DNA from: a virus
Lineage: Duplodnaviria; Caudoviricetes
Direction: 5' to 3' (one strand)
IMG/VR virus record: IMGVR_UViG_3300037851_000284
Span: 1 to 64,000 of that record
Length of the DNA: 64,000 nt
In this document: positions 1 to 64,000 of the stretch, one piece after another
Numbering within the stretch: the stretch's first letter is position 1
How the letters are laid out: each line of letters starts with the position of its first letter
Notes under the pieces: generated by a model
Told to the model about the DNA's origin: nothing
The model's database searches: none
What the model saw: the letters and a program-made list of their open reading frames with translations, nothing else
Translations under genes and position numbers: made by a program

Positions 1-137
1 ACACGGCTATACTCATAAAGATGTTCTAGACGTACTCAGTCAAAAGGACAGCAAAAAAGAGAATTCATCTGATCAATGAATGTGAGGGTTTAATCAAATA
101 TTGTTTCCCTCACACAAACCTAATCAGAGGAGTATAT

Positions 138-578
138 ATGTCACTCAATCAGGTTACGCTGATTGGCAATTTGGGGAAAGATCCTGTCCGGCATGTGTTT
201 CCTGACGGAGCTGTGATTTCCCAGTTTTCCGTTGCCACATCCGAGAAATGGAACGACAGAAATGGCCAGCGCCAGGAACGCACCGAATGGCACAATATCG
301 TTGTCTTCGGGAAGATGGCCGAAGCCTGCCAGAAGTATCTAGCAAAAGGCAGGCAGGTATGCGTTACTGGCTCAATCCGTACTCGTACGTGGGATGATCA
401 GGATGGAATCAAACGTTATCGGGTTGAAATACGGGCAAGGAATGTCCAGTTCCTCGGATCTGTCACAAATGGCAACGGAAACGGCAACGGGAACAGTCAT
501 ACGTCCATACCCGCGCAGGAAGAAGTACCTGCACTTCCTGAAGCCGAAATTCCGCAGGATGAGGACCTACCCTTCTAA
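138..578 (+). CDS. ssb: single-stranded DNA-binding protein
   Basis: LNQVTLIGNLGKDP, TEWHNIVVFG, VTGSIRTRTW OB-fold motifs; acidic DEDLPF tail. Confidence 0.95.
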   Translation: MSLNQVTLIGNLGKDPVRHVFPDGAVISQFSVATSEKWNDRNGQRQERTEWHNIVVFGKMAEACQKYLAKGRQVCVTGSIRTRTWDDQDGIKRYRVEIRARNVQFLGSVTNGNGNGNGNSHTSIPAQEEVPALPEAEIPQDEDLPF

Positions 579-582
579 CAAT

Positions 583-612
583 AAGGCCGGTAGTAATACC
601 GGCCTTTTTATT
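583..612 (+). terminator. intrinsic terminator
   Basis: aaggccggta-GTAA-taccggcctt plus T tract after ssb. Confidence 0.85.
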
Positions 613-619
613 TGAAAGG

Positions 620-823
620 ATGAATATGCTATCAAATGCACAGGTAAAAAGAATTGAGGACATATATGTCCGTGGATTGAAGAAATTGGAATCCGCTCCC
701 GAATTCTCTCTGAAACCAGAACGAAAAAAGAAATCACATTCAGTCGCTCCATCAGAGGGACTGACTATTCTTCCCCTTACTGTACATGAACGCAAAGTGG
801 TAAGGGGATTTTTCAATAGATAG
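620..823 (+). CDS. hypothetical protein
   Basis: ORF with aagga RBS. Confidence 0.5.
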   Translation: MNMLSNAQVKRIEDIYVRGLKKLESAPEFSLKPERKKKSHSVAPSEGLTILPLTVHERKVVRGFFNR

Positions 824-832
824 GAACAGCAC

Positions 833-1111
833 ATGAAATGGCTATTTAATATGGCAAAAAGATTCTTTATTGGCATATTCAAAGCCATAAAGAACATGAT
901 TGTTGATATCGCTTCTAATATAGAAGCGGTGGTTATTTTAACATTCTCTGCTATTGGCTTAACAACCGTATTAGCAGAGATTCCCTTTCATTATGCGATG
1001 CCCGCTTTTATTGAAGCAGCAATGGTAATTCCTCTTGTATCCATATTAATAATATGGACGCTGCTTTCAATTATGCAAATGAGGATGAGATATGCTAAAC
1101 AGCATATCTAG
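833..1111 (+). CDS. hypothetical membrane protein
   Basis: two hydrophobic stretches. Confidence 0.55.
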   Translation: MKWLFNMAKRFFIGIFKAIKNMIVDIASNIEAVVILTFSAIGLTTVLAEIPFHYAMPAFIEAAMVIPLVSILIIWTLLSIMQMRMRYAKQHI

Positions 1112-2828
1112 AGGACTCATCAAAGGCAAATCAGGATTTCTTACATTAAGCCCATCACCATTTAAGTTGTTTAACATAAGGTGGGCTTCCTTTATTCCCA
1201 CAGCATTAAAAGCCTTGGGAGTTGTCAATGTTATCACAAAGAAAATATCCTCGCAAGATTTTGCTATTGATTTCGCTTCTTCATATGCTTCTCGCATTCT
1301 TACTGATAAGCTATTCATGGGTAAGGTAAAATCTATAGTTCAAAGAGCATATCTAATATCAAAAGAAAGACCCAATTGGAAGCTATCATTAATAGGTCTA
1401 GGAGCATCCAGAAGAACATGGGTATCCTCATTAGATAAAAGCCTGCTTGATGAAAGAATAATTAAGAACCTTATAATTATATATCATGATGCTCATAAAG
1501 CTGGAAAACACATAGACTTACATATGGGTCATGTATCCACAGTTTATCGTGTTTCCGGAAAGCCCGTAGAGAAGAAAATTCGATTCAATAACAAGGGCCT
1601 CTTAACGGAGGAATCCAAACAAGCATTATTGAAACATTTAAGAAAGGAAATAAAGAGTAACTCCAGGACAGTATGGAATCATGACCATACCATATCTAAT
1701 GCAATGTGTTCTTGGCCATATGATCCAGATAACAAAGATACAGAATATGGTGCTGGTGTAACAAGACAGATTATATTAAAGGACAAAGTTGAATTCTATC
1801 ATCCTGAAACAACATCTAGTTTACATCTATATGCCCCCGCAATTAATCCTAATCAAGGGATGTATATATATCAAATTTATCCACAAATAGAATCAAGAGC
1901 ACCAATACTGATAGCTGGCAATCTAATACCAATGGATCCCAACTTCCAAGACAGATTACATTTAAAGATGGCAAATAATCTAAAAACCTTCATAGAAAAG
2001 GTGGATTATGGAACCATTACTCGCAAATATGACGGAGCATCTGCGTATCTTGAAAGCACTAGTAAGGCTGGAGAAAATCACGGTGTCAAGATATTTTCAC
2101 CGAGAATGTCCAAGAAAACTGGACATCGCATTGAGTATACATACAAAGTGCCTGAGATATCAAATCAGGTTGTCAATGCAAAAGCTCAGGCAATGGGCGA
2201 GCTTATGTTCAGAAAACCAACAATTGTTGGTAAAGTCACTAAAATCCTTGGCATTAGAGGCCCCGAATATATCTGTTGGAATTATCTACCTGCGGCAAGT
2301 ATCGGAGGCATTCTCAACAACAATGAAGTTCGGTCTCGCAGAGTCGAACCAGAAATAAGACTATACAGAATAGACAAATGGAATGGAAATAAAACAACAA
2401 ATATTCCATTTTTCGACAATAGAAAACTCCAATTTGATTATTCAAGAATCATAGGTAGTCCATTTGTAAGTGTAGTCAAAATAGTAAAACCACATAAAGA
2501 CACAAGAACAGAGGGATTAGTCGGAGTTCCAGAAGGATTATCTATAAATGACGGTATTAAAGTTAAATGGTGGGCTGATGCTAATGATTGGAAAGTAATC
2601 TCACAAAAACTTAGTATTAGTCCAAAAGGAAATGTCCAAGGAGTCGTATGGTTCAAAAGTCTTGAAAGTGGAAAAGAATTCAAGCTAGGACCTGGAAGCC
2701 TTGGAAATGTAGACCATCAACTGGACTTTCTGGAAAAGAATTTAATTGGGAAAGTGTACAAGGTACACGGCCGCAATGGACACGAGGGAAGAGCAGCAAA
2801 GATAGTAGAAGAACACATGGATAAGTAA
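1092..2828 (+). CDS. ATP-dependent DNA ligase with N-terminal LigD-type 3'-phosphoesterase-like domain
   Basis: HDAHKAGKHIDLH and DH...EYGAG (PE); RKYDG, GELMF, EGLVG, KVK (ligase motifs); C-terminal OB-like region. Confidence 0.75.
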   Translation: MLNSISRGLIKGKSGFLTLSPSPFKLFNIRWASFIPTALKALGVVNVITKKISSQDFAIDFASSYASRILTDKLFMGKVKSIVQRAYLISKERPNWKLSLIGLGASRRTWVSSLDKSLLDERIIKNLIIIYHDAHKAGKHIDLHMGHVSTVYRVSGKPVEKKIRFNNKGLLTEESKQALLKHLRKEIKSNSRTVWNHDHTISNAMCSWPYDPDNKDTEYGAGVTRQIILKDKVEFYHPETTSSLHLYAPAINPNQGMYIYQIYPQIESRAPILIAGNLIPMDPNFQDRLHLKMANNLKTFIEKVDYGTITRKYDGASAYLESTSKAGENHGVKIFSPRMSKKTGHRIEYTYKVPEISNQVVNAKAQAMGELMFRKPTIVGKVTKILGIRGPEYICWNYLPAASIGGILNNNEVRSRRVEPEIRLYRIDKWNGNKTTNIPFFDNRKLQFDYSRIIGSPFVSVVKIVKPHKDTRTEGLVGVPEGLSINDGIKVKWWADANDWKVISQKLSISPKGNVQGVVWFKSLESGKEFKLGPGSLGNVDHQLDFLEKNLIGKVYKVHGRNGHEGRAAKIVEEHMDK

Positions 2829-2834
2829 GAAAAG

Positions 2835-2870
2835 AGAATTTACCTGGAATGGTAAATTCTATTTATTTTT
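2835..2870 (+). terminator. intrinsic terminator
   Basis: agaatttacc-tggaat-ggtaaattct plus T-rich tail. Confidence 0.7.
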
Positions 2871-3307
2871 AATTTAAAATGATGTTTGTTCATAAACAAG
2901 TGTGAAAAGAAAGAATGTGAGTATGGAAACTAAGGTAATGTGGGTTTGCAGAAAAAGAATGGATGAACTCAGCAAATTGTATCAGTTGGCTGAAAAGTCA
3001 TCCATTGTTCTTAGATACTCAAGAATGATACACAAATACCTAGTCTGTACGAGAGAGATAGAAAGCATCTCGTAAAGAAAGGAGTTATTACCAAAAGAGG
3101 AGATATTGTATTGGACATTACATAGCGAATAAAAGTTAAAAGGCATTTACAAAAATCAATTAGTTAGGACTTTATAAGAAACAGACTTTCATGTAGTACT
3201 ACAACCCTGTGACCAAAGAAACAATCAAAAAACGCTGTCTCTGTAAGCAATAGTATTCAGCTTTTCCTTTTATATTTTTTCTGATCATAATATTATCCAT
3301 AAATAGT

Positions 3308-3559
3308 ATGAAAATATATCAGAATATAGGTATATATATGAATAAAACAGTTTCTTACATATTGGCAGTATCATCGGACTCATTTAAGAACACAACAGTT
3401 CAAGTACTACCATATGAGGAAATAGAAAAATGGATAAGAAAGAACAGCCTGGTTCCACTGAGTGTAAGAATTTCATCATTACAATGTTTAACTAGAGATG
3501 GAAAACAGGAGTTCATAGCTTATCCTCTTATACCAATACACGAAAGGATAGGGAAATGA
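3308..3559 (+). CDS. hypothetical protein
   Basis: ORF track only. Confidence 0.4.
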   Translation: MKIYQNIGIYMNKTVSYILAVSSDSFKNTTVQVLPYEEIEKWIRKNSLVPLSVRISSLQCLTRDGKQEFIAYPLIPIHERIGK

Positions 3560-3661
3560 ATATAAGTCAATGTATTAGTCATTTCCATATTCTTTTCATT
3601 GCCGTAATTTCTGTAATAACTACCTTAGCCATATACTCCGTATTTAAGAAAGGAGAGCAGG

Positions 3662-4156
3662 ATGACACAGCTAGCTGTATTTGACGAAAAGACCATGTTA
3701 ATGTCCACAACCATTAAGTCATTCAGAGCTTCAAGGGGACTGAGTCAGTCCGCATTTGCCAAATCGGTGGGATGTAGCCCAGCACAAATTTCAGTAATGG
3801 AAAGAGCAAAGACAAACCGCATTACTCCAACAATGTATAAAACCTTATGTGATGCGGGACTTGACCTAAAAGGACTTGTCCCAAGTTTGATAATAGAACA
3901 AATCCGAGCAAAAACAGTGAACTTTTCTAAGAAGTCAGACTTGTCTGTACCATTGAAAAGAAAGGATCCAATCAAGCTTCTATGTCATGCTCGTGACTTG
4001 GTTAAAGAAGCAAACGATCTTATCAACTCAAAGTTTGCAAAGGTGGATATGGAAATAGAAGAACATAGAAAGGCGATATTCGAAAGAGAAAAATTCAAGG
4101 AAGGAATAATAAAGGAAAAGCAGGCATGTCTAGATAATATCCTCTCAATTGTATAA
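3662..4156 (+). CDS. XRE-family HTH protein with C-terminal coiled coil
   Basis: RASRGLSQSAFAKSVGCSPAQISVME HTH; RBS aggag. Confidence 0.75.
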   Translation: MTQLAVFDEKTMLMSTTIKSFRASRGLSQSAFAKSVGCSPAQISVMERAKTNRITPTMYKTLCDAGLDLKGLVPSLIIEQIRAKTVNFSKKSDLSVPLKRKDPIKLLCHARDLVKEANDLINSKFAKVDMEIEEHRKAIFEREKFKEGIIKEKQACLDNILSIV

Positions 4157-4168
4157 AATGGAGGATTT

Positions 4169-4417
4169 ATGAAACTTGTTAACAATTATTCCATTTACAT
4201 ATCAGTTACTACCCTTCTTTTACTCATTGTTGCCTATTTTACGTATTCCTTATGGATGATAAGTGAAATAGGAAATGCTCAATTCGAAGTATTAAAGCAA
4301 ATGATACAAGAAGATGATTATGCAACTGATAACATAAGCAAGATGTTAATAGATGGAAAAATATCAAACAAAGAATACATTAATCTGCGACATAAATATT
4401 CACATGGGAGGATGTGA
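4169..4417 (+). CDS. hypothetical membrane protein
   Basis: RBS ggagg, N-terminal hydrophobic helix. Confidence 0.55.
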   Translation: MKLVNNYSIYISVTTLLLLIVAYFTYSLWMISEIGNAQFEVLKQMIQEDDYATDNISKMLIDGKISNKEYINLRHKYSHGRM

Positions 4418-4827
4418 TGGATACAAAGGATATGTTGTTATCAATGTGGAAAACACGGCATACACATCCTGAAATATTCATCAAGAAAGAAGTTCCATTA
4501 TTCTCATCGACGGGACAGTTCATAAAGAACTTCACAATTCTGAGTAAGTCTAGAAGAGTGACTGTGTATCCTGATGAGAATACTGTTATAAGTGGAACAG
4601 ACAGAGTTGGTATTTTGATATATGCTGACCAAAATCCACTTGGATACAGCGAAGATGCCCACCTTGTAGAACAAGGAAAAAAAAGGCCAGATGAGATAGG
4701 ATGGTTGTTTATCAAGATGATAAATATAAACCTGAAAATCTGGTTGGGCAAAGTGTCCAGTGGCATTCCGACAATCCTACAGGATTGTGAATATAACAAA
4801 GAGAAATCTCATCTTCTTTTGAAATGA
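4414..4827 (+). CDS. hypothetical protein
   Basis: coupled ORF. Confidence 0.55.
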   Translation: MMDTKDMLLSMWKTRHTHPEIFIKKEVPLFSSTGQFIKNFTILSKSRRVTVYPDENTVISGTDRVGILIYADQNPLGYSEDAHLVEQGKKRPDEIGWLFIKMININLKIWLGKVSSGIPTILQDCEYNKEKSHLLLK

Positions 4828-4833
4828 GGATGT

Positions 4834-5109
4834 ATGTATCATTTCTTAATGAATGACATCAACACAACACTAGAAGTAGTAGATGAGTGTCCCTTATTTG
4901 ATTTGTATAAGGGAGAGTGTTCAAAATGCAGATTGTTCAAGGGAACAACAGACATATATAGAGAAGGAAAATGTAATGCCCTAGAGCTATATCGTCCGAT
5001 CTCCGATTTTATGGAACCAAGAAAATGTCCCAAAAAATACGGAGTCTGCATAAAATGTCCGAGTTTTCTCGGATTCAAGGACGATAGAGGATTCTATTGC
5101 AACGCATAA
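4834..5109 (+). CDS. Cys-rich hypothetical protein
   Basis: several CxxC pairs; RBS gagga. Confidence 0.55.
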   Translation: MYHFLMNDINTTLEVVDECPLFDLYKGECSKCRLFKGTTDIYREGKCNALELYRPISDFMEPRKCPKKYGVCIKCPSFLGFKDDRGFYCNA

Positions 5110-5190
5110 CTTTCTCTCTTTTATTTTAAATCTGCTCGCAAACCCTATTTCAAGAGAGGAGAATAATTTAACTAAACGAAAGGAGTTTGT

Positions 5191-5571
5191 ATGATCAGAT
5201 TCTCTGAGTTCGCAAGAAATCTCAGTACCTTCCGTACTAAGGAAGTAAAAGATCCGCACTTTCGTTTCCATAGGAACGGAAATGGCTTAATGCAGTGTAC
5301 CTTCAGGGCCAATCTCCTTTTAAGAACAAAAAAGGGGATACAGCCACTCGGAAACGGATTGATATGTTTTGCTGATGAATCAGCATCATCTCAATCCGTT
5401 GAAGGAGAACTAATCCGATCAGGAAGATGGAAGTCATTTCAAGTCGGAAAATTATGGGCATTCTTGAACGGAAAAACTATCCTTCTTGCAAAAGTAGATC
5501 CTACAGGAGCTACCAATTTGGCAAGTGGATTCATATCTGAAGAAGGAGAATTCCTTATAGATAAGGAGTAG
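5191..5571 (+). CDS. hypothetical protein
   Basis: RBS aggag. Confidence 0.6.
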   Translation: MIRFSEFARNLSTFRTKEVKDPHFRFHRNGNGLMQCTFRANLLLRTKKGIQPLGNGLICFADESASSQSVEGELIRSGRWKSFQVGKLWAFLNGKTILLAKVDPTGATNLASGFISEEGEFLIDKE

Positions 5572-5680
5572 CGTGATAGTCAATTTCCTCAAGATACTAG
5601 GCATTATTGCTATTGCCTTTTTGCTAGGCACCCTTATTGGAATACCTATAGGACTTGCAGGTATCTAGAAAGAAGGATCT

Positions 5681-6322
5681 ATGATATATACCGGCATTGG
5701 ATCTAGAACGACACCACCGGTTATATTAGACCTAATGCTAGAAATAGGACGCTATTTCGGGAAGCACGGTGTTACTCTACGCTCAGGAGGGGCCCCTGGA
5801 GCAGACATTGCTTTTGAACAAGGTTGTGATTCTGCTGGAGGACCAAAGCAAATCTTTTTCCCCACGAAAATCTGGATGGGAAAAGATTCGTCTTTGAGAA
5901 CAGGAACCTATCATCTAATGGGGCCTGATATCAATTTGCAGGAAGCATCTATATGGGCCCAAAGAATTTGGACATATAGAAACCTGCAGTATGAATGGAA
6001 TCGTTTGAAACCATTCACAAAGCTATTAATGATAAGAAACAGTCTGCAGATTCTAGGACCACAGATGGTCTCTCCAACAAAACTAATCATATGCTGGACT
6101 ACCAATGGCGAATTAACAGGAGGCACTGGACAGACTATGATGATGGCAGAACATATCAATCATTCGAAAGAATACGATTATGTTATTCCCATTATCAACC
6201 TGCAAATACAGTCACACAGAGACGCTATAAGAAATTTATTGTCCGGAAACGATCCAAACTCATTCATTGACACTGTTCAAAACATACTGCAAAAACGGTT
6301 GAAAAAGAGACTACACAAATAG
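5681..6322 (+). CDS. SLOG/DprA-like nucleotide-binding protein
   Basis: YTGIGSR, LRSGGAPGADIAFE, GGTGQT motifs. Confidence 0.75.
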   Translation: MIYTGIGSRTTPPVILDLMLEIGRYFGKHGVTLRSGGAPGADIAFEQGCDSAGGPKQIFFPTKIWMGKDSSLRTGTYHLMGPDINLQEASIWAQRIWTYRNLQYEWNRLKPFTKLLMIRNSLQILGPQMVSPTKLIICWTTNGELTGGTGQTMMMAEHINHSKEYDYVIPIINLQIQSHRDAIRNLLSGNDPNSFIDTVQNILQKRLKKRLHK

Positions 6323-6345
6323 TATTTACCCCCAAGGAGATTATA

Positions 6346-8397
6346 ATGGCAAGAAAACGACTGGCTAGGCCATCTATATACGAATGTCAACTGGGAACAA
6401 AAGGAAACAGAGAATGTGTATTTCGCATAACAAGGACAGACCCAATTACAGGAAAACCTGTGGTTCATGGATGTATGAGGTTTGGAGGAAAACCAGGAAG
6501 AGACTTCTATAACCTATTTCCAGAGACTGATAAAGAAGGATATATAACATTTCAACCAACGAATCCTACAGAGGCTCCCTTCTGGAGACTTGGTGAGTCA
6601 CCCATTACAATGGAAAGTCTCACAGACAATAACAATGGAAGGACATATCTAGGATTTAGGGATATCCCATCCGACTCGACACTTCATCCCCTATATACTC
6701 ACGAAGAAAGAAATATACCAACAAAATCATATCTTTCAGATGATGATGTTGGAGAAATAATGGGGGATGATAATCCCGCATTAGTGAACCAACATTGGGG
6801 AGACATAAGGTTCATAAAAAAGGATACTGTAGAAAAATGCAAGCCCTCCATATTTGGAGTATTCCTTCCAAGTGAGAATATGGTTATGTCTGCCTGTCTT
6901 CGATCTCATGTCGGAGAAGTCCCCAATTGGGTAAACTATACAAAAAGAACAGACAAGTCGCAGAAGGAACTACTCGTCTGCTACGCTACACACGACGAAA
7001 TACGTAAGTTTTGTAACAAGTATCTAGGATCGCCAGCATCCGAAAGATTGTTTGATGCACTAGTCCTAATATCAAAGGGGACATATATAAATATATGGAG
7101 TCTTTTGAGGAACAATTTCGTTGATAAATCTACAATAAAGAAGATCCAATCTGCAATATCATCAGTATCAATTGACTCCCTTTATAAGACAGAGGTGGAT
7201 ATAAAGGCTCACTGTGAATTCTTTCATTTGCTGGAGAAAGCAGAATGGAAGAGTTCGTATGTAGATGAAAATGGTAATAAGATTGATATCACACAACGTA
7301 TCCCGAGGGAAAAACTCAGAATATATAAGGAGAATCTGTTAAACTTCATCTTGAATTCTCCAGACCTTAAGAAATGCCTATCTGTTCCAAAGCTGACAAA
7401 ATCATTCAGATATTGGCATGTTGTAGCCCTGATGAGAGTGGCGTTAAAAGAGGGGATATTAAACCCTGATATGTCACTTCCACAGTGGCTTGTTGATATC
7501 ATAAAACAGAAGGATATCCCTTATACCAAGCTATTCGGCAAGATGATGTCATATAAGGAATTACCCCATGAGTATAAGGGCGAATTCCATGATGTACAAT
7601 ATCTCAGGCTTAATCAAGTGGATGATCTATATCCAGGAATGAGAATTATAAAGAAAGAGGTAGACCATAAGATACTGGGTTCACAAGGATGGTACCAGTT
7701 CTGTGAAATATTGAAATGTGGAAGAATCTGGTCAATAAACGAGATAAAGAATGCATTTGAACGATTCGTTCCGTCTTGGATGCAGGATGACCCGAGCATA
7801 TTTCTAGAATGGGTGAATAACATTGCAGACTTACCATTTGAAGATGTAATATCCATGCTCCCTGATGAGCTAGACTCCATTAGAAAGAAGACTGGGTGTG
7901 TAACACTAGACTTCCCTAAGATAGAACTCATGGAGAAGGGAGCGATCAGTCTGACAGACGGAAGCCTGTCAGAAGCAAGAGGATTTGCTATAAATATAAT
8001 GTCTAGCATTCTCCCAAAGATAGATGAGAAAACTGGGAAACCAATTCCATGGAGAATGTGGGAATCTTGGGAGGATTGGAATGCATACAAAGCACCAATA
8101 TCAAATTGGTACGAAGCTACAGCAAGAATAAAACTCCATAAGGAATGTAATCATGACACATTCTGGGCACGGATGGCTAGAATGGGTGGATATTTCAAGG
8201 ACAAAGCTAGAGCAAGAAAACTTCTGACTGAGGAAACTATGAGAGAAGCAATGGAATCTCATGAGGAAGGATTGTCGGATCTTGCTAACTCTGTCGATGA
8301 GGTTGGATTAAATACCGACGATTTATTCATCATGAATGGTATTGACTCTAGAAATAATGAAGAAGGGAGAGACGGATTATGGCTTGGACAGGAATAA
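6346..8397 (+). CDS. large hypothetical protein (683 aa)
   Basis: long ORF, RBS aaggag; no family recognised. Confidence 0.8.
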   Translation: MARKRLARPSIYECQLGTKGNRECVFRITRTDPITGKPVVHGCMRFGGKPGRDFYNLFPETDKEGYITFQPTNPTEAPFWRLGESPITMESLTDNNNGRTYLGFRDIPSDSTLHPLYTHEERNIPTKSYLSDDDVGEIMGDDNPALVNQHWGDIRFIKKDTVEKCKPSIFGVFLPSENMVMSACLRSHVGEVPNWVNYTKRTDKSQKELLVCYATHDEIRKFCNKYLGSPASERLFDALVLISKGTYINIWSLLRNNFVDKSTIKKIQSAISSVSIDSLYKTEVDIKAHCEFFHLLEKAEWKSSYVDENGNKIDITQRIPREKLRIYKENLLNFILNSPDLKKCLSVPKLTKSFRYWHVVALMRVALKEGILNPDMSLPQWLVDIIKQKDIPYTKLFGKMMSYKELPHEYKGEFHDVQYLRLNQVDDLYPGMRIIKKEVDHKILGSQGWYQFCEILKCGRIWSINEIKNAFERFVPSWMQDDPSIFLEWVNNIADLPFEDVISMLPDELDSIRKKTGCVTLDFPKIELMEKGAISLTDGSLSEARGFAINIMSSILPKIDEKTGKPIPWRMWESWEDWNAYKAPISNWYEATARIKLHKECNHDTFWARMARMGGYFKDKARARKLLTEETMREAMESHEEGLSDLANSVDEVGLNTDDLFIMNGIDSRNNEEGRDGLWLGQE

Positions 8398-8822
8398 CCC
8401 AATTGATAGGGAAAAAATCCATGACAATATGTCCGAACGGCGGATCTACCTTCTGGACAAACTGCTTTCCATTCGACCAGGATTTGGATGGTAATCCAAC
8501 AAAGGAATGGAAGAATGTTGTAAAGGATAAGGATATGATTACTAACATTCTTCTTTCTAAATCCTTTGCTGATAATGTGGTTCTAATTGATATTAAGAAG
8601 TTCGAGAGCAATGGAAATGTAGTAAACGTTTCCGATATATCGAACTGCGTTACAGCAAAGTGTGTGATGAAGAAAGATCCAAGAGGATTTATGTTGCTTG
8701 TTGTCGGGAATAAAACGGCAAAAACACAGCTATTATGTGGGAGAACGAAAAGAGATGCTTCTTTCTCTCCTTTATTAGTATATGTAAAAGATAAAAAATT
8801 CCATCTTCTTAACGAAGTGTAA
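8379..8822 (+). CDS. hypothetical protein
   Basis: overlapping ORF in operon. Confidence 0.6.
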   Translation: MAWTGITQLIGKKSMTICPNGGSTFWTNCFPFDQDLDGNPTKEWKNVVKDKDMITNILLSKSFADNVVLIDIKKFESNGNVVNVSDISNCVTAKCVMKKDPRGFMLLVVGNKTAKTQLLCGRTKRDASFSPLLVYVKDKKFHLLNEV

Positions 8823-8849
8823 CATATCCTTCTCACTTAACCAAAGGGA

Positions 8850-9476
8850 GTGCTTATGTCTCAACAAATCTTCAAGAATGTCCCGATGATTGACAATCGT
8901 GGACAGAATGCGACGGGAGTCGGGATCCTTTCGTCCGACAAAAGGTTCGTGGTAGCGTGCATTGCGCGCTCGTATGTCGGTCCGTGGAAAGCCAGTGCGA
9001 CGGGAAGCGGCAACGATGCTCGTCCAATCGGGTTCGGTGATATCAATGTTTTCACCACCGAGAACATCAAGACGCTAGCCGATGGGTCTGTTACCGCAGA
9101 CCTGAGACCTTTTGCCACCAATCTCGGATTCCGCGCAATGGAAATCCGTGACCAGCAGGGAAATGTGTCTGAGAGCATCAATACTACGCTAGATGACACA
9201 TTCGGGCAGGGAAAGAACCAAAAGAAAATCGGTGATATCTTCCCCAAAGAAGTGACATCAATTTTCAGCGCAGCAATCAAGATGGCAACTAAGTTTCTTA
9301 CCGAACAGGGTCCGGCGCGGCGTATGCTCAACGCAGAGCTGTCAGAGGCCGCAAGCGACCTCGCTCGTATGGCAGCCAATGCAGACAAGAAGAGGGCCAA
9401 AGCGACAACCTCAAGCCCTGTTCAGGCAGTGGGTGGGGTAACCCCAGCCTCGGTGCTTGAGGAATCCGCAATATAA
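8850..9476 (+). CDS. hypothetical protein (GC-richer codon usage; start may be 8856)
   Basis: RBS gggag; followed by terminator. Confidence 0.7.
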   Translation: MLMSQQIFKNVPMIDNRGQNATGVGILSSDKRFVVACIARSYVGPWKASATGSGNDARPIGFGDINVFTTENIKTLADGSVTADLRPFATNLGFRAMEIRDQQGNVSESINTTLDDTFGQGKNQKKIGDIFPKEVTSIFSAAIKMATKFLTEQGPARRMLNAELSEAASDLARMAANADKKRAKATTSSPVQAVGGVTPASVLEESAI

Positions 9477-9515
9477 CTGGCAGATAAGCAGCTTGGCGCA
9501 ACATCAGTCCAGTTG

Positions 9516-9548
9516 AGGGACAAGGATGAAAGTCCTTGTCCCTTTTTT
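9516..9548 (+). terminator. intrinsic terminator
   Basis: agggacaaggat-GAAA-gtccttgtccct plus T tract. Confidence 0.85.
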
Positions 9549-9722
9549 ATTGAAATTACCAGATTAGATACCATACCATTTCACTATTAAATTTCTTGGT
9601 GCACCTTCTTAGTTAGATAGAATTTGACAAAGTAATCACTGGAAGAAACTTAATATATGCAGGTACGTCTGGAGATTTAGGTTTCGTGTCATATGATATC
9701 TACGAGGAATCTGTCATAATAG

Positions 9723-10094
9723 GTGGAGAGGACGTTTATGTCAAATTCAACAACTAAGAATTCTTTTAAAAAACTCTTTACTCACCTCTCAACCAAGGTA
9801 AGTCTTCCACTTCATCAAGCCAAAATGATGGAAGTGGCTCCAAGAAGTTTCCGTTGGAAAAAGATTGAAACAAAAGCATTTCTAAAGAAGTTCAAGAAGG
9901 AATATGGATATATTCCCCAATCACAGATATTTTCCGTAATATCCATAAGCTGGTCTGAAAAGGGAAGAGGATTTGGAGAATACAGATTCTGGCAAGATGG
10001 AGATAAAATTTATCTAGATAGTGAGCATGATAGCAAGAATGCAGTCAAACGTATATTGTGTACTATGGTTGATCAAGCAATTTTACAGGAGTAA
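9723..10094 (+). CDS. hypothetical protein
   Basis: ORF, RBS gagg before internal ATG. Confidence 0.6.
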   Translation: MERTFMSNSTTKNSFKKLFTHLSTKVSLPLHQAKMMEVAPRSFRWKKIETKAFLKKFKKEYGYIPQSQIFSVISISWSEKGRGFGEYRFWQDGDKIYLDSEHDSKNAVKRILCTMVDQAILQE

Positions 10095-10117
10095 ACAATA
10101 AACCAAAGGAGTGTTTT

Positions 10118-10408
10118 ATGGCAAAGTTTACAATTAATGCGTTGCTTTCAATGTCGGGTATTCTCGTTCAAAGAAGGAGTCAACTGGAGATGTTACGGAG
10201 AGAGACTCCTACAAAGACTACCATAACCAACATGGAGTCCAAGGTCCAGCAAGTCATTGAGCCAACATATGATGTAAAAATTATCGATAAGAAAATAACC
10301 AACATCAACAATGCTCTCTTCGAGATTAGTCAGAAGGTTAAGGATTCAAATTCCAGAACCGAGATCGAAATAGATATCGATTATAAGGACTTGTCATCCA
10401 CCATTTAA
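10118..10408 (+). CDS. small helical/coiled-coil protein
   Basis: RBS aaggag; heptad-like pattern. Confidence 0.7.
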   Translation: MAKFTINALLSMSGILVQRRSQLEMLRRETPTKTTITNMESKVQQVIEPTYDVKIIDKKITNINNALFEISQKVKDSNSRTEIEIDIDYKDLSSTI

Positions 10409-10416
10409 GAAATTAC

Positions 10417-10626
10417 CTGAGCAAGTGGTAAATATATAGATTATCCACTTTTACTAGGGAATAATCGAAAAGGAGAGAGTTGTTGGTAGCAACATCCTTG
10501 TACTTGCCTAGTCTAAATACAACTTGTTGTTAATAAAGACATGGCAGAGGAAAAACTGTTGTTTATCATAGTTTATTGTTAACACATTCATCAATATCTT
10601 TTTCCCTTATATTTACCCATGCTCAG
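10417..10626 (+). ncRNA. candidate structured ncRNA closed by long-range stem
   Basis: ctgagca/tgctcag and ggtaaatata/tatatttacc pair the two ends; internal hairpins. Confidence 0.5.
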
Positions 10627-10728
10627 TTATATTTTACCAACAATTTTAACTTAAGTAGATATATACGTTCCAAATAACAACTACGGGCCTATTCCTGTAT
10701 CAACTGGAGAAGTTCAAGGGCGATAACA

Positions 10729-11133
10729 ATGCAATTATATACACCAGATAATATTGAAAAACTAGAACCAAACGAGATATTCGTTTTTGGTTCAAATGAA
10801 GGAGGTATACACGGAAAGGGTGCTGCAAAGCAAGCTTTGAATTGGGGAGCAATTTATGGTCAGGGTAGCGGTCCTCAAGGCCGCACCTATGCCATTCCAA
10901 CTAAAGATCGTCACATAAGAACACTTCCTCTATCCTCTATCTTTTCCTATGTGTCTAAATTTATCGATTATACTACTATTCACAAGGATAGAATATTCCT
11001 AGTAACGAGAATAGGTTGTGGATTAGCTGGGTACAGACCTAGCACAATTGCTCCTCTTTTTGCTTCAGCTTTAGATTTACCGAACATATCTCTTCCAAGA
11101 GATTTTGTTGAGGAGATAAATGCAAAAAGATAA
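10729..11133 (+). CDS. macrodomain-like phage protein (A1S_2505-like)
   Basis: IFVFGSNEGGIHGKGAA, YAIPTK, VTRIGCGLAG. Confidence 0.75.
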   Translation: MQLYTPDNIEKLEPNEIFVFGSNEGGIHGKGAAKQALNWGAIYGQGSGPQGRTYAIPTKDRHIRTLPLSSIFSYVSKFIDYTTIHKDRIFLVTRIGCGLAGYRPSTIAPLFASALDLPNISLPRDFVEEINAKR

Positions 11134-11317
11134 TGTAAAAATAGTCCAAGAATTCATTTGTCGAGATTGTTTCGACTATAGCAAAAGAATATATAGATAC
11201 AAATGGATAGTCAACACAGCAGAAGTCGAAATTACATCTAATAGTACATTTAAAACAAAAGAGATAGCTTCTGAGAATGCAAGAAGCTTTTTACTAAATA
11301 TATCACTAGATACATAG
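11120..11317 (+). CDS. hypothetical protein
   Basis: RBS gaggag. Confidence 0.5.
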   Translation: MQKDNVKIVQEFICRDCFDYSKRIYRYKWIVNTAEVEITSNSTFKTKEIASENARSFLLNISLDT

Positions 11318-11533
11318 AACAATCATAACGAGTTTCTCAATTATATCTAGTTAAGCTAGTATCTCTCGTTATTGAAACAAGAAAGATACTAGTTTAACAA
11401 TGTATCTATTTTCGATAGAGAAATTAAGCACAGAGAGCAACTTGGTAATAGATTCTATATGGGATATTCTTGTTATGTTTATTCTAACAAGAAAAATCAA
11501 TAAACAAAATAAGAAGCACAAAAGGACTGAATT

Positions 11534-11773
11534 GTGTTTAACAACAAAGACAAAAGAAGATTAGATGATTGGATTATAAAATCTCTCAAATTAAGAGATA
11601 AGACCATAGTTAGAACAACAGGAATTTTATTTTTAGCAATAAAAGAACTGTTGTTCTTTACAATAGTAATATTGTTTTCAATCCTAGCATTCTTCTTTGG
11701 GTCTTGGGTTAGGAGGAAAGAAGATGTTAGAAGAACTAAGGAAACAGTATCTAGAATTCGAATGTACCACTAA
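11534..11773 (+). CDS. hypothetical membrane protein
   Basis: hydrophobic segment. Confidence 0.5.
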   Translation: MFNNKDKRRLDDWIIKSLKLRDKTIVRTTGILFLAIKELLFFTIVILFSILAFFFGSWVRRKEDVRRTKETVSRIRMYH

Positions 11774-12347
11774 TTGTCTTCATAATTCAAGCTGCTGTAA
11801 AGTTCCTACAGAAGTAATAAGAATTACAGAATATGATAGCATAGATATACTAATCTTCGGACAAGGTGCTGGAAAAGACGAAGAAAGACTAAGAAGACCA
11901 TTTGTTGGTCGTGCTGGAAAATACATGAGAAATATTATTAAGTACCTATGGGACAACGAGTTTTGTGGAAAATTTAACTTAGCATTGTCAAACAATGTAC
12001 GATTCCACCCAACTAATTTAGAAGGAAAAGATCGAGAACCAACAAGAAATGAAATAAGTAAATGTTTTGGTCATCTAATTCAAGACATATCATTAATAGA
12101 CCCAAAAGTTATCGTTCCAGTTGGAAAAAACGCTGCTTGTTCTATATTAGAATGGGATACTGCAATAATGTCAAAAATTAGGGGAAAAACATATAATAGA
12201 CTAGTTAATGGAAAAGATAGAGTAATAGTACCAACATGGCATCCGAGTTATCTAGTTAGAAACTATGGGTCATTTAATACAAGCCAGAATAGGAAACTTG
12301 ACACTGAATTTATAACTGACATATTAGTTGCCTTGCAGAGATTATAG
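11697..12347 (+). CDS. uracil-DNA glycosylase, family 4-like (start probably at MLEELRK)
   Basis: GQGAGKDE, PFVGRAG, REP, TWHPSYL; Fe-S type cysteines. Confidence 0.88.
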   Translation: MGLGLGGKKMLEELRKQYLEFECTTNCLHNSSCCKVPTEVIRITEYDSIDILIFGQGAGKDEERLRRPFVGRAGKYMRNIIKYLWDNEFCGKFNLALSNNVRFHPTNLEGKDREPTRNEISKCFGHLIQDISLIDPKVIVPVGKNAACSILEWDTAIMSKIRGKTYNRLVNGKDRVIVPTWHPSYLVRNYGSFNTSQNRKLDTEFITDILVALQRL

Positions 12348-12574
12348 AGAAAGTATATAATATCATTTACTATAACACTATTTGTAATTCCTTTTACTTT
12401 CTTTTGTTTTTAATGCTCATGTAAAATTCTTGGACTATAGGTTGACACTAATAACAATGACACCTCAACATTTCGAGAAAAAAGGTAATTCCAGCATAGA
12501 GACTAATAGAACCATATATGATATTGTTTACCAAGTTATAACAATATCACAAAAGAATATCAAAGGAGGCACTG

Positions 12575-12778
12575 ATGTATTCGATAAAGCGAAAGAAGTC
12601 CCTTAATTATCCGAAATCAGGATCAGGATCAAGATCATGGTCATGGTCAAAGTCATGTTCATGGTCATGGTCATGGTCAGGATCATGGCCAAGGTCAAGG
12701 TCATGGTCAGGACCAGGATTATGGTCGCAGTCAAGGTCAGGATCAGGATCATGGTCAAGATCAAGGTCAGAGTCGTAA
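12575..12778 (+). CDS. Ser-Arg/Ser-Trp/Ser-Gly dipeptide-repeat peptide, copy 1
   Basis: RBS ggagg; TCA-NNN hexamer repeats. Confidence 0.6.
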   Translation: MYSIKRKKSLNYPKSGSGSRSWSWSKSCSWSWSWSGSWPRSRSWSGPGLWSQSRSGSGSWSRSRSES

Positions 12779-12800
12779 AGTTACTAAGTGGGAGATACTG

Positions 12801-12929
12801 ATGTATTCAATAAAACAAAAAAAGCTCTTTATACATCAAAAGTCAAGATCAGGGTCAAGGTCATGGTCAGGACCAGGATTATGGTCATCTAGGATCAAAG
12901 TTGATGTTAAGACTAAGTCAGTGCTTTAG
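12801..12929 (+). CDS. Ser-repeat peptide, diverged copy 2 (MYSIKQKK...)
   Basis: same RBS/N-terminus as 12575; not in ORF track. Confidence 0.5.
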   Translation: MYSIKQKKLFIHQKSRSGSRSWSGPGLWSSRIKVDVKTKSVL

Positions 12930-12970
12930 TTAATATCACAAAACACATTTAACCTTTATGAGGAGGTACT

Positions 12971-13243
12971 ATGATGATGGTTCCTGAAATTACAAAAGTT
13001 GTTGAAGTTAAAAAAGAAGGGTTTATATCCCTTCTTGGTCAGACAATAACTGTTTTCTGTACAAATTATATTTACACAGGAACATTAGTTGGCGTAAATG
13101 ATACTTGCATAAAGTTGGAAAATGCAAGTATTGTTTATGAAACTGGAGCATTAAACACAAAAACATGGCAGGATGTTCAGAAGCTCCCACATGATTGGTA
13201 TGTTCAGACCAGTCTTATTGAATCTTTTGGTATCTTGAAATAA
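12971..13243 (+). CDS. conserved small phage protein, possible Sm/Hfq-like fold
   Basis: YIYTGTLVGVNDTCIKLENA beta pattern; RBS gaggagg. Confidence 0.7.
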   Translation: MMMVPEITKVVEVKKEGFISLLGQTITVFCTNYIYTGTLVGVNDTCIKLENASIVYETGALNTKTWQDVQKLPHDWYVQTSLIESFGILK

Positions 13244-13315
13244 TCACAGAGTAGCGCCCTTAAATGGGCGTTAATGTGGCAATCTGGTTACAAGCCCAGA
13301 TAATAGGAGGCACTG

Positions 13316-13495
13316 ATGTATTCGATAAAGCGAAAGAAGTCCCTTAATTATCCGAAATCAGGATCGAAATCAGGATCAGGATCAAGATCATGGTCATGGT
13401 CAAAGTCATGTTCATGGTCATGGTCATGGTCAGGATCATGGCCAAGGTCAAGGTCATGGTCAGGATCAAGATCAGAGCCAAAGGCTGCTGAATAG
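13316..13495 (+). CDS. Ser-repeat peptide, copy 3
   Basis: near-exact duplicate of 12566-12710 including RBS. Confidence 0.55.
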   Translation: MYSIKRKKSLNYPKSGSKSGSGSRSWSWSKSCSWSWSWSGSWPRSRSWSGSRSEPKAAE

Positions 13496-13653
13496 GAGAT
13501 ATTATTGTTGTGTATAAGTTTTTACTCAGAGAAGAGATAATATTATACAACATAACTCCTATTATTGAAAAACCCATTAAAATAAATGTTACAAAAATAC
13601 ACGATTAATAGAAGAAATCCTATCCTATTTATATATACAAGGAGAAATATAAT

Positions 13654-14121
13654 ATGATAGATTTGACTGGATTAAAAAAGGAAGATGTTTTATCAGCTCT
13701 TTATAATTATGCTAGAGATATTAAAGAAGCAGTAAAAATGTTCAGTATACCGCTCGAGGAAGCAGCTACTGTAGTAGCAATTACACAATACGAAGTTGCT
13801 ACAGGATATACGGGTAAAAATACAAAAAATAAAGATGAAAAAGTCAAGAAATTTATCGATAATATACTGAATGCAAAATCATCAGGTAAATATATAGATA
13901 AAGATTATGCAAAAACAATCCTAAATGGCAAAAAGACCATAGATGCGATCGATAATATACCATTAAAGTTAAACTTCGAAGCCAACTATTTAGATGTAAG
14001 ACATTATAATTCTCTGTATGGTCAGTTTGCTGGGGAAATAGTAATTAATGACCTCAAGGACTATATTAGTCTTAAATCCAACAACGAACCAAAGAAAACA
14101 AAGAACCAGCACGAAAGATAA
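13654..14121 (+). CDS. hypothetical phage protein
   Basis: RBS aaggag. Confidence 0.6.
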   Translation: MIDLTGLKKEDVLSALYNYARDIKEAVKMFSIPLEEAATVVAITQYEVATGYTGKNTKNKDEKVKKFIDNILNAKSSGKYIDKDYAKTILNGKKTIDAIDNIPLKLNFEANYLDVRHYNSLYGQFAGEIVINDLKDYISLKSNNEPKKTKNQHER

Positions 14122-14169
14122 GCTTTAATTGTACATAACAATGATAGAAAGAAATTCCAAAACAAGTAA

Positions 14170-14242
14170 CGGGATGTATATCAATTGGTAGATTGCTTGG
14201 TTTGGGACCAAGTGGTTGATAGTTCGAGTCTATCCATCCCGA
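14170..14242 (+). tRNA. tRNA-Pro(TGG)
   Basis: cloverleaf; cttgg-tt-TGG-ga-ccaag; TTCGAGT T-loop. Confidence 0.92.
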
Positions 14243-14283
14243 GTTTTTACTTGCTATTATTTTTTAAAGGAAAGAAGGGTTAT

Positions 14284-14355
14284 GCCGATGTAACTCAATG
14301 GTAGAGTAATTGATTTGTAATCAATAAGTTAGGGGTTCAAATCCTCCCATCGGCT
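14284..14355 (+). tRNA. tRNA-Thr(TGT)
   Basis: cloverleaf; attga-tt-TGT-aa-tcaat. Confidence 0.92.
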
Positions 14356-14361
14356 TTTACT

Positions 14362-14607
14362 ATGATTGATTGTATAACCAGATTACTTAGACAACGAATA
14401 GATTATCGTACTTATAAAATAATCTATCATTGCCACAGGTGTAAGAAAAAAATAGAGACATACTGGGACAAGGACTATACTATAAAAGGTCCTTTTAAAG
14501 CTTGGGACATCTTCTTTAGCGAATATCTAGATATCCCAGTATCAGATCCAATGGAGATTACATGTTTAGAATGCTTAAATATTATAGATGGTGTGTTAAG
14601 AAGATAA
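14362..14607 (+). CDS. hypothetical Zn-finger-like protein
   Basis: CHRC...CLEC. Confidence 0.5.
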   Translation: MIDCITRLLRQRIDYRTYKIIYHCHRCKKKIETYWDKDYTIKGPFKAWDIFFSEYLDIPVSDPMEITCLECLNIIDGVLRR

Positions 14608-14642
14608 CTACGTAAGGGTAATCTATAAACTGTTATTTATAT

Positions 14643-14672
14643 AGGGTTGCCCTCAAAAGCAACCCTTTTTAT
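14643..14672 (+). terminator. intrinsic terminator
   Basis: agggttgc/gcaaccct stem plus T tract. Confidence 0.75.
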
Positions 14673-14862
14673 TTATTTAAGAAAGAGGATCTCATATTAA
14701 ATCTAGAAATATGTCTAAATCATGTAAAAAGACCTATTAATAATACAAAGGATTATTATTGTTAAAAACGGTTATTAATATAATACTTATAATAACAATA
14801 GTTATTTTTATAGAGGAATTTGATACAAATATTACAGTACAAATAATGAACATTGGGAAATT

Positions 14863-15099
14863 ATGCTTAATCTAACTGATAAACAAGAAGAATCTTTACG
14901 TTCTGCTGCTGGAACATGGACTGGGTATATAACTGACCCATGGAGGCATGATAATATTGATATCGATACTGATTATCAAAAAAACTGTGATGAGCAGGAC
15001 GAAGGACTCCTTATTGAACTTGTTCGTGGAATAATAAGACAACACCCCGAACTTGCTGAGAAAGAAGAAAAAATAAAAGAATGGATATTGGAATTTTAA
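14863..15099 (+). CDS. hypothetical protein
   Basis: ORF track. Confidence 0.55.
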   Translation: MLNLTDKQEESLRSAAGTWTGYITDPWRHDNIDIDTDYQKNCDEQDEGLLIELVRGIIRQHPELAEKEEKIKEWILEF

Positions 15100-15294
15100 A
15101 GAAAAAATAAGAATATTGAGAAACAAATGAATTGTTTAGAGCAATAAAGCAAAAATTTTAATACAGAAAGTTTTTCATCACAGAGTTACTGACAAAGAAT
15201 AATAGCTAGCGTATTTTAGTAGCCAGTATTTTCTACCTTTCTTACTAATTATCTTATTAGTGTTTTTTATTTAAAATTCATATAAGGAGATAAC

Positions 15295-15657
15295 ATGAAA
15301 GAACCACTGTTTTTTCACATTCGTTCAAAGGAAGTTCTTCCACACACGTATTGTATTCGAAGTAATGGAAATACCCTATTTGTAGGGTATGCAATCACCC
15401 ACAAGAATGACAAGTTCTGCAAGAAAACTGGAAGAGATCTTGCAGAAAAGAAAGTAAAGATTCTCATGAGTATAAAGAATGAGAACTTTCGTTCCTCAGC
15501 AGAAAATCTGTTGGTACCAGATTCCGTGGGTTTAACCTTGGAACCAGTGATAAAAAGGTCGAAAGAACTCTTAAGGATAGAAGGTCCAGTTGTTTTGAAG
15601 ACCTTCTTTAGTGAAAATCGAACTAAGATTCCATACTCACAGGTGTACAACTTCTAA
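15295..15657 (+). CDS. hypothetical protein
   Basis: RBS aaggag. Confidence 0.65.
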   Translation: MKEPLFFHIRSKEVLPHTYCIRSNGNTLFVGYAITHKNDKFCKKTGRDLAEKKVKILMSIKNENFRSSAENLLVPDSVGLTLEPVIKRSKELLRIEGPVVLKTFFSENRTKIPYSQVYNF

Positions 15658-15663
15658 TAGGCA

Positions 15664-15747
15664 GGGTCGGTGGTAGAGAGGTCAATTACTCCTGACTGTA
15701 GATCAGGTGGCCTTCGGCCTTCGGTGGTTCAAATCCATCCCGACCCA
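15664..15747 (+). tRNA. tRNA-Tyr(GTA)
   Basis: cloverleaf with long variable arm; cctga-ct-GTA-ga-tcagg. Confidence 0.92.
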
Positions 15748-15754
15748 TAATTAC

Positions 15755-15827
15755 GCTCCGTTAGAAAAGATGGTTAATTCACTAGACTGCAAATCTAGCA
15801 TCGGGAGTTCGAATCTCTCACGGAGCT
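15755..15827 (+). tRNA. tRNA-Cys(GCA)
   Basis: ctaga-ct-GCA-aa-tctag; U73. Confidence 0.88.
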
Positions 15828-15838
15828 CTGGGTAATAT

Positions 15839-16180
15839 ATGTACAAATTGGGAGACAAATTCATACTTACAGAAAGTTCCCACCCAGAGTATAACGGTAA
15901 AATATTTATGCTTACCGTTATACTTCGTGGTGGTATTGGAATGGCATCATTAGTATGTTTAAAAGATGGAATGAGTTTTCGTATAAAGCAGATTACCAGC
16001 ACCGACCTCCGAAAGGATTCACTCTCAGGCATATATTTTTCTAAACAAATATGGAGCTCACTAATCAGCGACGCAAAGTTTGAACCCATTGAAGTCTATT
16101 TGAATGACTTTCCACTAAAGTATAAGGATGCTTCCAAAACAGTGGTAGCAGAACCACGTTCTATTAACCTAAGATCATAA
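15839..16180 (+). CDS. hypothetical protein, paralog A
   Basis: shares MYK.G.KF.L..SS.PEYNGK.FM with 16196. Confidence 0.65.
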   Translation: MYKLGDKFILTESSHPEYNGKIFMLTVILRGGIGMASLVCLKDGMSFRIKQITSTDLRKDSLSGIYFSKQIWSSLISDAKFEPIEVYLNDFPLKYKDASKTVVAEPRSINLRS

Positions 16181-16195
16181 TAGTTAGCTTATATT

Positions 16196-16522
16196 ATGTA
16201 TAAAACAGGAACAAAGTTTGTACTTAGAGATAGTTCTTTACCTGAGTACAACGGTAAAGTATTCATGTATATAGTAGTCAGCGTGGCCGGATTGGGATTC
16301 GATGGAATAGCACTTATGGTATGTTTAGAAGATGGTAAGTATCTTCCTACAGTGCTTATAAAAATTGATGATATAGACAACGGTATAATTTCAAAAGAAA
16401 AATGGAAAAAAGTAACTGGAGGTAGACATCTAGACAAAGTAAATTTTGATACGAGTTTTCCTCAGTACTCAATTGATAATACTATAACTACAATACCAAG
16501 ATCTATTAAACTAAGGTTATAA
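16196..16522 (+). CDS. hypothetical protein, paralog B
   Basis: tandem paralog of 15839. Confidence 0.65.
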   Translation: MYKTGTKFVLRDSSLPEYNGKVFMYIVVSVAGLGFDGIALMVCLEDGKYLPTVLIKIDDIDNGIISKEKWKKVTGGRHLDKVNFDTSFPQYSIDNTITTIPRSIKLRL

Positions 16523-16731
16523 CTATCTTGGTATTTGTATAGAGATGGTAATTACGTTCATTGCCATTATTTCTATGGTTTTCTTTTTCTACTATTGTAT
16601 ACTTTACAATTTCTTTCTATCTTAATAATCTTGGCGATGGGACATATTAGAATCAAAAAAGAATTAAAGGAATACTTCATTCCGATATTTATCTATTTTC
16701 CATATATCACTATAAAACGCACGATTTTATA

Positions 16732-16974
16732 TTGCAAAGTGTTAAAATAACCACCATGATAACCCCGAAATTTGAAAAAGAATTCAAAGAAAATACAGGA
16801 GAATATCCTGTAGTTATACCAGATGAGCCTTACACTGTGTATTCTGAGGTGAATCCTAGATATGTAGAATGGTTGGAGAGTATGGTGAACTTGGAAAAAA
16901 TGCCCCCAAAAAGAGAACCAGAACCAGAGAAGAAAAAAGAAAAAGAAAAATCTTCTGTAGTGATAGACATATGA
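16732..16974 (+). CDS. hypothetical protein
   Basis: E..TG...YVEWLE motif shared with cassette ORF 25705. Confidence 0.5.
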   Translation: MQSVKITTMITPKFEKEFKENTGEYPVVIPDEPYTVYSEVNPRYVEWLESMVNLEKMPPKREPEPEKKKEKEKSSVVIDI

Positions 16975-17069
16975 ATATAACTTTCCGAAATGTGGGAGGC
17001 TGTGGAATCAAGGAATGTATGAGTGTTCTTATTGTAACTTTATATTGTCTAGAAAAGGAGATAAAATAA

Positions 17070-17144
17070 GTATAGAAGGTTCTGAACCGGTAGGATAACA
17101 CTCTCCAAAAGTGTAGACGAGGGTTCAAGTCCTTCTTCTCCTGA
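17070..17144 (+). pseudogene. degenerate tRNA-Trp(CCA)
   Basis: intact anticodon arm acact-ct-CCA-aa-agtgt and T arm; acceptor stem does not pair in register. Confidence 0.55.
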
Positions 17145-17313
17145 TAGAAAAATACGGTTGAGATATTAGTGTCAAGACAGGACAAAAGCAATTTAAATAT
17201 AAGCTGGGATATCCCAATAGAAATAGACATATGTTCTATAGTACCAGAATTCATACATGTATCTGATGAAACAATGAAATCCAACAAAGAAACAGAATAA
17301 TCAATACAGTAAG

Positions 17314-17398
17314 GGGATTGTCACCTAGTGGTAATGGTAACAGCTTTTTAAGCTGTCGAGGGTAACCTCTACCGTAGGTTCAAATCCTATCGGTCCCA
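17314..17398 (+). tRNA. tRNA with Lys anticodon (TTT) and long variable arm
   Basis: gggattg/cggtccc acceptor; acagc-tt-TTT-aa-gctgt; gagg-gtaa-cctc variable stem. Confidence 0.85.
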
Positions 17399-17412
17399 TA
17401 TAAAGGATTAGT

Positions 17413-17790
17413 ATGTGGAAAACAGGAGATATCTTTTCTTATAATGAGAAGTTTTTTACAGTAGTCCAAATAGGCCCGAGCAAGCTAATATTCGTAGATC
17501 TAAATACGATGAATCGTTGGAATGATGTTATACTTAATCACAGAGCCTATGGTTTAACTAATGACCATATAAAATATTTAGCTAGTTCCGAATATGGACC
17601 AGTAGTTCTTACTTATATAGGAACTATAGGCCCTAATCTTGGTATACAAACTCAACCAACAGATGAATCAATTGGTACTAAGATTATTGTACCAGCGAAT
17701 TTCGAACTTGACTCAGAACAAGAAAAGATAGAAGATGATAAAAAGAACGATGAAGAGGTTACTGTTTATACACTCCATTTAAGGAGATAA
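17413..17790 (+). CDS. hypothetical protein
   Basis: RBS aagga. Confidence 0.6.
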   Translation: MWKTGDIFSYNEKFFTVVQIGPSKLIFVDLNTMNRWNDVILNHRAYGLTNDHIKYLASSEYGPVVLTYIGTIGPNLGIQTQPTDESIGTKIIVPANFELDSEQEKIEDDKKNDEEVTVYTLHLRR

Positions 17791-17793
17791 TAT

Positions 17794-17939
17794 ATGGGTG
17801 GAAAGTAGAAGATATATTCTTAATGAAGTACAACAACAACCCATATATTACTGTACAAACTGGATGCAGTCAGACCGTCCTCATTGACATGATATCAATG
17901 AATAGATGGAATAACATTACTCTAGACATTGGTGTGTAA
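17794..17939 (+). pseudogene. frameshifted remnant paralog of 17413
   Basis: WKVEDIF...TVQ...ID..SMNRWN matches MWKTGDIF...MNRWN; ATG out of frame. Confidence 0.45.
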
Positions 17940-18020
17940 CCAATATAATATACTGTGTGAACATTGATTCGCTCATAGGCTATATGTTGCTAAAATTAAT
18001 AGGAAGATTCAATTAAGATT

Positions 18021-18096
18021 GGGCCTATAGTTCAGCCGGTCTAGAACACTGGTTTTACATACCAGAGATTCACAGGTTCAAATCCTGTTAGGCCCA
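18021..18096 (+). tRNA. tRNA-Val(TAC)
   Basis: ctggt-tt-TAC-at-accag. Confidence 0.92.
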
Positions 18097-18160
18097 CTTT
18101 TGGAGAATATAATGGTACACAAATAGCGGTAGAATTTGCCACATTTACCAACACCAAAAG

Positions 18161-18259
18161 GGATGAAATGGCGAGTTACCACCTATTAAAACTTGGTTAC
18201 CAACGGGGCAAGCGAGCCCCGTAGATTTTATTCAGGTACCAAGTCTCGCTACTTCACCA
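18161..18259 (+). ncRNA. candidate long-hairpin RNA ending in CCA
   Basis: three nested stems visible (see findings). Confidence 0.4.
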
Positions 18260-18602
18260 ATTTACGGTGTTGGTCAATTGGGAACACATGTAGAACTGAC
18301 AATTCTTTGTGTTTGTATGGAGAAACATTGTTATTGTCTTACATCGTTTTTAAGTGGAAACAGATGGAAATCACTAACACTACTAACCAAGCACAGATGA
18401 CCGATTATGTATTGCTTTCTGATCGAACAATGGAAACAATACATATACCAATCATTTAGGGAATTAGTGAGCAACTTGTGGGGATTTGTGTATAAACCTG
18501 CAGGAATGACTAAAATTGAAAATGAATGTAAAAAGACGAATATTATAAAACCAAAAGAACAGGAAGTAGACCAACCAAGAACAACTAATCTAAGGAGAAA
18601 TA

Positions 18603-19187
18603 ATGACTAAGAAGGATATGGTAAAGCAGTTTTCGTACATGTTTATTAAAGATGAGGAAGATATGCCTTTATCACATTTTGGTATAGAGACAAATACCGG
18701 ATGGAACAACCTTCTACTTATTCTTCTAACTATTTTGAGTATCATAGATACTAAAAAATGCATAAGAATAACTCAGATAAAGGAGAAATTTGCCGGATTA
18801 AGGTTCTATATAGGATTTCATAATCCTCCTCTATTTAATCCATTGTCAAATAGGATTGTAAGACTTATTAGATCATCTAGAGTATTATATAGAATACCGG
18901 CATTACGTAATATGCTGTTTCTACTAAGGGAGAAGCGGAATCCGTATACAGATAAAATATATGACATTATAAGCCTATTTGAAGAAGCATCGTTTCTTAT
19001 ATGTGAAAAATGTGGAAAACCTGGAGTGGTACGAGAGGACAGATGGTGGATGCTAACCTTATGTGACAAGTGTAATGAAGAAGACAAGATAAGGGACCCA
19101 GACCAGAGACGAAAAAGACATATTATGAAAATACACCAAGAAACGGAAAAGATAGTGGAGCAGTTTATGAATAAATACTCAAAATAG
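18603..19187 (+). CDS. conserved hypothetical phage protein
   Basis: QIKEKFAGLRFY motif and CEKCG...CDKC. Confidence 0.7.
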   Translation: MTKKDMVKQFSYMFIKDEEDMPLSHFGIETNTGWNNLLLILLTILSIIDTKKCIRITQIKEKFAGLRFYIGFHNPPLFNPLSNRIVRLIRSSRVLYRIPALRNMLFLLREKRNPYTDKIYDIISLFEEASFLICEKCGKPGVVREDRWWMLTLCDKCNEEDKIRDPDQRRKRHIMKIHQETEKIVEQFMNKYSK

Positions 19188-19481
19188 AAAGACATATGAA
19201 AACTAAGACTTACATAGAAATTTCTTACAGTGAATTAGAGAAGATGGTTAAGAATGAGTGTGACTAGAAATTAAATGACACAAAAATCTTCTTTAATATA
19301 CAAAAAGAAGAGTTAGACTCCGATGATATGAGAATGGTAATTACTCCTTTATTACACAAGTGATAATGACAGATTTGTGTAATAAAGGAAAGTTAAAAGC
19401 TAGTGATTACTTAATCAACACATTTTGGTGAACAAAGCCACAGTGGTTTAGTAGATAAAACCACGGATTTGCCAATATAAT

Positions 19482-19555
19482 ACCTCGATAACTCAACTGG
19501 ACAGAGTACGAAATTTCTAATTTCGGAGTTGGGAGTTCAAATCTCTCTCGAGGTA
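19482..19555 (+). tRNA. tRNA-Arg(TCT)
   Basis: cgaaa-tt-TCT-aa-tttcg. Confidence 0.92.
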
Positions 19556-19652
19556 TTTATCAATAACTCATGAATGAGACAAAAAGAACTAAGGCGTAGT
19601 TGAACGTACAATCTAAGAATAGATCACCTATAACCTATACTATGGAGTACAT

Positions 19653-20036
19653 ATGCCTGGACAAACCAAGGGAAAATGCAAGCATAGCGCGCGTAAGAAC
19701 AAATACGCCAAAAATCCGATAAAATCTATTAAAAACAAGCAAAAGAGATATAATAAGCATGTAAAAAGACTTACCAAGATCCTAGAAAAGTCCTGTAAAA
19801 CCACGGAACTCCTAAATAAAGTATTATCATCTCTCAACATAACAAAGATTGCTCTTAACAAGATGATTGGTACTCTAAATCACAGAAGACTACAACAGGT
19901 TCTAGATGGTACATTCAGAAACTCTCAGTGGTACATATCACGATGCATAGCCAAAGAAAGAAGGAAGCATGCATGTTACACAACTAATAAGATCAAAAGG
20001 GAAGATACAGCTAAGCAGAACGGAAAAGAGGAATAA
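19653..20036 (+). CDS. basic hypothetical protein
   Basis: RBS ggag; Lys-rich. Confidence 0.55.
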   Translation: MPGQTKGKCKHSARKNKYAKNPIKSIKNKQKRYNKHVKRLTKILEKSCKTTELLNKVLSSLNITKIALNKMIGTLNHRRLQQVLDGTFRNSQWYISRCIAKERRKHACYTTNKIKREDTAKQNGKEE

Positions 20037-20217
20037 CGAGTTCCTGAGGGAACAAATCCATCAGATGGAAATACACAAGTGGATTGAAAGCGAGAAAGCC
20101 GGAAAAGACTTATCAGACATAGCACTATTAGACTGGATTAATAGGTTTGCTGCCCAATTTCGAAGAGAGTGGGAAAAGAAACATGGAATCTGTAATTACA
20201 GTGGTGAGGGGAGATAG
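19969..20217 (+). CDS. hypothetical protein
   Basis: HKWIESEKAGKD...A..DW motif recurrent in phage proteins. Confidence 0.6.
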   Translation: MHVTQLIRSKGKIQLSRTEKRNNEFLREQIHQMEIHKWIESEKAGKDLSDIALLDWINRFAAQFRREWEKKHGICNYSGEGR

Positions 20218-20836
20218 GTTAACCTCATCAAAATGCAAGTTTTGTAATAAAGAAGCTTTATATCAATTGCTACTTACTAAGAAAGCAACAAGCGATGGAA
20301 TTAGAGTATACTGGTTTGGAATTTGCGAGGAACATAAAGACAAAATAAATACTATAATAAGTGGACAATATGATATAGATTTATTATTCTCTGATAAACC
20401 TGAGAAAGAGAGAAGGAGAAGTATAAACCTGAGATCAATGCCAAAATTTAAGTCTCCTTCCTTATTTCAGCATGTAAAAGCACGAAAACAATGTAAATTT
20501 GTTGGATGTACAAATACGTTTGTTGGAGTAGCTAATCAAGATTATTGTAGAGATCCTAGATGTATAGAATTAAGAAACGAATTTAACAGGGCCAAGGAAA
20601 GAAAAAAGCTAAGAGATAACGATGCTATAAACTTAGTCTTATCGTCGAGATACAAGAAAAGACTACATAAAGGACAAGTATTAAAGTTAAGATGTAGAGC
20701 AAAATCGTCTATAGGTACGAGATGTAATAACTATCTTTATATAACGTTTGACCCAAAACAGTCAGTCTATCCGATGTTTTGTGAATGTCATCGGTCAGCA
20801 TATAAGAGATCTAGATTTTATTTACAGAAAGGTTAG
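20147..20836 (+). CDS. Cys-rich hypothetical protein
   Basis: multiple CxxC/CxxxC clusters. Confidence 0.65.
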   Translation: MLPNFEESGKRNMESVITVVRGDRLTSSKCKFCNKEALYQLLLTKKATSDGIRVYWFGICEEHKDKINTIISGQYDIDLLFSDKPEKERRRSINLRSMPKFKSPSLFQHVKARKQCKFVGCTNTFVGVANQDYCRDPRCIELRNEFNRAKERKKLRDNDAINLVLSSRYKKRLHKGQVLKLRCRAKSSIGTRCNNYLYITFDPKQSVYPMFCECHRSAYKRSRFYLQKG

Positions 20837-20980
20837 TAATGCCAAGGATATCAAGTAGTGAGTTGTATATATATTACGAAAACGAAGACGAAGACAAAAT
20901 TACACAGAAAAGAAAAGCAAGAAAAGAAAAGAAAGATAAGAAAAAAAGAGTTAGATTTTCAGAATTACTAGACGAATAAT

Positions 20981-21330
20981 GGGGCTGAACTGATTCGACT
21001 AGTGTAAAACGTATTAACCATATACGGTGGTTGGTAGGATGGCCACCATAAAATCCTACAATTTACAGACGACGATGCAGAATATGCATATCAGTTAGCT
21101 GCCTAATTGAAGGCAGCGAAAGAAATAATAAGTCTGTGATTATTATTTCTACAAACACACAGATAGGGTAACCGAACGGATATTAGAGAAGGGGACCAAA
21201 GAGACGTATATCCAACATCTTGTTATCCAAACTGTGAGAGACAAGATGAAATATTCACAGTTTAACGTATATAAGTAAAGTTAATACATGTAGCATCTAG
21301 GACGGGAGCTCAACCTCCCCAGCTCCACCA
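20981..21330 (+). ncRNA. ssrA: tmRNA; tag (A)DDDAEYAYQLAA at 21068-21106
   Basis: GGGGCTGA 5' end, cagctccACCA 3' end with G3-U pair, pk1-like stems, tag ending LAA-stop. Confidence 0.93.
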
Positions 21331-21335
21331 ACTTA

Positions 21336-21369
21336 TAAAGGGTGGAATTAAAACTTCACCCTTTTATTT
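21336..21369 (+). terminator. terminator after tmRNA
   Basis: aaagggtgg/ttcaccctttt stem plus T tract. Confidence 0.7.
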
Positions 21370-21564
21370 AATTGGCGGGAAATGCTTCACTCTTTGGAAA
21401 TTATAGGGCGTGTAAAACGAGTAAGAATGTTGACATCCCCAATCGGATTGTATCTGATTATGGGTTGCAACTTTTTTCGTGAACAAGAACACGCCTTTAC
21501 ATTGCAGCAATTATCAGCCATTTAGCAGACGTTGGCCGAAATAAATTTTTCTCTTGGGGGTTAT

Positions 21565-21765
21565 ATGGGCTATCTTGGTTCCAATGTCAACGAGGATTAT
21601 TATTCATATCAATTATTGGAAGTAGTTGCGAAGCAAATTGATGATAATGACACAGGTGATTGGAATAAGCTCCAAGATAGCCTGACCGCTGTCGTAGAAA
21701 AATTTACATCAGCCAACAAACGCATTAAGCAAGGGCTAAAGCCACATGCGAAGCGCACGTCTTAA
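21565..21765 (+). CDS. cassette 1 ORF, hypothetical
   Basis: RBS ggggg; reads through attC1. Confidence 0.6.
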   Translation: MGYLGSNVNEDYYSYQLLEVVAKQIDDNDTGDWNKLQDSLTAVVEKFTSANKRIKQGLKPHAKRTS

Positions 21766-21782
21766 TGCGTCACACGTTGGTG
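21711..21782 (+). other. attC-like site 1
   Basis: AGCCAAC; acgcattaag/cttaatgcgt; GTTGGTG. Confidence 0.85.
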
Positions 21783-21830
21783 TAAATGCCACTTGCCTTT
21801 TGAATTATAGGCGGTGGCAAAGGAGATAAA

Positions 21831-22055
21831 ATGTATAGTTTACCTATTGAAGATATGGCAATTGCCACCGCAGAACATTTTAGGAAGGCGAGTGGCACAT
21901 CCACCAACAACGCAAGGGATGCCATTGCCGCATGGGATGAATATGTTAAGTATCATCGTTCTTATAGCGGCCCTGGTTCTTTTATAGAGTCGGATGAAAA
22001 GTGTAAATATTGGTTTATTCTTGGTTATAGTGCGGCAACAGCACCCGTTGCGTAA
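21831..22055 (+). CDS. cassette 2 ORF, hypothetical
   Basis: RBS aaggag; two thirds lies inside attC2. Confidence 0.6.
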   Translation: MYSLPIEDMAIATAEHFRKASGTSTNNARDAIAAWDEYVKYHRSYSGPGSFIESDEKCKYWFILGYSAATAPVA

Positions 22056-22064
22056 ACGTTGCAC
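21902..22064 (+). other. attC-like site 2
   Basis: CACCAAC; acgcaaggg/cccgttgcgt; GTTGCAC. Confidence 0.85.
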
Positions 22065-22106
22065 GCAATAGCGGCCTGAATTTTTAAGCGCGGCGAAAGG
22101 AATAAA

Positions 22107-22472
22107 ATGAAAAAAGTAGTATCAGAATTTATCAACGAAGTCGAGCATATGCTTTCTTGTTGGGATGCCCCGTCATCACAGTCTTGGAATAGAGCATCTA
22201 AGTTATTCGAGGAAGCAAGAAAAGAAATCGCCGCGCAATGTGGTACTCAGGCCGCTACAGTAGCTGCCGTTCCGTCAGCCGCGCAACACGGCCAGCCTGA
22301 AATTTGCCAGCACGCCGAATTGCTCTATTCGCGTTGTAAGTGCACTATTAAAAATTCAATTAACTCCGAAATGTATACTTGCGATGGTAAAGGTCAATAT
22401 ACGGTTGTAAAAAATCTCGGTTACGAATACAGTTACCAGTGCGGTAAAAGTGCTGGTAAACTTCAGGCGTAG
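22107..22472 (+). CDS. cassette 3 ORF, Cys-rich C-terminus
   Basis: RBS aagga; reads through attC3. Confidence 0.65.
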   Translation: MKKVVSEFINEVEHMLSCWDAPSSQSWNRASKLFEEARKEIAAQCGTQAATVAAVPSAAQHGQPEICQHAELLYSRCKCTIKNSINSEMYTCDGKGQYTVVKNLGYEYSYQCGKSAGKLQA

Positions 22473-22484
22473 CCGGCGTTAGCG
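22281..22484 (+). other. attC-like site 3
   Basis: GCGCAAC; cggccagcctgaaatttgccagcac/gtgctggtaaacttcaggcgtagccg; GTTAGCG. Confidence 0.85.
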
Positions 22485-22521
22485 GCAATACCGCCGAGTC
22501 TTAACTTATAGGAGTTCGCCG

Positions 22522-22788
22522 ATGAGTGCAAACGAATCTTTTGAAGCCTTCGCCGAAAGGTTTTATAAAAAATATGGCTTTTTGCCTTTAGGCAAAGATG
22601 ACCCGTGCCGACCTTCTGCCGAAACAATTCTTGCCCGTTTAGGTGAGACATTCGGCGAACTCGAACGGGCGGAATCGGCGGTACGTGCCGCTAACAGGCC
22701 AAGTACGCCATGCTCTGCTTGTGGTCGTGACATGGAATGCCCTAACGGTTGTCAAGCTACGCATCGTAGCGGCATTGTTTTAATGTAG
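22522..22788 (+). CDS. cassette 4 ORF, CxxC...CxxxC tail
   Basis: RBS aggag. Confidence 0.65.
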   Translation: MSANESFEAFAERFYKKYGFLPLGKDDPCRPSAETILARLGETFGELERAESAVRAANRPSTPCSACGRDMECPNGCQATHRSGIVLM

Positions 22789-22818
22789 CAGCACGGCGCA
22801 CTTTGTCAACCGTTGGTG
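22689..22818 (+). other. attC-like site 4
   Basis: CGCTAAC; ggccaagtacgccatgct/agcacggcgcactttgtc; GTTGGTG. Confidence 0.8.
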
Positions 22819-22873
22819 GAAATGCCGTGCCGAGTCTTTGTACTTAGGTGCGGCTTTTTAAAAAGGGGATTTT

Positions 22874-23080
22874 ATGGCTTATTCACCGTTTGAGGAATCA
22901 CAAGAGTATCACGATAGCGTGGCTGGCCGCACAGTAAAAAAGGAGTCGGCACAGCACATACACCAACACGGCCAGCTTGCAATGCCTGGCATTTGTCCAG
23001 ATTGTAACCGTTATCTATTATCGTGTACCCGTCCCGGTGTATTACAGTGTGATGATTTTAAGTCGGCACTGCAAGCGTAG
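22874..23080 (+). CDS. cassette 5 ORF, Cys-rich tail
   Basis: RBS agggga. Confidence 0.65.
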   Translation: MAYSPFEESQEYHDSVAGRTVKKESAQHIHQHGQLAMPGICPDCNRYLLSCTRPGVLQCDDFKSALQA

Positions 23081-23095
23081 CCGGGAACGTTGTAA
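22961..23095 (+). other. attC-like site 5
   Basis: CACCAAC; cggccagcttgca/tgcaagcgtagccg; GTTGTAA. Confidence 0.85.
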
Positions 23096-23143
23096 GCCAT
23101 TGCTGCCCGGCTTTTAAAATATAGGCGCGGCGAAAGGAAAAAT

Positions 23144-23368
23144 ATGTCTCGACATTTTATTAATATGGAATCATGGTTTCCTATCATAATTCAATATGAC
23201 ACAGGAGAAATTTTTAAGTGTAATTCTCCATCAGAAATTATAAATGGTAAATCGTTTCGTGTTTTAGATACAAGATATGCCGCGCATGACATTAAGGAAG
23301 CCGGGCAGAACGGGCTTACAACAACCGTATGCCAAAATGCGGCTGACACTAAGGAATCGGGATTGTAG
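23144..23368 (+). CDS. cassette 6 ORF, hypothetical
   Basis: RBS aagga. Confidence 0.65.
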   Translation: MSRHFINMESWFPIIIQYDTGEIFKCNSPSEIINGKSFRVLDTRYAAHDIKEAGQNGLTTTVCQNAADTKESGL

Positions 23369-23398
23369 GCCGCACTTCGGCATACTCTTCCGTTGTTT
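23316..23398 (+). other. attC-like site 6
   Basis: TTACAAC; gtatgccaaaatgcggc/gccgcacttcggcatac; GTTGTTT. Confidence 0.85.
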
Positions 23399-23434
23399 GC
23401 AATTTCGCTCTTAAATTTATTATAGGAGTTTACC

Positions 23435-23717
23435 ATGACAAATGAGGTTGCTGTACGAAAAATGGAACAATATTTTGAAGGGGCATTGCTGAATCGTGAA
23501 GTTGTGGAAGCATGGCAAACTCTGAAAGCCGCTGTACTCGCTCAACAGACAAACAACAGCGTTAGTGCGCCATGTGAAATATGTAAGTATTCAAAAGACA
23601 AACAACAGCGTTAGTGCGCCATGTGAAATATGTAAGTATTCAAATGAAGCTGCTGATATGTACCCATGTGAGGATTGTTGCCATTGTGGTAACGACCATT
23701 TCACACAGCGCACGTAA
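23435..23717 (+). pseudogene. cassette 7 ORF frameshifted by a 49-bp tandem duplication
   Basis: RBS aggag; stops at 23614; without the duplication it would read ...PCEICKYSNEAADMYPCEDCCHCG...QRT-stop at 23717. Confidence 0.65.
23547..23644 (+). repeat. 49-bp perfect tandem duplication of the R''/L'' half of attC7
   Basis: agacaaacaacagcgttagtgcgccatgtgaaatatgtaagtattcaaa x2. Confidence 0.95.
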
Positions 23718-23731
23718 CGCAAACGTTGCAC
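23551..23731 (+). other. attC-like site 7
   Basis: AAACAAC (x2); gcgttagtgcgc/gcgcacgtaacgc; GTTGCAC. Confidence 0.8.
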
Positions 23732-23772
23732 GCAATAGCCGGTTGCAAACTTTATTGAAAGGGCGGTTTCTA

Positions 23773-24069
23773 ATGTCCAAAGCTAATACGTTGCCACCTA
23801 CTGAGATTTATGATGTTTTACATAAAGCTGAAGCGGTTAATATTATTATTCCAATGTCTGTTGATAAGTGGTGGAGAATAGAAACCGCCATAAATCAAGG
23901 AGCGCAACCGGCTACAGTAGCTGCCGGTGAACCGTCAGCCGTGCAACAGCTAAAGGCTGAAATTGCCGCAATTGCCGATAGATTACAGGGGTTCAATGAC
24001 TGTCCAGATGGTGGTTTTAACGACATTCAGGATTATATCAACCGCTTGCAGCAATTATCAGCCGTTTAG
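23773..24069 (+). CDS. cassette 8 ORF, hypothetical
   Basis: start MSKANT after aaggg; reads through attC8. Confidence 0.65.
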   Translation: MSKANTLPPTEIYDVLHKAEAVNIIIPMSVDKWWRIETAINQGAQPATVAAGEPSAVQQLKAEIAAIADRLQGFNDCPDGGFNDIQDYINRLQQLSAV

Positions 24070-24081
24070 CAGACGTTGGAG
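23941..24081 (+). other. attC-like site 8
   Basis: GTGCAAC; gctaaaggctgaaattgc/gcaattatcagccgtttagc; GTTGGAG. Confidence 0.85.
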
Positions 24082-24086
24082 GCAAT

Positions 24087-24392
24087 ATGGAGAATCTTGA
24101 AATTATGTGCGCCGCCGATGGACCAGCGAAATGCAGTTTCGGGCCGTGGCGTGGAACTCGCGAAGAAGGCTGGTGCGATTTTTTCAACATGAAACAGCCG
24201 TATCGTTTGCCTCCGGGCAAGGTTTGTAAATATGCTGATGGCAAGGAATCTGTAGCGGCGGCGCAAAACATTGCGGATATTCGCCATACAGCCTCCAACA
24301 GGCAAAGGGATGCCATGCCTCAAATAGAACTTGACTTTGGTGGTGTCTTCGATGGGTTCAGTGTTCAAAGCGACGCTGATCCAGGTTTGTAA
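24087..24392 (+). CDS. cassette 9 ORF, hypothetical
   Basis: RBS ggagg is part of the R' box. Confidence 0.65.
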   Translation: MENLEIMCAADGPAKCSFGPWRGTREEGWCDFFNMKQPYRLPPGKVCKYADGKESVAAAQNIADIRHTASNRQRDAMPQIELDFGGVFDGFSVQSDADPGL

Positions 24393-24423
24393 GGGCACGG
24401 CACCCGTTTGCCGGACGTTAGCG
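24293..24423 (+). other. attC-like site 9
   Basis: CTCCAAC; ggcaaagggatgcc/ggcacccgtttgcc; GTTAGCG. Confidence 0.85.
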
Positions 24424-24479
24424 GCAATTAGCTCGGCGGCCATTTAATAGGCCGGGCGCAATTCAAAGGAGCAAACAGT

Positions 24480-24680
24480 ATGCGTCTTGAAGATGCTATT
24501 GATAAGTGCCATGTAAGGTCGGCGGTCTATCGCAAGTCAAATCCGAGTGTGCGGTACTGGAAAAATAATTCGCAGTCAATCCTTGAGCGCGTGCCAGATG
24601 AAGACCGCCTTGCAATGGATTGGGAGGAGCATGACCCACGCGACGAAGATGACGGGTCTTTGTTCATGTTCAACGACTAA
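24480..24680 (+). CDS. cassette 10 ORF, hypothetical (stops before its attC)
   Basis: RBS aaggag. Confidence 0.7.
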   Translation: MRLEDAIDKCHVRSAVYRKSNPSVRYWKNNSQSILERVPDEDRLAMDWEEHDPRDEDDGSLFMFND

Positions 24681-24719
24681 GAGCGCCCGGCAGCATAATA
24701 GGAGCGCCGAGCCAACAGC

Positions 24720-24795
24720 CGCTAACACCTGCATGGTGGCTCGATGACTCGCGCAAATGCCGAAGCGGCACTTCACCATGCAGGGAACGTAAGAA
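24720..24795 (+). other. attC-like site 10 with damaged R'
   Basis: CGCTAAC; cctgcatggtg/caccatgcagg; R' reads gtaagaa, consistent with a 3-nt loss from gttgtaagaaataaa (compare 26888). Confidence 0.7.
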
Positions 24796-24938
24796 ATAAA
24801 GGTTGCTATGCTCATTGGATGTGCCAGCTACTACGAGTCCAGTACGGTGCACCGTAGACTGATACCGTCTTCATGTAGCCTTGTTGGGCACGGCAACCGA
24901 TTATCAAACGTTGCAATTTGTAAATCTTTGGAGGTTAT

Positions 24939-25001
24939 ATGCCCGGCGAAATCAAACCGTGTCCGTTCTGTGGCAGCGTCGAAGCTGGTATGCAGTCATA
25001 A
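24939..25001 (+). pseudogene. truncated Lar-like KPCPFCG fragment in remnant cassette
   Basis: RBS ggagg; MPGEIKPCPFCGS then early stop. Confidence 0.4.
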
Positions 25002-25237
25002 CGGCCAGCGTGCGTTGGTCAAACGTTGTAAGTTCGCTTCGCATATTTTCCGCTCTTTTAATTTCTGGGCGCATTGATAGCACAATCGAGTGTGATTATC
25101 GGTGAGGTTGGATAACAGAGTGCGTCTGCCAACCAATAATAATGCCCCGCTCGGCCCGTACCTATCCGATGGTCGTGGGACTGGCAACAGTGTAATCGGG
25201 CCAGTGCGCCATTTGATATTGTAGAGCGAAAAATACT

Positions 25238-25305
25238 ATACAACAGCCAAAGTATGTTCGCTTCGCAAATTGTTTCACAACTTCATACTTTGGCACATGT
25301 TGAAT
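25238..25305 (+). other. attC-like site (cassette starting 25025)
   Basis: ATACAAC; gccaaagtatg/catactttggc; GTTGAAT. Confidence 0.8.
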
Positions 25306-25319
25306 TGGAGGAGGTTGCT

Positions 25320-25571
25320 ATGTGGAATCATTCAGAGGGTTTGCCACTAAGAGATTTTTTCGCTACGGAAATACTCAAGAGGCTTATGTTGCGTTATAGG
25401 CAGCCAGGATACTCAGATCATGCCGCTATCAACGAAGCGTATCAGTTAGCTGATTATATGGTGGAGTGTCGGAAGTCCGCAACTGCAAAAACAGCGGAAT
25501 CGAGCCAACATCCACCAACAGCACCATGCCAAAACACCATAGGAAATTATGGTTGTGAAAATATGTTATAA
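25320..25571 (+). CDS. cassette ORF, LRD(F/Y)FA...AY..AD.M family phage protein
   Basis: RBS ggagg; recurrent phage motif. Confidence 0.65.
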   Translation: MWNHSEGLPLRDFFATEILKRLMLRYRQPGYSDHAAINEAYQLADYMVECRKSATAKTAESSQHPPTAPCQNTIGNYGCENML

Positions 25572-25601
25572 TGGCGCATCAGCATATCGCAAACGTTGGC
25601 T
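25513..25601 (+). other. imperfect/hybrid attC-like site
   Basis: CACCAAC and aaacGTTGGCT present but L arms pair poorly. Confidence 0.5.
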
Positions 25602-25704
25602 TTTTGAGTTATAGGTCGCATAAGAAAGGAAAATATGAAGTCTTGGATGATTAGAACGGATCATATACTTATGAACACGCGTTCGTATACCAATACTCAG
25701 TAGA

Positions 25705-25956
25705 ATGGAATATCTAATGGAATCAGAAGAACAACGCAAATTATATGAAAAAGAAACTGGGAAACATTGGTTGAACACATTTTCTTGTTTTGGTCCGTCT
25801 GTTGAGTATGTAGAATGGTTGGAAGACAAAATTGCTACACAACAATACGACGCCATACCATGTAATCAGCACGGAAAACAGTCATCGGTTATATCGGTGT
25901 GTCCTACTGGAAAATTTGAATGTGGCCTATCTCCGTGTATGATTACACGAAGTTAG
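25705..25956 (+). CDS. last cassette ORF, hypothetical
   Basis: EKETG...YVEWLE; QQ at R''-like ACACAAC; Cys-rich tail. Confidence 0.55.
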   Translation: MEYLMESEEQRKLYEKETGKHWLNTFSCFGPSVEYVEWLEDKIATQQYDAIPCNQHGKQSSVISVCPTGKFECGLSPCMITRS

Positions 25957-26105
25957 TGGAGAATAAGTACATGAAAATTCTACGTCGAACTTCTTATAGT
26001 CCTATCTAGTGTTTGTACTATAGGTTTAATACTATTTGGTATATTTTACATCACAGTATCTCTAGATGGCAAAAGCAAAAATCTTAATAAAGATAAATAT
26101 AATAA

Positions 26106-26444
26106 ATGAACATAATAAAAGTATCTGAAAAGCTCATAAACAAGAATGATCCAAATTTATTTGTAACCATCTTAGATCATGATGGAGACAAATATTTAAT
26201 AAGAATAAATTCAACGTCTATAAGAGCCGTAGTATCGGAAAGTTATCTAGATTCACAAAAATGGATAAAGCACGAAGGAACACAAAATGACCAAAATAAG
26301 AAGAACTCCACTTCAAACAACGGAAAGAGTACAGAAAAACAAGGGAAAAGAGAAACAAGTAGCCCTGTATACAAAGAAACTGAATCTTCTAATAACAGGA
26401 ACAAATCCAGAAGACCATCAAAAACTGGCAGCCGATCTTCATAA
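26106..26444 (+). CDS. hypothetical protein
   Basis: ORF track. Confidence 0.45.
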   Translation: MNIIKVSEKLINKNDPNLFVTILDHDGDKYLIRINSTSIRAVVSESYLDSQKWIKHEGTQNDQNKKNSTSNNGKSTEKQGKRETSSPVYKETESSNNRNKSRRPSKTGSRSS

Positions 26445-26584
26445 GTTTATAGGAAGCCATCCGCTTATAGTTGGTGGAAAGGGAAAAAGGCACTTACATG
26501 TAGTTAGAGGGTCTTCTATTCCAACTAAAATATTCGATGGTATAGTATAATAAGAGAACCCAAGCTATTAATACCAAGTTCTAT

Positions 26585-26659
26585 ACCACCGTAGCCCAAC
26601 TGGTATGAGGCAACCGCCTTAGAAGTGGTACAGTGTAGGTTCGAATCCTATCGGTGGTA
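26585..26659 (+). tRNA. tRNA-Leu(TAG), short variable loop
   Basis: accgc-ct-TAG-aa-gtggt; 5-nt variable loop. Confidence 0.88.
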
Positions 26660-26739
26660 TAAGATAAATCTATTAATATTTAAGAATTGGAAACTTTTCA
26701 TTAGTTTATTTTATACAGTTTAAATTTTATAGTACCATC

Positions 26740-26814
26740 GGGCGCGTAGCTCAATTAGGTAGAGGCAGCAGCCTTAAGAGCTGCGTGTTGAGAGTTCGAA
26801 TCTCTCCGCGCCCA
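26740..26814 (+). tRNA. tRNA-Leu(TAA), short variable loop
   Basis: gcagc-ct-TAA-ga-gctgc; 5-nt variable loop. Confidence 0.88.
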
Positions 26815-27036
26815 TTTATTTATAATGAATATTATCAAAAAAAGAAAATGTGCCGTTGGATGAAGTATATACTTTTATATGCACATAGTTGTAAGAAATA
26901 AACGTGTTCCTCAAAAATGTTCAGCGCGGGACGGATTATTGATGATGCCGAAGCAGGGTTTGTCGGACATTTTTACCCCAAACGTCTCACCGAATTATAA
27001 ACCGCGCCTATCAAATTCAAAGAACACGTTTATTTC

Positions 27037-27095
27037 TTACAACAACCGTGTTACGCAAGCCCAAAGTGGCCAGCGCAACACGGTGAACGTTGTGC
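27037..27095 (+). other. 59-bp attC-like site
   Basis: TTACAAC; accgtgttacgc/gcgcaacacggt; GTTGTGC. Confidence 0.88.
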
Positions 27096-27130
27096 AAAAG
27101 TTTTAACGCTTTGAAATTGTAGGAGCAGCG

Positions 27131-27403
27131 ATGAAAACGAAAGAAGAATTGATATTTCAGGCTTTAGGTGCAGCGTCAATGTGTTGGACTGGTGCGCCGT
27201 CAGGTACGTTTGATATAAACAGGTGTAAACAGATAGGTGACGAACTAATCGCCGCCCTGGAAAATGCGGAGGCGTTAAAACCTTCGCACAACAGCGCCAG
27301 CCTGTTATGTGATGACTGTATACATAGTCATGGAAATTATTGCCTGCTGGGTGTTAATCACTGTATTCGTGCGGCAGAAGATTTTTACACACGAAAGGCA
27401 TAG
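27131..27403 (+). CDS. array-2 cassette ORF, Cys-rich tail
   Basis: RBS aggag; reads through attC. Confidence 0.7.
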   Translation: MKTKEELIFQALGAASMCWTGAPSGTFDINRCKQIGDELIAALENAEALKPSHNSASLLCDDCIHSHGNYCLLGVNHCIRAAEDFYTRKA

Positions 27404-27414
27404 CCGCGTTGTAG
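27286..27414 (+). other. attC-like site
   Basis: GCACAAC; gccagcct/aggcatagc; GTTGTAG. Confidence 0.7.
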
Positions 27415-27509
27415 TCAATACCGGCTCCGATTTAAGTGTAATACAAAGCGTACAGTATTATGCTGCAAATGTTGGCTATAATTTACCATGTTAAAATAAG
27501 GAGAAATAA

Positions 27510-28220
27510 ATGAATCTAAGAAACAAGAAAATAGTGCATGTTGGAATAGCATTAGACCAATCCGGAAGCATGGATTTTACCAAGAAACAGACAATATCAG
27601 GATTAAATGAACAAATACAGGAACTAAAGAAACACAAAGATATAGATACTACAATAACTTGGGTGACCTTTTCAGGACCAAGTGACGTGGAAGTAGTATA
27701 TTCTGTGGTTCCTGTAAATAGTATCGTTGAAATTGACGACAAATCTTACAATCCTAATGGAACTACTGCCATGTTTGATGGAGTTGCTCGATTATTAAAC
27801 GAGATGAGTCAGAAAATAAACGATGATCTTGATACTACATATTTAATATTGGTTGTATCAGACGGAGAAGAAAACTCATCAGTAGAATATGACTCAAAGA
27901 AAATCGCAGAAATGATCAAAGAAAGAAAAGATTCCAAAAGATGGACTATAATTTATATTGGTGCTAATCAGGATCTTTCTCAAGTACAAGAAATTCTTGG
28001 AATTGATGCTAGTAATATGCTAGGATATACTAGTACTCCTTCTGGTACAGCAGCAGGATGGAATTGTCTAGCTAGTTCCACAACAAGGTATATGAGTTCT
28101 AGAAGCTCACTAAATAATAGTCAAGCGTCCTATACTGTATTAGCAGCAAACTTTGTTAATTCAGATTCTGAGACCATCGTATCTGCCGATGATAAAACTA
28201 AGGAACAAGATAAGAAATAA
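27510..28220 (+). CDS. von Willebrand factor A domain protein
   Basis: MIDAS DQSGS, TAMFD, SDGEENSS. Confidence 0.88.
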   Translation: MNLRNKKIVHVGIALDQSGSMDFTKKQTISGLNEQIQELKKHKDIDTTITWVTFSGPSDVEVVYSVVPVNSIVEIDDKSYNPNGTTAMFDGVARLLNEMSQKINDDLDTTYLILVVSDGEENSSVEYDSKKIAEMIKERKDSKRWTIIYIGANQDLSQVQEILGIDASNMLGYTSTPSGTAAGWNCLASSTTRYMSSRSSLNNSQASYTVLAANFVNSDSETIVSADDKTKEQDKK

Positions 28221-28228
28221 TATAAAAT

Positions 28229-28318
28229 TGCACAGTCGAGAAGTCCGGTCTATCTCACTGGTTTCATATGCCAGCGCTCTTAACGAGCTCGAAGGTTCAA
28301 ATCCTTCCTGTGCAACCA
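28229..28318 (+). tRNA. tRNA-Met-like (CAT) with long variable arm, encoded CCA
   Basis: tgcacag/ctgtgca; ctggt-tt-CAT-at-gccag; gctc-ttaac-gagc variable stem. Confidence 0.85.
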
Positions 28319-28334
28319 TTTTAAAGGAGATATT

Positions 28335-28913
28335 ATGCTCTGGTTTACTGCAGATACTCATTTTAATCATAAAAGTATTATAGACTATTGTGGAAGACCG
28401 TTTTCTTCAGTAGAAGAAATGAACGAGACTATAATATCCAATTGGAACAATGTTGTAAGTACCAAAGACCATGTGTATCATCTTGGAGATTTCGCTTTTG
28501 GGTCTAATGATTCGGTTAGAAAGATAAGGTATAGACTCAAAGGTAAAATACACCTTATCCTTGGAAATCATGACTACAAGAACAAGGTTAACAGATTATC
28601 CTCATGTTTTACGGAGGTAAAAGATCTTTTAACTTTGAAACATAACAAACAAAAGATAATACTATGTCATTATTGTATGAATGTATGGGACTCGTCCCAC
28701 TATAATTCATGGCATCTGTTTGGTCATAGCCACAATACGTGGCATACTGAAGCAAAGTCTTTTGATGTTGGTGTTGACAGTTGGGAGTTCAAACCAATAA
28801 GTTTTGACGATGTAACGAGGATTATGCAGGGAAAACCAAACAATCCAAATTGGGTTGAAAGACTAAAAGGTTATTCTAAAGAAGAATACGAGAAATACAG
28901 AAACGAAGAATAA
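28335..28913 (+). CDS. calcineurin-like metallophosphoesterase
   Basis: DTHFNH, HLGDF, GNHD, GHSH. Confidence 0.9.
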   Translation: MLWFTADTHFNHKSIIDYCGRPFSSVEEMNETIISNWNNVVSTKDHVYHLGDFAFGSNDSVRKIRYRLKGKIHLILGNHDYKNKVNRLSSCFTEVKDLLTLKHNKQKIILCHYCMNVWDSSHYNSWHLFGHSHNTWHTEAKSFDVGVDSWEFKPISFDDVTRIMQGKPNNPNWVERLKGYSKEEYEKYRNEE

Positions 28914-28914
28914 T

Positions 28915-28992
28915 GGGTGTATCGTCTAGTTTGGTTAGGACGCTACTCTGATAAGGTAGAAACCGGTGGTTCAATTCCATCTACACCCACCA
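28915..28992 (+). tRNA. tRNA-Ile(GAT)
   Basis: ctact-ct-GAT-aa-ggtag; CCA. Confidence 0.92.
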
Positions 28993-29183
28993 TATTACAG
29001 AACAGACATATGTTAAACCTTAGAGTACCAATCATATATCTAGAGAAGGCAAAATACGTTGAAATTATCTCTAACAAAACAGAAATGTCAAAATATAACG
29101 GCATGAAGGTAGAGATACTAAGAGTATTAGGTATAGATGGATGAAGAACCAAGGGTTTTAGTAAAGATAGACAATACACATCA

Positions 29184-30362
29184 ATGTTGGTTTTACAGCA
29201 AACAAGCGAGGATAGTCGAATGAAGAGAAAGATTTTTGGTCCATTGTATGCAAAAGCAAGTAATAGTAAGATTAAAATGTGGTCATGTACGGTAGTACAG
29301 GAAAAGGATAAAACTACATTAAACGTCACTCATGGATATCATAATGGAAAACAAGCAGTTGATTCTAGAATGGTAGAGCCAAAAAATGTTGGAAAATCTA
29401 ATGAAACTTCTCCTTGGGATCAGGGCTTATCAGAAGCAGAATCCAAGATGAAGAAAAAGATGGACGAAGGATATGTAGATGAAATAGAGAAAGTTTCAGA
29501 TGTAGCAGTACAGCTTCCAATGTTGGCTAATAAGTATTCTGAGAGAAAGCATCTTGTTAAATGGCCTTGTTATGTAAGTCCTAAATTAGATGGAGTTAGG
29601 CTTCTAACAAGATTCTCCTTTGATGGAAAAAGTCTAGGAGAACCCGAATTTGTATCCAGAAAAGGTAAGATATATAGCTCCCTAAAGCACATGAAGGACG
29701 ACGTAGACAAGTTACTTGGTTATATATCCATTGGTGACGGAGAGGCGTATAATCATACATTGTCGTTACAGGAAATAAGCGCAGCCACAAAGAAAGAAAA
29801 TGAAGACTCGTCCTCAATAGAATACTGGCTATTTGATATAGTGGACATTAAAGAACCATTTAATGTCAGGTTATCAAAGATTAAAAAGTTCTTTGACGAG
29901 AACTCCAACGGGAAAAACGAATTTGGATTTAGAAAATACGGTTGTATCATAGAAGTCCCAGAATATCTAGTAAGAAATGAAATTGAACTAGAACAACGAC
30001 ATAAAGACTTTGTTAAGATGGGTTTTGAAGGAACTATAGTCCGAAACAGGGACGGAATGTATATTCTAATACACAGGTCAAATGACCTGCTGAAAAGAAA
30101 AGATTTCCTGGAAGAAGAGTTCGAAGTTATTGGAGGAAAAGAAGCTACAGGGAATGATGTAGGAACGATTGTCTTCAGACTTAAAACGAAAGACGGAAAA
30201 GAATTCGAAGCAAGACCAAAGGGATCAAGAGAAAAACGAAGAAAGTGGCTTAAGGATCTAGACAAGCTTATTGGATTAAAAGTGACAACTAGATACCAAT
30301 TACTGTCTGATAACGGCACACCATGCCAAGCAAGGGTAGTCTGTGTAAGAGACTACGAATAA
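29184..30362 (+). CDS. ATP-dependent DNA ligase (start probably 29220)
   Basis: PMLA, PKLDGVR, DGEAY, FD, EGTIVR, LLKRK, OB domain. Confidence 0.92.
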   Translation: MLVLQQTSEDSRMKRKIFGPLYAKASNSKIKMWSCTVVQEKDKTTLNVTHGYHNGKQAVDSRMVEPKNVGKSNETSPWDQGLSEAESKMKKKMDEGYVDEIEKVSDVAVQLPMLANKYSERKHLVKWPCYVSPKLDGVRLLTRFSFDGKSLGEPEFVSRKGKIYSSLKHMKDDVDKLLGYISIGDGEAYNHTLSLQEISAATKKENEDSSSIEYWLFDIVDIKEPFNVRLSKIKKFFDENSNGKNEFGFRKYGCIIEVPEYLVRNEIELEQRHKDFVKMGFEGTIVRNRDGMYILIHRSNDLLKRKDFLEEEFEVIGGKEATGNDVGTIVFRLKTKDGKEFEARPKGSREKRRKWLKDLDKLIGLKVTTRYQLLSDNGTPCQARVVCVRDYE

Positions 30363-30745
30363 AGCTGGGAAAACTATCAAGATTATACGGCCGCTTTAAC
30401 CGAGTACGACAATCTAGTCAAAGGATGGGTCTAACAGTTATGAGAAAATTAATTCTACTACTACTCCTTTTCCTTTCTTGTACTGTATCTCAAAAGACAT
30501 GTCTAATGGATATACAACCAAGCAACTCAATATATTATGGAGAACCTAATCTAGAATTAAATTGGGTCCCAATTAGAGTAAGCTCTTTTGGTATAACTGT
30601 TTGTTATCAAGAAAAGTATGGACAGGCCAAAACAATCCAAGCCATAGGACTCTGGGAATCCAAGAGTGAGTATCGAATCACATTCAAAGGTCCAGAGTTC
30701 ATTACCTTACAGAAGGCTAATGTAATATCTATTGGAGTTGAATAA
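30323..30745 (+). CDS. putative exported/lipoprotein (start probably MRKLILL)
   Basis: basic-hydrophobic signal then SC. Confidence 0.5.
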   Translation: MPSKGSLCKRLRIKLGKLSRLYGRFNRVRQSSQRMGLTVMRKLILLLLLFLSCTVSQKTCLMDIQPSNSIYYGEPNLELNWVPIRVSSFGITVCYQEKYGQAKTIQAIGLWESKSEYRITFKGPEFITLQKANVISIGVE

Positions 30746-30746
30746 C

Positions 30747-30820
30747 GGGTCGTTAACTCAGTCGGTTAGAGTAGCGGACTCATAATCCGTTAGTCGGGAG
30801 TTCAAATCTCTCACGGCCCA
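30747..30820 (+). tRNA. tRNA CAT (elongator Met or Ile2)
   Basis: gcgga-ct-CAT-aa-tccgt. Confidence 0.9.
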
Positions 30821-31101
30821 CTATTTAAAAAGATGAAAGTCAAGTATGAAGATTATGCTGAAGCACTTAAAGAAGGCATGAATACCAGCAAGAATAAAAA
30901 AAATAAAAGAATTTGGTTTTGTTATATGCAATGAGTTTCATCTCCGATTAAAATATGCCTATCACATAACATTCCAATTTTGGACATGGTACGCTCCTCT
31001 TGGATATAAATTAATGTATTATGATGGATGGAATAATCAATTTAACTTCGGTCTGTTTTGTATATCTTGGATGACTCCTCCATTGGAAGGAGATTGGAAC
31101 A

Positions 31102-31758
31102 GTGAAAAGAAAGGGTAAATACATACAATATAGAAAACTATTGAAACTAGCCTTAGAGGAAAAGGCTGCCAGTAAAAGTATAAAAAATAGGTATTACTAT
31201 CGAAGGAACGGATTTTACATCTGGATTATACCAAATAAGAAAGCAAGGAAACATTTATTGTATAATGCTCTAAAACAAGTAATACCGCTTGTTTTTATGT
31301 ATCCAATAAGACTAGATAAAGAAGAATATATTTCTTTCCAATCCATTTACGAATCCGATCACCTCTTAACACTATCAAGAACTATAGATAAATCCGTATA
31401 TTTAAAACTCAGCACAGAGCAGAAGATGTGTTTTATAAGAACGAATGTCTCTCTGCTGGACTTTCCTATGTCTGAAGAGTTTGTAAAAGATATGAAGGGT
31501 CCAAGATATATATTAGACAGTAGCATAAATGATTTATTAACAATAAAGATTAGAAAACGGTATGTTAAGGAATGGAACCCCTTCAGCAACGATTATAGTG
31601 ATATCTATAATAAAATTAATAGGCTTGGATTAAGAAAAAAGGTGGACCGACTAATGGGGAATCAATATGATTACTATCTAGATAGTGAGTATAAAAGAAG
31701 AATATTAGACCAAACAAGAAGATATGAGGATGATCAAGATATAAAGGAGTTCTTGTGA
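31102..31758 (+). CDS. basic hypothetical protein
   Basis: long ORF. Confidence 0.6.
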   Translation: MKRKGKYIQYRKLLKLALEEKAASKSIKNRYYYRRNGFYIWIIPNKKARKHLLYNALKQVIPLVFMYPIRLDKEEYISFQSIYESDHLLTLSRTIDKSVYLKLSTEQKMCFIRTNVSLLDFPMSEEFVKDMKGPRYILDSSINDLLTIKIRKRYVKEWNPFSNDYSDIYNKINRLGLRKKVDRLMGNQYDYYLDSEYKRRILDQTRRYEDDQDIKEFL

Positions 31759-31845
31759 TTTATCTCTTTCTTATAATTATATTTATTGAATGTTTCAAAC
31801 TAGAAGTAAGGGTTTTTTTATCAAACCTCTTACTTTGGAGGATTA

Positions 31846-32004
31846 ATGCATTGTGCATGTTGCGGTGAAGTATTGGAAGAAGACGACACTTTAGATGGTG
31901 AATTCTGTAATGAGTGTTTTATAATGCTCACAGATCCTGAAAAATCAGATGGTTATGATGAGTCAGAATATGACTCAGAAGATGAAGATGATGCTATACT
32001 ATAA
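31846..32004 (+). CDS. small acidic Zn-finger-like protein
   Basis: RBS ggagg; CACC...CNEC then D/E-rich tail; not in ORF track. Confidence 0.55.
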   Translation: MHCACCGEVLEEDDTLDGEFCNECFIMLTDPEKSDGYDESEYDSEDEDDAIL

Positions 32005-32099
32005 TTTTGGCAGAATAAACTAAAGTGGAAAGGTCTGCAAAGGATTCGAGTCCCTTTGTGCAGTATTAAAAGACCACGCGAATCCACAACTGTAATTTT

Positions 32100-32171
32100 T
32101 GAGGCGTAGGATAACGGCAATCCGCTGGATTGTTAATCCAGACATTACTGGTTCAAGTCCAGTCGCCTCAG
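32100..32171 (+). tRNA. tRNA-Asn(GTT)
   Basis: ctgga-tt-GTT-aa-tccag. Confidence 0.92.
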
Positions 32172-32421
32172 TTGTTTTGTGTAAGATTTATTATTATATT
32201 TTAAGCTGATTTTCTATCCATACTTCCAATTTCGAATGTCTATTATCGGCAGACTTATTACTAGAATAAGCAGCCAAGCAAGAATGAGAGCAGAACAGCC
32301 TGCTCGATTTAGATTTTTCAATTTCAGCGTTTGTTTTAATAATTTTCTTTTTACATGTTTCACAGTTAAGTTCTTTTTTACGACTTTTACAGACAGTTTC
32401 GAAATTGAAAATTCAAAATAT

Positions 32422-32496
32422 TGGGACGTAGTTCAATGGTAGAACAATGGCCCTTGGAGCCATCTGTTAAGGGTTCAAATCCTTTCGTCCCAGCCA
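32422..32496 (+). tRNA. tRNA-Gln(TTG)
   Basis: atggc-cc-TTG-ga-gccat (C at 33); CCA. Confidence 0.88.
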
Positions 32497-32802
32497 GTTA
32501 GGATATATGCCTGAAAAAGAATATATATTAACACAATATTTTCTTGATAAGTACCCGTTAGAAGCCAAGACTATTGTAATTGGTGAACAAGAAACAAAGG
32601 CCTTATTAAAAAACTTTAACGAGTTTTTTTACAATGATAGGATAAATAGTCCTATCCTACTAAGGGGTCAGTATACAAACAATATACTGATGAGAATTAA
32701 ATAACATGGAATTCAAACCAAACAAAATATCCAAAAGTAACACGCATTTTGGTGCCTCAGGAGAAGATACACCATAAATTACGTCGAGAATGGCTAGTTG
32801 GC

Positions 32803-32836
32803 AAAAACCCTCTCGACGAAAGTTGGGAGGGTTTTT
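32803..32836. terminator. possibly bidirectional terminator
   Basis: aaaaaccctctcgac-GAAA-gttgggagggttttt. Confidence 0.75.
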
Positions 32837-32996
32837 AAATGGGTAAAAATATGAGCATTAAATGTAGAATATACTGGACTATAACAATTATATGTCCATG
32901 GATCATAAGAAAACTCAATAAATATAAGAATAAGTGTCTAGCAAAGAGACTTGAGGACTTGTCTTGGACTATGAGTCATAACGAAGGAGGTATAAC

Positions 32997-33242
32997 ATGG
33001 ATGAACGTAGAACACCAGTTATAATAACAAGAAGAAAGAATAAGAAACGACATCCTCAGTCTGGAACCAAGTCTGGACGTTCCAAGGTATGGTACGAAGT
33101 TTTCTGTCCTATTCATGGAACAAAGAATATGGACAACAAAGTTGTATTAAAGGTGGGATGTCCCGAAAGTCGTAAGGAACGGTTCTATACTGGATGTCCA
33201 AAATGTAAAGCAATCAATGATAAAAAGGGGGCTGTAGTTTAA
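32997..33242 (+). CDS. small basic Zn-ribbon-like protein
   Basis: CPIHG...CPKC; RBS ggagg. Confidence 0.55.
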   Translation: MDERRTPVIITRRKNKKRHPQSGTKSGRSKVWYEVFCPIHGTKNMDNKVVLKVGCPESRKERFYTGCPKCKAINDKKGAVV

Positions 33243-33299
33243 TCGGAAAAATTGTAGATTTGCAATCTATAGTCATCGGATCGTAACCGATCAGCTCCA
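33228..33299 (+). tRNA. tRNA-Ala(TGC)
   Basis: G3-U70; gtaga-tt-TGC-aa-tctat; atypical T-loop atcgtaa. Confidence 0.85.
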
Positions 33300-33698
33300 A
33301 GTAAGGAGATCATGTGGAAAAAATAACTTCCTTTAAATCAGATAAAACAAGAGAATTACATAACAAGTTAGTCGCCAATGTCAAAGATATCCTTGGAGAT
33401 ATTATACCAGATGGATACAAAATTAAAGAAATCCAAATTGATATATATAACGGGGAAACCCGTTTAATAATAAGTTCTGATATTTAAATAGAAGAAAAAT
33501 ATGTTTAAACTAGATCATGTCGGAAATACAAAGTTTTATACAATAATACCAATATTATTATATATTAGTGTTACAGAAATAAAACAGGAAGATAAAATGG
33601 TTGGTAAGAAGGCGGTAGCTATTGCTATTCATATTACACCCTTATTTGCATTTGGCTTTTCCATAATTAAGAAATTTAATGAATACGAGAATTGGTAA

Positions 33699-33775
33699 GG
33701 CTGTATCGTTCAGTTTATTGTGAGAGCGTTTGCTTGAAACACAGAAGATTATTTATTCAATTCCGATTGCAGTTA
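33699..33775 (+). pseudogene. degenerate tRNA-Phe(GAA)
   Basis: acceptor ggctgta/tgcagtt; tt-GAA-ac loop; T arm broken. Confidence 0.55.
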
Positions 33776-33791
33776 ACATAAAGGAGGAACT

Positions 33792-33989
33792 ATGGCAGAA
33801 TACTTGTATACACTACAGTTAAAGTTTACTGCTCTAGATGATGTAGCTGCAAGAACAGAGATATTTAACGAGGATTTTGAAAACAAACTTATTGCTTGTG
33901 GAACTAAAAAATTACAGGAAATTTATTTAGACAAGCCACCAAGAAAAGTAGATATCACAAATACCACAGTCCTTTCGTCCAGTGGTTAA
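33792..33989 (+). CDS. hypothetical protein
   Basis: RBS aggagg. Confidence 0.55.
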   Translation: MAEYLYTLQLKFTALDDVAARTEIFNEDFENKLIACGTKKLQEIYLDKPPRKVDITNTTVLSSSG

Positions 33990-34039
33990 GACATCTGGTT
34001 TTCAGCCAGAAGACAAGAGTTCGATTCTCTTAAGGACTA
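33968..34039 (+). tRNA. tRNA-Glu(TTC)
   Basis: tctgg-tt-TTC-ag-ccaga. Confidence 0.9.
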
Positions 34040-34142
34040 AGAAGGGTCAACTATAAGTTATTACTTTTATATTGCTGGATCAATATGTTTTATAATTGGG
34101 TCGATAACCAGACTATTATTTAAACACTGAAATGAAACAACT

Positions 34143-34469
34143 ATGATAATCCACATAGAAAAGTTCTACGATTTTTATATCAATGCGTGTAAAAAGTTTA
34201 GCATATCCCCAGATGACTATACAACTTTTCATAATGATATAATTGTCACAGTAAGTCATGCCTTGGATTGTTTATTAAAAGATCCCACAGGGGGAATATA
34301 TTCAAACAAGCTCAGTAATGGAGCATACATTCTATTAATTCCTGATTTGTCAGGATTTGTATATGCCATAGTTCCAACAATTGAAGAAAGAGACAAAATA
34401 TTGAAAGAACTACTCGAAAGATACTCATCAAAAGAGAATAAATCCTTAACTGGAGTAGAGTTATTCTAA
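34143..34469 (+). CDS. hypothetical protein
   Basis: ORF coupled to HNH gene. Confidence 0.55.
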   Translation: MIIHIEKFYDFYINACKKFSISPDDYTTFHNDIIVTVSHALDCLLKDPTGGIYSNKLSNGAYILLIPDLSGFVYAIVPTIEERDKILKELLERYSSKENKSLTGVELF

Positions 34470-35065
34470 TGTTTGAAGATTCTGTAGTTGTATTAAATAA
34501 ATATCTGGAATACTGGACTGACACATCAATTAGAAGAGCAGTAAGTAAGATAATAAACAATAGGGCTTCTGTAGTAAAAGAAGATAAGTCGGTATTATTG
34601 GGAACTATAGGAATTGGAATAGGAACAGAGTCAATACTCCAACCAATATATAAACCATTAGTAATTAAGCTGTTATATTTCGATTACTATAGATACAAGA
34701 CCGACAAGGTTAATTATACGGACAGGGCGGTATTTGTAAGGGACCAAGGAATTTGCCAATATTGGCATAACAATACACAATACAAGTGTCTACCTTCTGA
34801 AATGACCATCGACCATGTAATCCCGTTATCTAGAAACGGAAAGGCTAATGATTTCACTAATGCCGTTACTTGTTGCCGGAATTGTAATGAAATACTTAAG
34901 AAAAATAATACTCCAGAAGAAGCGGGGTTAAGGCTCATTAGAAGCCCAAAAATACCAAAGAGAATAAAAGGAGATGCGGTAAGATCCTTTTTCATATATA
35001 ATAATAAGAGTCTTGCTCATAAAGCATATATAGAGTTTCTCATGGGTATTAGTACAGATGGATAA
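34469..35065 (+). CDS. HNH endonuclease (McrA-like)
   Basis: RDQGICQY, TIDHVIPLSRNG, NAVTCCRNCN. Confidence 0.88.
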   Translation: MFEDSVVVLNKYLEYWTDTSIRRAVSKIINNRASVVKEDKSVLLGTIGIGIGTESILQPIYKPLVIKLLYFDYYRYKTDKVNYTDRAVFVRDQGICQYWHNNTQYKCLPSEMTIDHVIPLSRNGKANDFTNAVTCCRNCNEILKKNNTPEEAGLRLIRSPKIPKRIKGDAVRSFFIYNNKSLAHKAYIEFLMGISTDG

Positions 35066-35068
35066 TAT

Positions 35069-35139
35069 GGGGTATTAGTTCAGTGGTAGAATATCTCCCT
35101 GTCACGGAAAAGCCACCAGTTCAATTCTGGTATACCCCG
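35069..35139 (+). tRNA. tRNA-Asp(GTC)
   Basis: ct-GTC-ac loop; ggggtat/atacccc. Confidence 0.88.
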
Positions 35140-35254
35140 TTATAACTAAATTAAATTATTGAGAGAAAGCAAATGGAATATCAGAACTTTTTGTAGACAA
35201 CAAGCTAAGAGATAGAAACTTCGTACCAACAGCAGGATGGAAACTAGATTAAAA

Positions 35255-35339
35255 GGAGAGTTAGGATAACGGTAATCCATTAGGTTGCTAACCTAACGAC
35301 CCAAAAAGGGTCTTGCAAGTTCAAATCTTGTACTCTCCT
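35255..35339 (+). tRNA. tRNA-Ser(GCT)
   Basis: ttagg-tt-GCT-aa-cctaa; long variable arm. Confidence 0.9.
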
Positions 35340-35630
35340 CTAAAAGAAAGAATCAGCATGATTGAATTACGCTTCACTAGTCCAGCTAGCATTTATTCTC
35401 AAAGGTCTGAGAGACCATTCAAGAGAATTAATCAACTAGATGCATATCTAGATAGTCTTGAGCTTCCGGAGAGAATGACGTTTAAAGAAGAAAGAGGAAC
35501 ATATACTACAGTGTTTTGCCATTCTGGAGAATTAGTGATAATCAGAATGGATATGTATCTTTCCTGGATATTACAAGAAGAATTAAGAGAATTTTTAACA
35601 CAACATGGATTTATAACAAGAAGGAACTAA
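35313..35630 (+). CDS. hypothetical protein (start probably MIELRF)
   Basis: ORF track. Confidence 0.5.
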   Translation: MQVQILYSPLKERISMIELRFTSPASIYSQRSERPFKRINQLDAYLDSLELPERMTFKEERGTYTTVFCHSGELVIIRMDMYLSWILQEELREFLTQHGFITRRN

Positions 35631-35706
35631 GTGTCGTTGGCCTAGTGGTTTTGGGTCCCAGATTTCCAATCTGGTCACAGGTGTTCGATTCACCTACGGC
35701 ACTCCA
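35631..35706 (+). tRNA. tRNA-Gly(TCC)
   Basis: ccaga-tt-TCC-aa-tctgg; U73, CCA. Confidence 0.92.
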
Positions 35707-35709
35707 TTT

Positions 35710-36244
35710 TATGGAAAAAGAATTCATAGTAAAAGTAAAAGACTTTGATGAAAAGACAGACCCAACTAAGGTACATAACTGGAAAATTGGGGAAATAAAT
35801 TATACTGTCAATGTCGAAGAATATACATTTGATCCAAAGCCTAGAGCCTTGAATTTAAGAAGATCTTGTAATGAAGATTCAATAAACTCAGGGGATCCAG
35901 TAAGAGTACGCAATCTAGTAGAATCTCCAATAATGACAGTGGTGGAAATAAGACAGGAAAACGACGCAAAACGTCAGCGTATGGTGGAAGTTGTTGATGT
36001 AATTTGGTTTGATCAATTCCGTAATGTTAAAACAGCAGGTATAAGATTGGATCTGGTTGAGAAAGTAAATAAATCAGAGACATCTAAACCAAAATTTTCC
36101 GATGTAAGCATAGTAACTTCCGATCTCGTATTTAGAAGGCTGTGTTCTATAGGAGAAAAAGGTCTTGCTGTAAGGTACTTGAAGACTATGACTGGATTGG
36201 GAGTAAAAGAAGCACAGGATATTGTAGATAAAACTTCAACATAA
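35710..36244 (+). CDS. YodC/DUF2158-like domain plus ribosomal L7/L12 C-terminal-like motif
   Basis: GDPVRVR...PIMTV...WFD; VRYLKTMTGLGVKEAQDIVD. Confidence 0.55.
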
Positions 36245-36255
36245 GCAGAAATAAA

Positions 36256-36343
36256 GAAAGCGTGGCAGAGTCTGGTATCGCATCGGTCTTGAAAATCGAA
36301 AACGAAAAACGTTTCGCAGGTTCAAATCCTGTCGCTTCCTCCA
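36256..36343 (+). tRNA. tRNA-Ser(TGA)
   Basis: tcggt-ct-TGA-aa-atcga; long arm; one acceptor mismatch; CCA. Confidence 0.85.
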
Positions 36344-36358
36344 AATGAAGGAGATATT

Positions 36359-36988
36359 ATGAAAAACCCATACTGGGGAGATAAAGATGACTCACAATCG
36401 AAAATAATTTCAACAAATAACTCATCAAGAGCAGAGATATACAAAGAGCTTGCGTTTGTTGAAACAGTATCTAATAGAATATATTTCTATTCAGAGATTG
36501 GAAGAAACGAGGTTCTTCAACTGAACAGAAGACTAAGGGAATTAAGTAACGAGCTCTTGGTAGCCGCAGCTGAACAAGAAAGACCACCAGCAAAGATATT
36601 TTTACATATTAACAGCTTTGGTGGGTCCATATTTGCAGGATTATCTAGTATGGACGAAATAGTCAGTTCACGAGCATCAATAACAACCATAGTAGATGGA
36701 TGTTGTGCTTCTTCGGCAACTTTCCTATCTGTAGTAGGAAAAGAAAGGATAATAAGACCAAATGCCTTTATGCTAATTCACCAACTACAGTCAGCATTTT
36801 GGGGAGGTAAATTCAGGGAATTACAGGATGAACATAAAAATAGTGAGAAACTAATGGAAACCATAAAAGACATATACAAGAAACATACAAAAATCCCACC
36901 GGAAAAGATAGATGAAATTCTTGATCACGATTTATGGTTTGATGCCAGAACTTGTGTAGATTATGGTCTAGTAGACAAAATTGCCTAA
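36359..36988 (+). CDS. clpP: ClpP-family protease subunit
   Basis: INSFGG, ASSA (Ser), MLIHQ (His), WFDA...GLVD. Confidence 0.88.
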   Translation: MKNPYWGDKDDSQSKIISTNNSSRAEIYKELAFVETVSNRIYFYSEIGRNEVLQLNRRLRELSNELLVAAAEQERPPAKIFLHINSFGGSIFAGLSSMDEIVSSRASITTIVDGCCASSATFLSVVGKERIIRPNAFMLIHQLQSAFWGGKFRELQDEHKNSEKLMETIKDIYKKHTKIPPEKIDEILDHDLWFDARTCVDYGLVDKIA

Positions 36989-37000
36989 AAAGGAGGAACC

Positions 37001-37360
37001 GTGGTTACTCTAATGGCTTTATCTATAATTTATGAACTGTCTTCTCTTTTTTATCTGAATGAGATTTATGACTCTTATAAGAATAACGAGTTCAAATTCT
37101 CAACAACTCTTTTTCTAATATCTACTATACTTGGTTTACCATATATAATAGTTACTATATGGATGATATTAAGTTCTGTAACTATAATAAATATGTCTGG
37201 AATAGTTATTCTTGGAATATCTATGTTACAGCCGTTTTTGTCATATAAACTGGCCTTCTCAAATAAGAAGAAGATATTTTTCATTGTCCATATAGTTGAT
37301 ACATTAATATGTATGATCTTACTATCAGTATCAATATACGCAAAAATCGTTCTCGTGTGA
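37001..37360 (+). CDS. hypothetical membrane protein
   Basis: about 4 hydrophobic segments. Confidence 0.55.
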   Translation: MVTLMALSIIYELSSLFYLNEIYDSYKNNEFKFSTTLFLISTILGLPYIIVTIWMILSSVTIINMSGIVILGISMLQPFLSYKLAFSNKKKIFFIVHIVDTLICMILLSVSIYAKIVLV

Positions 37361-37583
37361 GAAATTAGAAAAATCGTGGTGAAGAATTTGATGGCAGTAT
37401 TAAATTTAAGAGATGTAGATTATGCTCTAGACATTGTGGAGGAAAAGTAAATTTAATCAGACATAGTAGGGTCATTTTTAGATCACCTCCGTGCCATACT
37501 AATAAGATTGAATTATGTAGACAATGCATAAGGAACCCGCTTACACAAAATAGAATAAGCATGGGTTATTTCAAGGGAACACC

Positions 37584-37940
37584 ATGAAAATTCTAATATT
37601 AGAGGATAGTTCAGATAGGATAGACGAATTCAAGAAAAAACTTGTCAGCCACGAAGTAGTTATAACAAACAAGCCAAGTGAATGTATCAAGTTTCTTGAG
37701 GAAGGGAAATGGGACTATCTATTTCTAGACCACGATATGGGTGTAATATTTGAGAAACCCAGTAAAGGCACAGGTTATGAAGTAGCATTGTGGATAGCAG
37801 AACATACTGAATATTGTCCAAGGCATATACTTATTCATAGTATGAATAATGTAGGTGCCGCTGCTATGATGCAAGTTCTTGGTTCTGTTGGAGTAAGAGC
37901 TACTTATATACCCCTTTTATGGGAAAAGATAAGAATATAA
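37584..37940 (+). CDS. cyclic-phosphate-processing receiver-like domain protein
   Basis: ILILED, LFLDHDMG, TGYEVA, IHSMN. Confidence 0.75.
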   Translation: MKILILEDSSDRIDEFKKKLVSHEVVITNKPSECIKFLEEGKWDYLFLDHDMGVIFEKPSKGTGYEVALWIAEHTEYCPRHILIHSMNNVGAAAMMQVLGSVGVRATYIPLLWEKIRI

Positions 37941-38194
37941 ATTTTAGAGCCAATTCAGCAAAAGAAAGCAACAACAAGGGAAAACCCAGAATAGTAGAAA
38001 TATGGGATAATAGTTGTAATTTTAGGATATTTTGCATTGAGGAAAGAAAACGTATACTCTTTTTTCAATACTGGAAAAGAATTTGTAATGGTAGTCTCTC
38101 AAAGAAATTCAAAATAGAAGAGGAAGCAAGGAATTTCATAAATAACGGATGCCAATTTACACTAATTCGTGGACAAAGAATAATACAGGTATAA
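37919..38194 (+). CDS. hypothetical protein
   Basis: ORF track. Confidence 0.45.
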   Translation: MGKDKNINFRANSAKESNNKGKPRIVEIWDNSCNFRIFCIEERKRILFFQYWKRICNGSLSKKFKIEEEARNFINNGCQFTLIRGQRIIQV

Positions 38195-38300
38195 CATGAT
38201 AAATCTAAGAAATAATTACAAGTGTGAGCAAAAACTTCGTCAGAGTTAAGAAATAAGTATAGAATAGAAAGATCTGGGGAGTGTTTCTATATACAAAAGA

Positions 38301-38343
38301 ACCAGTGATTCTAGGGGTCGTGAGTTCAAATCTCACATACCAA
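38301..38343 (+). pseudogene. 3' half remnant of tRNA, possibly His(GTG)
   Basis: ca-GTG-at, gtgag-ttcaaat-ctcac T arm; no 5' half. Confidence 0.4.
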
Positions 38344-38359
38344 CCCAAGGAGAAATAAA

Positions 38360-38911
38360 ATGGAATTCATACCATTTCCAAAAATACACAGGATATCCAG
38401 ACCTTGTGTTGTTACAGAAAAGATTGATGGCACAAATGCATGTATATGTATTACCAAAGAAGGAGAATTCCTAACTGGTTCACGTACCAAATGGATAACT
38501 CCTTCCGATGATAATCATGGGTTCTCAAAGTGGGCCCATGAGAACAAAGACGAACTGTTAAAACTCGGTATTGGCTGTCATCATGGAGAATGGTGGGGAC
38601 AGGAGATTCAAAGAACATATGGATTAAAGGAAAAGAGGTTTTCTCTATTTAATACATCTAAATGGCTAGACCCACTTGTAAGACCAAAATGTTGTCATAT
38701 TGTACCAGTATTATATGAGGGCTTATTTGACACTGTGGAAATAAACAAATGTCTGGATCGCCTTGCTCAAACAGGAAGCATAGCAGCACCAAACTTTATG
38801 AAACCAGAAGGAATAGTTATATTTCATGTAGCTGGAAATTTTTGCCTAAAAAAGACTTTAAACAATGATGGATTACCAAAGAGTTTGGTAAAGGAGGAAC
38901 AGCATGCCTAG
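38360..38911 (+). CDS. RNA ligase (Rnl2-like nucleotidyltransferase domain)
   Basis: FPKI, TEKIDGTN, HGEWWG, FSLFN, PEGIV, KK. Confidence 0.88.
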   Translation: MEFIPFPKIHRISRPCVVTEKIDGTNACICITKEGEFLTGSRTKWITPSDDNHGFSKWAHENKDELLKLGIGCHHGEWWGQEIQRTYGLKEKRFSLFNTSKWLDPLVRPKCCHIVPVLYEGLFDTVEINKCLDRLAQTGSIAAPNFMKPEGIVIFHVAGNFCLKKTLNNDGLPKSLVKEEQHA

Positions 38912-38976
38912 GATTATAGATTATGAAGATTGGATGGATATTCATAATATGTTAGCAGAAATGAAGTCCTATAATA

Positions 38977-39282
38977 ATGAAGAACCTCCGGAAGAGGAAG
39001 ATGATGATAACATGGGACAAACATCCTGATATAGTTACTAGGAAAAGAACATCTAAACTGGGTATTTGCAATAGATGCGACTCCTTCTCTTCCTTATTTA
39101 CTTCGGGTGATGGTTATTATCTCTGTAGAGAATGTTACAGAGATATAATTGGTAGCATATTTGATACAGAACTAAATGAAAAAATAAATAAGATGAGGAA
39201 AGAAAGAGAATTAAACGCAAGAGAGTTTGATTTTATTAACAGGAGAAAAAGGGGTCTCTGTCCATTAGTACTGAGATGGTAA
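38977..39282 (+). CDS. hypothetical Zn-finger-like protein
   Basis: CNRC...CREC. Confidence 0.5.
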   Translation: MKNLRKRKMMITWDKHPDIVTRKRTSKLGICNRCDSFSSLFTSGDGYYLCRECYRDIIGSIFDTELNEKINKMRKERELNAREFDFINRRKRGLCPLVLRW

Positions 39283-39442
39283 TTCCTTCTTCCTTTTTGA
39301 ATTATTCGGATGATATTTTGTTTCGTTAGGGAACATGAACAAAGTATCAAGATAAGCTGGAGTTTCAACGTTAGTGTTGTACCTGTTCATTACTGGTTTC
39401 TAGTGGTAAGTAACTAAGGGGTAAACACGATATTATCCAATA

Positions 39443-39561
39443 GCGGGTGTAGTACAGAGTTACTTCTGGTTTAATGCGAAAGCAGAGTGGGTCGAATCCC
39501 ACAACCCTATAGAAATATAGGTCTTGTCTCTGTATAATTTGTCTCTGTATAATTTGCCCGC
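39443..39561 (+). ncRNA. Y-RNA-like 1 with tRNA-like domain
   Basis: gcgggTGTAG, gtacagag/ctctgtat, TTACTTC, T-arm gtgg-gtcgaat-ccac, cccgc. Confidence 0.7.
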
Positions 39562-39571
39562 AAAAATTTAA

Positions 39572-39652
39572 AAGAAACTGGGTGTAGATAGCAGATACTT
39601 CACTTTTATTGAAAAAAGCAGAAACCCTGCTATTGATTTAATCAGTTTCTTT
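39572..39652 (+). ncRNA. Y-RNA-like 2
   Basis: gggTGTAG, atagcag/ctgctat, ATACTTC. Confidence 0.65.
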
Positions 39653-39664
39653 TCAGTATAAACC

Positions 39665-39736
39665 TGTGGGTGTAGAAAACTGTTACTTCGACTGCTAATC
39701 GACGCCCGAAAGGGATATCAGTTTTCGCTTTTCCCA
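39665..39736 (+). ncRNA. Y-RNA-like 3
   Basis: gtgggTGTAG, gaaaactg/cagttttc, TTACTTC, gcttttcccac, then U tract. Confidence 0.7.
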
Positions 39737-39758
39737 CTTTTATTTTCTTGGAGGTAAT

Positions 39759-40133
39759 ATGCCTAGAATAAAGGTTGCGTTGTTAATATATAAACCGTTA
39801 TCAGACAATCAAGACCAACAAGATAAAATCCTTCTGGTAGAAAGACCAGATGGAAGTATGTCTATTCCAACAGTACAAGTTGGAGACTATCAAGGGATTA
39901 AGGAATGTATTGACCATTTAGTGAACCCTCACATGGAAATAGAAGAGACGGAACCAATTGGTATCTATGAAGATATGGATATAGAAATACATGATATCTA
40001 CATAGTATACCTGTGCGAAGTTAAAATAAAGGCAACAATCCCTTGTAATTATAAATGGATAACAGGAAAAAGCGTTAGCTTCCAATATAGACATATAGAC
40101 CAAAATTCAAGAGAAATTATTGAGATGTTATAA
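39759..40133 (+). CDS. Nudix-fold protein with degenerate Nudix box
   Basis: ILLVERPDGSMSIP...IGIYE...YLCEV; GX5EX7REUXEE absent. Confidence 0.5.
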   Translation: MPRIKVALLIYKPLSDNQDQQDKILLVERPDGSMSIPTVQVGDYQGIKECIDHLVNPHMEIEETEPIGIYEDMDIEIHDIYIVYLCEVKIKATIPCNYKWITGKSVSFQYRHIDQNSREIIEML

Positions 40134-40140
40134 AATTTTA

Positions 40141-40198
40141 AAGGGTGTAAACAAGAGATACTTCTACCATAATGAAACTCTCTTGCTGCTTTTCCCTT
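40141..40198 (+). ncRNA. Y-RNA-like 4
   Basis: aagggTGTAA, caagag/ctcttg, ATACTTC, gcttttccctt. Confidence 0.65.
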
Positions 40199-40213
40199 TA
40201 TTAACATTACATC

Positions 40214-40277
40214 GGACGGGTGTAGTCGGGAGATACTTCTATAACGGTGAAAAAAACTCCCAACGCTTTACTCGTCC
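40214..40277 (+). ncRNA. Y-RNA-like 5
   Basis: ggacgggTGTAG, gggag/ctccc, ATACTTC, gctttactcgtcc. Confidence 0.7.
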
Positions 40278-40297
40278 ATTTTTAAAAAGGAGAACGT

Positions 40298-41776
40298 ATG
40301 AAAGCGAATACAAGTGCTGAAGGACAGGGACTATCCAAGATAACCGACGGAGTAGTTCTAAATAAAGAAGGAGCAGTGGCTTACGCTCTGAAGGATAAAG
40401 AGAAACTAGTCACAGGTATTTTAACGAACTTCTTTAAAGAGCCTAAATTTTATGGAGATAATACCCCTGAGATAATCGAGACTGCCCGTAAGATTATACA
40501 GGAAGATCCAGAGTTCGTGGCAAAGGCAGCGTGCTTTGCACGTAACAAGTTTCATATGAGATCCATCTCTCATGCTCTTTCCGCCGAAGTAGCAAGAGGG
40601 GCAAAGGGGAATAAAATTGTCCGCAAGATGATCAGAAAAGTCATTGAGCGGGCCGATGATATGACTAACATTATATCATATCATATAAACACATGGGGAA
40701 AGCGTGGGAAAGAAAATCCTATTCCAAGAGGACTTCGAAGAGGTCTAGCCGATGTGTTTCCTCGGTTTGACGAGTATGCACTGGCAAAATACAAAGGAGA
40801 GAGCAAAACCGTCAAACTGCGTGACGTTCTCAAAATGATTCATCCCACTCCAAAGAATAAGGAGCAGGGTGAAATGTGGAAGCGTCTTATTGAGGGAACG
40901 CTGGCTACTCCTGAGACCAGAGAGACAATACTCTCTGATAAAGGACAGTCAAAGGAAGTATGGGAAAGTATCCTAGATGGTAAAGCGGGATACATGATGA
41001 TACTCCGCAACTTGAAAAATATACTTGAGCATGGTATAGATGATACTCATCTAGATAAAGTGTGCTCTCTATTGAAGGATCCTGATGAAGTTCGTTCCTC
41101 AAAACAACTTCCGTTCAGATTCCTTTCCGCATACAGAATGGTTCAAGATATGGGCAATCCGAGAGGAGCAAAGGTATTAGAAACTCTGGAAGATGCTCTT
41201 CTAACATCGACCGAGAACGTACAAAAGCTAAAAGGAATAACTGCTGTACTGACAGACGAATCAGGATCAATGACTCGTCTATTATCAAAAAACTCGTTAG
41301 TTAGGTACAGAGATGTTGGTAATTTGTTGGCAGCCATTTCACACAGAATATGTGATAGTTCTGTTATTGTCCCCTTTGGCACAGATGCTGTAGTATTAAC
41401 ACTTTCTCCTAGATCAAGCGTATTTGATAACATGAAGAGAATGAATAGTTCTGGTGTTGGCCACTCAACCAATGTACACATAGCTCTAGGAAAAGCATTC
41501 TCTGTAAATGTAAAAATAGACAGGATAATCCTGTTCTCAGATATGCAGGCTTATGGATGCTCAGATGGAATAAATTCCATGGTTCAGAACTACAGACGTG
41601 ATAAGAATTCCAACTTATGGGTACATTCTGTAGACCTAGCGGGATATGGAACCACCCAGTTAACGGATAAAGTTAATCTGATAGCAGGATGGTCAGAGAA
41701 GATTCTAGACTACATAGGTCTCGTCGAGAACAGAGGGTTAAGTCTTGTAGAAGATATTGAAAACTACAAGCTGTAA
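40298..41776 (+). CDS. Ro60-like TROVE-domain RNA-binding protein with vWA domain
   Basis: NKEG..AY, EPKFY, KYKG, TPETRE, MMILRNL, QLPFRFLSAY, DESGSM, FSDMQ, GWSEK. Confidence 0.92.
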   Translation: MKANTSAEGQGLSKITDGVVLNKEGAVAYALKDKEKLVTGILTNFFKEPKFYGDNTPEIIETARKIIQEDPEFVAKAACFARNKFHMRSISHALSAEVARGAKGNKIVRKMIRKVIERADDMTNIISYHINTWGKRGKENPIPRGLRRGLADVFPRFDEYALAKYKGESKTVKLRDVLKMIHPTPKNKEQGEMWKRLIEGTLATPETRETILSDKGQSKEVWESILDGKAGYMMILRNLKNILEHGIDDTHLDKVCSLLKDPDEVRSSKQLPFRFLSAYRMVQDMGNPRGAKVLETLEDALLTSTENVQKLKGITAVLTDESGSMTRLLSKNSLVRYRDVGNLLAAISHRICDSSVIVPFGTDAVVLTLSPRSSVFDNMKRMNSSGVGHSTNVHIALGKAFSVNVKIDRIILFSDMQAYGCSDGINSMVQNYRRDKNSNLWVHSVDLAGYGTTQLTDKVNLIAGWSEKILDYIGLVENRGLSLVEDIENYKL

Positions 41777-41787
41777 CCCTCTGATAA

Positions 41788-41820
41788 TACGGGGGATACA
41801 CGACAAAAGTATCCCTCGTA
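41788..41820 (+). terminator. hairpin after Ro60
   Basis: tacgggggatac/gtatccctcgta; weak T tract. Confidence 0.5.
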
Positions 41821-42188
41821 TGTTCTATACTAATGGGATAAGTTAAGTGAAAAGCAAATATTCTAGAGATATAGGAAAATAGATTAGAATAGGCCCCCCT
41901 TTTGCATCTTTTCGGGGCTACTGGACATTTCTAAAAGATACTGGGTTGTTGACTACAACACAGTTAGTATGACTGTATTATACTTGGTAAGTGGGATCAA
42001 ACAACCTGTAGTCCTGTTTATTCCATGCTACCATCTTGATTTATCCCCTTAATTTTATCTTTTGGAGTAACTTTGGATAATACAAGTTTTATTGAACAAA
42101 GGAAAGGAGTATTTTACAAAGTCGCGTCGCTGTAACTGTGACTAGTGCAGACTTCAAAACTCTTTTACAACGTTAGTTAAAAGTAAAA

Positions 42189-42608
42189 ATGACAAGTGTA
42201 CATTTAAGAGACAAAAACAATCTAATAACAATAGCAGTCGCCGGAAAAGTTCCAATAAGAGGAAGAACCTCCTCTAACCAATATTTTCATACCCCATTAG
42301 AATTATTACTGTGTTCCCTTGGTCTCTGTGTTGGAGGGATCATAAATAATTTTTGTCGCGTGTATGATATTAATCCCCTTATATTTGAGGATATTACCAT
42401 ATCTTTCGATGGATTTATATTTATTGTATCTCTAACTAGACCTTCTGATTTCAAGCTAGAGTTTGAAAGGTTGCTAGAGATTTACATAAAAGATTGTTCA
42501 ATAGCGAGAGAACTAAAAAAAGATTTATCCATAAAATGGGGCGTAAACAGCGCACCAGTGGAGAAATTGATAGCAAGAAAAGAAAAGCCTTGCTGTGGAG
42601 GAAACTAA
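42189..42608 (+). CDS. OsmC-like protein
   Basis: PLELLLCSLGLC...CSIAREL. Confidence 0.65.
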   Translation: MTSVHLRDKNNLITIAVAGKVPIRGRTSSNQYFHTPLELLLCSLGLCVGGIINNFCRVYDINPLIFEDITISFDGFIFIVSLTRPSDFKLEFERLLEIYIKDCSIARELKKDLSIKWGVNSAPVEKLIARKEKPCCGGN

Positions 42609-42928
42609 TGGCTTTGAATTTAAGAAGAGGACTATCGAAAGACGATCAAATACAACACGATAAAGAGATGAATCAAAAACCAGTAGTGGTAGATGAAGAG
42701 ATCAACCTTAACAACTGTGTTTTTTGTATTACAGGAACAATACAAGGAATGACCAGAGACCAAGCAGTAAAGAAAATATTGGAGAAGTTTCCAAGCGCAA
42801 GATTCTCACCATCTATGTCCTCAGATGTAGAATATCTTATTACTGGTACTGGATGTGGACAGACAAAATTACGGGTAGCAGCAAGAAGAGGAAGTACACT
42901 AATTGAAGCTAACTCAATCCTAAGGTAA
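42608..42928 (+). CDS. stand-alone BRCT domain protein
   Basis: FCITGT...TRDQA...YLITG...G.TKL..A...G as in LigA BRCT. Confidence 0.75.
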   Translation: MALNLRRGLSKDDQIQHDKEMNQKPVVVDEEINLNNCVFCITGTIQGMTRDQAVKKILEKFPSARFSPSMSSDVEYLITGTGCGQTKLRVAARRGSTLIEANSILR

Positions 42929-42931
42929 TAT

Positions 42932-43159
42932 ATGCCTATATTGCAAGGTAAGTGGGTATCAAGCCATCTAGAAGAACATAGGAGAATGTTTGATAACCTA
43001 TGTGTCATTTTGTCAGATCTAGAACATAGTGACGTAGTATTACCAAGGAACGAAAACGGTGTAATATTATGGAATCAGATATCAGTTGAATTTCTAATTA
43101 ATTTTGCATTGTTAAATGCGACAAAGGTAACACATAAGCATACAGAAGAGTCAGCATAA
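42932..43159 (+). CDS. hypothetical protein
   Basis: coupled ORF. Confidence 0.5.
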   Translation: MPILQGKWVSSHLEEHRRMFDNLCVILSDLEHSDVVLPRNENGVILWNQISVEFLINFALLNATKVTHKHTEESA

Positions 43160-43674
43160 TGAATCATCCCGTTGAAACTATTAGTATATATCTATGTGGA
43201 TATATAGGCGGACCACAAGTTTTAGATAAATGTAAACAATGGCGCCTAGATATAATCAAACATTACAACAATTACAAGGGTCAACGATATCCCATAATTT
43301 GGTTGGATCCAATTAATGGTAGGGACGCAGGAATAACAGATGAACACGGTCTCCAATCCAATGTCCCACCACACGCCATAATTCACAGAGATTATCAATG
43401 TGTTAGAAGATCTGATCTTCTAATAATAAATACTGATACCTTTGGAGAGAAGAGACCACTAATAGGTTCAATATTTGAAATTGCTTGGGCGTGGGAACAT
43501 CATATCCCCATTATAATGATTACAGACGATTCAATATTTGTAAATCATCCATTTACAAATTATGTAGTTTCTCACAGGGTGTCTTCTGTAGAGGAATTAT
43601 TAGAAAAGAAGGTCATAAACTACTATTTCAAAGGGTGGAACGATGCAATTTATTACGAAGAAAGAAAAAAGTAG
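43159..43674 (+). CDS. nucleoside 2-deoxyribosyltransferase-like protein
   Basis: IYLCG, D...VRRSDLLI, GSIFEIAWAW...IPII. Confidence 0.8.
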   Translation: MNHPVETISIYLCGYIGGPQVLDKCKQWRLDIIKHYNNYKGQRYPIIWLDPINGRDAGITDEHGLQSNVPPHAIIHRDYQCVRRSDLLIINTDTFGEKRPLIGSIFEIAWAWEHHIPIIMITDDSIFVNHPFTNYVVSHRVSSVEELLEKKVINYYFKGWNDAIYYEERKK

Positions 43675-44017
43675 TTGGAATAAAAAGGAAATTAGGGCAA
43701 TAAATGAATCTATAGAACACTGGATAGAGATACTATGCGGAGTCATACTAAATCATTTATCTGGTCTTGAATTAATGACAGATATTTCAATGGATGGGGA
43801 CAGTTGCCCTTTATGTAATTTATGTAAAACAAATAACAACTATGAAATCTCCTGCATTTATTGTCCTATAGGTATAGTAGTAAACGCTTTTCATTGTATT
43901 AAAACTCCATTTTATAGTGTAAGATATGCGATGTTTAACGACGATTATGAGAAAGTAGTAAGAGAGATAAAGAAAGAAATCATATTTCTGGAAAAAGTAT
44001 TAAATTACTATGATTAA
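43643..44017 (+). CDS. Cys-rich hypothetical protein
   Basis: paralog of 56278 (HW...CPLC...C..CPI...C..TPF). Confidence 0.6.
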   Translation: MQFITKKEKSSWNKKEIRAINESIEHWIEILCGVILNHLSGLELMTDISMDGDSCPLCNLCKTNNNYEISCIYCPIGIVVNAFHCIKTPFYSVRYAMFNDDYEKVVREIKKEIIFLEKVLNYYD

Positions 44018-44107
44018 CAAACAAAGAAATAGCATCAAAGATTCAAACTGAGCAGACACAAATGATATAGATAATATTATTTAGTCTACTAAAAGCATAA
44101 AGCTGAT

Positions 44108-44425
44108 TTGTACATAAAAAGAGGGATTATTTTAATGCCATATATACCAAGTAAAAGAAGAAGAAATCAGATAGACAAAATAGTAAAAAAAGCGATAGCT
44201 ATAGACATAAAGCCAGATGGAGAGTTAAATTATTTTCTTTTTCGTCTTTTTATCGAATCAGTGACCGAATCCTACAATAATGATAAGAATTATATAGCGG
44301 AACTCACAGAATGTGCTGCTGAGATTAGAAGAAGGTACTTGTCTTCTTATGAAGACATTAAGATAAAGACAAACGGAGACGTAGAGAAATGGAGACCTCG
44401 TGATAAAAAATCCCAAAATAAGTGA
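44108..44425 (+). CDS. hypothetical phage protein (MPYI... start)
   Basis: GELNY...LTECAAEIRRR...YED.KIK.NGDV. Confidence 0.65.
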   Translation: MYIKRGIILMPYIPSKRRRNQIDKIVKKAIAIDIKPDGELNYFLFRLFIESVTESYNNDKNYIAELTECAAEIRRRYLSSYEDIKIKTNGDVEKWRPRDKKSQNK

Positions 44426-44624
44426 TTTTCCTGTATCATCAATTAAGACAGGAGATATAGTACTAGAGTACATATCTTGGGATAATATAAAGAAGGTAAT
44501 GGGAAAAAGATTATACAGGAAATTTATGGAATTCATGCATGGACAGACGTGTATAAGGAAAGGAGTTTATCCTTGTGATATAGAAAACTTCCTAAGACCA
44601 CCAGACAGGAGATTTTTTGACTAA
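44400..44624 (+). CDS. hypothetical protein
   Basis: F..FM.GQT...GVYP.DIENF. Confidence 0.55.
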   Translation: MIKNPKISDFPVSSIKTGDIVLEYISWDNIKKVMGKRLYRKFMEFMHGQTCIRKGVYPCDIENFLRPPDRRFFD

Positions 44625-44711
44625 TGTCTTATAAGAGTAGAAGTAATTACGCTATTGGAATGTGTGTATCTCAGGAACAGTGGGACAAGTGGTTTCCAAA
44701 AGGAGAAAGCA

Positions 44712-45170
44712 ATGAATCTGAGAAGCGATCAACTAACACCGATACAGGAATTAGTAAAACTGTTCCAGAGCAGGAAAGAAAACATAAAAAATAAGTATCA
44801 AATAGAGGAAGAGATAACTAATCAAAATACAAGAATGATACAGTTCTTTCAGTCAGTTTTAAAACCAATAGTAAAACGGACAGGAATCGGGTTTAATCTT
44901 TGTATAGAGGATTATTGTGTTATAGCAAGTATTATGGTTATTAGAAAAGGGAATAGTAGAGTTGAACCAGAATCATTCAGGGTATCAATAACCCTTCCAG
45001 AAATAGAAGATCTACTATCAAGCGCAAAGAATTTTACTTATTATACAAGAATGTTGTATATATGGCTAAGGTATTGTAAGACACTATTGAAATTGTCGCC
45101 AAAGTTTACAATACCACAAGAATCAACAGTTACAGTTACAATAAAAACAAAGACAAGGTACTTTGGATAA
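44712..45170 (+). CDS. hypothetical protein
   Basis: RBS aggag before MNLRS. Confidence 0.6.
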   Translation: MNLRSDQLTPIQELVKLFQSRKENIKNKYQIEEEITNQNTRMIQFFQSVLKPIVKRTGIGFNLCIEDYCVIASIMVIRKGNSRVEPESFRVSITLPEIEDLLSSAKNFTYYTRMLYIWLRYCKTLLKLSPKFTIPQESTVTVTIKTKTRYFG

Positions 45171-45574
45171 TGACGGAAATTAAAGACAGATTCGAAAAGA
45201 GTGAACCTCCTGTATTGATAGGAACGTATACAGGAGGAGGAAAACCTGTATATGTACCCAATAAACCTGGAGAGCTAGGTCCTGGATTCTTCAAAGACAG
45301 ACCATTAAGTATTATGAACAGGATAAAAGAAGAGAAAACAGCACAGGATAATCCTCTAGATGTACAGGTTGGTGGTGACCATTATAAGGATTTCGAAATA
45401 CAACCCATTGTATTCTGCATGAAAAACAAACTCAATGCATGTCAGTCTAATGTCATAAAATATGTGTGTCGATACAATCTAAAAGATGGAAAAAAAGACT
45501 TAGAAAAAGCTAAACACTATATAGAACTACTCATTCGAATGGAGTTTGAAAATGAAAAAGGAACCAACTTATAG
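45170..45574 (+). CDS. DUF3310/SaV-like protein
   Basis: QVGGDHY, NVIKYVCRY..K.G..DLEKA.HY. Confidence 0.85.
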   Translation: MTEIKDRFEKSEPPVLIGTYTGGGKPVYVPNKPGELGPGFFKDRPLSIMNRIKEEKTAQDNPLDVQVGGDHYKDFEIQPIVFCMKNKLNACQSNVIKYVCRYNLKDGKKDLEKAKHYIELLIRMEFENEKGTNL

Positions 45575-46139
45575 AGCTGGTAAAAGATGTTCTATCTACA
45601 TAAAAAAGATGATAGGTAGAGGATTTTGGAAACCAAACGACCGGCTCCCTCAAATATCTAGAATAGCCAAGGTTTTAGACGTATCGGTACCAACTATAAG
45701 AAAAGCTCTAAGCAGGTTCGAGAAAGAAGGAATAATACAGAACTGGGGACATCTAGGATATAGACTAAATTCCCCAAGATCAAACGAATTGAGAAAAAAG
45801 AGCAAATACTCCTTCTGGATTCGACAGTTACGGTTGAATCTAAGATCTTATGATGTATTGAGTAAGGGTGGATTTGAAATACAGAACTGGATAGTGAAGT
45901 TCTGCCAAAAAACCAATGTTATATTCGGATTAGATATAATATCCGGAAACAGAATTAGGTCCTCGTTGGAGGAGATATCTTCCATACTAGTTAACCCGAT
46001 CAGACTTGAGAAAGTGTTAGAAATAAAAGATAGCAATCAGTTTATTCAGAGTAAAAGGAGATTTGATAGACAGAGACTCCTTCTCCCTCTTGCTACCTTG
46101 GTTAACAGAAACAAAAAGTTATTGGGTATAGATGCATGA
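45546..46139 (+). CDS. GntR-like winged-HTH protein
   Basis: G.WKPNDRLP...A..L.VS..TIRKAL..L..EG. Confidence 0.7.
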   Translation: MKMKKEPTYRAGKRCSIYIKKMIGRGFWKPNDRLPQISRIAKVLDVSVPTIRKALSRFEKEGIIQNWGHLGYRLNSPRSNELRKKSKYSFWIRQLRLNLRSYDVLSKGGFEIQNWIVKFCQKTNVIFGLDIISGNRIRSSLEEISSILVNPIRLEKVLEIKDSNQFIQSKRRFDRQRLLLPLATLVNRNKKLLGIDA

Positions 46140-46492
46140 ATATAATATATACTGATTCGTGCCATCCATTAATGGTAGAAAAAGTAAGATTAGAGTTATC
46201 AATGGGACTTGTGTTGGGAATAAATAGAGAAGCATGGACACTGAATGATGCCATGTCAATAATAACTCATCCCAACGTAATAGTAGCTGTAATTAACTCT
46301 ATAAACGAGTTTACTGTATTGGAAATGGCAATGTTGCACTTTATGTGCAAACCAATAGTAGTTACATCCAAGTCTATAAACTCGTACCCTGTTTTAGCAA
46401 ACAGGATAGTAGACTTTATAGAACCAACGTGTAATCTACTCGAAGAGAACAATTCCTTCATAGAGTGGTTTAAAAGATGGCAAAGGGAATAA
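46136..46492 (+). CDS. hypothetical protein
   Basis: coupled ORF. Confidence 0.55.
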   Translation: MNIIYTDSCHPLMVEKVRLELSMGLVLGINREAWTLNDAMSIITHPNVIVAVINSINEFTVLEMAMLHFMCKPIVVTSKSINSYPVLANRIVDFIEPTCNLLEENNSFIEWFKRWQRE

Positions 46493-48543
46493 AGAAAATA
46501 TCGCCTAAAGTCATAGCTCTGTTAAGTCAATTATCAAAGAGCGGAGCTACCAATCTATATTCGGATAAAACAATAAAGCTCTTATCTCCATGTATATCCA
46601 AAGTGGAATCTTCCCACAAAGTAGATACGAAAAGATCAACCGCAGTAAACCGTCTGATCGACCAACTCCCAGACGGAATATACCCAAGTATGGGAGAGGT
46701 CGCATTATTAATCAAGAACTCCACAAAGGTAATTAATACAAAGTCTGTATCATACTCTCCAATGGTTATTCCGCATAAGGAGTTCCAGCCTTGCAAGGTC
46801 ATGAAACACATGCAAGGGAATATAATAACTGGACGAGATGTTGAAATACAGACAGTCTTACTAACATTATGTAAGAAAAGTAAGAGAGGGACAATATTAA
46901 TAGGTGATCCTGGAGTTGGAAAGACAGCCATAGTTCAGGCTATTAATTCGAAATTAATTGAACGGACAGTTCCTAGACAGCTAATAGGATGCCATATACT
47001 CAACATGGATGTTCCCTACATACTTTCAAAATATAAGGAAGATCCTGTAGGGGTTATAATTGGTATATTGGAAAAGGCGAGCGAATACGACAAGGCAATA
47101 TTATTCATAGATGAAGTTCATCAGCTATTAGGCCATCGGATGAACGATATACTAAAGCCATACCTGACTGAAAAAATAAGATTCATAGGCAGCACCACAA
47201 TAAACGAATATCACTCAATAATAACGGAAGATTCCGCTTTGGAGAGAAGATTTACCATTGTACACGTTAATGAACCAAATGTGGAACAAACAACGGAAAT
47301 GGTCAAGGGAACAAAGTCAGTATTTGAAGAACAACACAAGTGTATGATACCAAATGATATCTGTGATTATCTAGTAAAGACAGGAAGCAGATTTCTTGGA
47401 CATAGAAGGAATCCAGACAAGTCTCTAGATATACTTGATGTGGCCTGTTCAATAATGTATGAGAAAGAGATTCACAGTATATTCAATTCTTTTCATCCAA
47501 CTGGAGATTTCCTAAAGGATATAGAATTAAAGAGAAAACAGCTAGAATCCATGACTGACGTAGCAGGAAATAGAGTACTCGTTGAAGAATATATCAATCT
47601 TGCAATTTCGTCAGTAACTGGAGTAAGCTATACAGATATAGAGAACAGTACCAACTATGATGAAGTTGTATCTGGAATGAAAGGTATGGTATTTGGTCAG
47701 GATAAAGCTATGGAGTCCATCGCTAATGTTGTAAATATATTTAAACACGCAAAATGTGACAGGGAAAGACCAATATCGATTCTATTGACGGTGGGGCCAT
47801 CTGGATGTGGAAAAAAGACATCTGCTCAGCTGCTTGCTAAATATCTATTCGGAAATAAAAACTACTTCATAGATTATGATATGAGTAGTTTCAAAGATGC
47901 TTTTGCTCTAACCGAATTAAAAGGAGCTCCTCCAGGATATGTCGGATATGCAAAGTCTGGAGGTTTAATAAAAGCAGTAAGAACCAATCCTCTTTCTGTC
48001 CTCTATTTTCGAGGAATCAACAATTCTCACGAAGCTATCAGAAAGTATATAATAGATTGTTGCAGAAGTGGGAGAATGGTTGATTCTGCTGAAAGGGAAG
48101 CGAAGCTAAATAATACTATAGTAATATATTCCGTTACCCTATCTGATAAGGAATATGAAGAGCTACAGAAGGGAAAAGCAAGAAAAGGAATGGGGTTCAC
48201 GAAAAATGAGAATCAGCAGACAGAGAGTGAAGTATCAAAGACCTCTCTATCTTCTATTATTGGTGATGATTTAGTGAACTCGTGCGACGAGATAATTTTA
48301 TTTAATAAATTAGAGAAAGCAGACCTAGAGAGAATATATAATTCAAATCTAGACTACTATTTAGATATGTATGGTGTGGATATTGATAAAGATACATTGC
48401 AGAAAGAAGTTTTGTCCACAGCAAAGAATGGACATGATATAATTGCAAGGTTATCGTCAGAAGTACCAAAACAAGTATTCAAAATACTATCAGTTAAGGA
48501 GAAGAAAAATGAAAAAATCAATATTTCCAAAGAGAGTAATTAA
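46477..48543 (+). CDS. ClpA/ClpB-like AAA+ ATPase
   Basis: GRD.EI, GDPGVGKT, FIDEVH, ALERRF, PDKSLD, GQD.A, GAPPGYVGY. Confidence 0.88.
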   Translation: MAKGIKKISPKVIALLSQLSKSGATNLYSDKTIKLLSPCISKVESSHKVDTKRSTAVNRLIDQLPDGIYPSMGEVALLIKNSTKVINTKSVSYSPMVIPHKEFQPCKVMKHMQGNIITGRDVEIQTVLLTLCKKSKRGTILIGDPGVGKTAIVQAINSKLIERTVPRQLIGCHILNMDVPYILSKYKEDPVGVIIGILEKASEYDKAILFIDEVHQLLGHRMNDILKPYLTEKIRFIGSTTINEYHSIITEDSALERRFTIVHVNEPNVEQTTEMVKGTKSVFEEQHKCMIPNDICDYLVKTGSRFLGHRRNPDKSLDILDVACSIMYEKEIHSIFNSFHPTGDFLKDIELKRKQLESMTDVAGNRVLVEEYINLAISSVTGVSYTDIENSTNYDEVVSGMKGMVFGQDKAMESIANVVNIFKHAKCDRERPISILLTVGPSGCGKKTSAQLLAKYLFGNKNYFIDYDMSSFKDAFALTELKGAPPGYVGYAKSGGLIKAVRTNPLSVLYFRGINNSHEAIRKYIIDCCRSGRMVDSAEREAKLNNTIVIYSVTLSDKEYEELQKGKARKGMGFTKNENQQTESEVSKTSLSSIIGDDLVNSCDEIILFNKLEKADLERIYNSNLDYYLDMYGVDIDKDTLQKEVLSTAKNGHDIIARLSSEVPKQVFKILSVKEKKNEKINISKESN

Positions 48544-48703
48544 CATGATTCAAAATGGACACAGGAAAGGTCTTTCTGCTTCAGAAATTACTCTACGAAT
48601 CAATGTTTCTAATTTTGTAGCAAAAAGAGGATTATTCTATACAATTCCCTGTATAGCCACAAAGTTAGGAAATATTACAAGAAGCAAGTCAAGATCAAGA
48701 TAA
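48443..48703 (+). CDS. hypothetical protein
   Basis: ORF track. Confidence 0.45.
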   Translation: MQGYRQKYQNKYSKYYQLRRRKMKKSIFPKRVINMIQNGHRKGLSASEITLRINVSNFVAKRGLFYTIPCIATKLGNITRSKSRSR

Positions 48704-48766
48704 TCTGCTTCGTGTTTTTATTGATATCTGCACTAATTTATAACCAACTAAGGAGAAAATGAGCAA

Positions 48767-49156
48767 ATGAAAAAAATAGAAATAACCCACGCCGAAGTAG
48801 TGGCGTTCTATGGGACAAACACTGTGTTAGAAGAAGTAAAAGTAGAAAAGGGAACTATAGTTAATTTCAATATTAAGACAAGAATTAATGACAGAGTTTC
48901 TAACAGTCCTGTAATATATGATAAATGTTCTTATTTCGCGTCTTCCGAAGAGCAGCTTGGCAAGATCAAGAAAGTAATAACATTGGGAAATATAGTTGAT
49001 ATAAAAGGTACACACGACAGAACAAAAGGTAAAAAACTAGACAAAGACGGAAAAGTTAAATATTTTGATTCCATAAGAGTGAGAGAAATTGTTTCAATAC
49101 AAGACTCCCCAGCAAGATCCTCAAGCCCAGCTGTGGAAGACGAACTTCCCTTCTAA
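48767..49156 (+). CDS. second, divergent SSB-like OB-fold protein
   Basis: G.IV.IKG strand pattern; EDELPF tail. Confidence 0.65.
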   Translation: MKKIEITHAEVVAFYGTNTVLEEVKVEKGTIVNFNIKTRINDRVSNSPVIYDKCSYFASSEEQLGKIKKVITLGNIVDIKGTHDRTKGKKLDKDGKVKYFDSIRVREIVSIQDSPARSSSPAVEDELPF

Positions 49157-49164
49157 GGAGAAAT

Positions 49165-49593
49165 ATGTTTGTAACCAAAGATCCTAAAGAGATTAAATGG
49201 TACTGGTATGACAAGAAGTTACATGCGGTAAGTGTCTCTCTCAACGGAGAATCTCTTGATCTCGAAGAACTATACAAATCGGCCAATAAAATCCTGAAGG
49301 ACAAGGAAGATATGTGTAAAAATATATCCTACCTTGGTCTTGGATTAACTGGAAGTGAAGAAGCAGGATCAGGTTTCCTTCTAGGATGGCTGTTAAGAAG
49401 TATAAAGGGAGACCAACTTTGGGTAATCAATCATACCAAAGAAGATGCTTCGATAGATGAAATAAGAGAGAATGTTGGAAACGCCCTCATTGAGTATGGA
49501 ACAAAAATGAAAGAAGGAAAGATAAACAAAGAAACGGTAGTCAGTACTCCAAATGTTGGAGGAACAGATGGAACAGACCTCTTTAGCAAATAA
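49165..49593 (+). CDS. hypothetical protein
   Basis: RBS aaggag. Confidence 0.6.
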   Translation: MFVTKDPKEIKWYWYDKKLHAVSVSLNGESLDLEELYKSANKILKDKEDMCKNISYLGLGLTGSEEAGSGFLLGWLLRSIKGDQLWVINHTKEDASIDEIRENVGNALIEYGTKMKEGKINKETVVSTPNVGGTDGTDLFSK

Positions 49594-50344
49594 AGTTGTG
49601 TCATTACACTTACAGAGCTGTTCCACAGAATGTGGAAATAGCTCTGTATGTTACTTTAGGAAAAGGGAAAAACGATACGATATAAATTTTTTAATAAAGA
49701 CGCGCTCTAGCTTATTATATCCACTATTAAAAAAAGGAATTAGAGTACATGAATCCATAATGTATTTAGAAATGGATTCTGCCATTTTTTTAATGAGTCT
49801 TTTCTCAAATTATAACACTACCTTGTCATCAAGTTTAATTAACAAAACCCTCATAATACCAAGTTTGGTTAAAGACCAGTTTCAGATATCAGTTTATACA
49901 CTAAAGGATATCGAAAAATTTAGAAGCTTTCAAAAATTATTCTTAATGAAAGATTTCCAAAGTTTAGATCTTTCATTAAGAATACTTTCAGGAGAAATTA
50001 ATAATATTGGAAAAATACATCTATTAATAGACAATTGTTTCATAGATGCTAGAAAATCCTTATTATTAATCAAAATGTTGGAAAAAAACAAAGATCCTCG
50101 AATAACGCTAGACCGTTGTTTGTCAGGATGGTTAGTCAATGGACATTGTCCGTATAAGAAAGATTATATAGATATTAACTTTGATGGGACTGTGAGAAAA
50201 TGTCCTTATGCAAAAAAAGGACTGGTTCCAAAAGACTTAAAACTCTCAACTATAGAGAGATTATTAATAGAAGAAATAGATCACTATAAACTCGATCCAG
50301 AATTTATATGCCCGTATAGGGGCATATTTGGAGGAATTAAATGA
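49553..50344 (+). CDS. hypothetical protein with radical-SAM/SPASM-like remnants
   Basis: CSTEC...CYF; C...G.CP...INFDGTVRKCPY. Confidence 0.45.
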   Translation: MLEEQMEQTSLANKVVSLHLQSCSTECGNSSVCYFRKREKRYDINFLIKTRSSLLYPLLKKGIRVHESIMYLEMDSAIFLMSLFSNYNTTLSSSLINKTLIIPSLVKDQFQISVYTLKDIEKFRSFQKLFLMKDFQSLDLSLRILSGEINNIGKIHLLIDNCFIDARKSLLLIKMLEKNKDPRITLDRCLSGWLVNGHCPYKKDYIDINFDGTVRKCPYAKKGLVPKDLKLSTIERLLIEEIDHYKLDPEFICPYRGIFGGIK

Positions 50345-51186
50345 TACCAAAGATACCACTAGTGAAAATGCGGTTGCCAATTGTGGGGACAGAAGCGATA
50401 CTGAATGTAACGGGAGATTTCCATCTCGGAGCAAGTAACGTAGAGAAGTCAGAGATTGTTGATTCCCTTAATAGAGAATCAACAGAACACAAAGGAAACA
50501 TATTCAGGATATTTACTGGAGATCTGATGGAGAACCAGCTAAAGACATCTGTTGGTCATAACTATGACCCATCGATAGCAGATCCATCAGTACAAAAAAC
50601 AGAGGTAGTAGATATACTCAAGAGAACAAATGAAGAGTTGTATGCAAAGGAAAACTGGTCAAAGTTGTCAGTCAACCAGAACGCAAAGAATTTTGAGGGA
50701 GTAAGATCTGTAGGAGTTGAAGGTAATCACGAATACAGGACACGGAAGCTGGCTGGGCAATGGCTCATGAGAGAAGTATGTTCTCTTTCTAAAACTTTAT
50801 ACCTTGGGATTCACTCAATAATTGAGCTGACTATATACAACAAAAAGCTGAAAATGGAGAAAGTATACAGGATATATGTAGCTCATCGTCCTTCAAAGAC
50901 AGATGCTACATCAGTAGAAGCCATATTAAGAGCATTCAGAAGAAAGCAAAGTATGCTTCCTGGAGTGGATGTGATAGTATTTGGTCACTTCCACAGAAGG
51001 TTTATTTCTCCAGAAGGATATTTTGATGCTAGAACAAACGAATTTAGAAAGATTCTATTCGTGACTAATCCTTCTCCGCTGTGTAATCCTGAGTACAGTG
51101 ATGAAGCGGGTTATCCTCCAATAGAAACGGGATTTTCAGTTAATGTAAGTCTACCCCTCTATGGGCAACCATGGGGAGTCATTTAA
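50341..51186 (+). CDS. metallophosphoesterase
   Basis: GDFHLG, GDLMEN, GNHE, GHFH. Confidence 0.85.
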   Translation: MIPKIPLVKMRLPIVGTEAILNVTGDFHLGASNVEKSEIVDSLNRESTEHKGNIFRIFTGDLMENQLKTSVGHNYDPSIADPSVQKTEVVDILKRTNEELYAKENWSKLSVNQNAKNFEGVRSVGVEGNHEYRTRKLAGQWLMREVCSLSKTLYLGIHSIIELTIYNKKLKMEKVYRIYVAHRPSKTDATSVEAILRAFRRKQSMLPGVDVIVFGHFHRRFISPEGYFDARTNEFRKILFVTNPSPLCNPEYSDEAGYPPIETGFSVNVSLPLYGQPWGVI

Positions 51187-52982
51187 GAAAGAGAGAAACA
51201 ATGAACAAGACTACTGCTAAGGGAGAAAAGGCGGAGAAGGCGATTCAAGAGGCATTTGAGCCGATCTTCAATCGAATACTTTGCGACGCAGGGATTATCT
51301 TTGTAGATACTCCAGAGGAAACAAGATTAATAAGGGAAATATTGAGAAAGTTTCAAAAGGACTACGTACAGTTCTGGTCAATAGGGCAAGGACTCCATGA
51401 TGTCAACAAAAAGAACATTCATATAGACAGATTCTATCCGTACAAGTTCCCTTCTGCTCAAGCAAGGGTTGGTTCGGGGTCTAATTTTGACACTAGAGTA
51501 TCCCCTCTTAATGTATTTAGTATTATAGAAGAGGACTCCAGAACAAAAATAGTTCCTGAAGGAACGCCAAAGAAAAGGCACATATATGTCCTACGGGATC
51601 TTGATAAGTTTCTAAAAGACCCTGTGGTAATCAGAAGGCTGAAGGATTTGGTTTATCTTTGTGCGACATCGGCTTCAACCATAGTGGTGACGGGTTATGG
51701 AATATCGGTTCCAAACGACATAGAGAAGGATACCACCTATGTGCGACTTCCCTATCCTACAAAGGAAGAGATTCGTGACATAATACTAAAGGACGTAAGA
51801 GCTCAGATTAAAAAACATAATGCTACTCCGAAACCCAGGGAAGACAAGGTTGATGACACAATAGACGATTCATTCAACGATGATGATGTCGCTAGAGCTT
51901 GTCTTGGATTAACTGAAGACCAAATAATAAATGCTCTCCAGTATTCAATGACTACGTTGTATAGGGTGGATATTCCTCTCATTATAGAGGAAAAGAAATC
52001 CATCATAAATAAATCAGATATTCTAGAATATTGGGCTTGTAAGGACAATTTAAAGAATATTGGTGGATTCGGAGAGATAAAGAAATGGTTTAGTATACAG
52101 AAAACCGTAATAACAAATGCTGAAAACGCAGCAAAGTTCAATACAGAACCTCCCAAGGCAATTATGCTACTAGGAGTACAAGGTTCAGGTAAGACTCTCT
52201 GTGCGAAGGCTCTTGCTCAAGATTGGAATGTTGGATTGACAAAACTAGATTTCAGTAAGGTATTTGCTGGTCTAGTTGGTGAATCTGAAAAAAGAATGAG
52301 ACAGGCCCTAATGCAGGTTGATGCTGTTGGCGGTATTGTTGTTATAGACGAACTAGATAAAGGATTATCTGGAGCCGGAAGTTCAGACAAGACAGACGGA
52401 GGAACAACCAATAGAGTAATTGGTACCTTTCTAACGTGGTTGAACGAGGAGCATCCTGGGGTCTTTTTAATTGCTACTGCTAACGATATTTCCAATCTCA
52501 GAAGGAATCATCCTGAACTGTTAAGAAAAGGAAGATTCGATGAAATTTGGTTCTCCGATGTTCCGAATGTAGAGGAGAGAGAAGAAATATTCAAGATCCA
52601 CCTCGAAAAGAGAGGAAGAGATCCAGAGAAATTTGACATAAGGAAACTATCCGAGTATGAATTCACGGATTCCAGCGGACAGACCTATTCCGTAACAGGA
52701 GCGGAGATTGAATCTTCAATCAAGGACGCATTACGGAACAAGTTTGCGTCTAGAGGAGGAAAGGAAATTGAGATAGGATCAAAGGACGATATAAACACAG
52801 AAGATATTATGTCTATGCTTAAGAAAATAAAACCTATCACAATGATTGGGAAAGAAACCATATCATCAATGAGAAAATGGTCGGAGAACAACGCAAACAA
52901 CGTTTCCATCGGAACAACAAAGAAAGATAAGAAAGAAAAAGTACATAAACTTAACCTGAGAACAGACGACGTTAATATATAA
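51171..52982 (+). CDS. Ycf46-like AAA+ ATPase (start probably 51201)
   Basis: D...L.D..VIRRLK, EEKK..I, GVQGSGKT, IDELDK, PELLRKGRFDEI. Confidence 0.88.
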   Translation: MGSHLRKRETMNKTTAKGEKAEKAIQEAFEPIFNRILCDAGIIFVDTPEETRLIREILRKFQKDYVQFWSIGQGLHDVNKKNIHIDRFYPYKFPSAQARVGSGSNFDTRVSPLNVFSIIEEDSRTKIVPEGTPKKRHIYVLRDLDKFLKDPVVIRRLKDLVYLCATSASTIVVTGYGISVPNDIEKDTTYVRLPYPTKEEIRDIILKDVRAQIKKHNATPKPREDKVDDTIDDSFNDDDVARACLGLTEDQIINALQYSMTTLYRVDIPLIIEEKKSIINKSDILEYWACKDNLKNIGGFGEIKKWFSIQKTVITNAENAAKFNTEPPKAIMLLGVQGSGKTLCAKALAQDWNVGLTKLDFSKVFAGLVGESEKRMRQALMQVDAVGGIVVIDELDKGLSGAGSSDKTDGGTTNRVIGTFLTWLNEEHPGVFLIATANDISNLRRNHPELLRKGRFDEIWFSDVPNVEEREEIFKIHLEKRGRDPEKFDIRKLSEYEFTDSSGQTYSVTGAEIESSIKDALRNKFASRGGKEIEIGSKDDINTEDIMSMLKKIKPITMIGKETISSMRKWSENNANNVSIGTTKKDKKEKVHKLNLRTDDVNI

Positions 52983-52996
52983 TAAAGGAGTAACAA

Positions 52997-53425
52997 ATGT
53001 CACACAAGACAGAACTGAAGACAGAACTTCGGCACAAAAGGTATCTCACCAAGGCTCTTAAAGACCTAGGATTCACCTTCAAGCAGGCCGAGGGAAACAT
53101 GCTGGTTACCAATGGTAACTATGGAGTCCGCGAGAAGGTGGAAATACTGGTCGAAGGAAATGGAAACATCAACTACAACGGAGCGGTTGGATTCAAGAAA
53201 AATGAAGACGGTACATATACCGCAGTAGGAGATTTCCACGGCCTCCGGACAAGAGACGGAAGATCCGTTTCAGCAGAAATGTTAAAGTGTGAAGTTACTG
53301 CTCATGCCAAAGAAAATGAAGTAAACGAAAGGCTTGCAGCACTAATGTTCACTCTGGATCAGAGTAGCCGAAAGGAAAGCAACCAAGAGATATCCTTTAC
53401 ACTTCAAAGATGGGTCGATACTTAA
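52997..53425 (+). CDS. DUF1257-like protein
   Basis: MSH.T..KT.L......L..AL.DLG...VGF.K..DG.Y....D. Confidence 0.8.
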   Translation: MSHKTELKTELRHKRYLTKALKDLGFTFKQAEGNMLVTNGNYGVREKVEILVEGNGNINYNGAVGFKKNEDGTYTAVGDFHGLRTRDGRSVSAEMLKCEVTAHAKENEVNERLAALMFTLDQSSRKESNQEISFTLQRWVDT

Positions 53426-53471
53426 TCCATTTGTTCATATTACAAATTTAACTTTTTAAGGGAGAATAATT

Positions 53472-53672
53472 ATGCCTTATCAAATGGTACACGTAAAAAT
53501 CAACAAAGCCAGCGGAAAGATAACAATCGAGGCTGAGGGATTTAAGGGAACACAGTGTGATGTCATATCCGAAGCTGAGGCTCAATTGGGTACTATAACA
53601 AATACTACTGATAAATCTGAGCGCTATCAGCATGTGCAACCTGATTATGTACCCAACAGACTAGGTGGTTGA
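53472..53672 (+). CDS. DUF2997-like protein
   Basis: I....G.I.IE.EG..G..C....E..LG......E.Y. Confidence 0.8.
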   Translation: MPYQMVHVKINKASGKITIEAEGFKGTQCDVISEAEAQLGTITNTTDKSERYQHVQPDYVPNRLGG

Positions 53673-53775
53673 TTTTTCCATAGAAATCAATTAGAATCTC
53701 ACCTCCTTTCATTCTAATTGATCCACCTTCACGGGTAAGGGTAGATACCAAGGATGGCTACTACCCTTTTAAAAT

Positions 53776-54387
53776 ATGTTAAAAGAAATAGTGTCGGATT
53801 TTATCGAAAAGGACAATACTTTAATAACTGCTTCCCCTGGGAATGGAAGTACGGTTATTACTATGTTGTTCGTTAATCTATTATTAAGAGAGAATAAGAC
53901 CATATTATACTATAATCCCACAACGGATATAGACGAACATTTCGTTAAATTAAACTATCCCCTGTTGTCTACAGATTTATTCTTTCATAAGGAAAGTTTG
54001 TCTCTATTGTTACAATTCCTGAAGCATATAAATTATAAAATAGATTACTTGGTCCTAGATTCTGGGGATACGTTGCTCGTTAAACGAGAGTTACTACCAT
54101 TATTGAGACAACAATTATTAAAAAATTGTTGTAAGATAATTGCTACCTCCCAGATAAGACAAGATCCAAATAAAGGAGGACAAGTGTATAGTCCATTGGA
54201 AGTACTCAATAAGAAGTATAACAATGAATTATTTAAGACAAGTATATGGATAAGAGACGTAACAGAACCAACAAGTATATGTAAGTCAAGATATCTAGAC
54301 ATTTATAACAATAACCGTGATGGAAATAACTTCGTCAGAAGATACATAGCAAAATTTGACACCAAAACAGGAATTGTATATGAGTGA
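53776..54387 (+). CDS. degenerate RecA-like P-loop protein
   Basis: ASPGNGST in Walker A position; LVLDS; TSQIRQ. Confidence 0.55.
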   Translation: MLKEIVSDFIEKDNTLITASPGNGSTVITMLFVNLLLRENKTILYYNPTTDIDEHFVKLNYPLLSTDLFFHKESLSLLLQFLKHINYKIDYLVLDSGDTLLVKRELLPLLRQQLLKNCCKIIATSQIRQDPNKGGQVYSPLEVLNKKYNNELFKTSIWIRDVTEPTSICKSRYLDIYNNNRDGNNFVRRYIAKFDTKTGIVYE

Positions 54388-54513
54388 AGATCACGAATTA
54401 TGTGTAGAAGTAAAAAACTATCCACATCTTGTACATTTCAATGGATCACATGAAAAACATAAGTAGGAGAGTATTATGAAAATGGTAGATTTGAAAATGT
54501 ATGTGAAAGATTT

Positions 54514-54738
54514 TTGTATGAGACTGTAGTATTTATAAAAATTAAAGAGTGTAGATGTGGATGTGGTGTACTCATACACGATGGAATTCCAAAACTTACT
54601 ATTAGATGTAATACAAGGACTAAGGCATTTAGTCAGCACACAAGTCTAATACAGCAATATATAGCAATTGTAAAAGCTGAACACTTCGATAAGGAAGAAA
54701 TTACTATAAGTAGAATGATTAATCTTAGGAGAAGATAA
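54514..54738 (+). CDS. hypothetical protein
   Basis: CRCGCG; coupled to next ORF. Confidence 0.45.
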   Translation: MYETVVFIKIKECRCGCGVLIHDGIPKLTIRCNTRTKAFSQHTSLIQQYIAIVKAEHFDKEEITISRMINLRRR

Positions 54739-55151
54739 TGAAAAGAGTTTATACATCTGGAAATATGCCATCACACATAGCAGCGTTTGCAGTACAATTA
54801 CAAGGCAGGTTATCTGGACAAAAAGAGACGGAATTTTGGGAAGCCTCAAGTATTGAAGAATTTGAAAAGAATGCCAGCGAAATAGGGTATGAGATAGTAC
54901 CGTCAATGGACGCATCTACGAATAGATGCTACCTAGTAGGATTCGCTGTAGAGGATCCAGTGGTTGTGGTTGTTAGAGATGCTTATTCCCAGCTTAAGAT
55001 GTATTTTATAGAGATATCCGAACCAGAGTTTCGTGCTTGGGTAAAGAAAATAAAATCTCACAGAGAAGATCAGCAGTTAGATATGATGATGAGAAGAGAA
55101 CAAAGCAAAGCAAATAGAAAACCACTAATCACTGGAGGAACAAATGCTTAA
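54738..55151 (+). CDS. hypothetical protein
   Basis: RBS aggag. Confidence 0.6.
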   Translation: MKRVYTSGNMPSHIAAFAVQLQGRLSGQKETEFWEASSIEEFEKNASEIGYEIVPSMDASTNRCYLVGFAVEDPVVVVVRDAYSQLKMYFIEISEPEFRAWVKKIKSHREDQQLDMMMRREQSKANRKPLITGGTNA

Positions 55152-55737
55152 CATGGGATATTCTATATCGGTGGAAGACGACAATGAACTGAAGAAGTTC
55201 AAAAACAGCGCCGCCTACGGGACCTACTTGAAATCTATAGCAAATTCTCCAGCATTTAAATCGATAATGAAAGAACACATCGATAGAATCGATGTTTCTG
55301 ATGATATTGCTGTTTTGAAAGATCAGGGAAAACTACCAGAAGCAATAAATGCGAAAACGCTGAGTGACCTGTTTAAACAGTCACTGTCTAGAATGGCTAT
55401 ATGTATAGTGGCTGATACCATCATACTAAAAGAACTGGAATCAGTGAATATCCAGGAGGTATTATCTGACATCAGTGCTGATTCCAATATTTGCTATTTG
55501 CTTGGGAAAGCTGATACTAAATACTATGAGCAGGCCAATAAACTACTGGAGAAGGGGGAATTAGAAGAAAATAGCATAGGATATAGAGGACTAGTGAATT
55601 ATCTGAAAAATTCTGGGAAATTCAAAGACCTAAAAATCACAAAAGTCCCTGAAATAAGCCAAGAAGAGAAAAAACCAAGGAAGTTTGAGAAAAAAGCTTC
55701 TACGATAGACCCAGATAGCAATAATATAGTTTTATAA
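55144..55737 (+). CDS. hypothetical protein
   Basis: RBS ggagg. Confidence 0.65.
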   Translation: MLNMGYSISVEDDNELKKFKNSAAYGTYLKSIANSPAFKSIMKEHIDRIDVSDDIAVLKDQGKLPEAINAKTLSDLFKQSLSRMAICIVADTIILKELESVNIQEVLSDISADSNICYLLGKADTKYYEQANKLLEKGELEENSIGYRGLVNYLKNSGKFKDLKITKVPEISQEEKKPRKFEKKASTIDPDSNNIVL

Positions 55738-55746
55738 CGGAGAAAT

Positions 55747-55998
55747 ATGGATATACAAGTAAAAGAGGAAACATTAGGAGAATGTAACATAACAACTTAT
55801 ATAGATATCGATAAAGATGCTCAGTATCTTATAAAATCGCTTTGTATATTACAAATCCTCTGCATGAATTCTAGGGAAGATGAGAAGAAAAGCAGAGAAT
55901 TCTATGAAATATTAAAAGAAGCAACAGATAAAGCATCAAAATTATTTAATCAGGATAAGGAAGATTTAGATATAGATGCAACAGCTCAATTCCGTTAG
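55747..55998 (+). CDS. hypothetical protein
   Basis: RBS ggag. Confidence 0.55.
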   Translation: MDIQVKEETLGECNITTYIDIDKDAQYLIKSLCILQILCMNSREDEKKSREFYEILKEATDKASKLFNQDKEDLDIDATAQFR

Positions 55999-56281
55999 TA
56001 TCACGTCTACATATTTTATTGATAAAATAGAGGATTTGATTGTTAAGCTTGCCAAAGCTTTATCTTTAGAACATAGCATACCCATCGATTCCGCTAAAGT
56101 AATGGCTCGCCAAATAATACAAAGAAGACTAAATTCTCTATTAACTGAGGAAGAGAAGAAAGGTATTGAAAATATAACCAATACCATTAAAGAGGACCTA
56201 AAAAGATTTAATGGTACCGCTGGACAACTTCTTAATTGTGAGAAAGTATACGAATTGCTAAAAACTATGGAGTTACTATGA
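55976..56281 (+). CDS. hypothetical protein
   Basis: overlapping ORF. Confidence 0.55.
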   Translation: MQQLNSVSITSTYFIDKIEDLIVKLAKALSLEHSIPIDSAKVMARQIIQRRLNSLLTEEEKKGIENITNTIKEDLKRFNGTAGQLLNCEKVYELLKTMELL

Positions 56282-56667
56282 CAAAGAAGGACATAGATCT
56301 AATAGAAAAAGCAATTTTACACTGGAAATATGATATATTACCAGCCTTATTGAATGATATGGTACCCAAAAGTGGTATAGGAGCAAGTTCTTGTCCTTTA
56401 TGTAGAGTCTATAACAAAGGAAACAGTAATGGATGTGGAAAGTGTCCTATAAAAATAAAAGTTAAACATGATTTCTGTTTATTTACTCCATTTATAAAAG
56501 TTCAGTTCTTTTGTAACAAAAGAAAATATAAGAAAGCTGTTTCTGCTTGCTTAGAAGAGATCGAATTGTTAGAATCCTTGTTAGACGGTAGAAAAGTTAA
56601 AAAAGGGGAAGGCAAGGAAGAGGATCGCGGATCTGTACCAGCTAATAGAATATGTTTAAGATATTAA
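56278..56667 (+). CDS. Cys-rich hypothetical protein
   Basis: paralog of 43643. Confidence 0.6.
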   Translation: MTKKDIDLIEKAILHWKYDILPALLNDMVPKSGIGASSCPLCRVYNKGNSNGCGKCPIKIKVKHDFCLFTPFIKVQFFCNKRKYKKAVSACLEEIELLESLLDGRKVKKGEGKEEDRGSVPANRICLRY

Positions 56668-56683
56668 TAATAAGGATATTACA

Positions 56684-56896
56684 GTGAATAAGAAAATTAC
56701 TTTATCAAAGAAGAACCAGCGTTTAGTAAAAGAAACAATTGTTTACTGGGAAGACGATGTTCTTTGTGCTAGAAAAGAAATAAAGTTTCTTAAGTCTTTG
56801 CTAGATAATGGCAAAACTGTAAAAAGAAGGAAATATACAAAAAGAACAGAGGATCGTGGTTCTGTATCCACTAACGGGATTTGTTTAAGACAATAA
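56684..56896 (+). CDS. internally deleted paralog of 56278
   Basis: EI..L.SLLD...VK...EDRGSV..N.ICLR shared. Confidence 0.55.
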   Translation: MNKKITLSKKNQRLVKETIVYWEDDVLCARKEIKFLKSLLDNGKTVKRRKYTKRTEDRGSVSTNGICLRQ

Positions 56897-56954
56897 AACC
56901 TTCGCGCAAAGAAATTCTAAAAATTCCGGCGGAGAATCTAGAAAGACAATAAAA

Positions 56955-57473
56955 ATGGTGAAATCTTGGCAAGAATTAGAAGATTTAGTCTGCGACCTAT
57001 TAGAAAACGACAACCCAGTCAAACCAAAAGGAAGCGGAAGTACCAAAAAAGAAGAAGATGTAGTCGGAACTTGTATAATAGCACAATGTAAATATACAGA
57101 GAACAAAAATATGTATCTATCTGATAACGATATAGATAGATTAAAATCCTCTGCAAAATTGCAAGACAAATTTCCAATATTTGTCAATTCTAATGGAAAA
57201 GACACAGTTATATCGTTTATAGTAAATAATGATACTAAAGATATTGTTTCAGATACTATAGATATTATTATATTAAATAAGTGTTCCTTTTCTCCAGAAT
57301 TAATAAGAAAAGTTAATAACTTAAAAACCCTTGAACAGATATCTAAAGCAATAGACGGTTTATCTAAAATTACTGTAGCTATTAATAACAAATCAAAGGA
57401 AAAATTTGATAAAGTAAAAAGAGTAATACAAGCAAAATTCGAAGATCTAACGACACACAACCTATTTGATTAG
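56955..57473 (+). CDS. PD-(D/E)XK nuclease-like protein
   Basis: W.ELE..V..LL, GSGS...ED, AQCKY. Confidence 0.6.
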   Translation: MVKSWQELEDLVCDLLENDNPVKPKGSGSTKKEEDVVGTCIIAQCKYTENKNMYLSDNDIDRLKSSAKLQDKFPIFVNSNGKDTVISFIVNNDTKDIVSDTIDIIILNKCSFSPELIRKVNNLKTLEQISKAIDGLSKITVAINNKSKEKFDKVKRVIQAKFEDLTTHNLFD

Positions 57474-57765
57474 AACATTTGAGTACAACAACTTATTATA
57501 TCACAAGCGCATAGATATTTATGGAAAAAATAGATATAGTATGTTATAACTGCAGGTACTTGTTTGAATTTACTCCTTTTCGTATTGATATATGTGAAAG
57601 TTTAACTATAAAATATCCATGTTGTCTCATATGTTTAGACGTAGAAGGAAATATAATAGATGAAACGGTGTAAATATTGAGGTTGCGGATGATATTATAA
57701 ACTAAGAACAGTATATGAAACTGGGTGTGTTAGAAATAAATGTAAATACCTAAAAGGAAATAAAA

Positions 57766-58899
57766 ATGTCATTAAGCAAGGAAAAGAAGAAGGCATTACA
57801 GAAGCTAAGAGATAGTTTTTTAAAAGACAATAAGCTAGACCCAGAGAAAACCAAGATGGGGTTTCTAGATGAAAATGAAAATATTGGTAAAATAGAAAGG
57901 CTTCCCACTGGATTAATAGGATTTGATGTATTAACTGGTGGTGGTTGGGTGAAGGGTAAGATTAATCAGCTAGTTGGTGGAGAATCAGCAGGTAAAACTA
58001 CCAAACTATTAAAGTCAATAGCATACTGGCAGGATAATCTAAAAGACTTCGTAGCTGCATATATACCAGCAGAGAAGAACTTTGATCGAGAATGGGCTAC
58101 TGCCCAAGGATGTAAGGAAGATAGTACTTGGATTTATGAACCAAGATTAGCCGAGGAAAACCTAGATTTCGTAATGAAGTGCGCAGATGATAATAGTGGA
58201 GTAGATTGTCTTATTATAGATACTCTACAAGCTTTATCATCGGCAAAAGAAGTATATAAAGGTAAAAAGGCAGACGGAACCCCAGCAGATAAAGAACGTT
58301 CGGTGAATGATGATACAATGGCCTTGTTGCCAAGGCTATATTCCCAGTTTTTAAGAATGTATACTTCTAAAGCCTCTGACACTTTAACTTTGATTCTTGC
58401 ATCTCAAGTCAGAACGGATATAACATCCATGGCAAGGGACAAGGAAAAAGAAACCGGAGGTAATGCATTAAGGCATTACAATGTATTAAACGTTAAGATG
58501 ACTCGTAAGGGAGATAGCGCATTCCCAGTAAAAGAGGGCGAGAGAGCCCCACCTAATTCATATGCTGTGCAATTAACAATCACAAAATCCAAGGTGAAAA
58601 ATAGATACAAAGGAAACAAGTTATTGATGTATTTTTATCATGGATCCTTTGACCATAGGTTTAACGTTATTTGTATAGCTAGAGACCTTGGATTATGGGA
58701 TGGCAAGCATCTTGAATATGAAGTTAATGGAGAAAAAAAGGAATTCAAAGCTAGGGGTTTGAAAGAGGCCATCGAAAAGATGCCTCCAGAAGCTGTAATG
58801 TACCTAGAACCTCTACTAACCGATGCTTACACAAACTTAGTAATGAACTATATTCCCTCAGCAGACAATGATATTGACGAAGAGGATGGAGCATTATAG
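57766..58899 (+). CDS. recA: RecA/UvsX recombinase
   Basis: PTGLIGFD..TGGG, GGESAGKTT, IIDT, SQVR, GGNAL.HY. Confidence 0.92.
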   Translation: MSLSKEKKKALQKLRDSFLKDNKLDPEKTKMGFLDENENIGKIERLPTGLIGFDVLTGGGWVKGKINQLVGGESAGKTTKLLKSIAYWQDNLKDFVAAYIPAEKNFDREWATAQGCKEDSTWIYEPRLAEENLDFVMKCADDNSGVDCLIIDTLQALSSAKEVYKGKKADGTPADKERSVNDDTMALLPRLYSQFLRMYTSKASDTLTLILASQVRTDITSMARDKEKETGGNALRHYNVLNVKMTRKGDSAFPVKEGERAPPNSYAVQLTITKSKVKNRYKGNKLLMYFYHGSFDHRFNVICIARDLGLWDGKHLEYEVNGEKKEFKARGLKEAIEKMPPEAVMYLEPLLTDAYTNLVMNYIPSADNDIDEEDGAL

Positions 58900-59143
58900 T
58901 GACTAAAGGTGAACTACTTAAGTTTTTAGAGGATGAGATAAAAGGTTATAGGAAAGGGGCTATAGCCTCTCTCGAAAGAAGCAAACACATGCATAATTGC
59001 GGGAATCTAAGGGTATCTCAAGATTTTATAGATGCCCTATTAGTAGACTCTGTTAATAACATAGCAGCAGGACAAGGCATAGACTAAGGAAAGAATAAGA
59101 GAATATAATAGACTATATATGCAAGGATACAGAAGGAGACAAC

Positions 59144-59449
59144 ATGAAATTTGAAGACTTAGAAGTTGGAAGATGTTATTCGTTTTCTAAAAACAGTGTA
59201 CGGGTTTATATAAATATAATATCCAACAACTCTAAACAGAGAAAGATAAGATATAATATGGTGACAAATGGAGGTTTGTCCCTTGAATTCAGAGGAACAT
59301 ACGAGAAGGACGAAAGAACGGTTTCTTGTCGAAAAATAACAATGAGATTTTTCAAAGACCGATTGGCAAAATCCAAGGACTTTACGACTGGCGTTCGTTA
59401 CGGTCAAGCTAAGGAACACACACTAGTTAGAGAGGTAGAACAAAAATGA
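59144..59449 (+). CDS. hypothetical protein
   Basis: RBS aaggag. Confidence 0.55.
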   Translation: MKFEDLEVGRCYSFSKNSVRVYINIISNNSKQRKIRYNMVTNGGLSLEFRGTYEKDERTVSCRKITMRFFKDRLAKSKDFTTGVRYGQAKEHTLVREVEQK

Positions 59450-59638
59450 AAGATAGATTCGGAAGAGAATTAAATACTGGTGATATATGCTTTAGATACA
59501 AGACTGGTTCAGTATACACGAGATCCTATATAATCCCTGTAAAAATATTACATTTTTCAAAGGAGAGAGTCTATACCAGTCAGAATACCTATGTAGAATC
59601 TAAGTCATTAATTAAGGCATCAGCAGAAGGAATGTTGT

Positions 59639-61303
59639 TTGAATCTGACAAAAGAACAGAAGATAATATTGGATAATTGTTATACCAATTTATATATTAG
59701 CGCTGCTCCAGGGTCGGGCAAGTCTAGTATGTTGTCAATTATAGCCAATAAGTTATTAAACGATCCTTTAAATAGTATTTTGTTAATTACTTTTACTAAT
59801 AAAGCTTCAAAAAATATCATATTAAAATGTTTTAGTTCCGATCAGACTCGTATAGTTGGTGGAACATTTCATGGTCTAGCTAATTTATTTGCTAAACAAA
59901 ACAATATCTTTTGGAATATCTGTGATGAAGGAAAGAAACGATTAATAATTAAAAAGATATTTAATTGCAAGAAAGATAAATTAAAACTGTATGAACTCAT
60001 AGATAAGATATCATCATCTAAATCGTTATGGCCTATAGAACTATCTGATGAGGTACAGAAGTATAATTCTGAACTGGAGAAATATAACTTATTAGATTTT
60101 GATGATATGATTTACAGGATAATTAGCTTGCTTCCCAAATTATCCCTACCAAAGATTACACATATTCTAGTAGATGAACTTCAAGACACTTCTGGACCAC
60201 AGCTAGAAATGTTAAAGGCCTTACAAGCTAATCTAAAATGTAATATTATCGGTGTAAGTGACGATGATCAATGTATTTATGAATGGCGCAATGCCCGCCC
60301 CGAAAATGTACAGGACTTTATTAAAGTATTCAATTGTAAAATCTTAAACATGGGTTATAATTTCAGGTCGGATAGAAGTATTGTCGTTGCTTCTAGTAAT
60401 TTAATAACCCATAACAAGAATCGTATAACGAAAATCATACGACCATATAAAACATCTGAGGGATACATACATGAATACCAATGTCAGTCACCATTATCAG
60501 AGATAAGTTATGTAATATCAAAGTGTAAGCAGAATTCAGGTAAGAGAATAGCTATATTATATAGGAACAGAACACTCAAAAACCACCTAGAATACGAACT
60601 AAAAAAGAACAATATAAAATATACAGTCAATGACGCTCTAGAGATATCTGATAGAAATGCTGTGAAAGTCATTATGAGTTCTTTAAAGGTAGCATCTTCG
60701 TCAGGGGATATCTACGACCTAGAGATAGCATCGAAGGCCTTAAAAGGCATTGGATGCGTTACAATAGAGTCCCTAAAGAAAGAGTTAAAAGATAGGACTC
60801 TAGGAGAATTATTAAGAGATAAGTTTCATGACCCAAAGAATGCTAAGAAGTTTAATTCGTTAATAAGTATTATATCATATTTTAACAATAACAAAGACAA
60901 GAACTTAGATAGTTTAGTAAGTTATATAGAAAGATTCTTCTGTTCCTCCTTTATTTATCAAGATGATATGAAATTGTTTATCCATGATATAACTAAGGAT
61001 TATAAGATAAATTGTTGTGATATAAGGGAGTTATGTAACGACTTGGGGCTAGATGGTAAGGAAGAGAATCAAGATAAAGATGCGTTAGTAGAGTTATCGA
61101 CGATACATGGTTGGAAAGGAATGCAAGCTGACGTAGTAATTATACCATGGTGTCATATGTTTCTAGAATATAAGCAGGGAAGAGTTATAGATACAGAAGC
61201 TGAGAGAAGACTATTTTATGTCGGCATAACTAGAGCAGAATCAAAACTTTATCTTAGTTATACTGGAAAAATCCCGTTATTTATAGGAGAAATGTCCCTA
61301 TGA
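59639..61303 (+). CDS. UvrD/Rep-family SF1A helicase
   Basis: AAPGSGKS, ITFTNKA, VDELQD, NFRS, STIH..KG, ERRLFYVGITRA. Confidence 0.92.
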   Translation: MNLTKEQKIILDNCYTNLYISAAPGSGKSSMLSIIANKLLNDPLNSILLITFTNKASKNIILKCFSSDQTRIVGGTFHGLANLFAKQNNIFWNICDEGKKRLIIKKIFNCKKDKLKLYELIDKISSSKSLWPIELSDEVQKYNSELEKYNLLDFDDMIYRIISLLPKLSLPKITHILVDELQDTSGPQLEMLKALQANLKCNIIGVSDDDQCIYEWRNARPENVQDFIKVFNCKILNMGYNFRSDRSIVVASSNLITHNKNRITKIIRPYKTSEGYIHEYQCQSPLSEISYVISKCKQNSGKRIAILYRNRTLKNHLEYELKKNNIKYTVNDALEISDRNAVKVIMSSLKVASSSGDIYDLEIASKALKGIGCVTIESLKKELKDRTLGELLRDKFHDPKNAKKFNSLISIISYFNNNKDKNLDSLVSYIERFFCSSFIYQDDMKLFIHDITKDYKINCCDIRELCNDLGLDGKEENQDKDALVELSTIHGWKGMQADVVIIPWCHMFLEYKQGRVIDTEAERRLFYVGITRAESKLYLSYTGKIPLFIGEMSL

Positions 61304-61596
61304 ATCTAAGAGACACCCAATATAATGATGAATTAAATTTAAGAGAACCATTCACTAATGGAAAAAGGGTAAATGTTGAAGTATTAAAGTCAAAGGGTAA
61401 AATAATTCAAAAGGTAGTTTTAGGAAAAGACGTTTGTTATCTAGTTAAACTAGATGATATCTTTATAATTGCAAAAAAAGATACTTTAGACAGATCTAGA
61501 TTTCCTATTACAGGGACCAAAATAATTTGTATAAACATTGCCTACTTAAAAGAAATAGAGGATAATGATGGCACTCAAAGTATTGGACCGCGTTAA
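61300..61596 (+). CDS. hypothetical protein
   Basis: RBS aggag. Confidence 0.55.
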   Translation: MNLRDTQYNDELNLREPFTNGKRVNVEVLKSKGKIIQKVVLGKDVCYLVKLDDIFIIAKKDTLDRSRFPITGTKIICINIAYLKEIEDNDGTQSIGPR

Positions 61597-61746
61597 GAAA
61601 TGGATTTATCAATCAACATCAGAATCAGACCAACAATTATTTCATGATGTCCCAATAGGACAAGTAATATACATACAAGGTAAAGTGTATGTAACAAAAT
61701 CAGAATTAAAAACCGATGAAAACAGAGACTACTACGAGGTAGAGAA

Positions 61747-62334
61747 ATGCTAGATCTATTTTCCCAAGGTAAAAGCACACAAGAACTTATAACGCTTCTA
61801 GAAAACGACGTAAAAGCATACAGAAAGAAACAAGGAGTAGAGTCAAGGTCCAAGACAAAGATATATTATGGTAACTTAGAATATATTAATAACAATATAC
61901 TCATAGTAACAAGTCCTCCCAAAGCAAGGATATTTGAAACAGCCAATGATAAAAATATATCAGACCTGTTACTATCACACGGTATAACCAACTTTTTTAT
62001 AACATATTTTCATTTTATAAGCAAAGAACAAATATCAAAGAAGGATATTAAAGACTTTGGATTCTATGTCAGAGGATTCGCAGATATAATATCTCCTAGA
62101 ATAATAGTGTGCCTCGGAGAAGATGCTCAGCTATCCTTCTTTAAAAAGAAGTTTCTGATAGAAGACTATCACGGAAAAGAAATAGGAGACTTTGAAGGAA
62201 TACCAATATACACAACCTATCCTATGGAATATTATACAGAACATTCAAAGTTTGAAGACGATTCCTATAAAGAATCGCTAAAAGATGAAGACTGGAACAT
62301 CATAAAAGAAAGATACAAAGGAGTAATATCTTGA
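61747..62334 (+). CDS. degenerate UDG-fold protein
   Basis: SPRIIVCLGEDA, HGK, IYTTYP; catalytic motifs absent. Confidence 0.65.
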   Translation: MLDLFSQGKSTQELITLLENDVKAYRKKQGVESRSKTKIYYGNLEYINNNILIVTSPPKARIFETANDKNISDLLLSHGITNFFITYFHFISKEQISKKDIKDFGFYVRGFADIISPRIIVCLGEDAQLSFFKKKFLIEDYHGKEIGDFEGIPIYTTYPMEYYTEHSKFEDDSYKESLKDEDWNIIKERYKGVIS

Positions 62335-62549
62335 TAATACTGGATTTTTTTTGTAAAAAATGTGGCAACCAAGAGAACGAAGTTCTAGTTAAAGATCATA
62401 GGGAAGAAGTAATATGTAAAATATGTCAAGAAAAAATGGAGAGAATATACAGTGGAACAGTATATAAAACCAGAAGAAAATCAGACACTCCATATCCGAC
62501 CAATCTACTGGGAAGAGGAAACGATAGAGCCAACTTCGGAATCATGTAG
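62331..62549 (+). CDS. FmdB-like zinc-ribbon protein
   Basis: DFFCKKCG...CKIC...MERIYS. Confidence 0.7.
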   Translation: MIILDFFCKKCGNQENEVLVKDHREEVICKICQEKMERIYSGTVYKTRRKSDTPYPTNLLGRGNDRANFGIM

Positions 62550-62988
62550 CAGAATATATTACTTCCTAGAATATATTCGACCTATAATATCTATTTATAC
62601 AATAATTATGTATGTTCGAAGTCCACTACGTTATAGAAGAAATATAAATCTTCGTTCACAATCTGATCCCATAAAACAAGGTTGGAGTATATATATAGCA
62701 AGAGGAAATGAGTATAGTTCGTTATTCCAAAGTTGGAAGAACATGGAAAATATAGAAAAAATGTCATGTAAAAGACTAGACCTTGTTGTTTCACTAGGAA
62801 CAATAGAAACATCAACAAAAGATCGTTGTCATCAAACATTATTTGGAAATCACCTGTCAATAAGGCAAACAACTAGCAGCACAAAAACATTAGTGACATT
62901 ATCGAACAACCGCTTCTTTAGTGGAGTTGGAAAGACTGTGTCTTTAAAACAGGATATACTCATCGATGAATTTAATATACCATTCTGA
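62452..62988 (+). CDS. hypothetical protein
   Basis: ORF track; start uncertain. Confidence 0.45.
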   Translation: MEQYIKPEENQTLHIRPIYWEEETIEPTSESCSRIYYFLEYIRPIISIYTIIMYVRSPLRYRRNINLRSQSDPIKQGWSIYIARGNEYSSLFQSWKNMENIEKMSCKRLDLVVSLGTIETSTKDRCHQTLFGNHLSIRQTTSSTKTLVTLSNNRFFSGVGKTVSLKQDILIDEFNIPF

Positions 62989-63634
62989 AAAGTATAAAAA
63001 TTGGTTTAGTGAAATATTATATTATTCCACTTCACAATCATATAGAGAATCAAAGGAATTATTTGAAGTAGAACATTCCAACTACAGAATTGAAGGTAAC
63101 TCATTTAGGCATATAAATACGAACTACAAAGAGTATCGTTATTACGCCTTTGGTATTCTAGTCCCTATACTTAGTACGAGAATCCTACCTATAGATATAG
63201 ATATGATTCCAATCGATCGTATACAAGAATTGACTCTAAAGATAAATACAATACCAGAAATAGAACAACTTGATTTATTAATCTCAAGTACAGGCGGAAG
63301 CATTTCACAGAGAAATTATCATATAATACTAGGATTTACTAAAGATATAAACGGACATGAACTATTAAGATCACTAAATACTAGTATATGTAAAGGATAT
63401 ATGAGATGCGCTACAGAAAACAAGGCATTGGTTCTAAGAACCTCCCAAAAATTCTGGGCAGATGGAAACATCACTTCCCCACCAAGGCACATAGTATCTT
63501 ATCTAGTAAATTCTAACAAAAAGACTAAGGAAATAGCTAATATTACATTACCGAAAAAGGAAGATATTGAAAGTAAGAATGATAAAGTTTCATTCTTTCA
63601 TTTGGGTAACCCATATCATATAATAGAAGGATAG
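62966..63634 (+). CDS. hypothetical protein
   Basis: long ORF. Confidence 0.6.
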   Translation: MNLIYHSEKYKNWFSEILYYSTSQSYRESKELFEVEHSNYRIEGNSFRHINTNYKEYRYYAFGILVPILSTRILPIDIDMIPIDRIQELTLKINTIPEIEQLDLLISSTGGSISQRNYHIILGFTKDINGHELLRSLNTSICKGYMRCATENKALVLRTSQKFWADGNITSPPRHIVSYLVNSNKKTKEIANITLPKKEDIESKNDKVSFFHLGNPYHIIEG

Positions 63635-63635
63635 C

Positions 63636-64000
63636 ATGGCTAAATTAATATCATCCAGAAAACAGAAGGGCAGACGTCTCCAACAGAGAATAGCAACTTG
63701 GATTATAAGAACGTTTAATTTAAGTCCAGAAGATGTATGGAGTAATCCAATGGGATGTGAAGGAGAAGATATAAGATTATCAGAGAAGGCAAGGGAGAAA
63801 TTTCCATTCTCTGTAGAATCAAAGAACGTTGAAAAAATTAATATATGGGCCGCGTTAGAGCAAGCAGAAGGTTCAAATAGAAAATATAAACCTCTATTAG
63901 TATTCTCTAGAAACAGAAGTGAAGATTATTGTGCTTTAAAATTCTCTGACTTTATGCAAATCTTAAGAGACAAAGAAGATCTGTTAAGAGAAATAGCAAC
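63636..64000 (+). CDS. Holliday-junction-resolvase-like PD-(D/E)XK protein (runs off window)
   Basis: KGRRLQQ, MGCEGED, FPFSVESKNVEKINIWAALEQA. Confidence 0.8.
   Translation, partial: MAKLISSRKQKGRRLQQRIATWIIRTFNLSPEDVWSNPMGCEGEDIRLSEKAREKFPFSVESKNVEKINIWAALEQAEGSNRKYKPLLVFSRNRSEDYCALKFSDFMQILRDKEDLLREIA

Follow-up and report, generated by a model that had tools for sequence, protein, structure and literature searches.

The locus described here raises the question of why a four-residue peptide, a hydrophobic residue followed by Asn-Leu-Arg, recurs in so many proteins of one phage. Much work has gone into short linear motifs of eukaryotes and eukaryotic viruses, but those of phages have hardly been mapped. 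The window analysed is the whole 64,000-nt stretch of DNA, which comes from a clade of uncultivated phages of ∼200 kb. No cultured relatives of the clade were found in the phage collection, and a full-text literature search found no description of such a motif.

Enrichment and reading frame

Scored as in-frame [I/L/M]NLR, the motif occurs 14 times in the window against ∼0.9 expected, and 2,000 rounds of protein shuffling averaged 0.95 and reached 5 at most. A sequence-only reading of this DNA had put the chance expectation at about one, and every [I/L/M]NLR site that it listed was found at the position given, as were its variants TNLRR, KNLRK, IKLRL and LHLRR (Table 1). The tripeptide Asn-Leu-Arg (NLR) alone is present 19 times in the window (4.5 expected) and is the first or third most enriched of the 8,000 tripeptides, the rank varying with the ORF set.

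That reading had also proposed counting the motif in shuffled proteins and off-frame translations; these counts show it to be enriched over the null and locked to the coding frame. Read in three frames, the peptide pattern is found 17 times on the plus strand and five times on the minus strand, with 14 occurrences inside called ORFs. The DNA pattern AAYYTNAGR lies in codon phase 0 at 18 of 23 sites (two are in phase 1 and three are non-coding) and appears six times on the other strand. Codons inside the motif match genome usage, and no extended conservation of the flanking DNA was seen by eye.

Table 1. Motif sites in the window and the candidate reader and peptidase genes.
Feature	Position	Strand	Gene and remarks
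N-terminal MNLR, VWA protein	27510..27521	+	27510-28220; conserved in G001 and G002 with synonymous codon changes
N-terminal MALNLRR, BRCT-domain protein	42608..42628	+	42608-42928; Pfam BRCT
N-terminal MNLR, conserved 152-aa protein	44712..44723	+	44712-45170
N-terminal twin tag MNLRD...ELNLRE, 98-aa protein	61300..61344	+	Start of gene 61300-61596
N-terminal MLNLR, possible 44-aa ORF	29010..29024	+	29010-29144; putative gene directly after tRNA-Ile
N-terminal variant MKNLR, 101-aa protein	38977..38991	+	38977-39282
C-terminal LNLR, AAA ATPase	52950..52961	+	51171-52982; 6 residues before stop
C-terminal INLR, protein end ...PRSINLRS	16163..16174	+	15839-16180
C-terminal INLR	4379..4390	+	4169-4417; 8 residues before stop
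C-terminal TNLR	18584..18595	+	18407-18610; codons overlap next gene's Shine-Dalgarno sequence
C-terminal INLR, protein end INLRRR	54718..54729	+	54514-54738; codons overlap next gene's Shine-Dalgarno sequence
Internal INLR, basic linker	20423..20434	+	20147-20836; not conserved in G001 or G002 orthologues
Internal LNLR	35849..35860	+	ORF ∼35710-36244, starting after tRNA-Gly; no orthologue found
Internal LNLR, between GntR HTH and C-terminal part	45834..45845	+	45546-46139; Pfam GntR; not conserved in orthologues
Internal INLR	62644..62655	+	62452-62988; no orthologue found
Candidate reader, ClpC-like double-AAA+ unfoldase	46477..48543	+	Pfam; clade-specific 110-aa N-domain; MGF ClpP-docking loop
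ClpP peptidase	36359..36988	+	PF00574, 109 bits; this genome only, absent from G001 and G002

Position in proteins and in the genome

The entire excess of NLR is terminal. Per 10,000 positions, the tripeptide occurs 25–33 times in the first 10 residues and 8–21 times in the last 14 across three genomes, while protein interiors, at 2.0–2.5, are at the chance rate. N-terminal counts in the three genomes are 7, 9 and 10, against ∼0.9 in within-window permutations (maximum 6 in 2,000). Among 41 terminal sites, 26 are N-terminal and 15 C-terminal; the N-terminal tags end 4–9 residues from Met1, with the exception of one site in the relative G001 that ends at residue 12. The residue before Leu-Arg is Asn in 33 per cent of cases at N-termini and 18.5 per cent at C-termini, compared with 6.4 per cent inside proteins, and the tag profile is Φ-N-L-R with basic flanks and a variable residue after the Arg. 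Of the earlier description of the sites as mostly terminal or in linkers, the terminal part stands; the internal part does not, interiors being at the chance rate and the internal sites not conserved.

The motif had also been called phage-wide, and this proved too broad. It is confined to the left arm of the genome (0–80 kb), the remaining ∼140 kb being at expectation, and the structural half is without it: structural genes carry NLR at background level only, and the S[N/D/A]LR of the capsid-like protein is not conserved.

Conservation and modularity

The same tags are found in two complete relatives (213 and 230 kb) and in four further relatives known from fragments. Terminal tags are kept in orthologues, with variable spacing from Met1 and synonymous changes of codon. 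Orthologues of the BRCT protein begin MALNLRR (G001), GLNLRT (G002) and MGINLRR (L112), and those of the 152-aa protein begin MGLNLRN (G002), MNLRKD (L118), MGVQLRQ (G001) and MGNINVRL (L121). A twin tag in G002, KNLRTKLNLRE, lies at a similar distance downstream of the AAA gene as the twin of the 98-aa protein. At the other end of the chain, the AAA ATPase closes with KLNLRTDDVNI, and its orthologues have KVNLREANEEIEL (G002), KVNLRTDDIVI (L118), KLKIRAS... (G001) and KKINLKNLEVDFD (L121); the tag stands at the end of a Lys-rich, poorly conserved stretch, and its codons do not resemble a Shine-Dalgarno (SD) sequence. No orthologue of the possible 44-aa ORF was found.

Two families allow the tag to be followed beyond close relatives. 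In the VWA family, 29 of the 30 closest homologues open with MNLR or MNIR, followed by a linker of variable length, and distant homologues are without the tag. In the family of a Cas4-like nuclease, 19 of 21 close homologues bear the tag, whereas nine of ten distant ones start without it. Judged from the homologues in these two independent families, the tag is a modular add-on, present or absent as a unit, and modular enough for its gain and loss to be traced within single protein families.

In ∼156 unrelated phage loci used as controls (78 + 78) NLR is at background and the tags are absent. The protein-level constraint suspected from the codons is borne out by frame locking, synonymous drift between orthologues, conserved terminal tags, modular presence or absence, and this absence from unrelated phages. 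The carriers had been taken as unrelated, which is true of the tagged proteins generally and fails for genes 15839-16180 and 16196-16522, paralogues of each other, the second of which ends PRSIKLRL. The view of the motif as a short linear signal on unrelated proteins, selected at the protein level, holds.

A possible Clp tether or degron

The tag probably works as a shared address on these proteins. It lies at the free, unstructured end (N or C) of ∼5 per cent of the clade's proteins, usually beside Lys/Arg-rich linker residues, and one shared trans-acting reader would recognise otherwise dissimilar proteins by it. The carriers are almost all non-structural: the VWA and BRCT proteins, the Cas4-like nuclease, the AAA ATPase, a possible small terminase and many small orphans. 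Residues 1–6 of the VWA protein are modelled by AF2 as a coil overhang before strand 1, outside the fold. If the motif is an address tag, it would give a functional class straight from sequence for ∼14 proteins per genome, most of them functionally unannotated, and the tag peptide used as bait would be a direct handle on the common hub or protease.

Clp unfoldases take their substrates via exposed terminal peptides, and in ClpX the N-domain is where the LRVVK-type tail of SspB and a peptide from the UmuD N-terminus bind. The most likely reader may be sought in the clade's ClpC-like AAA+ unfoldase, with its unique N-domain and ClpP-docking loop, acting together with a ClpP-like peptidase; tagged proteins would be passed to the phage protease for timed removal or remodelling. 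We put the probability that the tag is a tether or degron for this unfoldase and peptidase at roughly 35 per cent, and we infer in it both a single reader and the Clp identity of that reader. A tag-and-protease system run by the clade itself, in which ∼5 per cent of proteins are marked for a ClpC-like unfoldase with a new kind of substrate-binding N-domain, is a more tentative proposal. If true, the virus would decide without the host how long its early, repair and host-takeover proteins last, and a phage Clp machine as reader would mean self-contained viral timing of protein turnover and a compact, portable degron.

The best PDB matches of the ATPase are ClpC, and its MGF loop is seen in the alignment. 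The ATPase was found in all relatives examined for it (G001, G002, L118, L121 and a 57-kb contig), and the Clp idea stays plausible because every one of them encodes it; since tag and ATPase are both present in every relative found, their co-occurrence does not discriminate between readings. Besides the ClpP gene of Table 1, this genome has a second ClpP-like gene (114817-115401) that is kept in G001 and G002, so that all three complete genomes encode a ClpP-like peptidase.

The tag resembles known Clp tethers and degrons (the SspB LRVVK tail, the UmuD N-terminal peptide, ssrA) in being a short exposed terminal peptide, at either end, on unrelated proteins. Leu-Arg in the peptide and a single AAA+ reader are further points of likeness, and this phage encodes both a ClpC-like unfoldase and ClpP-like peptidases. 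The NLR sequence itself differs, however, the phage reader is a candidate whose N-domain has no detectable relative, and the system would here be encoded by the phage and directed at phage proteins. Mean pLDDT is 68 in the AF2 model of the N-domain, and a Foldseek search of that model against the PDB returned nothing below E = 1.

Several observations count against the Clp reading. The N-domain is neutral to basic, and would not obviously pair with a basic tag. The tail of the VWA protein before its first strand appears in the model to be only six residues long, which would be short for pore engagement, and a single motif of unchanged polarity at both ends would sit better in a docking groove than in a pore. 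Most of the conserved carriers handle DNA, which is equally suggestive of a DNA-linked hub, and the ClpP-like gene that is conserved could be a head-maturation protease instead.

Two other candidates were set aside. The 118-aa ORF upstream of the ATPase, to which it is translationally coupled, was considered as a ClpS-type adaptor; it has no Pfam or PHROG match, and the Atlas groups it with nucleoside 2-deoxyribosyltransferases. A ubiquitin-like cassette was considered as reader; the small NLR-tailed ORFs there (64591 and 67117) are variable inserts, none being present at that place in G001, and the true ubiquitin-like protein ends LIGG. A single-sequence search of IMG/VR with the 755-aa protein of the cassette gave no match.

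Alternative explanations

Nearly as likely as a Clp tether or degron, though still a tentative reading, is docking on another DNA-transaction hub, which might be a protein of a replication, repair or packaging factory, a host protein (e.g. the clamp or RNA polymerase), or DNA itself. By analogy, unrelated enzymes would be recruited to one place as they are elsewhere by clamp-binding peptides and SSB tails. The conserved carriers fit this, comprising the BRCT protein, the Cas4-like nuclease, the AAA ATPase beside an Mre11-like phosphoesterase, the VWA protein, the possible small terminase and, in G002, the large terminase; clamp-type docking peptides are typically terminal, with basic residues around them, and the twin and triple tags of some small proteins suit an oligomeric hub. 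Clamp-binding peptides (the tails of T4 gp43, gp33 and gp55 for gp45, the bacterial QL[SD]LF, the PIP box) likewise sit at the extreme termini of DNA-transaction enzymes, with basic flanks and modular gain and loss. Those motifs are hydrophobic or aromatic, however, and NLR is not: the tag profile fails the consensus QL[SD]LF, QxxΦxxFF and the T4 LDFLF type, and it is unlike known SSB or RecA docking consensus as well. The phage clamp families PF00712, PF02916 and PF00705 gave no match, although a host clamp is possible; the DNA polymerase is without an NLR tag and has a conserved C-terminal motif of its own (LDTIYIGEL), the SSB has the usual acidic DLPF tail, and many carriers are orphans without assigned function.

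A capsid targeting or cleavage signal of the T4 kind is unlikely. On this view the prohead would take up the tagged proteins, or a phage protease (e.g. a ClpP-like one) would cut them beside NLR, and they might be injected. The precedent is the T4 capsid targeting sequence, the N-terminal MKTYQEFIAE of internal proteins that is removed by the gp21 protease, and like the NLR tag it is a short terminal signal that otherwise unrelated proteins of a single phage share and that is encoded away from the block of structural genes. PHROGs scores one ClpP-like gene as a head-maturation protease, and small accessory proteins, which some phages inject, are numerous among the carriers. The T4 signal, however, is restricted to N-termini, spans ∼10 residues and ends in the protease motif (L/I)xE, whereas the NLR tag has four residues, occurs at both ends (15 of 41 terminal sites being C-terminal) and is absent from head proteins. 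The tag lies close to Met1, the residue after Arg is not conserved, and neither an (L/I)xE nor any other common cleavage context is seen; the capsid-like and other structural proteins have no conserved NLR, and a terminase subunit, a nuclease and a 603-aa ATPase would be improbable head cargo.

Very doubtful as a general account is a nucleotide by-product, in which the SD sequence TAAGGAG, where it overlaps the end of an upstream gene, would be translated as Leu-Arg-Arg, and some preferred codon run would follow start codons. Part of the C-terminal signal is probably such a by-product, a point that the sequence-only reading had not raised, and six of the 15 C-terminal sites are accounted for at least partly in this way. 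At these six (18407, 54514, 64591 and 67117 here, and two in G002) the tag coincides with the SD of the next gene, xTA-AGG-AGx lying a few bases before its start: AAT CTA AGG AGA precedes the ATG at 18603 by 5 nt in gene 18407-18610, and AAT CTT AGG AGA AGA TAATG in gene 54514-54738 contains the next start at 54738. Leu-Arg itself is 1.6–1.8 times commoner at protein ends. A ribosome-binding site in frame can thus imitate part of such a peptide signal, but the motif codons do not form an SD 4–12 nt before the next start at the other nine C-terminal sites, and do so at none of the 26 N-terminal ones. The INLR of gene 4169-4417 is not an SD because its Arg codon is CGA, and conserved tags at C-termini, that of the AAA ATPase among them, are encoded by CTG-AGA or CTT-CGT. 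For the N-terminal class the idea is already refuted: the tags come after the start codon, use all six Leu and five of the six Arg codons, and have TAAG codon pairs in 14 of 26 cases against ∼41 per cent expected. Codons change in orthologues while residues are kept, phase 0 predominates, and Asn is specifically favoured before Leu-Arg.

Chance, or shared ancestry of the carriers, deserves next to no credence: the motif was picked after the sequence had been read and one carrier pair is paralogous, but the tripeptide rank, the same excess arising independently in three genomes, the conservation of tags in orthologues, the unrelatedness of the other carriers and the controls at background already refute it.

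Internal sites and doubtful ORFs

At the four internal sites (genes 20147, 35710, 45546 and 62452), either orthologues do not keep the motif or no orthologue of the ORF was found. With 17 and 19 aa, respectively, ORFs 38196 and 37391 are too small to count as genes, and the naive ORFs 28917 and 35516 begin within tRNA genes. A 12-nt direct repeat of the INLR codons at 20423 lies 29 nt upstream of them, in another frame.

Distribution of the NLR peptide

From sequence alone, [I/L/M]NLR had been proposed as a phage-wide short linear signal on unrelated proteins, and every site then listed is present. It occurs 14 times in the called ORFs of the window against a shuffled mean of 0.95 (maximum 5 in 2,000 trials). 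NLR itself occurs 19 times against 4.5 expected, the most enriched tripeptide in this ORF set and third in a second set, below the Ser/Trp repeat of three small paralogous ORFs. These ORFs, which start MYSIK(R/Q)KK and continue in Ser/Trp/Gly repeats (SWSWS...), make SWS and WSW the window's most over-represented tripeptides and may represent either precursor-like peptides or artefacts of the repeats. The frame check also favored a peptide: of 23 plus-strand matches to the degenerate DNA pattern, 18 fall in codon phase 0, and the other strand holds only 6 copies. Codons within the motif follow genome usage; in this window all Leu codons but TTG are used, and AGA predominates for Arg, with CGN at about one-fifth. 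The phage-wide extent had to be abandoned, as NLR runs at 4–7 per 20-kb bin in the first four bins (∼1.4 expected) and at 0–3, the expectation, in the other 140 kb of G000, the genome under study.

Sites had been described as mostly terminal or in linkers. With start codons adjusted by reference to ribosome-binding sites, the entire excess proved terminal, and interior sites occur at 2.0–2.5 per 10,000 positions. NLR densities in G000 and its complete relatives G002 and G001 are, respectively, 25, 33, and 32 per 10,000 in the first 10 residues, 21, 15, and 8 in the last 14, and 2.5, 2.0, and 2.3 in the interior. With residues shuffled inside each terminal window, ∼0.9 N-terminal copies are expected per genome (maximum 6 in 2,000) and 7, 9, and 10 are found; NLR ranks first among N-terminal tripeptides in G001 and G002 and second in G000. 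C-termini show a weaker excess (7, 5, and 3 versus 1.0–1.7). Ahead of Asn, 22 of the 26 N-terminal sites have Met, Leu, Ile, or Val, and 13 of the 15 C-terminal ones have Ile, Leu, Val, or Phe; an Arg or Lys also lies two to four positions before the C-terminal tags.

The clade's Shine–Dalgarno sequence, TAAGGAG, reads Leu-Arg-Arg/Ser in one frame, and part of the C-terminal excess is a by-product of it because 6 of the 15 C-terminal sites (18407, 54514, 64591, and 67117 in G000, two in G002) show precisely this layout a few bases ahead of the next start. It is not the whole explanation: Asn precedes Leu-Arg in 18.5 per cent of C-terminal and 33 per cent of N-terminal cases versus 6.4 per cent in the interior, and the conserved AAA ATPase tail uses other codons. 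N-terminal tags cannot have arisen in this way; TAAG-containing codon pairs make up 14 of 26, showing no bias from the ∼41 per cent expected.

Conservation and modularity

The complete IMG/VR relatives G001 (230 kb) and G002 (213 kb) have gene order in common with G000, and key proteins are ∼60–65 per cent identical. Terminal tags are retained wherever orthologues exist, at varying spacing from Met1, and the window's internal sites (20147, 45546, and position 442 of the AAA ATPase) are not conserved in orthologues.

Tagged termini in G000, its complete relatives, and loci of further relatives (L118, L121)
Protein	End	G000	G002	G001	L118	L121
VWA protein	N	MNLR	MNLR	MNLR		
BRCT protein	N	MALNLRR	GLNLRT	MALNLRR		
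152-aa protein	N	MNLRS	MGLNLRN	MGVQLRQ		
Cas4-like nuclease	N	MAINLRK	MTKINLRN	MSTLNIRK		
217-aa possible small terminase	N	MNLRD	MTVNLRT	MSNAVNLRV		
AAA ATPase	C	KLNLRTDDVNI	KVNLREANEEIEL	KLKIRAS...	KVNLRTDDIVI	KKINLKNLEVDFD

The proposed protein-level constraint is upheld by synonymous differences between orthologues' tags, the VWA tag being encoded in five genomes as AAT CTA AGA, AAC TTA AGA, AAT TTA AGA, AAT CTT AGA, and AAC CTA AGA. The carriers are indeed unrelated: tagged G000 proteins have no detectable mutual similarity, except the paralogous pair 15839 and 16196. Tags also occur in distant clade members (a 229-kb ENA contig of 27 per cent G+C, a 57-kb Logan contig, a 12-kb contig of 40 per cent G+C, and a 147-kb IMG/VR contig), with small orphan proteins among the carriers.

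The tag is a modular element. Of the VWA protein's 61 database homologues, the closest 30 (≥42 per cent identical) with one exception start MNLR or MNIR, with a Lys/Glu-rich linker of variable length before the domain's first strand, and distant homologues start differently. In its AF2 model (pLDDT 90.6) residues 1–6 form a coil overhang ahead of strand 1. Among 31 Cas4-like homologues, 19 of the closest 21 start M-x(1-3)-[ILV]NLR-[KNS], the two exceptions having shorter N-termini, and 9 of the 10 most distant are untagged, starting directly at the conserved helix. Terminal NLR is at background in 78 unrelated IMG/VR loci with an untagged VWA gene, and likewise (1.7–1.8 per 10,000 positions) in 78 loci with cellular-type ClpB/C genes.

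One short terminal peptide common to unrelated phage proteins is a known kind of signal, the T4 capsid targeting sequence and clamp-binding tails being examples, but the NLR tag fails the defining features of both. No account of this motif, of its occurrence at both protein ends, or of its carriers or clade appears in the papers searched.

Candidate readers of the tag

There is roughly a one-in-three chance that the tag is read by the phage Clp system, a ClpC-like ATPase with a ClpP-family partner. Clp unfoldases and their N-domains recognize adaptors and substrates through terminal peptides; SspB (by its LRVVK tail) and UmuD (by an N-terminal peptide) both bind the ClpX N-domain. The 688-aa ATPase is nearest ClpC, has an MGF loop at the ClpP-docking-loop position, and lacks a canonical N-domain. 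It is found in all relatives examined, but its co-occurrence with the tag does not discriminate between readers, and its N-domain is not acidic. The G000 plus block has at its end a conserved gene of the ClpP family, but this gene scores equally as ATP-dependent and as head-maturation protease. The window's own ClpP is specific to G000 and absent from both complete relatives.

A DNA-linked hub is nearly as likely a reader. Most of the conserved carriers handle DNA, which suits such a hub as well as Clp; a search for clamp families found none, and the polymerase and SSB have terminal motifs of their own, different from NLR. The polymerase C-terminus is probably a separate docking motif. In the ubiquitin-like cassette just past the window, two NLR-tailed small ORFs are variable inserts rather than core parts.

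Genome setting

The G000 contig (219,054 bp, 33 per cent G+C), of which the window is the first 64 kb, has its genes on the plus strand up to ∼116 kb, followed by a structural block on the minus strand. The window encodes SSB, ATP-dependent ligase, 20 tRNAs, a Ro60/TROVE protein, ClpP, the ClpC-like double-AAA+ ATPase, an Mre11-like phosphoesterase adjoining the AAA ATPase, RecA, a UvrD-type helicase, and many small ORFs. Naive ORFs 28917 and 35516 must start later because their 5' parts overlap tRNA-Ile and tRNA-Gly, respectively. In one relative the ligase immediately follows the VWA gene.

Coordinates of features in G000, with one in G002
Feature	Position	Strand	Remark
Canonical SSB	138-578		
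Ser/Trp/Gly ORFs	12575-12778, 12801-12929, 13316-13495	+	
20 tRNA genes	14170-36343	+	dispersed among small ORFs
Exact 12-nt direct repeat ATAAACCTGAGA	20394-20405, 20423-20434	+	29 nt apart in gene 20147-20836; only second copy is INLR in coding frame
tRNA-Ile	28915-28992		
44-aa MLNLRV ORF	29010-29144	+	same frame as ligase gene; stop codon and 39 nt between
ATP-dependent ligase	29184-30362	+	
tRNA-Gly	35631-35706		
ClpP	36359-36988	+	
Ro60/TROVE protein	40298-41776	+	vWA domain; also in G002 and 229-kb relative, not found in G001
118-aa ORF	46136-46492	+	overlaps ClpC-like gene start; kept in relatives; resembles nucleoside 2-deoxyribosyltransferase (embedding and predicted structure, TM ∼0.7)
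ClpC-like ATPase	46477-48543	+	
129-aa protein	48767-49156	+	downstream of ClpC-like gene; orthologues end in acidic ...D(D/E)LPF, like bacterial SSB
Gene ending ...EFNIPF	62452-62988		
DNA polymerase	68479-70917 (L028:4479-6917)		orthologues' conserved extreme C-terminus: EELDTIYIGEL, EELDTVYMGDL, ALDIVPMEEL
B12-binding radical-SAM gene	102526-104697 (L117:526-2697)		intein with HNH/NUMOD3 endonuclease
Conserved ClpP-like gene	114817-115401 (L117:12817-13401)		second ClpP-family gene in G000
G002 large terminase	L014:3838-6792	-	intein with LAGLIDADG domain

Follow-up and report, generated by a model that had tools for sequence, protein, structure and literature searches.

Integrons are the textbook case of recombination at structure-specific, single-stranded sites. 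In the canonical attC hairpin, R''(RYYYAAC)-L''...L'-R'(GTTRRRY), the R box forms the foot of the stem, and the extrahelical bases are read by an IntI-specific domain that is regarded as indispensable to integron recombination. A Xer enzyme without the IntI insertion can also act on a single-stranded hairpin, as in the CTX phage, where attP(+) is recombined by XerCD of the host, a single strand exchange is resolved by replication and the whole genome integrates at chromosomal dif. The additional domain of IntI around patch III is necessary for activity (Messier and Roy, 2001, as cited in PMC9668308), and canonical attC sites carry their extrahelical bases on the arm of L'', which faces the crossover box (PMC5027507). 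Virulent phages carry CALINs, integrase-less clusters of hairpin sites between small genes, with 2-3 canonical attC sites that were found with IntegronFinder/HattCI and are recombined by IntI1 (Qi et al., 2023; PMC9892861). T4-type phages carry PeSLs, direct repeats between genes that combine a strong, early sigma-70-type promoter with a terminator stem-loop and are recombined by homology (PMC2839356, PMC4122927).

The window, a stretch of 64,000 nt from a 219-kb freshwater phage genome (95% complete), contains an array of about 15 small gene cassettes, each bounded by a hairpin site and joined at a fixed AAC|GTT core; the array units span 21372-25951 and a second cluster occupies 26888-27407. 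The array is a real feature, confirmed and stronger than first noted: every GTT boundary listed in the sequence-only reading was found, and the cassette array it proposed, with the circular-permutation footprint of site-specific insertion, was upheld, the crossover being of the G|TT type inside a folded hairpin. With a probability of roughly 75%, we read the region as mobile cassettes arrayed without an integrase and belonging to a non-canonical integron-like system, the enzyme of which is a short Xer-like tyrosine recombinase. This system seems to be related to bacterial integrons but largely undescribed, and our search found no publication on it. The traits in common with integrons are tandem same-strand cassettes, an imperfect AAC...GTT hairpin site, a crossover 5' of TT, a box at the cassette start that pairs with the inverse box of that same cassette, an entry site beside a tyrosine recombinase of the Xer/IntI clade and the existence of orphan arrays.

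Directly upstream of the array is a tmRNA gene (20981..21330, + strand), which matches the full-length Rfam model RF00023 (74.8 bits, E=3e-28) and was not called by ARAGORN; the gene order here is shared by the relatives L026 and L027. It is followed by an attI-like entry site (21333..21371, + strand) with the structure TTATAAAGGGTG-gaATTAAAACtt-CACCC-TTTTATTTAA and the crossover after A21371, the hairpin of which also scores as terminator-like. The motif TAT[A/C]AAAGG-stem-ATTAAAAC-stem-TTTT[A/G]TTT[A/T]A|[G/A]TTG was found only at array starts (G000 21347, G001 3819 and 10448, L027 1079). The crossover position is supported by the first cassettes of the window and of L027, both of which begin A|TT, and by the empty site of L026. 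An X3 metagenome contig follows the window up to 21373 and then continues with a different cassette-like start, and in the related phage G001 (155 shared proteins) the arrays occupy a different locus behind the same entry motif.

Unit boundaries were drawn from the breakpoints of homology, the layout of the ORFs and the junctions of first cassettes; an alternative parsing, into self-contained hairpins that alternate along the array, is also possible. All units are on the + strand. Unit 1 has its junction at 21531, its ORF at 21565-21765 and its inner box at 21711-21717; in unit 2, which ends at 22057, the corresponding positions are 21776, 21831-22055 and 21902-21908, in unit 3 they are 22058, 22107-22472 and 22281-22287, and in unit 4 22478, 22522-22788 and 22689-22695. 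Unit 5 (junction 22812, end 23088) carries an ORF at 22874-23080 and an inner box at 22961-22967, unit 6 (junction 23089) at 23144-23368 and 23316-23322, and unit 7 (junction 23392) an ORF at 23435-23614 with inner boxes at 23551/23600; the ORF of unit 7 is truncated by a 49-nt tandem duplication, which appears at 2x depth in the source assembly graph. The ORF and inner box of unit 8 (junction 23725, end 24074) are located at 23773-24069 and 23941-23947, those of unit 9 (junction 24075) at 24087-24392 and 24293-24299, and those of unit 10 (junction 24417, end 24788) at 24480-24680 and 24720-24726. The cargo consists of small ORFan proteins, many of them Cys-rich, and in most of them the C-terminal half is read from the hairpin itself; the ORF of unit 10 stops before the site, the classical cassette layout. 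An RBS is present in the cassettes, in many cases with a TATAGG-like motif whose spacing from the crossover is constant.

The hairpins are split between the two ends of their own units. The opening 7-mer of the unit has its exact reverse complement inside the same unit in units 2, 4, 5, 6, 7, 8, 9 and 10 and matches the inner box at 6/7 positions in unit 1, unit 3 and the 25025 unit, as the sequence-only reading had claimed for its R'' boxes; since these 7-mers are present only 1-4 times in the 5.3 kb examined, chance falls far short of explaining the own-unit matches. The complementary stretches reach 22-40 nt (22 and 24 nt in units 1 and 2) and pair with no other unit's segment, and in a 15x15 inverted-repeat matrix the own-unit score was the row maximum for units 1-6 and 8-10. 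When DNA folds joined the 3' part of a unit to each of 11 starts, its own included, the unit's own start ranked first in 8/10 units and second in 2/10. A unit rebuilt as a circle is one long hairpin, 8-20 kcal/mol stabler than the hybrid site of the array (-31.7 vs -23.0 and -38.6 vs -29.0 kcal/mol in units 1 and 2, -46.1 vs -26.4 kcal/mol in unit 10). Over 63 units, stem positions 5-7 and 13-21 are paired with their own partner in 75-97% of cases, vs 36-49% with shuffled partners; the own pairs use all four types, and positions 10-11 are a conserved mismatch. In units 1-10 of the window, and in the two cassettes of the second cluster as well, the junction reads aaaC|GTTGt..gcAAT and the own inner box aaCA.C..aCAAC|A, and the AA/CA mismatch is conserved. 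Different ORFs between them read the inner box in every one of the three frames, and its conservation is thus at the DNA level.

Beyond this phage, the architecture recurs in about 20 viral contigs, in one chromosome of the Cytophagales and in one contig of the Gammaproteobacteria; arrays are present in L069, L097, L147 (the Cytophagales chromosome) and L159, among others, and the bacterial copy of the cassette system carries defence-type cargo. The own-unit match was replicated in 14/16 units of L004/G001, in 5/5 units of L023 and in others. Homologs of unit 7 in G002, L013 and G001, unrelated phages among them, begin exactly at the junction, evidencing mobility of the site module. Turnover at the junction is seen in L183/L186, L185/L181/L187 and L180, which are 99.5-99.7% identical over 860 nt of recombinase and attI; their identity ends directly behind ...ATAGTTA, where three different cassettes occupy the first position. 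Among the assembled Logan contigs no circle or cassette-deletion joints were seen. An X3 contig and unit 3 have in common only the stretch 22284-22476, from the inner box to L', with different flanks; since breakpoints are also located at the inner box and inside units (22284, 23601, 25043), homologous or illegitimate recombination also contributes.

A tyrosine recombinase adjoins the arrays in L097, L006, L147 and L159, and in about 25 of the best 80 viral matches to this enzyme family the array starts 40-130 nt from a tyrosine recombinase of 270-390 aa, with a conserved entry motif (A/T)TACATATAnnTA|GTTA; the gene is divergent from the array in most platforms and co-oriented in L097, L006 and L147. 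The catalytic R-K-H-R-H-Y residues are invariant in these proteins, which align end-to-end with XerA (4a8e, 247 bits), while against VchIntIA (2a3v) the alignment falls into two pieces, with 17 profile positions facing chain residues 183-243. They score under the cut-off for TIGR02249 and PRK15417, and all recombinases found beside arrays of this site type are Xer-sized and devoid of the ~40-aa IntI-specific insertion; the IntI-type recombinase initially proposed is not supported as worded. In contrast to the CTX/XerCD case, here small cassettes stack beside a dedicated Xer-like gene, at a site unlike dif. The window's phage has neither an adjacent Xer-like tyrosine recombinase nor the (A/T)TACATATAnnTA|GTTA motif; its entry site is a different hairpin/T-tract motif, common to G001 and L027. 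The proposal to look for the enzyme elsewhere in the phage genome was also negative, since recombinases of the tyrosine, serine and Y1 classes are all missing from the 219-kb record, and a recombinase of any class was likewise not found in 15/16 array-bearing viral records tested, which counts against the favoured reading. The window array is therefore an orphan (CALIN-like) member, present without its enzyme. Any shuffling in this phage needs an enzyme in trans, because the phage encodes no recombinase; it may come from another phage infecting the same cell or from the host itself, which is probably one of the Bacteroidota.

An ordinary CALIN, that is, a piece of a canonical attC array of host origin, for which any recombination would depend on host IntI, would account for the AAC/GTT core, the imperfect hairpin of 60-200 nt, the crossover 5' of TT and the small same-strand ORFs, as well as for the GC content, which at 0.40-0.51 is above the 0.33-0.35 of the flanks, as had been noticed by eye. 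By the usual definition (at least two sites in the same orientation and no integrase nearby), the locus, with ~15+2 sites on the + strand, resembles a CALIN, although by analogy only, as its sites are not canonical attC. The description of the sites as attC-like fits the AAC/GTT boxes and the L''/L' stem of the hairpin, but is not supported as first worded: beyond the R box the stem runs on for ~20 bp, in which GCAAT/ACAGC (more generally G(C/A)AAT/ACA(G/T)C) is conserved along with the AA/CA mismatch, features not found in attC sites, and the variable positions do not obey RYYY/RRRY. In the folding originally suggested as a check, the bottom strand was slightly stabler in 9/10 sites, which favours the CALIN reading. 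Against it, the bulges lie on the L'-R' arm, the crossover arm, and not near L''; a 1x4 loop and, 6 bp deeper, a 1-nt bulge recur, the extra bases of both being on that arm, and the classes (7,0,1) and (1,1,4) were seen 16 and 11 times. Together with the missing IntI insertion, the co-orientation of some recombinases and the fact that most phage cassettes here have their own RBS, the TATAGG-like motif and ORFs reading through the site, this sets the system apart from canonical integrons. The published CALIN of phage TJE1 has neither the junction consensus nor the extended self-match, nor any other of these site features, and, unlike the phage CALINs of Qi et al. (2023), the present locus holds ~15+2 cassettes of a distinct site family with its own recombinase family. 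Altogether, a canonical CALIN is an unlikely explanation.

PeSL-like regulatory cassettes shuffled by the phage's homologous recombination, without a site-specific enzyme, have a ready source in a RecA/UvsX-like gene (57766-58899), and PeSLs likewise belong to hyperplastic regions of large phages, where their repeated stem-loop modules flank small accessory genes and modular shuffling has been proposed. Such a process would explain the leader and hairpin modules common to different cassettes, which form mosaics, the breakpoints away from the junction, the fixed TATAGG-like motif after each junction and a phage devoid of recombinase, and PeSL minicircles are reported for T4-type phages (PMC2839356, PMC4122927). 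However, shared direct repeats do not predict unit-specific, covarying stems split at the junction; sigma-70 promoters (17 vs 15.7 in shuffles) and intrinsic terminators (6 vs 5.9) are not enriched, nor does the rest of the genome show an excess of the TATAGG-like motif (27 and 28 copies vs an estimated ~25 expected); and elsewhere the linkage of a tyrosine recombinase with the attI-like motif, and turnover exactly at the junction, argue for site-specific recombination. This second explanation is likewise improbable. That each GTT...AAC span is instead a miniature transposable element with 22-40-bp terminal inverted repeats, the hairpins between being unrelated palindromes, is scarcely credible: the unit start and inner box do form a classical TIR pair and some breakpoints fall at the inner box, but ORFs start inside the span and cross the inner box into the next hairpin, so that every gene would be split, target-site duplications and transposase are absent, the linked enzyme is a tyrosine recombinase, homology between cassettes crosses the inner box into L'' and circle reconstruction yields one continuous hairpin.

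In the favoured scheme of Xer-like cassette recombination, the free circular cassette would carry one long imperfect hairpin site, presumably recombined as a folded single strand. It would consist, in this order, of the unit-specific stem, ACA(G/T)C-NNN-CAAC, a 1x4 loop, the L stem, a variable loop, the L stem again, (A/G)(A/G)AC|GTTG-NNN-G(C/A)AAT and the unit-specific stem. Recombination with the entry site or with another cassette site would cut just 5' of TT in the GTT box, the predicted cleavage bond, and, as a consequence of this cut, the last ~25 nt of the hairpin would form the 5' end of the arrayed cassette and the remainder its 3' end. Entry into the phage would have taken place beside the tmRNA gene, at the hairpin/T-tract entry site. 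On a broader scale, we lean slightly towards the view that Bacteroidota-type bacteria and their phages harbour a second widespread kind of integron, in which a plain Xer-like recombinase, devoid of the domain regarded as indispensable, captures and stacks cassettes via long folded hairpins that also code for the C-terminal halves of the cassette proteins, and the orphan arrays of lytic phages are a store of exchangeable accessory genes, drawn from, and given back to, a pool shared by phages and host chromosomes; in large lytic phages the stored genes would probably serve host takeover or counter-defence. If true, the logic of integrons can run on a plain Xer-like recombinase with a site that is mirrored and extended, and this logic either arose at least twice or is older than the IntI insertion; the system would then be a tractable one in which to study how cassette integrases arose from Xer-type enzymes, would constitute a dedicated trade route of small genes among large phages, unrelated phages and hosts, and would explain high-GC blocks of ORFan genes in phage genomes. 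Gene-capture platforms of this class may also escape standard tools that look for IntI and canonical attC.

The ends of the array are less regular. Unit 0 (21372..21530, + strand), a degenerate first cassette starting A|TTGGCGGGAAATGC, has an ORF at 21382-21525 and a 3' end resembling that of unit 8, and no inner box matching its own start. Units 11 and 12 (24789..25024, + strand) are decayed: the junction at 24789 is degenerate (GTAAGAA, the core minus 3 nt), the leader at 24910 is truncated, as is that of unit 15 at 25595, an ORF of 20 aa lies at 24939-25001 and the own-unit match is absent. Units 13, 14 and 15 (25025..25951, + strand) show weaker own-unit matches (scores 21, 16), with junctions at 25025, 25304/5 and 25595, inner boxes at 25238-25244, 25513-25519 and ~25850, and ORFs in this region at 25320-25571 and 25705-25956, the terminal junction GTTAGTG being at 25952; the unit originally bounded at 25299 was retained, with its junction better placed at A|TT 25304/25305. 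With units 0, 11, 12 and 15 decayed, part of the array may be a fossil. The second cluster (26888..27440, + strand) comprises two cassettes with junctions at 26888 and 27089, inner boxes at 27037-27043 and 27286-27292 and an ORF at 27131-27403, and ends in a remnant start, GTTGTAGTCAAT, at 27408; its own-unit inverted repeats score 44 and 32, and it sits just after two tRNA-Leu genes.

The cassette feature that runs from A|TT at 21371/2 to GTTAGTG at 25952 is real and statistically solid, and the reading that accounts for it best is that of an orphan array within a non-canonical cassette system resembling the integron. Every GTT boundary listed in the sequence-only reading was found in the sequence, and the self-match it described was recovered: the reverse complement of the unit-opening 7-mer lies inside its own unit at 7/7 positions in units 2, 4, 5, 6, 7, 8, 9 and 10, and at 6/7 in units 1, 3 and the unit opening at 25025. 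These 7-mers have only 1-4 copies each across the 5.3 kb examined, and the inverted repeat with the own internal segment extends beyond 7 nt, covering 22-40 nt from the start of each unit. When unit starts were scored against unit bodies (15x15 matrix), the row maximum fell on the own unit for units 1-6 and 8-10. The 3' part of a unit joined to its own first 32 nt, as in a putative circle, folded into one unbroken imperfect hairpin (-28 to -46 kcal/mol), the values for the hybrid site found in the array being -23 to -39 kcal/mol; when all 11 possible starts were compared, that of the unit itself ranked best in 8/10 units and second in 2/10. The higher GC content proposed for the array was also evident (0.40-0.51 vs 0.33-0.35 in the flanks).

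Units 0, 11, 12 and 15 are decayed. The junction at 24789 has a decayed core (GTAAGAA), and the leaders of those at 24910 and 25595 are truncated; as to the boundary placed at 25299, a unit exists there, its better start being A|TT at 25304/5. Unit 7 bears a 49-nt tandem duplication (23548-23645) in which the inner box, i.e., the internal segment complementary to the unit start, is doubled and the ORF is truncated, and the depth of this 49-mer in the source assembly graph is twice that of its neighbours. The decayed units together with this duplication suggest that the array may be inactive in part. A second cluster containing two cassettes and a remnant is located at 26888-27440, after two tRNA-Leu genes. 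Two more GTT...AAC anchored inverted repeats exceeded the census threshold outside the arrays, one at 29711-30526, mostly inside the DNA ligase gene (29184-30362), and the other at 44565-45127; both are probably chance matches.

The anatomy of the site was derived from 63 non-redundant units, drawn from the window and about 20 other viral contigs; this census gave the consensus aaaC|GTTGt..g(c/a)AAT for the junction and aaCA.C..aCAAC|A....aAg for the inner box. Stem positions 1-9 are paired (GTTGNNNGC), positions 10-11 form a conserved AA/CA mismatch with pairing in just 27% and 10% of the units, and at positions 12-21 pairing resumes in a unit-specific manner. Pairing at positions 5-7 and 13-21 amounted to 75-97% with own partners vs 36-49% when shuffled and all four base pairs occur, indicating a split, covarying hairpin; census units were chosen by an anchored alignment score that partly forces positions 1-12, and matrices with units defined by the junction motif alone gave a result that agrees with the census. 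Inward of the R box, the geometry that recurs comprises a 1x4 internal loop, 6 bp and a single-nucleotide bulge, with the extra bases on the L'-R' arm. Canonical attC sites, in contrast, have their extrahelical bases near L'' (PMC5027507), that is, on the opposite arm, and the stem of the window site family extends well past the R box, unlike that of canonical attC.

Most units contain an RBS and a single ORF (59-121 aa) on the + strand. The ORF of units 1-9 continues across both the inner box and L stem, with the stop codon just short of the next junction, and in unit 10 the ORF end precedes the site. The reading frame of the inner box differs among units and all three frames are represented, so conservation operates at the DNA level and not on the peptide. 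Of the 35 units with a TATAGG-like motif, 31 have it 28-31 nt past the junction, and its distance from the ATG is variable (6 to 45 nt). This motif could be a cassette-borne promoter or an outer portion of the site; its use as a genome-wide phage promoter was ruled out, as the rest of the genome shows no enrichment of it.

The published CALINs of phages (attC clusters without an integrase) hold 2-3 canonical attC sites (PMC9892861), and that of TJE1 was ruled out as a member of the same family since it has none of the features of the window site family. The PeSL cassettes of T4-type phages are promoter/terminator direct repeats (PMC4122927); the window array does not fit this class, with sigma-70 promoters and intrinsic terminators at shuffle level, and for the same reason a role of the junction hairpins as terminators is unsupported.

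A phage-encoded recombinase conserved among arrays was likewise ruled out, as no single protein is shared by all of the array-bearing phages compared (the window's phage, G000, and genomes G001, G002 and G005). Of 16 viral records with arrays, 15 lack the tyrosine recombinase domain PF00589, and tyrosine (family profile included), serine and Y1 recombinases are all absent from the window's phage, suggesting that its array may be serviced in trans. In other genomes gene order shows a linkage of the sites with a recombinase family and entry motifs. In L097, the gene of a tyrosine recombinase (288 aa) stops 17 nt short of the first junction; a homolog immediately precedes the array in the same orientation in L006 (viral) and in L147, a complete 3.65-Mb Cytophagales chromosome, and is divergent to the array on L159, a Gammaproteobacteria contig. 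An alignment of five array-linked recombinases used as query against IMG/VR retrieved 575 relatives, and in about 25 of the best 80 of these an array starts 40-130 nt from the recombinase gene, mostly in divergent orientation and after a conserved (A/T)TACATATAnnTA|GTTA motif. Contigs from five samples, 99.5-99.7% identical over 860 nt that include the recombinase and the entry site, part immediately past …ATAGTTA into three different first cassettes, indicating that cassettes turn over at the junction in nature. The variation in cassette content anticipated by the sequence-only reading is therefore seen in the recombinase-linked family and not in the window's phage itself. When deposited phages were searched by tblastn with the recombinase, only generic Xer-like matches (<=39% identity) were obtained.

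The array-linked recombinases retain the R-K-H-R-H-Y catalytic set. Among curated models they match that of XerA/'integron integrase' best, and they fall under the cut-offs of both IntI models, matching each in two pieces. Their profile aligned end-to-end with XerA (4a8e) and was split against VchIntIA (2a3v), with 17 positions opposite chain residues 183-243; these enzymes are thus devoid of the IntI-specific insertion. This insertion has been described as necessary for integron recombination (PMC9668308) and as 'not fully conserved' within the 'integron-like' recombinase subgroup of one classification paper (PMC8138268). The attribution of the array to an IntI-type enzyme was thus not upheld, as the recombinases linked to arrays elsewhere lack the insertion and none is encoded in the window's phage. 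A literature search found no paper on an insert-less, Xer-like cassette platform. The system apparently does integron-type work without the protein domain and the site geometry held to define integrons, hence its high interest.

Several comparisons bear on the crossover point. In the window (…CACCCTTTTATTTAA|TTGGCGGG) as well as in L027, a distant relative (49% aa identity in the flanking gene) whose first cassette also displays the self-match, the first cassette starts with ATT and the others with GTT. In another relative, L026, the tmRNA is present and the cassette absent, representing an empty site. The similarity of unit 7 homologs in unrelated phages begins precisely at the junction, and a low-depth contig from a different freshwater sample (X3) matches the phage exactly until 21373 and continues with another cassette-like start; the X3 variant joins the phage sequence again at 25043. 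This evidence places the exchange point just 5' of TT, like the integron G|TT, the bond itself being placed only approximately because GTT(G/A) is invariant. The motif TAT(A/C)AAAGG-stem-ATTAAAAC-stem-TTTT(A/G)TTT(A/T)A precedes the array start in the window's phage, G001 and L027. Adjacency to tmRNA was discarded as a general rule, since the G001 and G002 arrays are without neighbouring stable-RNA genes.

Cassettes are reshaped by homologous or illegitimate recombination as well. This is shown by breakpoints in freshwater contigs at the inner box and within units, and by the site modules, which form mosaics and are common to cassettes of differing cargo. Neither a cassette-precise deletion nor the circle junctions looked for on the earlier proposal were seen among assembled contigs of three freshwater runs mapped to the region, and the two listed 'joints' have sides of 21-23 nt and derive from another contig sharing site modules. 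In the source run, an unrelated 53,523-bp contig (depth 14) has short site modules of the array (21749/24294, 27265-27293), so that several phages of one community carry the site family. Under the integron-like reading, cassettes would exist as circles and the recombining form of the site would be a single strand folded on itself (the fold being slightly more stable for the bottom strand in 9/10 sites), with one strand being exchanged and the product resolved by replication.

The same type of site recurs in unrelated phages and in bacterial chromosomes. The junction-plus-TATAGG pattern retrieved 24 IMG/VR contigs, mostly bearing same-strand arrays, and self-match was observed in 14/16 units of L004/G001, 5/5 of L023, 4/5 of L009 and 3/4 of L010. 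The complete 213-kb genome G001 is truly related to the window's phage: the two have 155 proteins in common, and their RecA proteins are 85% identical. The arrays of G001 are at another locus, and the locus of the window's array corresponds to 350 cassette-free nt in it. A promoter-independent pattern applied to 185,579 bacterial and archaeal genomes gave 114 matches, about the estimated chance number, with real arrays at only about eight loci; L097, L006, L147 and L159 are among the real arrays. Short arrays of this site type were also observed in three Woesearchaeota-binned contigs (DPANN archaea; L077, L112, L139) and in a 557-kb scaffold binned to Parcubacteria (CPR bacteria; L088); these may be true chromosomal loci or viral sequences binned in error. 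Beside the divergent recombinase of L159, the first cassette (reverse strand, ~3951-4105) is ORF-less and consists of GTTGTGGCGA-14 nt-TCGCCACAAC with the L hairpin directly after, effectively a bare ~150-nt site.

The cassette proteins are ORFans, several with CxxC pairs near the C-terminus; Pfam and PHROGs gave no meaningful match for ten of them, nor did the ESM Atlas provide a usable match for the 121-aa protein. In the Cytophagales chromosome the cassette ORFs end ahead of the inner box, and an AAA_21 ATPase/RloB-like pair (L147:350-2322, - strand) lies downstream of four well-defined cassettes on the same strand. Such pairs are typical of defence loci. Any role of the cargo in taking over the host or countering its defences is conjecture.

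The record (freshwater metagenome; 219,054 bp, linear, 33% GC, estimated completeness 95%), of which the window is the first 64 kb, encodes 20 tRNAs, a tmRNA, an ATP-dependent DNA ligase, a Ro60/TROVE protein, AAA+ proteins, a RecA-like protein and a UvrD-like helicase. No DNA-level match to the region was obtained among deposited phage genomes in near or distant modes, IMG/VR yielded zero relatives of the flanking gene, and a JGI metagenome scan returned two short contigs only. The Bacteroidota of fresh water probably include the host, a weak inference from the Cytophagales chromosome, the low GC and several further Bacteroidota contigs with self-matching units or repeated junction motifs. 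On the region, Rfam detected only tRNAs and the tmRNA (20981-21330, 74.8 bits; uncalled by ARAGORN), and no attC-like family. The tmRNA gene is retained in L026 and L027 and absent from the syntenic gap of G001, and its 3' end (...CTCCACCAAC) is similar to the inner box CACCAAC as found in units 2, 5 and 14. The tRNA-Lys(UUU) at 17314-17398 (85 nt) and the tRNA-Met(CAU) at 28229-28318 (90 nt) are longer than is usual for their identity, and the Ro60/TROVE + vWA protein (40298-41776; Pfam E=1.5e-34) is encoded beyond the 20-tRNA block, which occupies 14-36 kb.

Follow-up and report, generated by a model that had tools for sequence, protein, structure and literature searches.

The cassette arrays and their reading frames

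The 64,000-nt stretch of DNA analyzed here—the window—is the start of the 219-kb, 95%-complete genome of a large freshwater phage with 33% GC. Two GC-richer arrays lie 3′ of its tmRNA gene and comprise about 16 mini-cassettes of 115–570 bp with G|TT boundaries, each of which closes with an AAC...GTT hairpin resembling an integron attC site. Array 1 begins directly behind the tmRNA terminator (left junction TTTAA|TTGG) and gives way to AT-rich phage DNA at its right junction, G|TTAGTGG; array 2 is found downstream of two tRNA-Leu genes. The arrays start at TT and finish at G, and all cassettes share the orientation of phage transcription. An Rfam search matched tRNAs, the tmRNA, and a twister ribozyme only, attC not being among the Rfam families.

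21371..25957, + strand: array 1, 14 co-oriented mini-cassettes, c0–c13; 42–51% GC vs 33% for the phage
21531, 21776, 22058, 22478, 22812, 23089, 23392, 23725, 24075, 24417, 24910, 25025, 25595, 25951: array 1 boundaries (G of G|TT)
26888..27470, + strand: array 2, cassettes d1 and d2 and a ~60-bp cassette-leader remnant
26888, 27089, 27408: array 2 boundaries (G of G|TT)

A cassette is built from TT, the R′ arm, a ribosome-binding site, the ORF, R″ (..YAAC), L″, the loop, L′, a 4–5-nt spacer, and the G.

21565–21765, + strand: c1 ORF; attC-like site 21711–21782; 17 of 66 codons inside; stop in L′; z −2.8
21831–22055, + strand: c2 ORF; site 21902–22064; 50 of 74 codons inside; stop ends 3 nt before G
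22107–22472, + strand: c3 ORF; site 22281–22484 (204 nt); 63 of 121 codons inside
22522–22788, + strand: c4 ORF; head module 22479–22695; R″ AAC 22693–22695; site 22689–22818; tail a 4-Cys peptide (CSACG..CPNGC)
22874–23080, + strand: c5 ORF; site 22961–23095; 39 of 68 codons inside; hairpin type and frame as in c3 (QHGQ...LQA)
23144–23368, + strand: c6 ORF; site 23316–23398; 16 of 74 codons inside; z −3.0
23435–23717, + strand: c7 ORF; site 23551–23731; frameshifted by a 49-bp tandem duplication, 23542–23639
23773–24069, + strand: c8 ORF; site 23941–24081; 42 of 98 codons inside; tail without a CxxC pair; arms encode QLKAEIAAIAD and LQQLSAV
24087–24392, + strand: c9 ORF; site 24293–24423; 32 of 101 codons inside
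24480–24680, + strand: c10 ORF; conventional case, stop 42 nt before R″; site 24720–24916 (197 nt) untranslated, basal stem weak
24911–25025, + strand: c11, 115-bp remnant cassette with a 20-codon ORF
25320–25571, + strand: c12 ORF; R″ AAC 25517–25519; next G 25595; tail of the c6 type
25705–25956, + strand: c13 ORF; R″ 25838–25844; hairpin to 25951; stop TAG in the terminal R′ box (G|TTAG)
26889–27089, + strand: d1; 59-bp site 27037–27095; perfect 22-nt R′/R″ arms; z −2.4; no convincing ORF
27131–27403, + strand: d2 ORF; site 27286–27414; 38 of 90 codons inside

In 12 cassettes, an ORF with its own ribosome-binding site crosses R″ and continues through 14–63 codons of the hairpin; measured on the AAC...GTT site, 16–63 codons (16–68%) of each ORF fall inside. 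A previous sequence-only reading had described this read-through for cassettes 1–9 (cassette 7 once de-duplicated) and for the ORFs at 25320, 25705, and 27131, and it was recovered at every one of these places. Cassette c7 enters the count only after removal of its duplication, which covers R″ and the beginning of L″ and shows a doubled repeat depth. The read-through stops end 3–25 nt before the crossover-point G, with c13 as the sole exception, whose TAG lies inside R′. The gene takes up the entire unit in most cassettes, and because its stop codon comes shortly ahead of the G|TT crossover point, the cassette remains a self-contained gene. All three frames occur at the AAC—frame 0 in c1, c2, c4, c9, and d2; frame 1 in c3, c5, and c8; frame 2 in c6, 25320, and 25705—and the frame is constant per hairpin type (c3/c5 QHGQ; c2/c9 N.(A/Q)RDA; c6/25320 T..CQN), with the same assignments as proposed before.

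Reassortment of heads and tails

Each cassette can be divided into a head (TT...AAC) and a tail (AAC...G), and related phages, for which all comparison sequences are metagenomic contigs, carry these two parts in different combinations. The c4 head was found with at least five unrelated tail types, while the c4 tail recurs at five loci and is also the C-terminal part of eight further proteins, whose heads are unrelated. Likeness among c4 homologues begins at G|TT and finishes at AAC, and the homology breakpoints of the family map to the AAC of R″ (22693–22696) and to G|TT (22477–22484). At the joint, the parents have only YAAC in common—their R″ arms read GCTAAC, TATAAC, and ACCAAC—and the tails differ right from the base that follows AAC. 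Among 44 cassettes on 15 phage contigs, 21 pairs share the head only, 12 the tail only, and one shares both. The c3 site is also present in another sample with both flanks different, and a d2 homologue from the same sample as the window sits behind a different site, with likeness beginning at 27088. Hairpin arms recur as types around different loops, those of c8 for instance in L011.

As a pattern in the compared contigs, it is established that heads and tails were reassorted many times among unrelated phages, with joints exactly at AAC and G|TT. The swapping of C-terminal modules that the sequence-only reading had put forward, together with its suggestion to look for one N-terminal domain with different tails, is borne out by the c4 head and the c4 tail. 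Since the same heads occur with different tails in related phages, and the reverse, the recombination site would double as a swappable protein module. Crossing over at R″ through top-strand recombination can reasonably be inferred from these breakpoints, but from them alone. Known attC sites stripped of their asymmetric bases do recombine via both strands (PMC5027507).

It is conceivable, however, that the hairpins recombine only at G|TT and that heads and tails owe their reassortment to gene conversion or ordinary homologous recombination between conserved arms, driven by RecA/UvsX-type or annealing proteins. In a second, c7-type family, the N-terminus and the tails vary, but the 48-nt R″ arm that separates them is near-invariant and its peptide, AWQTLKAAVLAQQTNN, invariant; this shared arm suffices for ordinary homologous recombination. 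The genome encodes a RecA-like protein, and an ERF gene is present on one related contig. The recurrence of arm types with different loops points in the same direction, as do hybrid-looking sites, namely the c4 site with its two broken pairs and the c10 site, whose 3′ arm matches the 5′ arm of c9. The 48-nt arm of the second family and the RecA-like gene count against a site-specific exchange at R″. In the c4 family, on the other side, the parents share YAAC alone, which is too little homology for a RecA-type exchange, and the joints fall on one triplet. We consider homologous recombination as the source of the reassortment unlikely, yet far from negligible.

Pairing within and between cassette ends

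YAAC...GTTR is present in 14 of 14 sites. In 11 of 14 sites, the complementarity between a site's own L″ and L′ arms surpasses the 95th percentile for cross-pairings, with a mean score of 20.0 for own arms vs 9.7 ± 2.1 for cross-pairings. The first bases of a cassette are moreover complementary to its own R″, giving 20–28-nt arms in 10 of 14 cassettes, in which a 2-nt mismatch recurs ~10 nt into the R arms. In five homologues, 104 of 105 cells of the R′/R″ arms are paired (99%) vs 24–48% with the partner slid, and 7 of 21 pairs have changed on both sides in a compensatory manner; the L″/L′ stem of the c4 site adds three compensatory pairs. Judged by these alignments, the R′/R″ pairing is under selection.

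The sites are 59–204 nt long, four of them exceeding 141 nt, where a typical attC site spans ~57–141 bp. The spacer measures 1–2 nt after AAC vs 4–5 nt before GTT, bulged bases are distributed near-symmetrically between the arms (27 vs 32), and the minus strand folds on average ~1 kcal/mol better. Promoter and terminator functions of the hairpins were considered and rejected: 16 promoter-like matches compare with 14.1 ± 4.4 in shuffles, six terminator-like matches with 6.9 ± 2.8, and T runs are missing.

The hairpins and the pairing of the cassette start with an internal segment might instead act at the RNA level—by stabilizing the mRNA, as RNase III-type processing sites, or by controlling translation—with the modules shuffling by illegitimate recombination. 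The cassettes are co-oriented with phage transcription, the R′/R″ pairing links a 5′ leader to a coding sequence ~200 nt away and could also act in an mRNA, and a recombinase was not found. On the contrary, AAC and GTT at every hairpin base, with the unit boundaries located there, constitute an integron signature without an RNA rationale, and the arrays themselves end at TT and G. Terminator-like T runs are absent, promoters are not enriched, and the whole-site folding energies of the long sites lie only modestly below those of shuffles. An RNA role as the full explanation is thus improbable.

Coding constraint on the hairpin-encoded tails

Compared with shuffles, the openness of the window sites gives a product of per-site probabilities of 4e-10; a Fisher combination of these (our own calculation) yields ~0.004, a moderate significance from the window alone. 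At other phage loci, the sense ORF ends 3–34 nt before the G in 32 of 40 sites, as compared with ~3 of 27 antisense readings of those hairpins (our count), and in the c7-type family 18 of 18 tails have at least 28 residues. The cysteine content is 7.1–7.3% in tails vs 2.1–3.4% in heads—a two- to threefold enrichment that agrees with the Cys-rich loop tails noted in the sequence-only reading—and about half of the tails contain three or more cysteines. Paired CxxC and CxxCxGxG motifs produce weak DnaJ zinc-finger matches inside the tails; a Pfam search returned no domain above threshold, and an AlphaFold model was of low confidence. The hairpin loop of the c4 site has a pN/pS of 0.05–0.22 across five loci, and its variable columns split 7/3/19 over the three codon positions; on this measure, the loop is under purifying selection. 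Codon-level conservation of the loops had been proposed earlier as a check, with freely accumulating stops and frameshifts as the refuting outcome, and the opposite was observed.

The notion that the proteins functionally end at R″ and that the frames are open by chance or through gene-caller extension finds some room in the moderate window-only significance, the lack of Pfam domains, and the low AlphaFold confidence, but is hardly tenable against the pN/pS of the loop, the difference between sense and antisense readings at independent sites, the tail lengths of the second family, the paired cysteine motifs with their zinc-finger matches, and the cysteine enrichment.

The comparative data show the hairpin-encoded tails to be genuine protein modules under purifying selection; their translation is inferred from evolution only, without RNA or protein data. 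With the loop under coding constraint, the R and L stems under pairing constraint, and heads and tails swapped, the reading of these hairpins as dual-use DNA that allows for tail swapping is supported.

Relation to known systems

Integrase-less attC clusters (CALINs) occur in phages, of which 17 have been reported (Qi et al. 2023, PMC9892861). The arrays resemble integron cassettes and CALINs in their co-oriented single-gene units and G|TT boundaries, and, as for phage CALINs, no integrase was found in this phage. Like integron attC sites, the hairpins are imperfect AAC...GTT structures of variable sequence, and the cassette start complements its own R″. Unlike in attC sites of integrons, however, translation runs through 14–63 codons of the hairpin and yields a protein module under selection, and the breakpoint pattern speaks for exchange also at R″. 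The R arms of 20–28 nt with their conserved 2-nt mismatch set these sites further apart, as do the 1–2 vs 4–5-nt spacer and the lack of a clear extrahelical-base asymmetry; in canonical attC sites, the arm across from the bottom-strand AAC bears extrahelical bases, and the central spacer is unpaired over ~4–5 nt on both sides (PMC5027507). The cassettes are also very small for integron cassettes (115–570 bp), and their families were found on phage contigs only, bacterial genomes having been searched as well.

Mobile and Vibrio integron cassettes share the compactness, and the stop of resistance cassettes lies mostly inside attC (PMC11511950, PMC11014356). The earlier statement that attC canonically follows the stop codon was hence too strict: attC overlaps the stop codon in most resistance cassettes (PMC11511950), and cassette ORFs are said to overlap attC sometimes (PMC11014356). 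The overlap in those integrons is confined to the stop codon plus a few nucleotides, whereas the hairpin here can encode as much as two thirds of the protein and acts as an exchangeable C-terminal module.

In shufflons (Rci) and in the Gin and Cin segments of Mu and P1, sites within a gene join alternative C-terminal segments to a constant N-terminus—by inversion in one locus and one gene, with a dedicated recombinase encoded alongside. The present arrays have recombination sites within genes and alternative C-termini in common with these systems; they differ in that exchange runs between genomes, at folded hairpins, among many unrelated heads and tails, and without an enzyme in cis. The PeSL cassettes of T4-type phages are small variable-region genes whose conserved flanking stem–loops mediate modular shuffling; PeSLs are intergenic, combine terminator and early promoter motifs, and rely on homologous recombination for the shuffling (PMC2839356, PMC4122927). 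Small genes, large phages, and stem–loops tied to modular shuffling are common to both, but here the hairpins lie inside genes, the boundaries fall on AAC and GTT, and promoter and terminator matches equal those of shuffles.

A proposed recombinase acting in trans

Searches of the 95%-complete 219-kb genome revealed neither a tyrosine nor a serine recombinase nor a Y1 transposase, and PF00589 and TIGR02249 gave no match; the arrays thus lack the intI gene that stands with attI and Pc beside the array of a complete integron. A tyrosine recombinase was also not found in five related virus records or adjoining any related array fetched, and no recombinases were found in a complete 167-kb phage with the same cassettes. 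With none in the phage or beside the fetched related arrays, the enzyme remains unidentified. Excised circles and empty sites were not observed. A search of 87 + 401 sampled Bacteroidia genomes did not recover the cassette families, although an enzyme supplied by the host remains possible.

We favor, with moderate confidence, the explanation that integron-type mini-cassettes with coding hairpins are arrayed here without an integrase and that their heads and tails are reassorted by a tyrosine recombinase provided in trans; enzyme and crossover are both inferred. Such a recombinase would fold the near-symmetrical hairpins. Exchange at G|TT via one strand would move whole cassettes, exchange on the other strand, at the AA|C of R″, would move a tail along with the head that follows it, and both types together might create combinatorial head–tail fusions. 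Once a cassette is excised as a circle, its start and its own R″ arm, complementary over 20–28 nt, would pair to form a long R stem again. Against this proposal count the missing clear extrahelical-base asymmetry, the 1–2 vs 4–5-nt spacer, the long R arms, and sites of up to 204 nt.

More tentatively, and with the balance somewhat against it, the phages of one freshwater community might have in common an integron-like system whose hairpin is itself the exchangeable coding module, with exchange at G|TT or AA|C. If true, these phages would possess combinatorial libraries of small head-plus-tail proteins, many with zinc knuckles, and a cassette recombinase would shuffle protein domains and not genes alone.

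Genomic setting of the arrays

The virus record comprises 219 kb and is judged 95% complete, with the window covering its first 64 kb. The phage has a GC content of 33%, carries nearly all genes on the + strand, and is found repeatedly in freshwater metagenomes. Besides 20 tRNA genes in the window, it encodes a ClpB-like ATPase, a Ro60/TROVE protein, a RecA-like protein, a UvrD helicase, and a DNA ligase. The first cassette array begins at TTTAA|TTGG, 7 nt after a terminator-like hairpin; the second begins 74 nt past two tRNA-Leu genes.

Arrays and neighboring features
13245-13299, type-P5 twister ribozyme in the phage tRNA region (51.6 bits, gathering score 37.6)
17314-17398, tRNA-Lys(ttt), 85 nt, unusually long (ARAGORN)
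20981-21330, tmRNA gene directly 5' of array 1 (74.8 bits)
21337-21364, terminator-like hairpin after the tmRNA
21371-25957, array 1, 42-51% GC in 1-kb windows
26888-27470, array 2, 42-51% GC in 1-kb windows
28229-28318, tRNA-Met(cat), 90 nt, unusually long (ARAGORN)
40298-41776, Ro60/TROVE-domain protein (E 1.5e-34)

No Rfam Y-RNA family scores above threshold anywhere in the window. GC above 45% also occurs outside the arrays, at 1-800 and 8700-9700, where cassette-type arms and hairpins are absent.

Cassette layout

The sequence G|TTR divides both arrays into units, each of which opens with TT. In 10 of the 14 units, the first 20-28 nt complement a downstream stretch of the same unit ending in YAAC, and an imperfect hairpin of 59-204 nt lies between this AAC and the next GTT. 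The units thereby share the grammar of integron cassettes: the initial R' arm pairs with its own R'', which is followed by L'', a variable loop, and L'. Since folding of the whole site yields only weak z-scores where sites are long (-0.2 to -1.9), arm complementarity was used as the measure, and it exceeds the 95th percentile of cross-pairings for the own L''/L' arms of 11/14 sites. The arrays are classed here as a variant form of the integron cassette system. Promoter-like and terminator-like matches within them show no excess over shuffles.

Between 21531 and 27292, the R'/R'' arms repeatedly show a mismatch of 2 nt, positioned at about 10 nt from the triplet (..AAT.. in R' against ..ACAG/ACAT.. 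in R''). It is shared by unrelated cassettes as well as other phages (related loci L004, L006, and L009), which suggests a recognition feature. A TATAGG-like motif after each crossover was discarded: it largely consists of the ribosome-binding site and A/T, and homologues of cassette 4 do not preserve it. Scanning the genome for hairpins without gaps lacked both sensitivity and specificity. An alternative in which the coding strand serves as the "bottom" strand and R'' is the only unit boundary was dismissed: TT opens and G closes both arrays, and all stop codons but one precede G|TT.

Open reading frames run through the hairpins

The sequence-only reading had proposed that ORFs run through the recombination hairpin and take their C-termini from it, in all three frames at AAC and with each hairpin type keeping its frame. 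This holds for 12 cassettes. Their ORFs have a start codon preceded at 5-10 nt by a ribosome-binding site, cross R'', L'', and the loop, and stop 3-25 nt short of the G or, in a single instance, within the R' box. The hairpin contributes 16-68% of each protein. AAC is indeed read in all three frames, with the frame constant among related hairpins. In the following, we term the part encoded from TT to AAC the head and the part encoded inside the hairpin the tail. Exceptions are cassette c10, which stops before R'', and cassette d1, whose 59-bp site carries no convincing gene. Two further cassettes of array 1 are irregular:

Irregular cassettes
23542-23639, 49-bp tandem duplication in c7, 98% identical, spanning R'' and the start of L'' and frameshifting the gene
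24911-25025, c11 remnant of 115 bp, comprising a ribosome-binding site and an ORF of 20 codons, MPGEIKPCPFCGS...

The c7 repeat has twice the read depth of its flanks in the source run, so that the duplication is real and not an assembly artefact. The c11 ORF resembles the beginning of a small zinc-ribbon protein.

Taken on its own, the window gives moderate significance to the openness of these ORFs: the product of shuffle probabilities is 4e-10, and a Fisher combination gives ~0.004 by our own calculation. Of 40 hairpin sites in other phage loci, 32 have a sense ORF whose end lies 3-34 nt short of the G, compared with ~3/27, by our own count, when these hairpins are read in antisense. A 196-residue RNA-ligase-like cassette gene (RLIG1) in a related array (L005:1850-2440) has its TAA inside the TAAC of R''; conventional and read-through cassettes thus coexist.

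Ten cassette proteins gave no Pfam match above threshold, and no protein relatives were found for cassettes c3 and c9. GenBank phages yielded a tRNA match alone or nothing when compared with the complete array (blastn) and with one cassette protein (tblastn). An AlphaFold single-sequence model of the cassette-4 protein was uninformative (pLDDT 54), and an ESM Atlas look-up gave scores <0.9.

Coding and pairing constraints on the same DNA

For the cassette-4 protein, relatives were found. When its last 33 residues were searched against 1.84 billion representative proteins, eight others, 71-144 residues long, were found to end in this tail at about 80% identity, with N-terminal parts that are unrelated. 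The DNA of five distinct copies of this tail varies at 7, 3, and 19 columns in codon positions 1, 2, and 3, respectively, with pairwise pN/pS values of 0.05-0.22. Judged by this codon-position bias and the low pN/pS, the loop of the cassette-4 hairpin evolves as protein-coding sequence—as far as sequence comparison can tell—and thereby passes the check on codon-level conservation that had been suggested for the loops.

Tails are also richer in cysteine, with 7.1-7.3% compared with 2.1-3.4% in heads, and 21/38 tails bear three or more cysteines. In several of them, CxxCxGxG pairs produce weak matches to the DnaJ zinc finger, located wholly within the hairpin. In the c8 tail (23941-24081), the CxxC pair is absent, and the arms encode QLKAEIAAIAD and (R/K)L.QLSAV.

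The pairing of the arms was compared in five cassette-4 head homologues on five contigs for 21 proposed R'/R'' pairs. These pairs are intact in 104/105 cells, and 7/21 carry changes in both partners; when one partner is shifted by 1-3 columns as a control, only 24-48% of cells pair. The residues just before R'' (AAN, AYN, TYN, ATN) hereby covary with a non-coding leader about 200 nt upstream. At the cassette-4 site, three compensatory pairs maintain base pairing in the basal L stem. With coding selection and compensatory pairing acting together, the cassette DNA is, by this comparative evidence, under a double constraint.

Reassortment of heads and tails

A search for one N-terminal domain with different tails, again a suggested check, was successful: the cassette-4 head of 57 residues occurs in other contigs at 81-93% identity with at least five unrelated tail types. 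In one of these loci (L009), a head copy with identical R'/R'' arms bears a d2-type tail. Homology of the head on the DNA level extends from 22477/22484 to 22696, and homology of the tail with a further locus (L003) begins at 22693, which places the joints at G|TT and at the R'' triplet AAC.

The c7-type family shows a similar mosaic around a shared arm.

Shared arm of the c7-type family
23501-23557, R''-arm peptide AWQTLKAAVLAQQTNN of c7-type cassettes (proteins P0011-P0026)

This peptide is nearly invariant in 19 proteins, with N-termini and tails varying on either side; one tail is found on different heads and one head on different tails, and 18/18 tails comprise at least 28 residues. The main rival explanation—ordinary homologous recombination across conserved arms—is plausible for this family, in which the 48 nt encoding the peptide are highly conserved on the DNA level (12 variable columns, seven at third codon positions). 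It is not plausible for the cassette-4 joints, at which the parents have no likeness other than YAAC. Assembly chimeras are an unlikely source of the cassette-4 family, given a joint with just 4-7 nt in common and since its head-tail combinations recur in independent samples and assemblies. A MITE-like insertion of heads was rejected, as target duplications are absent.

Among 44 cassettes from the window and 14 other loci, heads are homologous in 22 pairs and tails in 13, but both in only one. In the source sample, the c3 site is also present with different sequence on both sides, and a homologue of d2 begins at 27088 behind a different site. In another phage (L011:748-1002), the c8 hairpin arms surround a different loop; loops, hence, appear to move between stems and to form a third exchangeable layer.

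Distribution and the missing recombinase

All related loci with enough context are phage-like, bearing terminase, ERF, DnaB, primase-helicase, DNA ligase, or tail-fibre-like genes. Searches of the phage genome revealed no tyrosine recombinase, integron integrase, serine recombinase, or Y1 transposase. No tyrosine recombinase was found in a complete 167-kb phage with such cassettes, nor any recombinase by Pfam among ten larger ORFs beside related arrays. The cassette families were not found in the species-genome collection, where one match (L010) turned out to be the FYKKYGF motif of a GNAT acetyltransferase and not a cassette. Two cassette modules were not found in 87 + 401 (488) sampled Bacteroidia genomes, and a distant phage relative (L001) lacks such an array. 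A viral-contig scan for one DNA pattern found nothing; a second pattern gave a single 20-nt match in a 57% GC contig (L002), judged to be chance.

Mechanism and implications

Integron integrases choose the bottom strand by means of asymmetric extrahelical bases. The sites described here lack these asymmetric bases of attC: bulged bases on the two arms number 27 and 32, and asymmetry is limited to the spacer. In attC sites stripped of these extrahelical bases, both strands recombine (PMC5027507). While layout, coding and pairing constraints, joint positions, and the absence of an enzyme in cis are demonstrated, a recombinase supplied in trans and acting on the folded hairpins is inferred. Exchange of one strand at G|TT would move whole cassettes; exchange of the other strand at AA|C of R'' would move a tail with the next head; and both combined would yield the observed mosaic. 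The stop codon just before G|TT keeps the cassette a complete gene wherever it is inserted. The proposal of dual-use DNA with swappable C-terminal modules is, thus, supported as a pattern by coding, pairing, joint positions, and reassortment, not as an enzymatic mechanism.

Integrons are viewed as shufflers of whole genes, and attC as non-coding DNA that touches the stop codon at most. The premise that canonical attC lies after the stop codon is too strict, since the stop codon of resistance cassettes usually overlaps attC (PMC11511950) and ORFs of Vibrio arrays "sometimes even" overlap it (PMC11014356). Integrase-less attC clusters occur in temperate and virulent phages, and IntI1 recombines some of their sites (PMC9892861). 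In the literature searched, we did not find attC hairpins encoding selected protein modules, or head-tail exchange at R'', described.

Such cassettes will be misannotated by gene-calling and integron-finding software built on the assumption that attC follows the stop codon. Strand choice and the origin of cassettes are unsettled for integrons; near-symmetrical sites that exchange at either triplet are relevant to both. Here, the recombination site is a selected protein piece and also the point of protein re-assortment: one DNA is constrained by folding, recombination, and coding, and the compromise is measurable in the R''-adjacent residues that covary with the 5' leader. Through this concrete and testable route, phages could generate combinatorial diversity among small accessory proteins.
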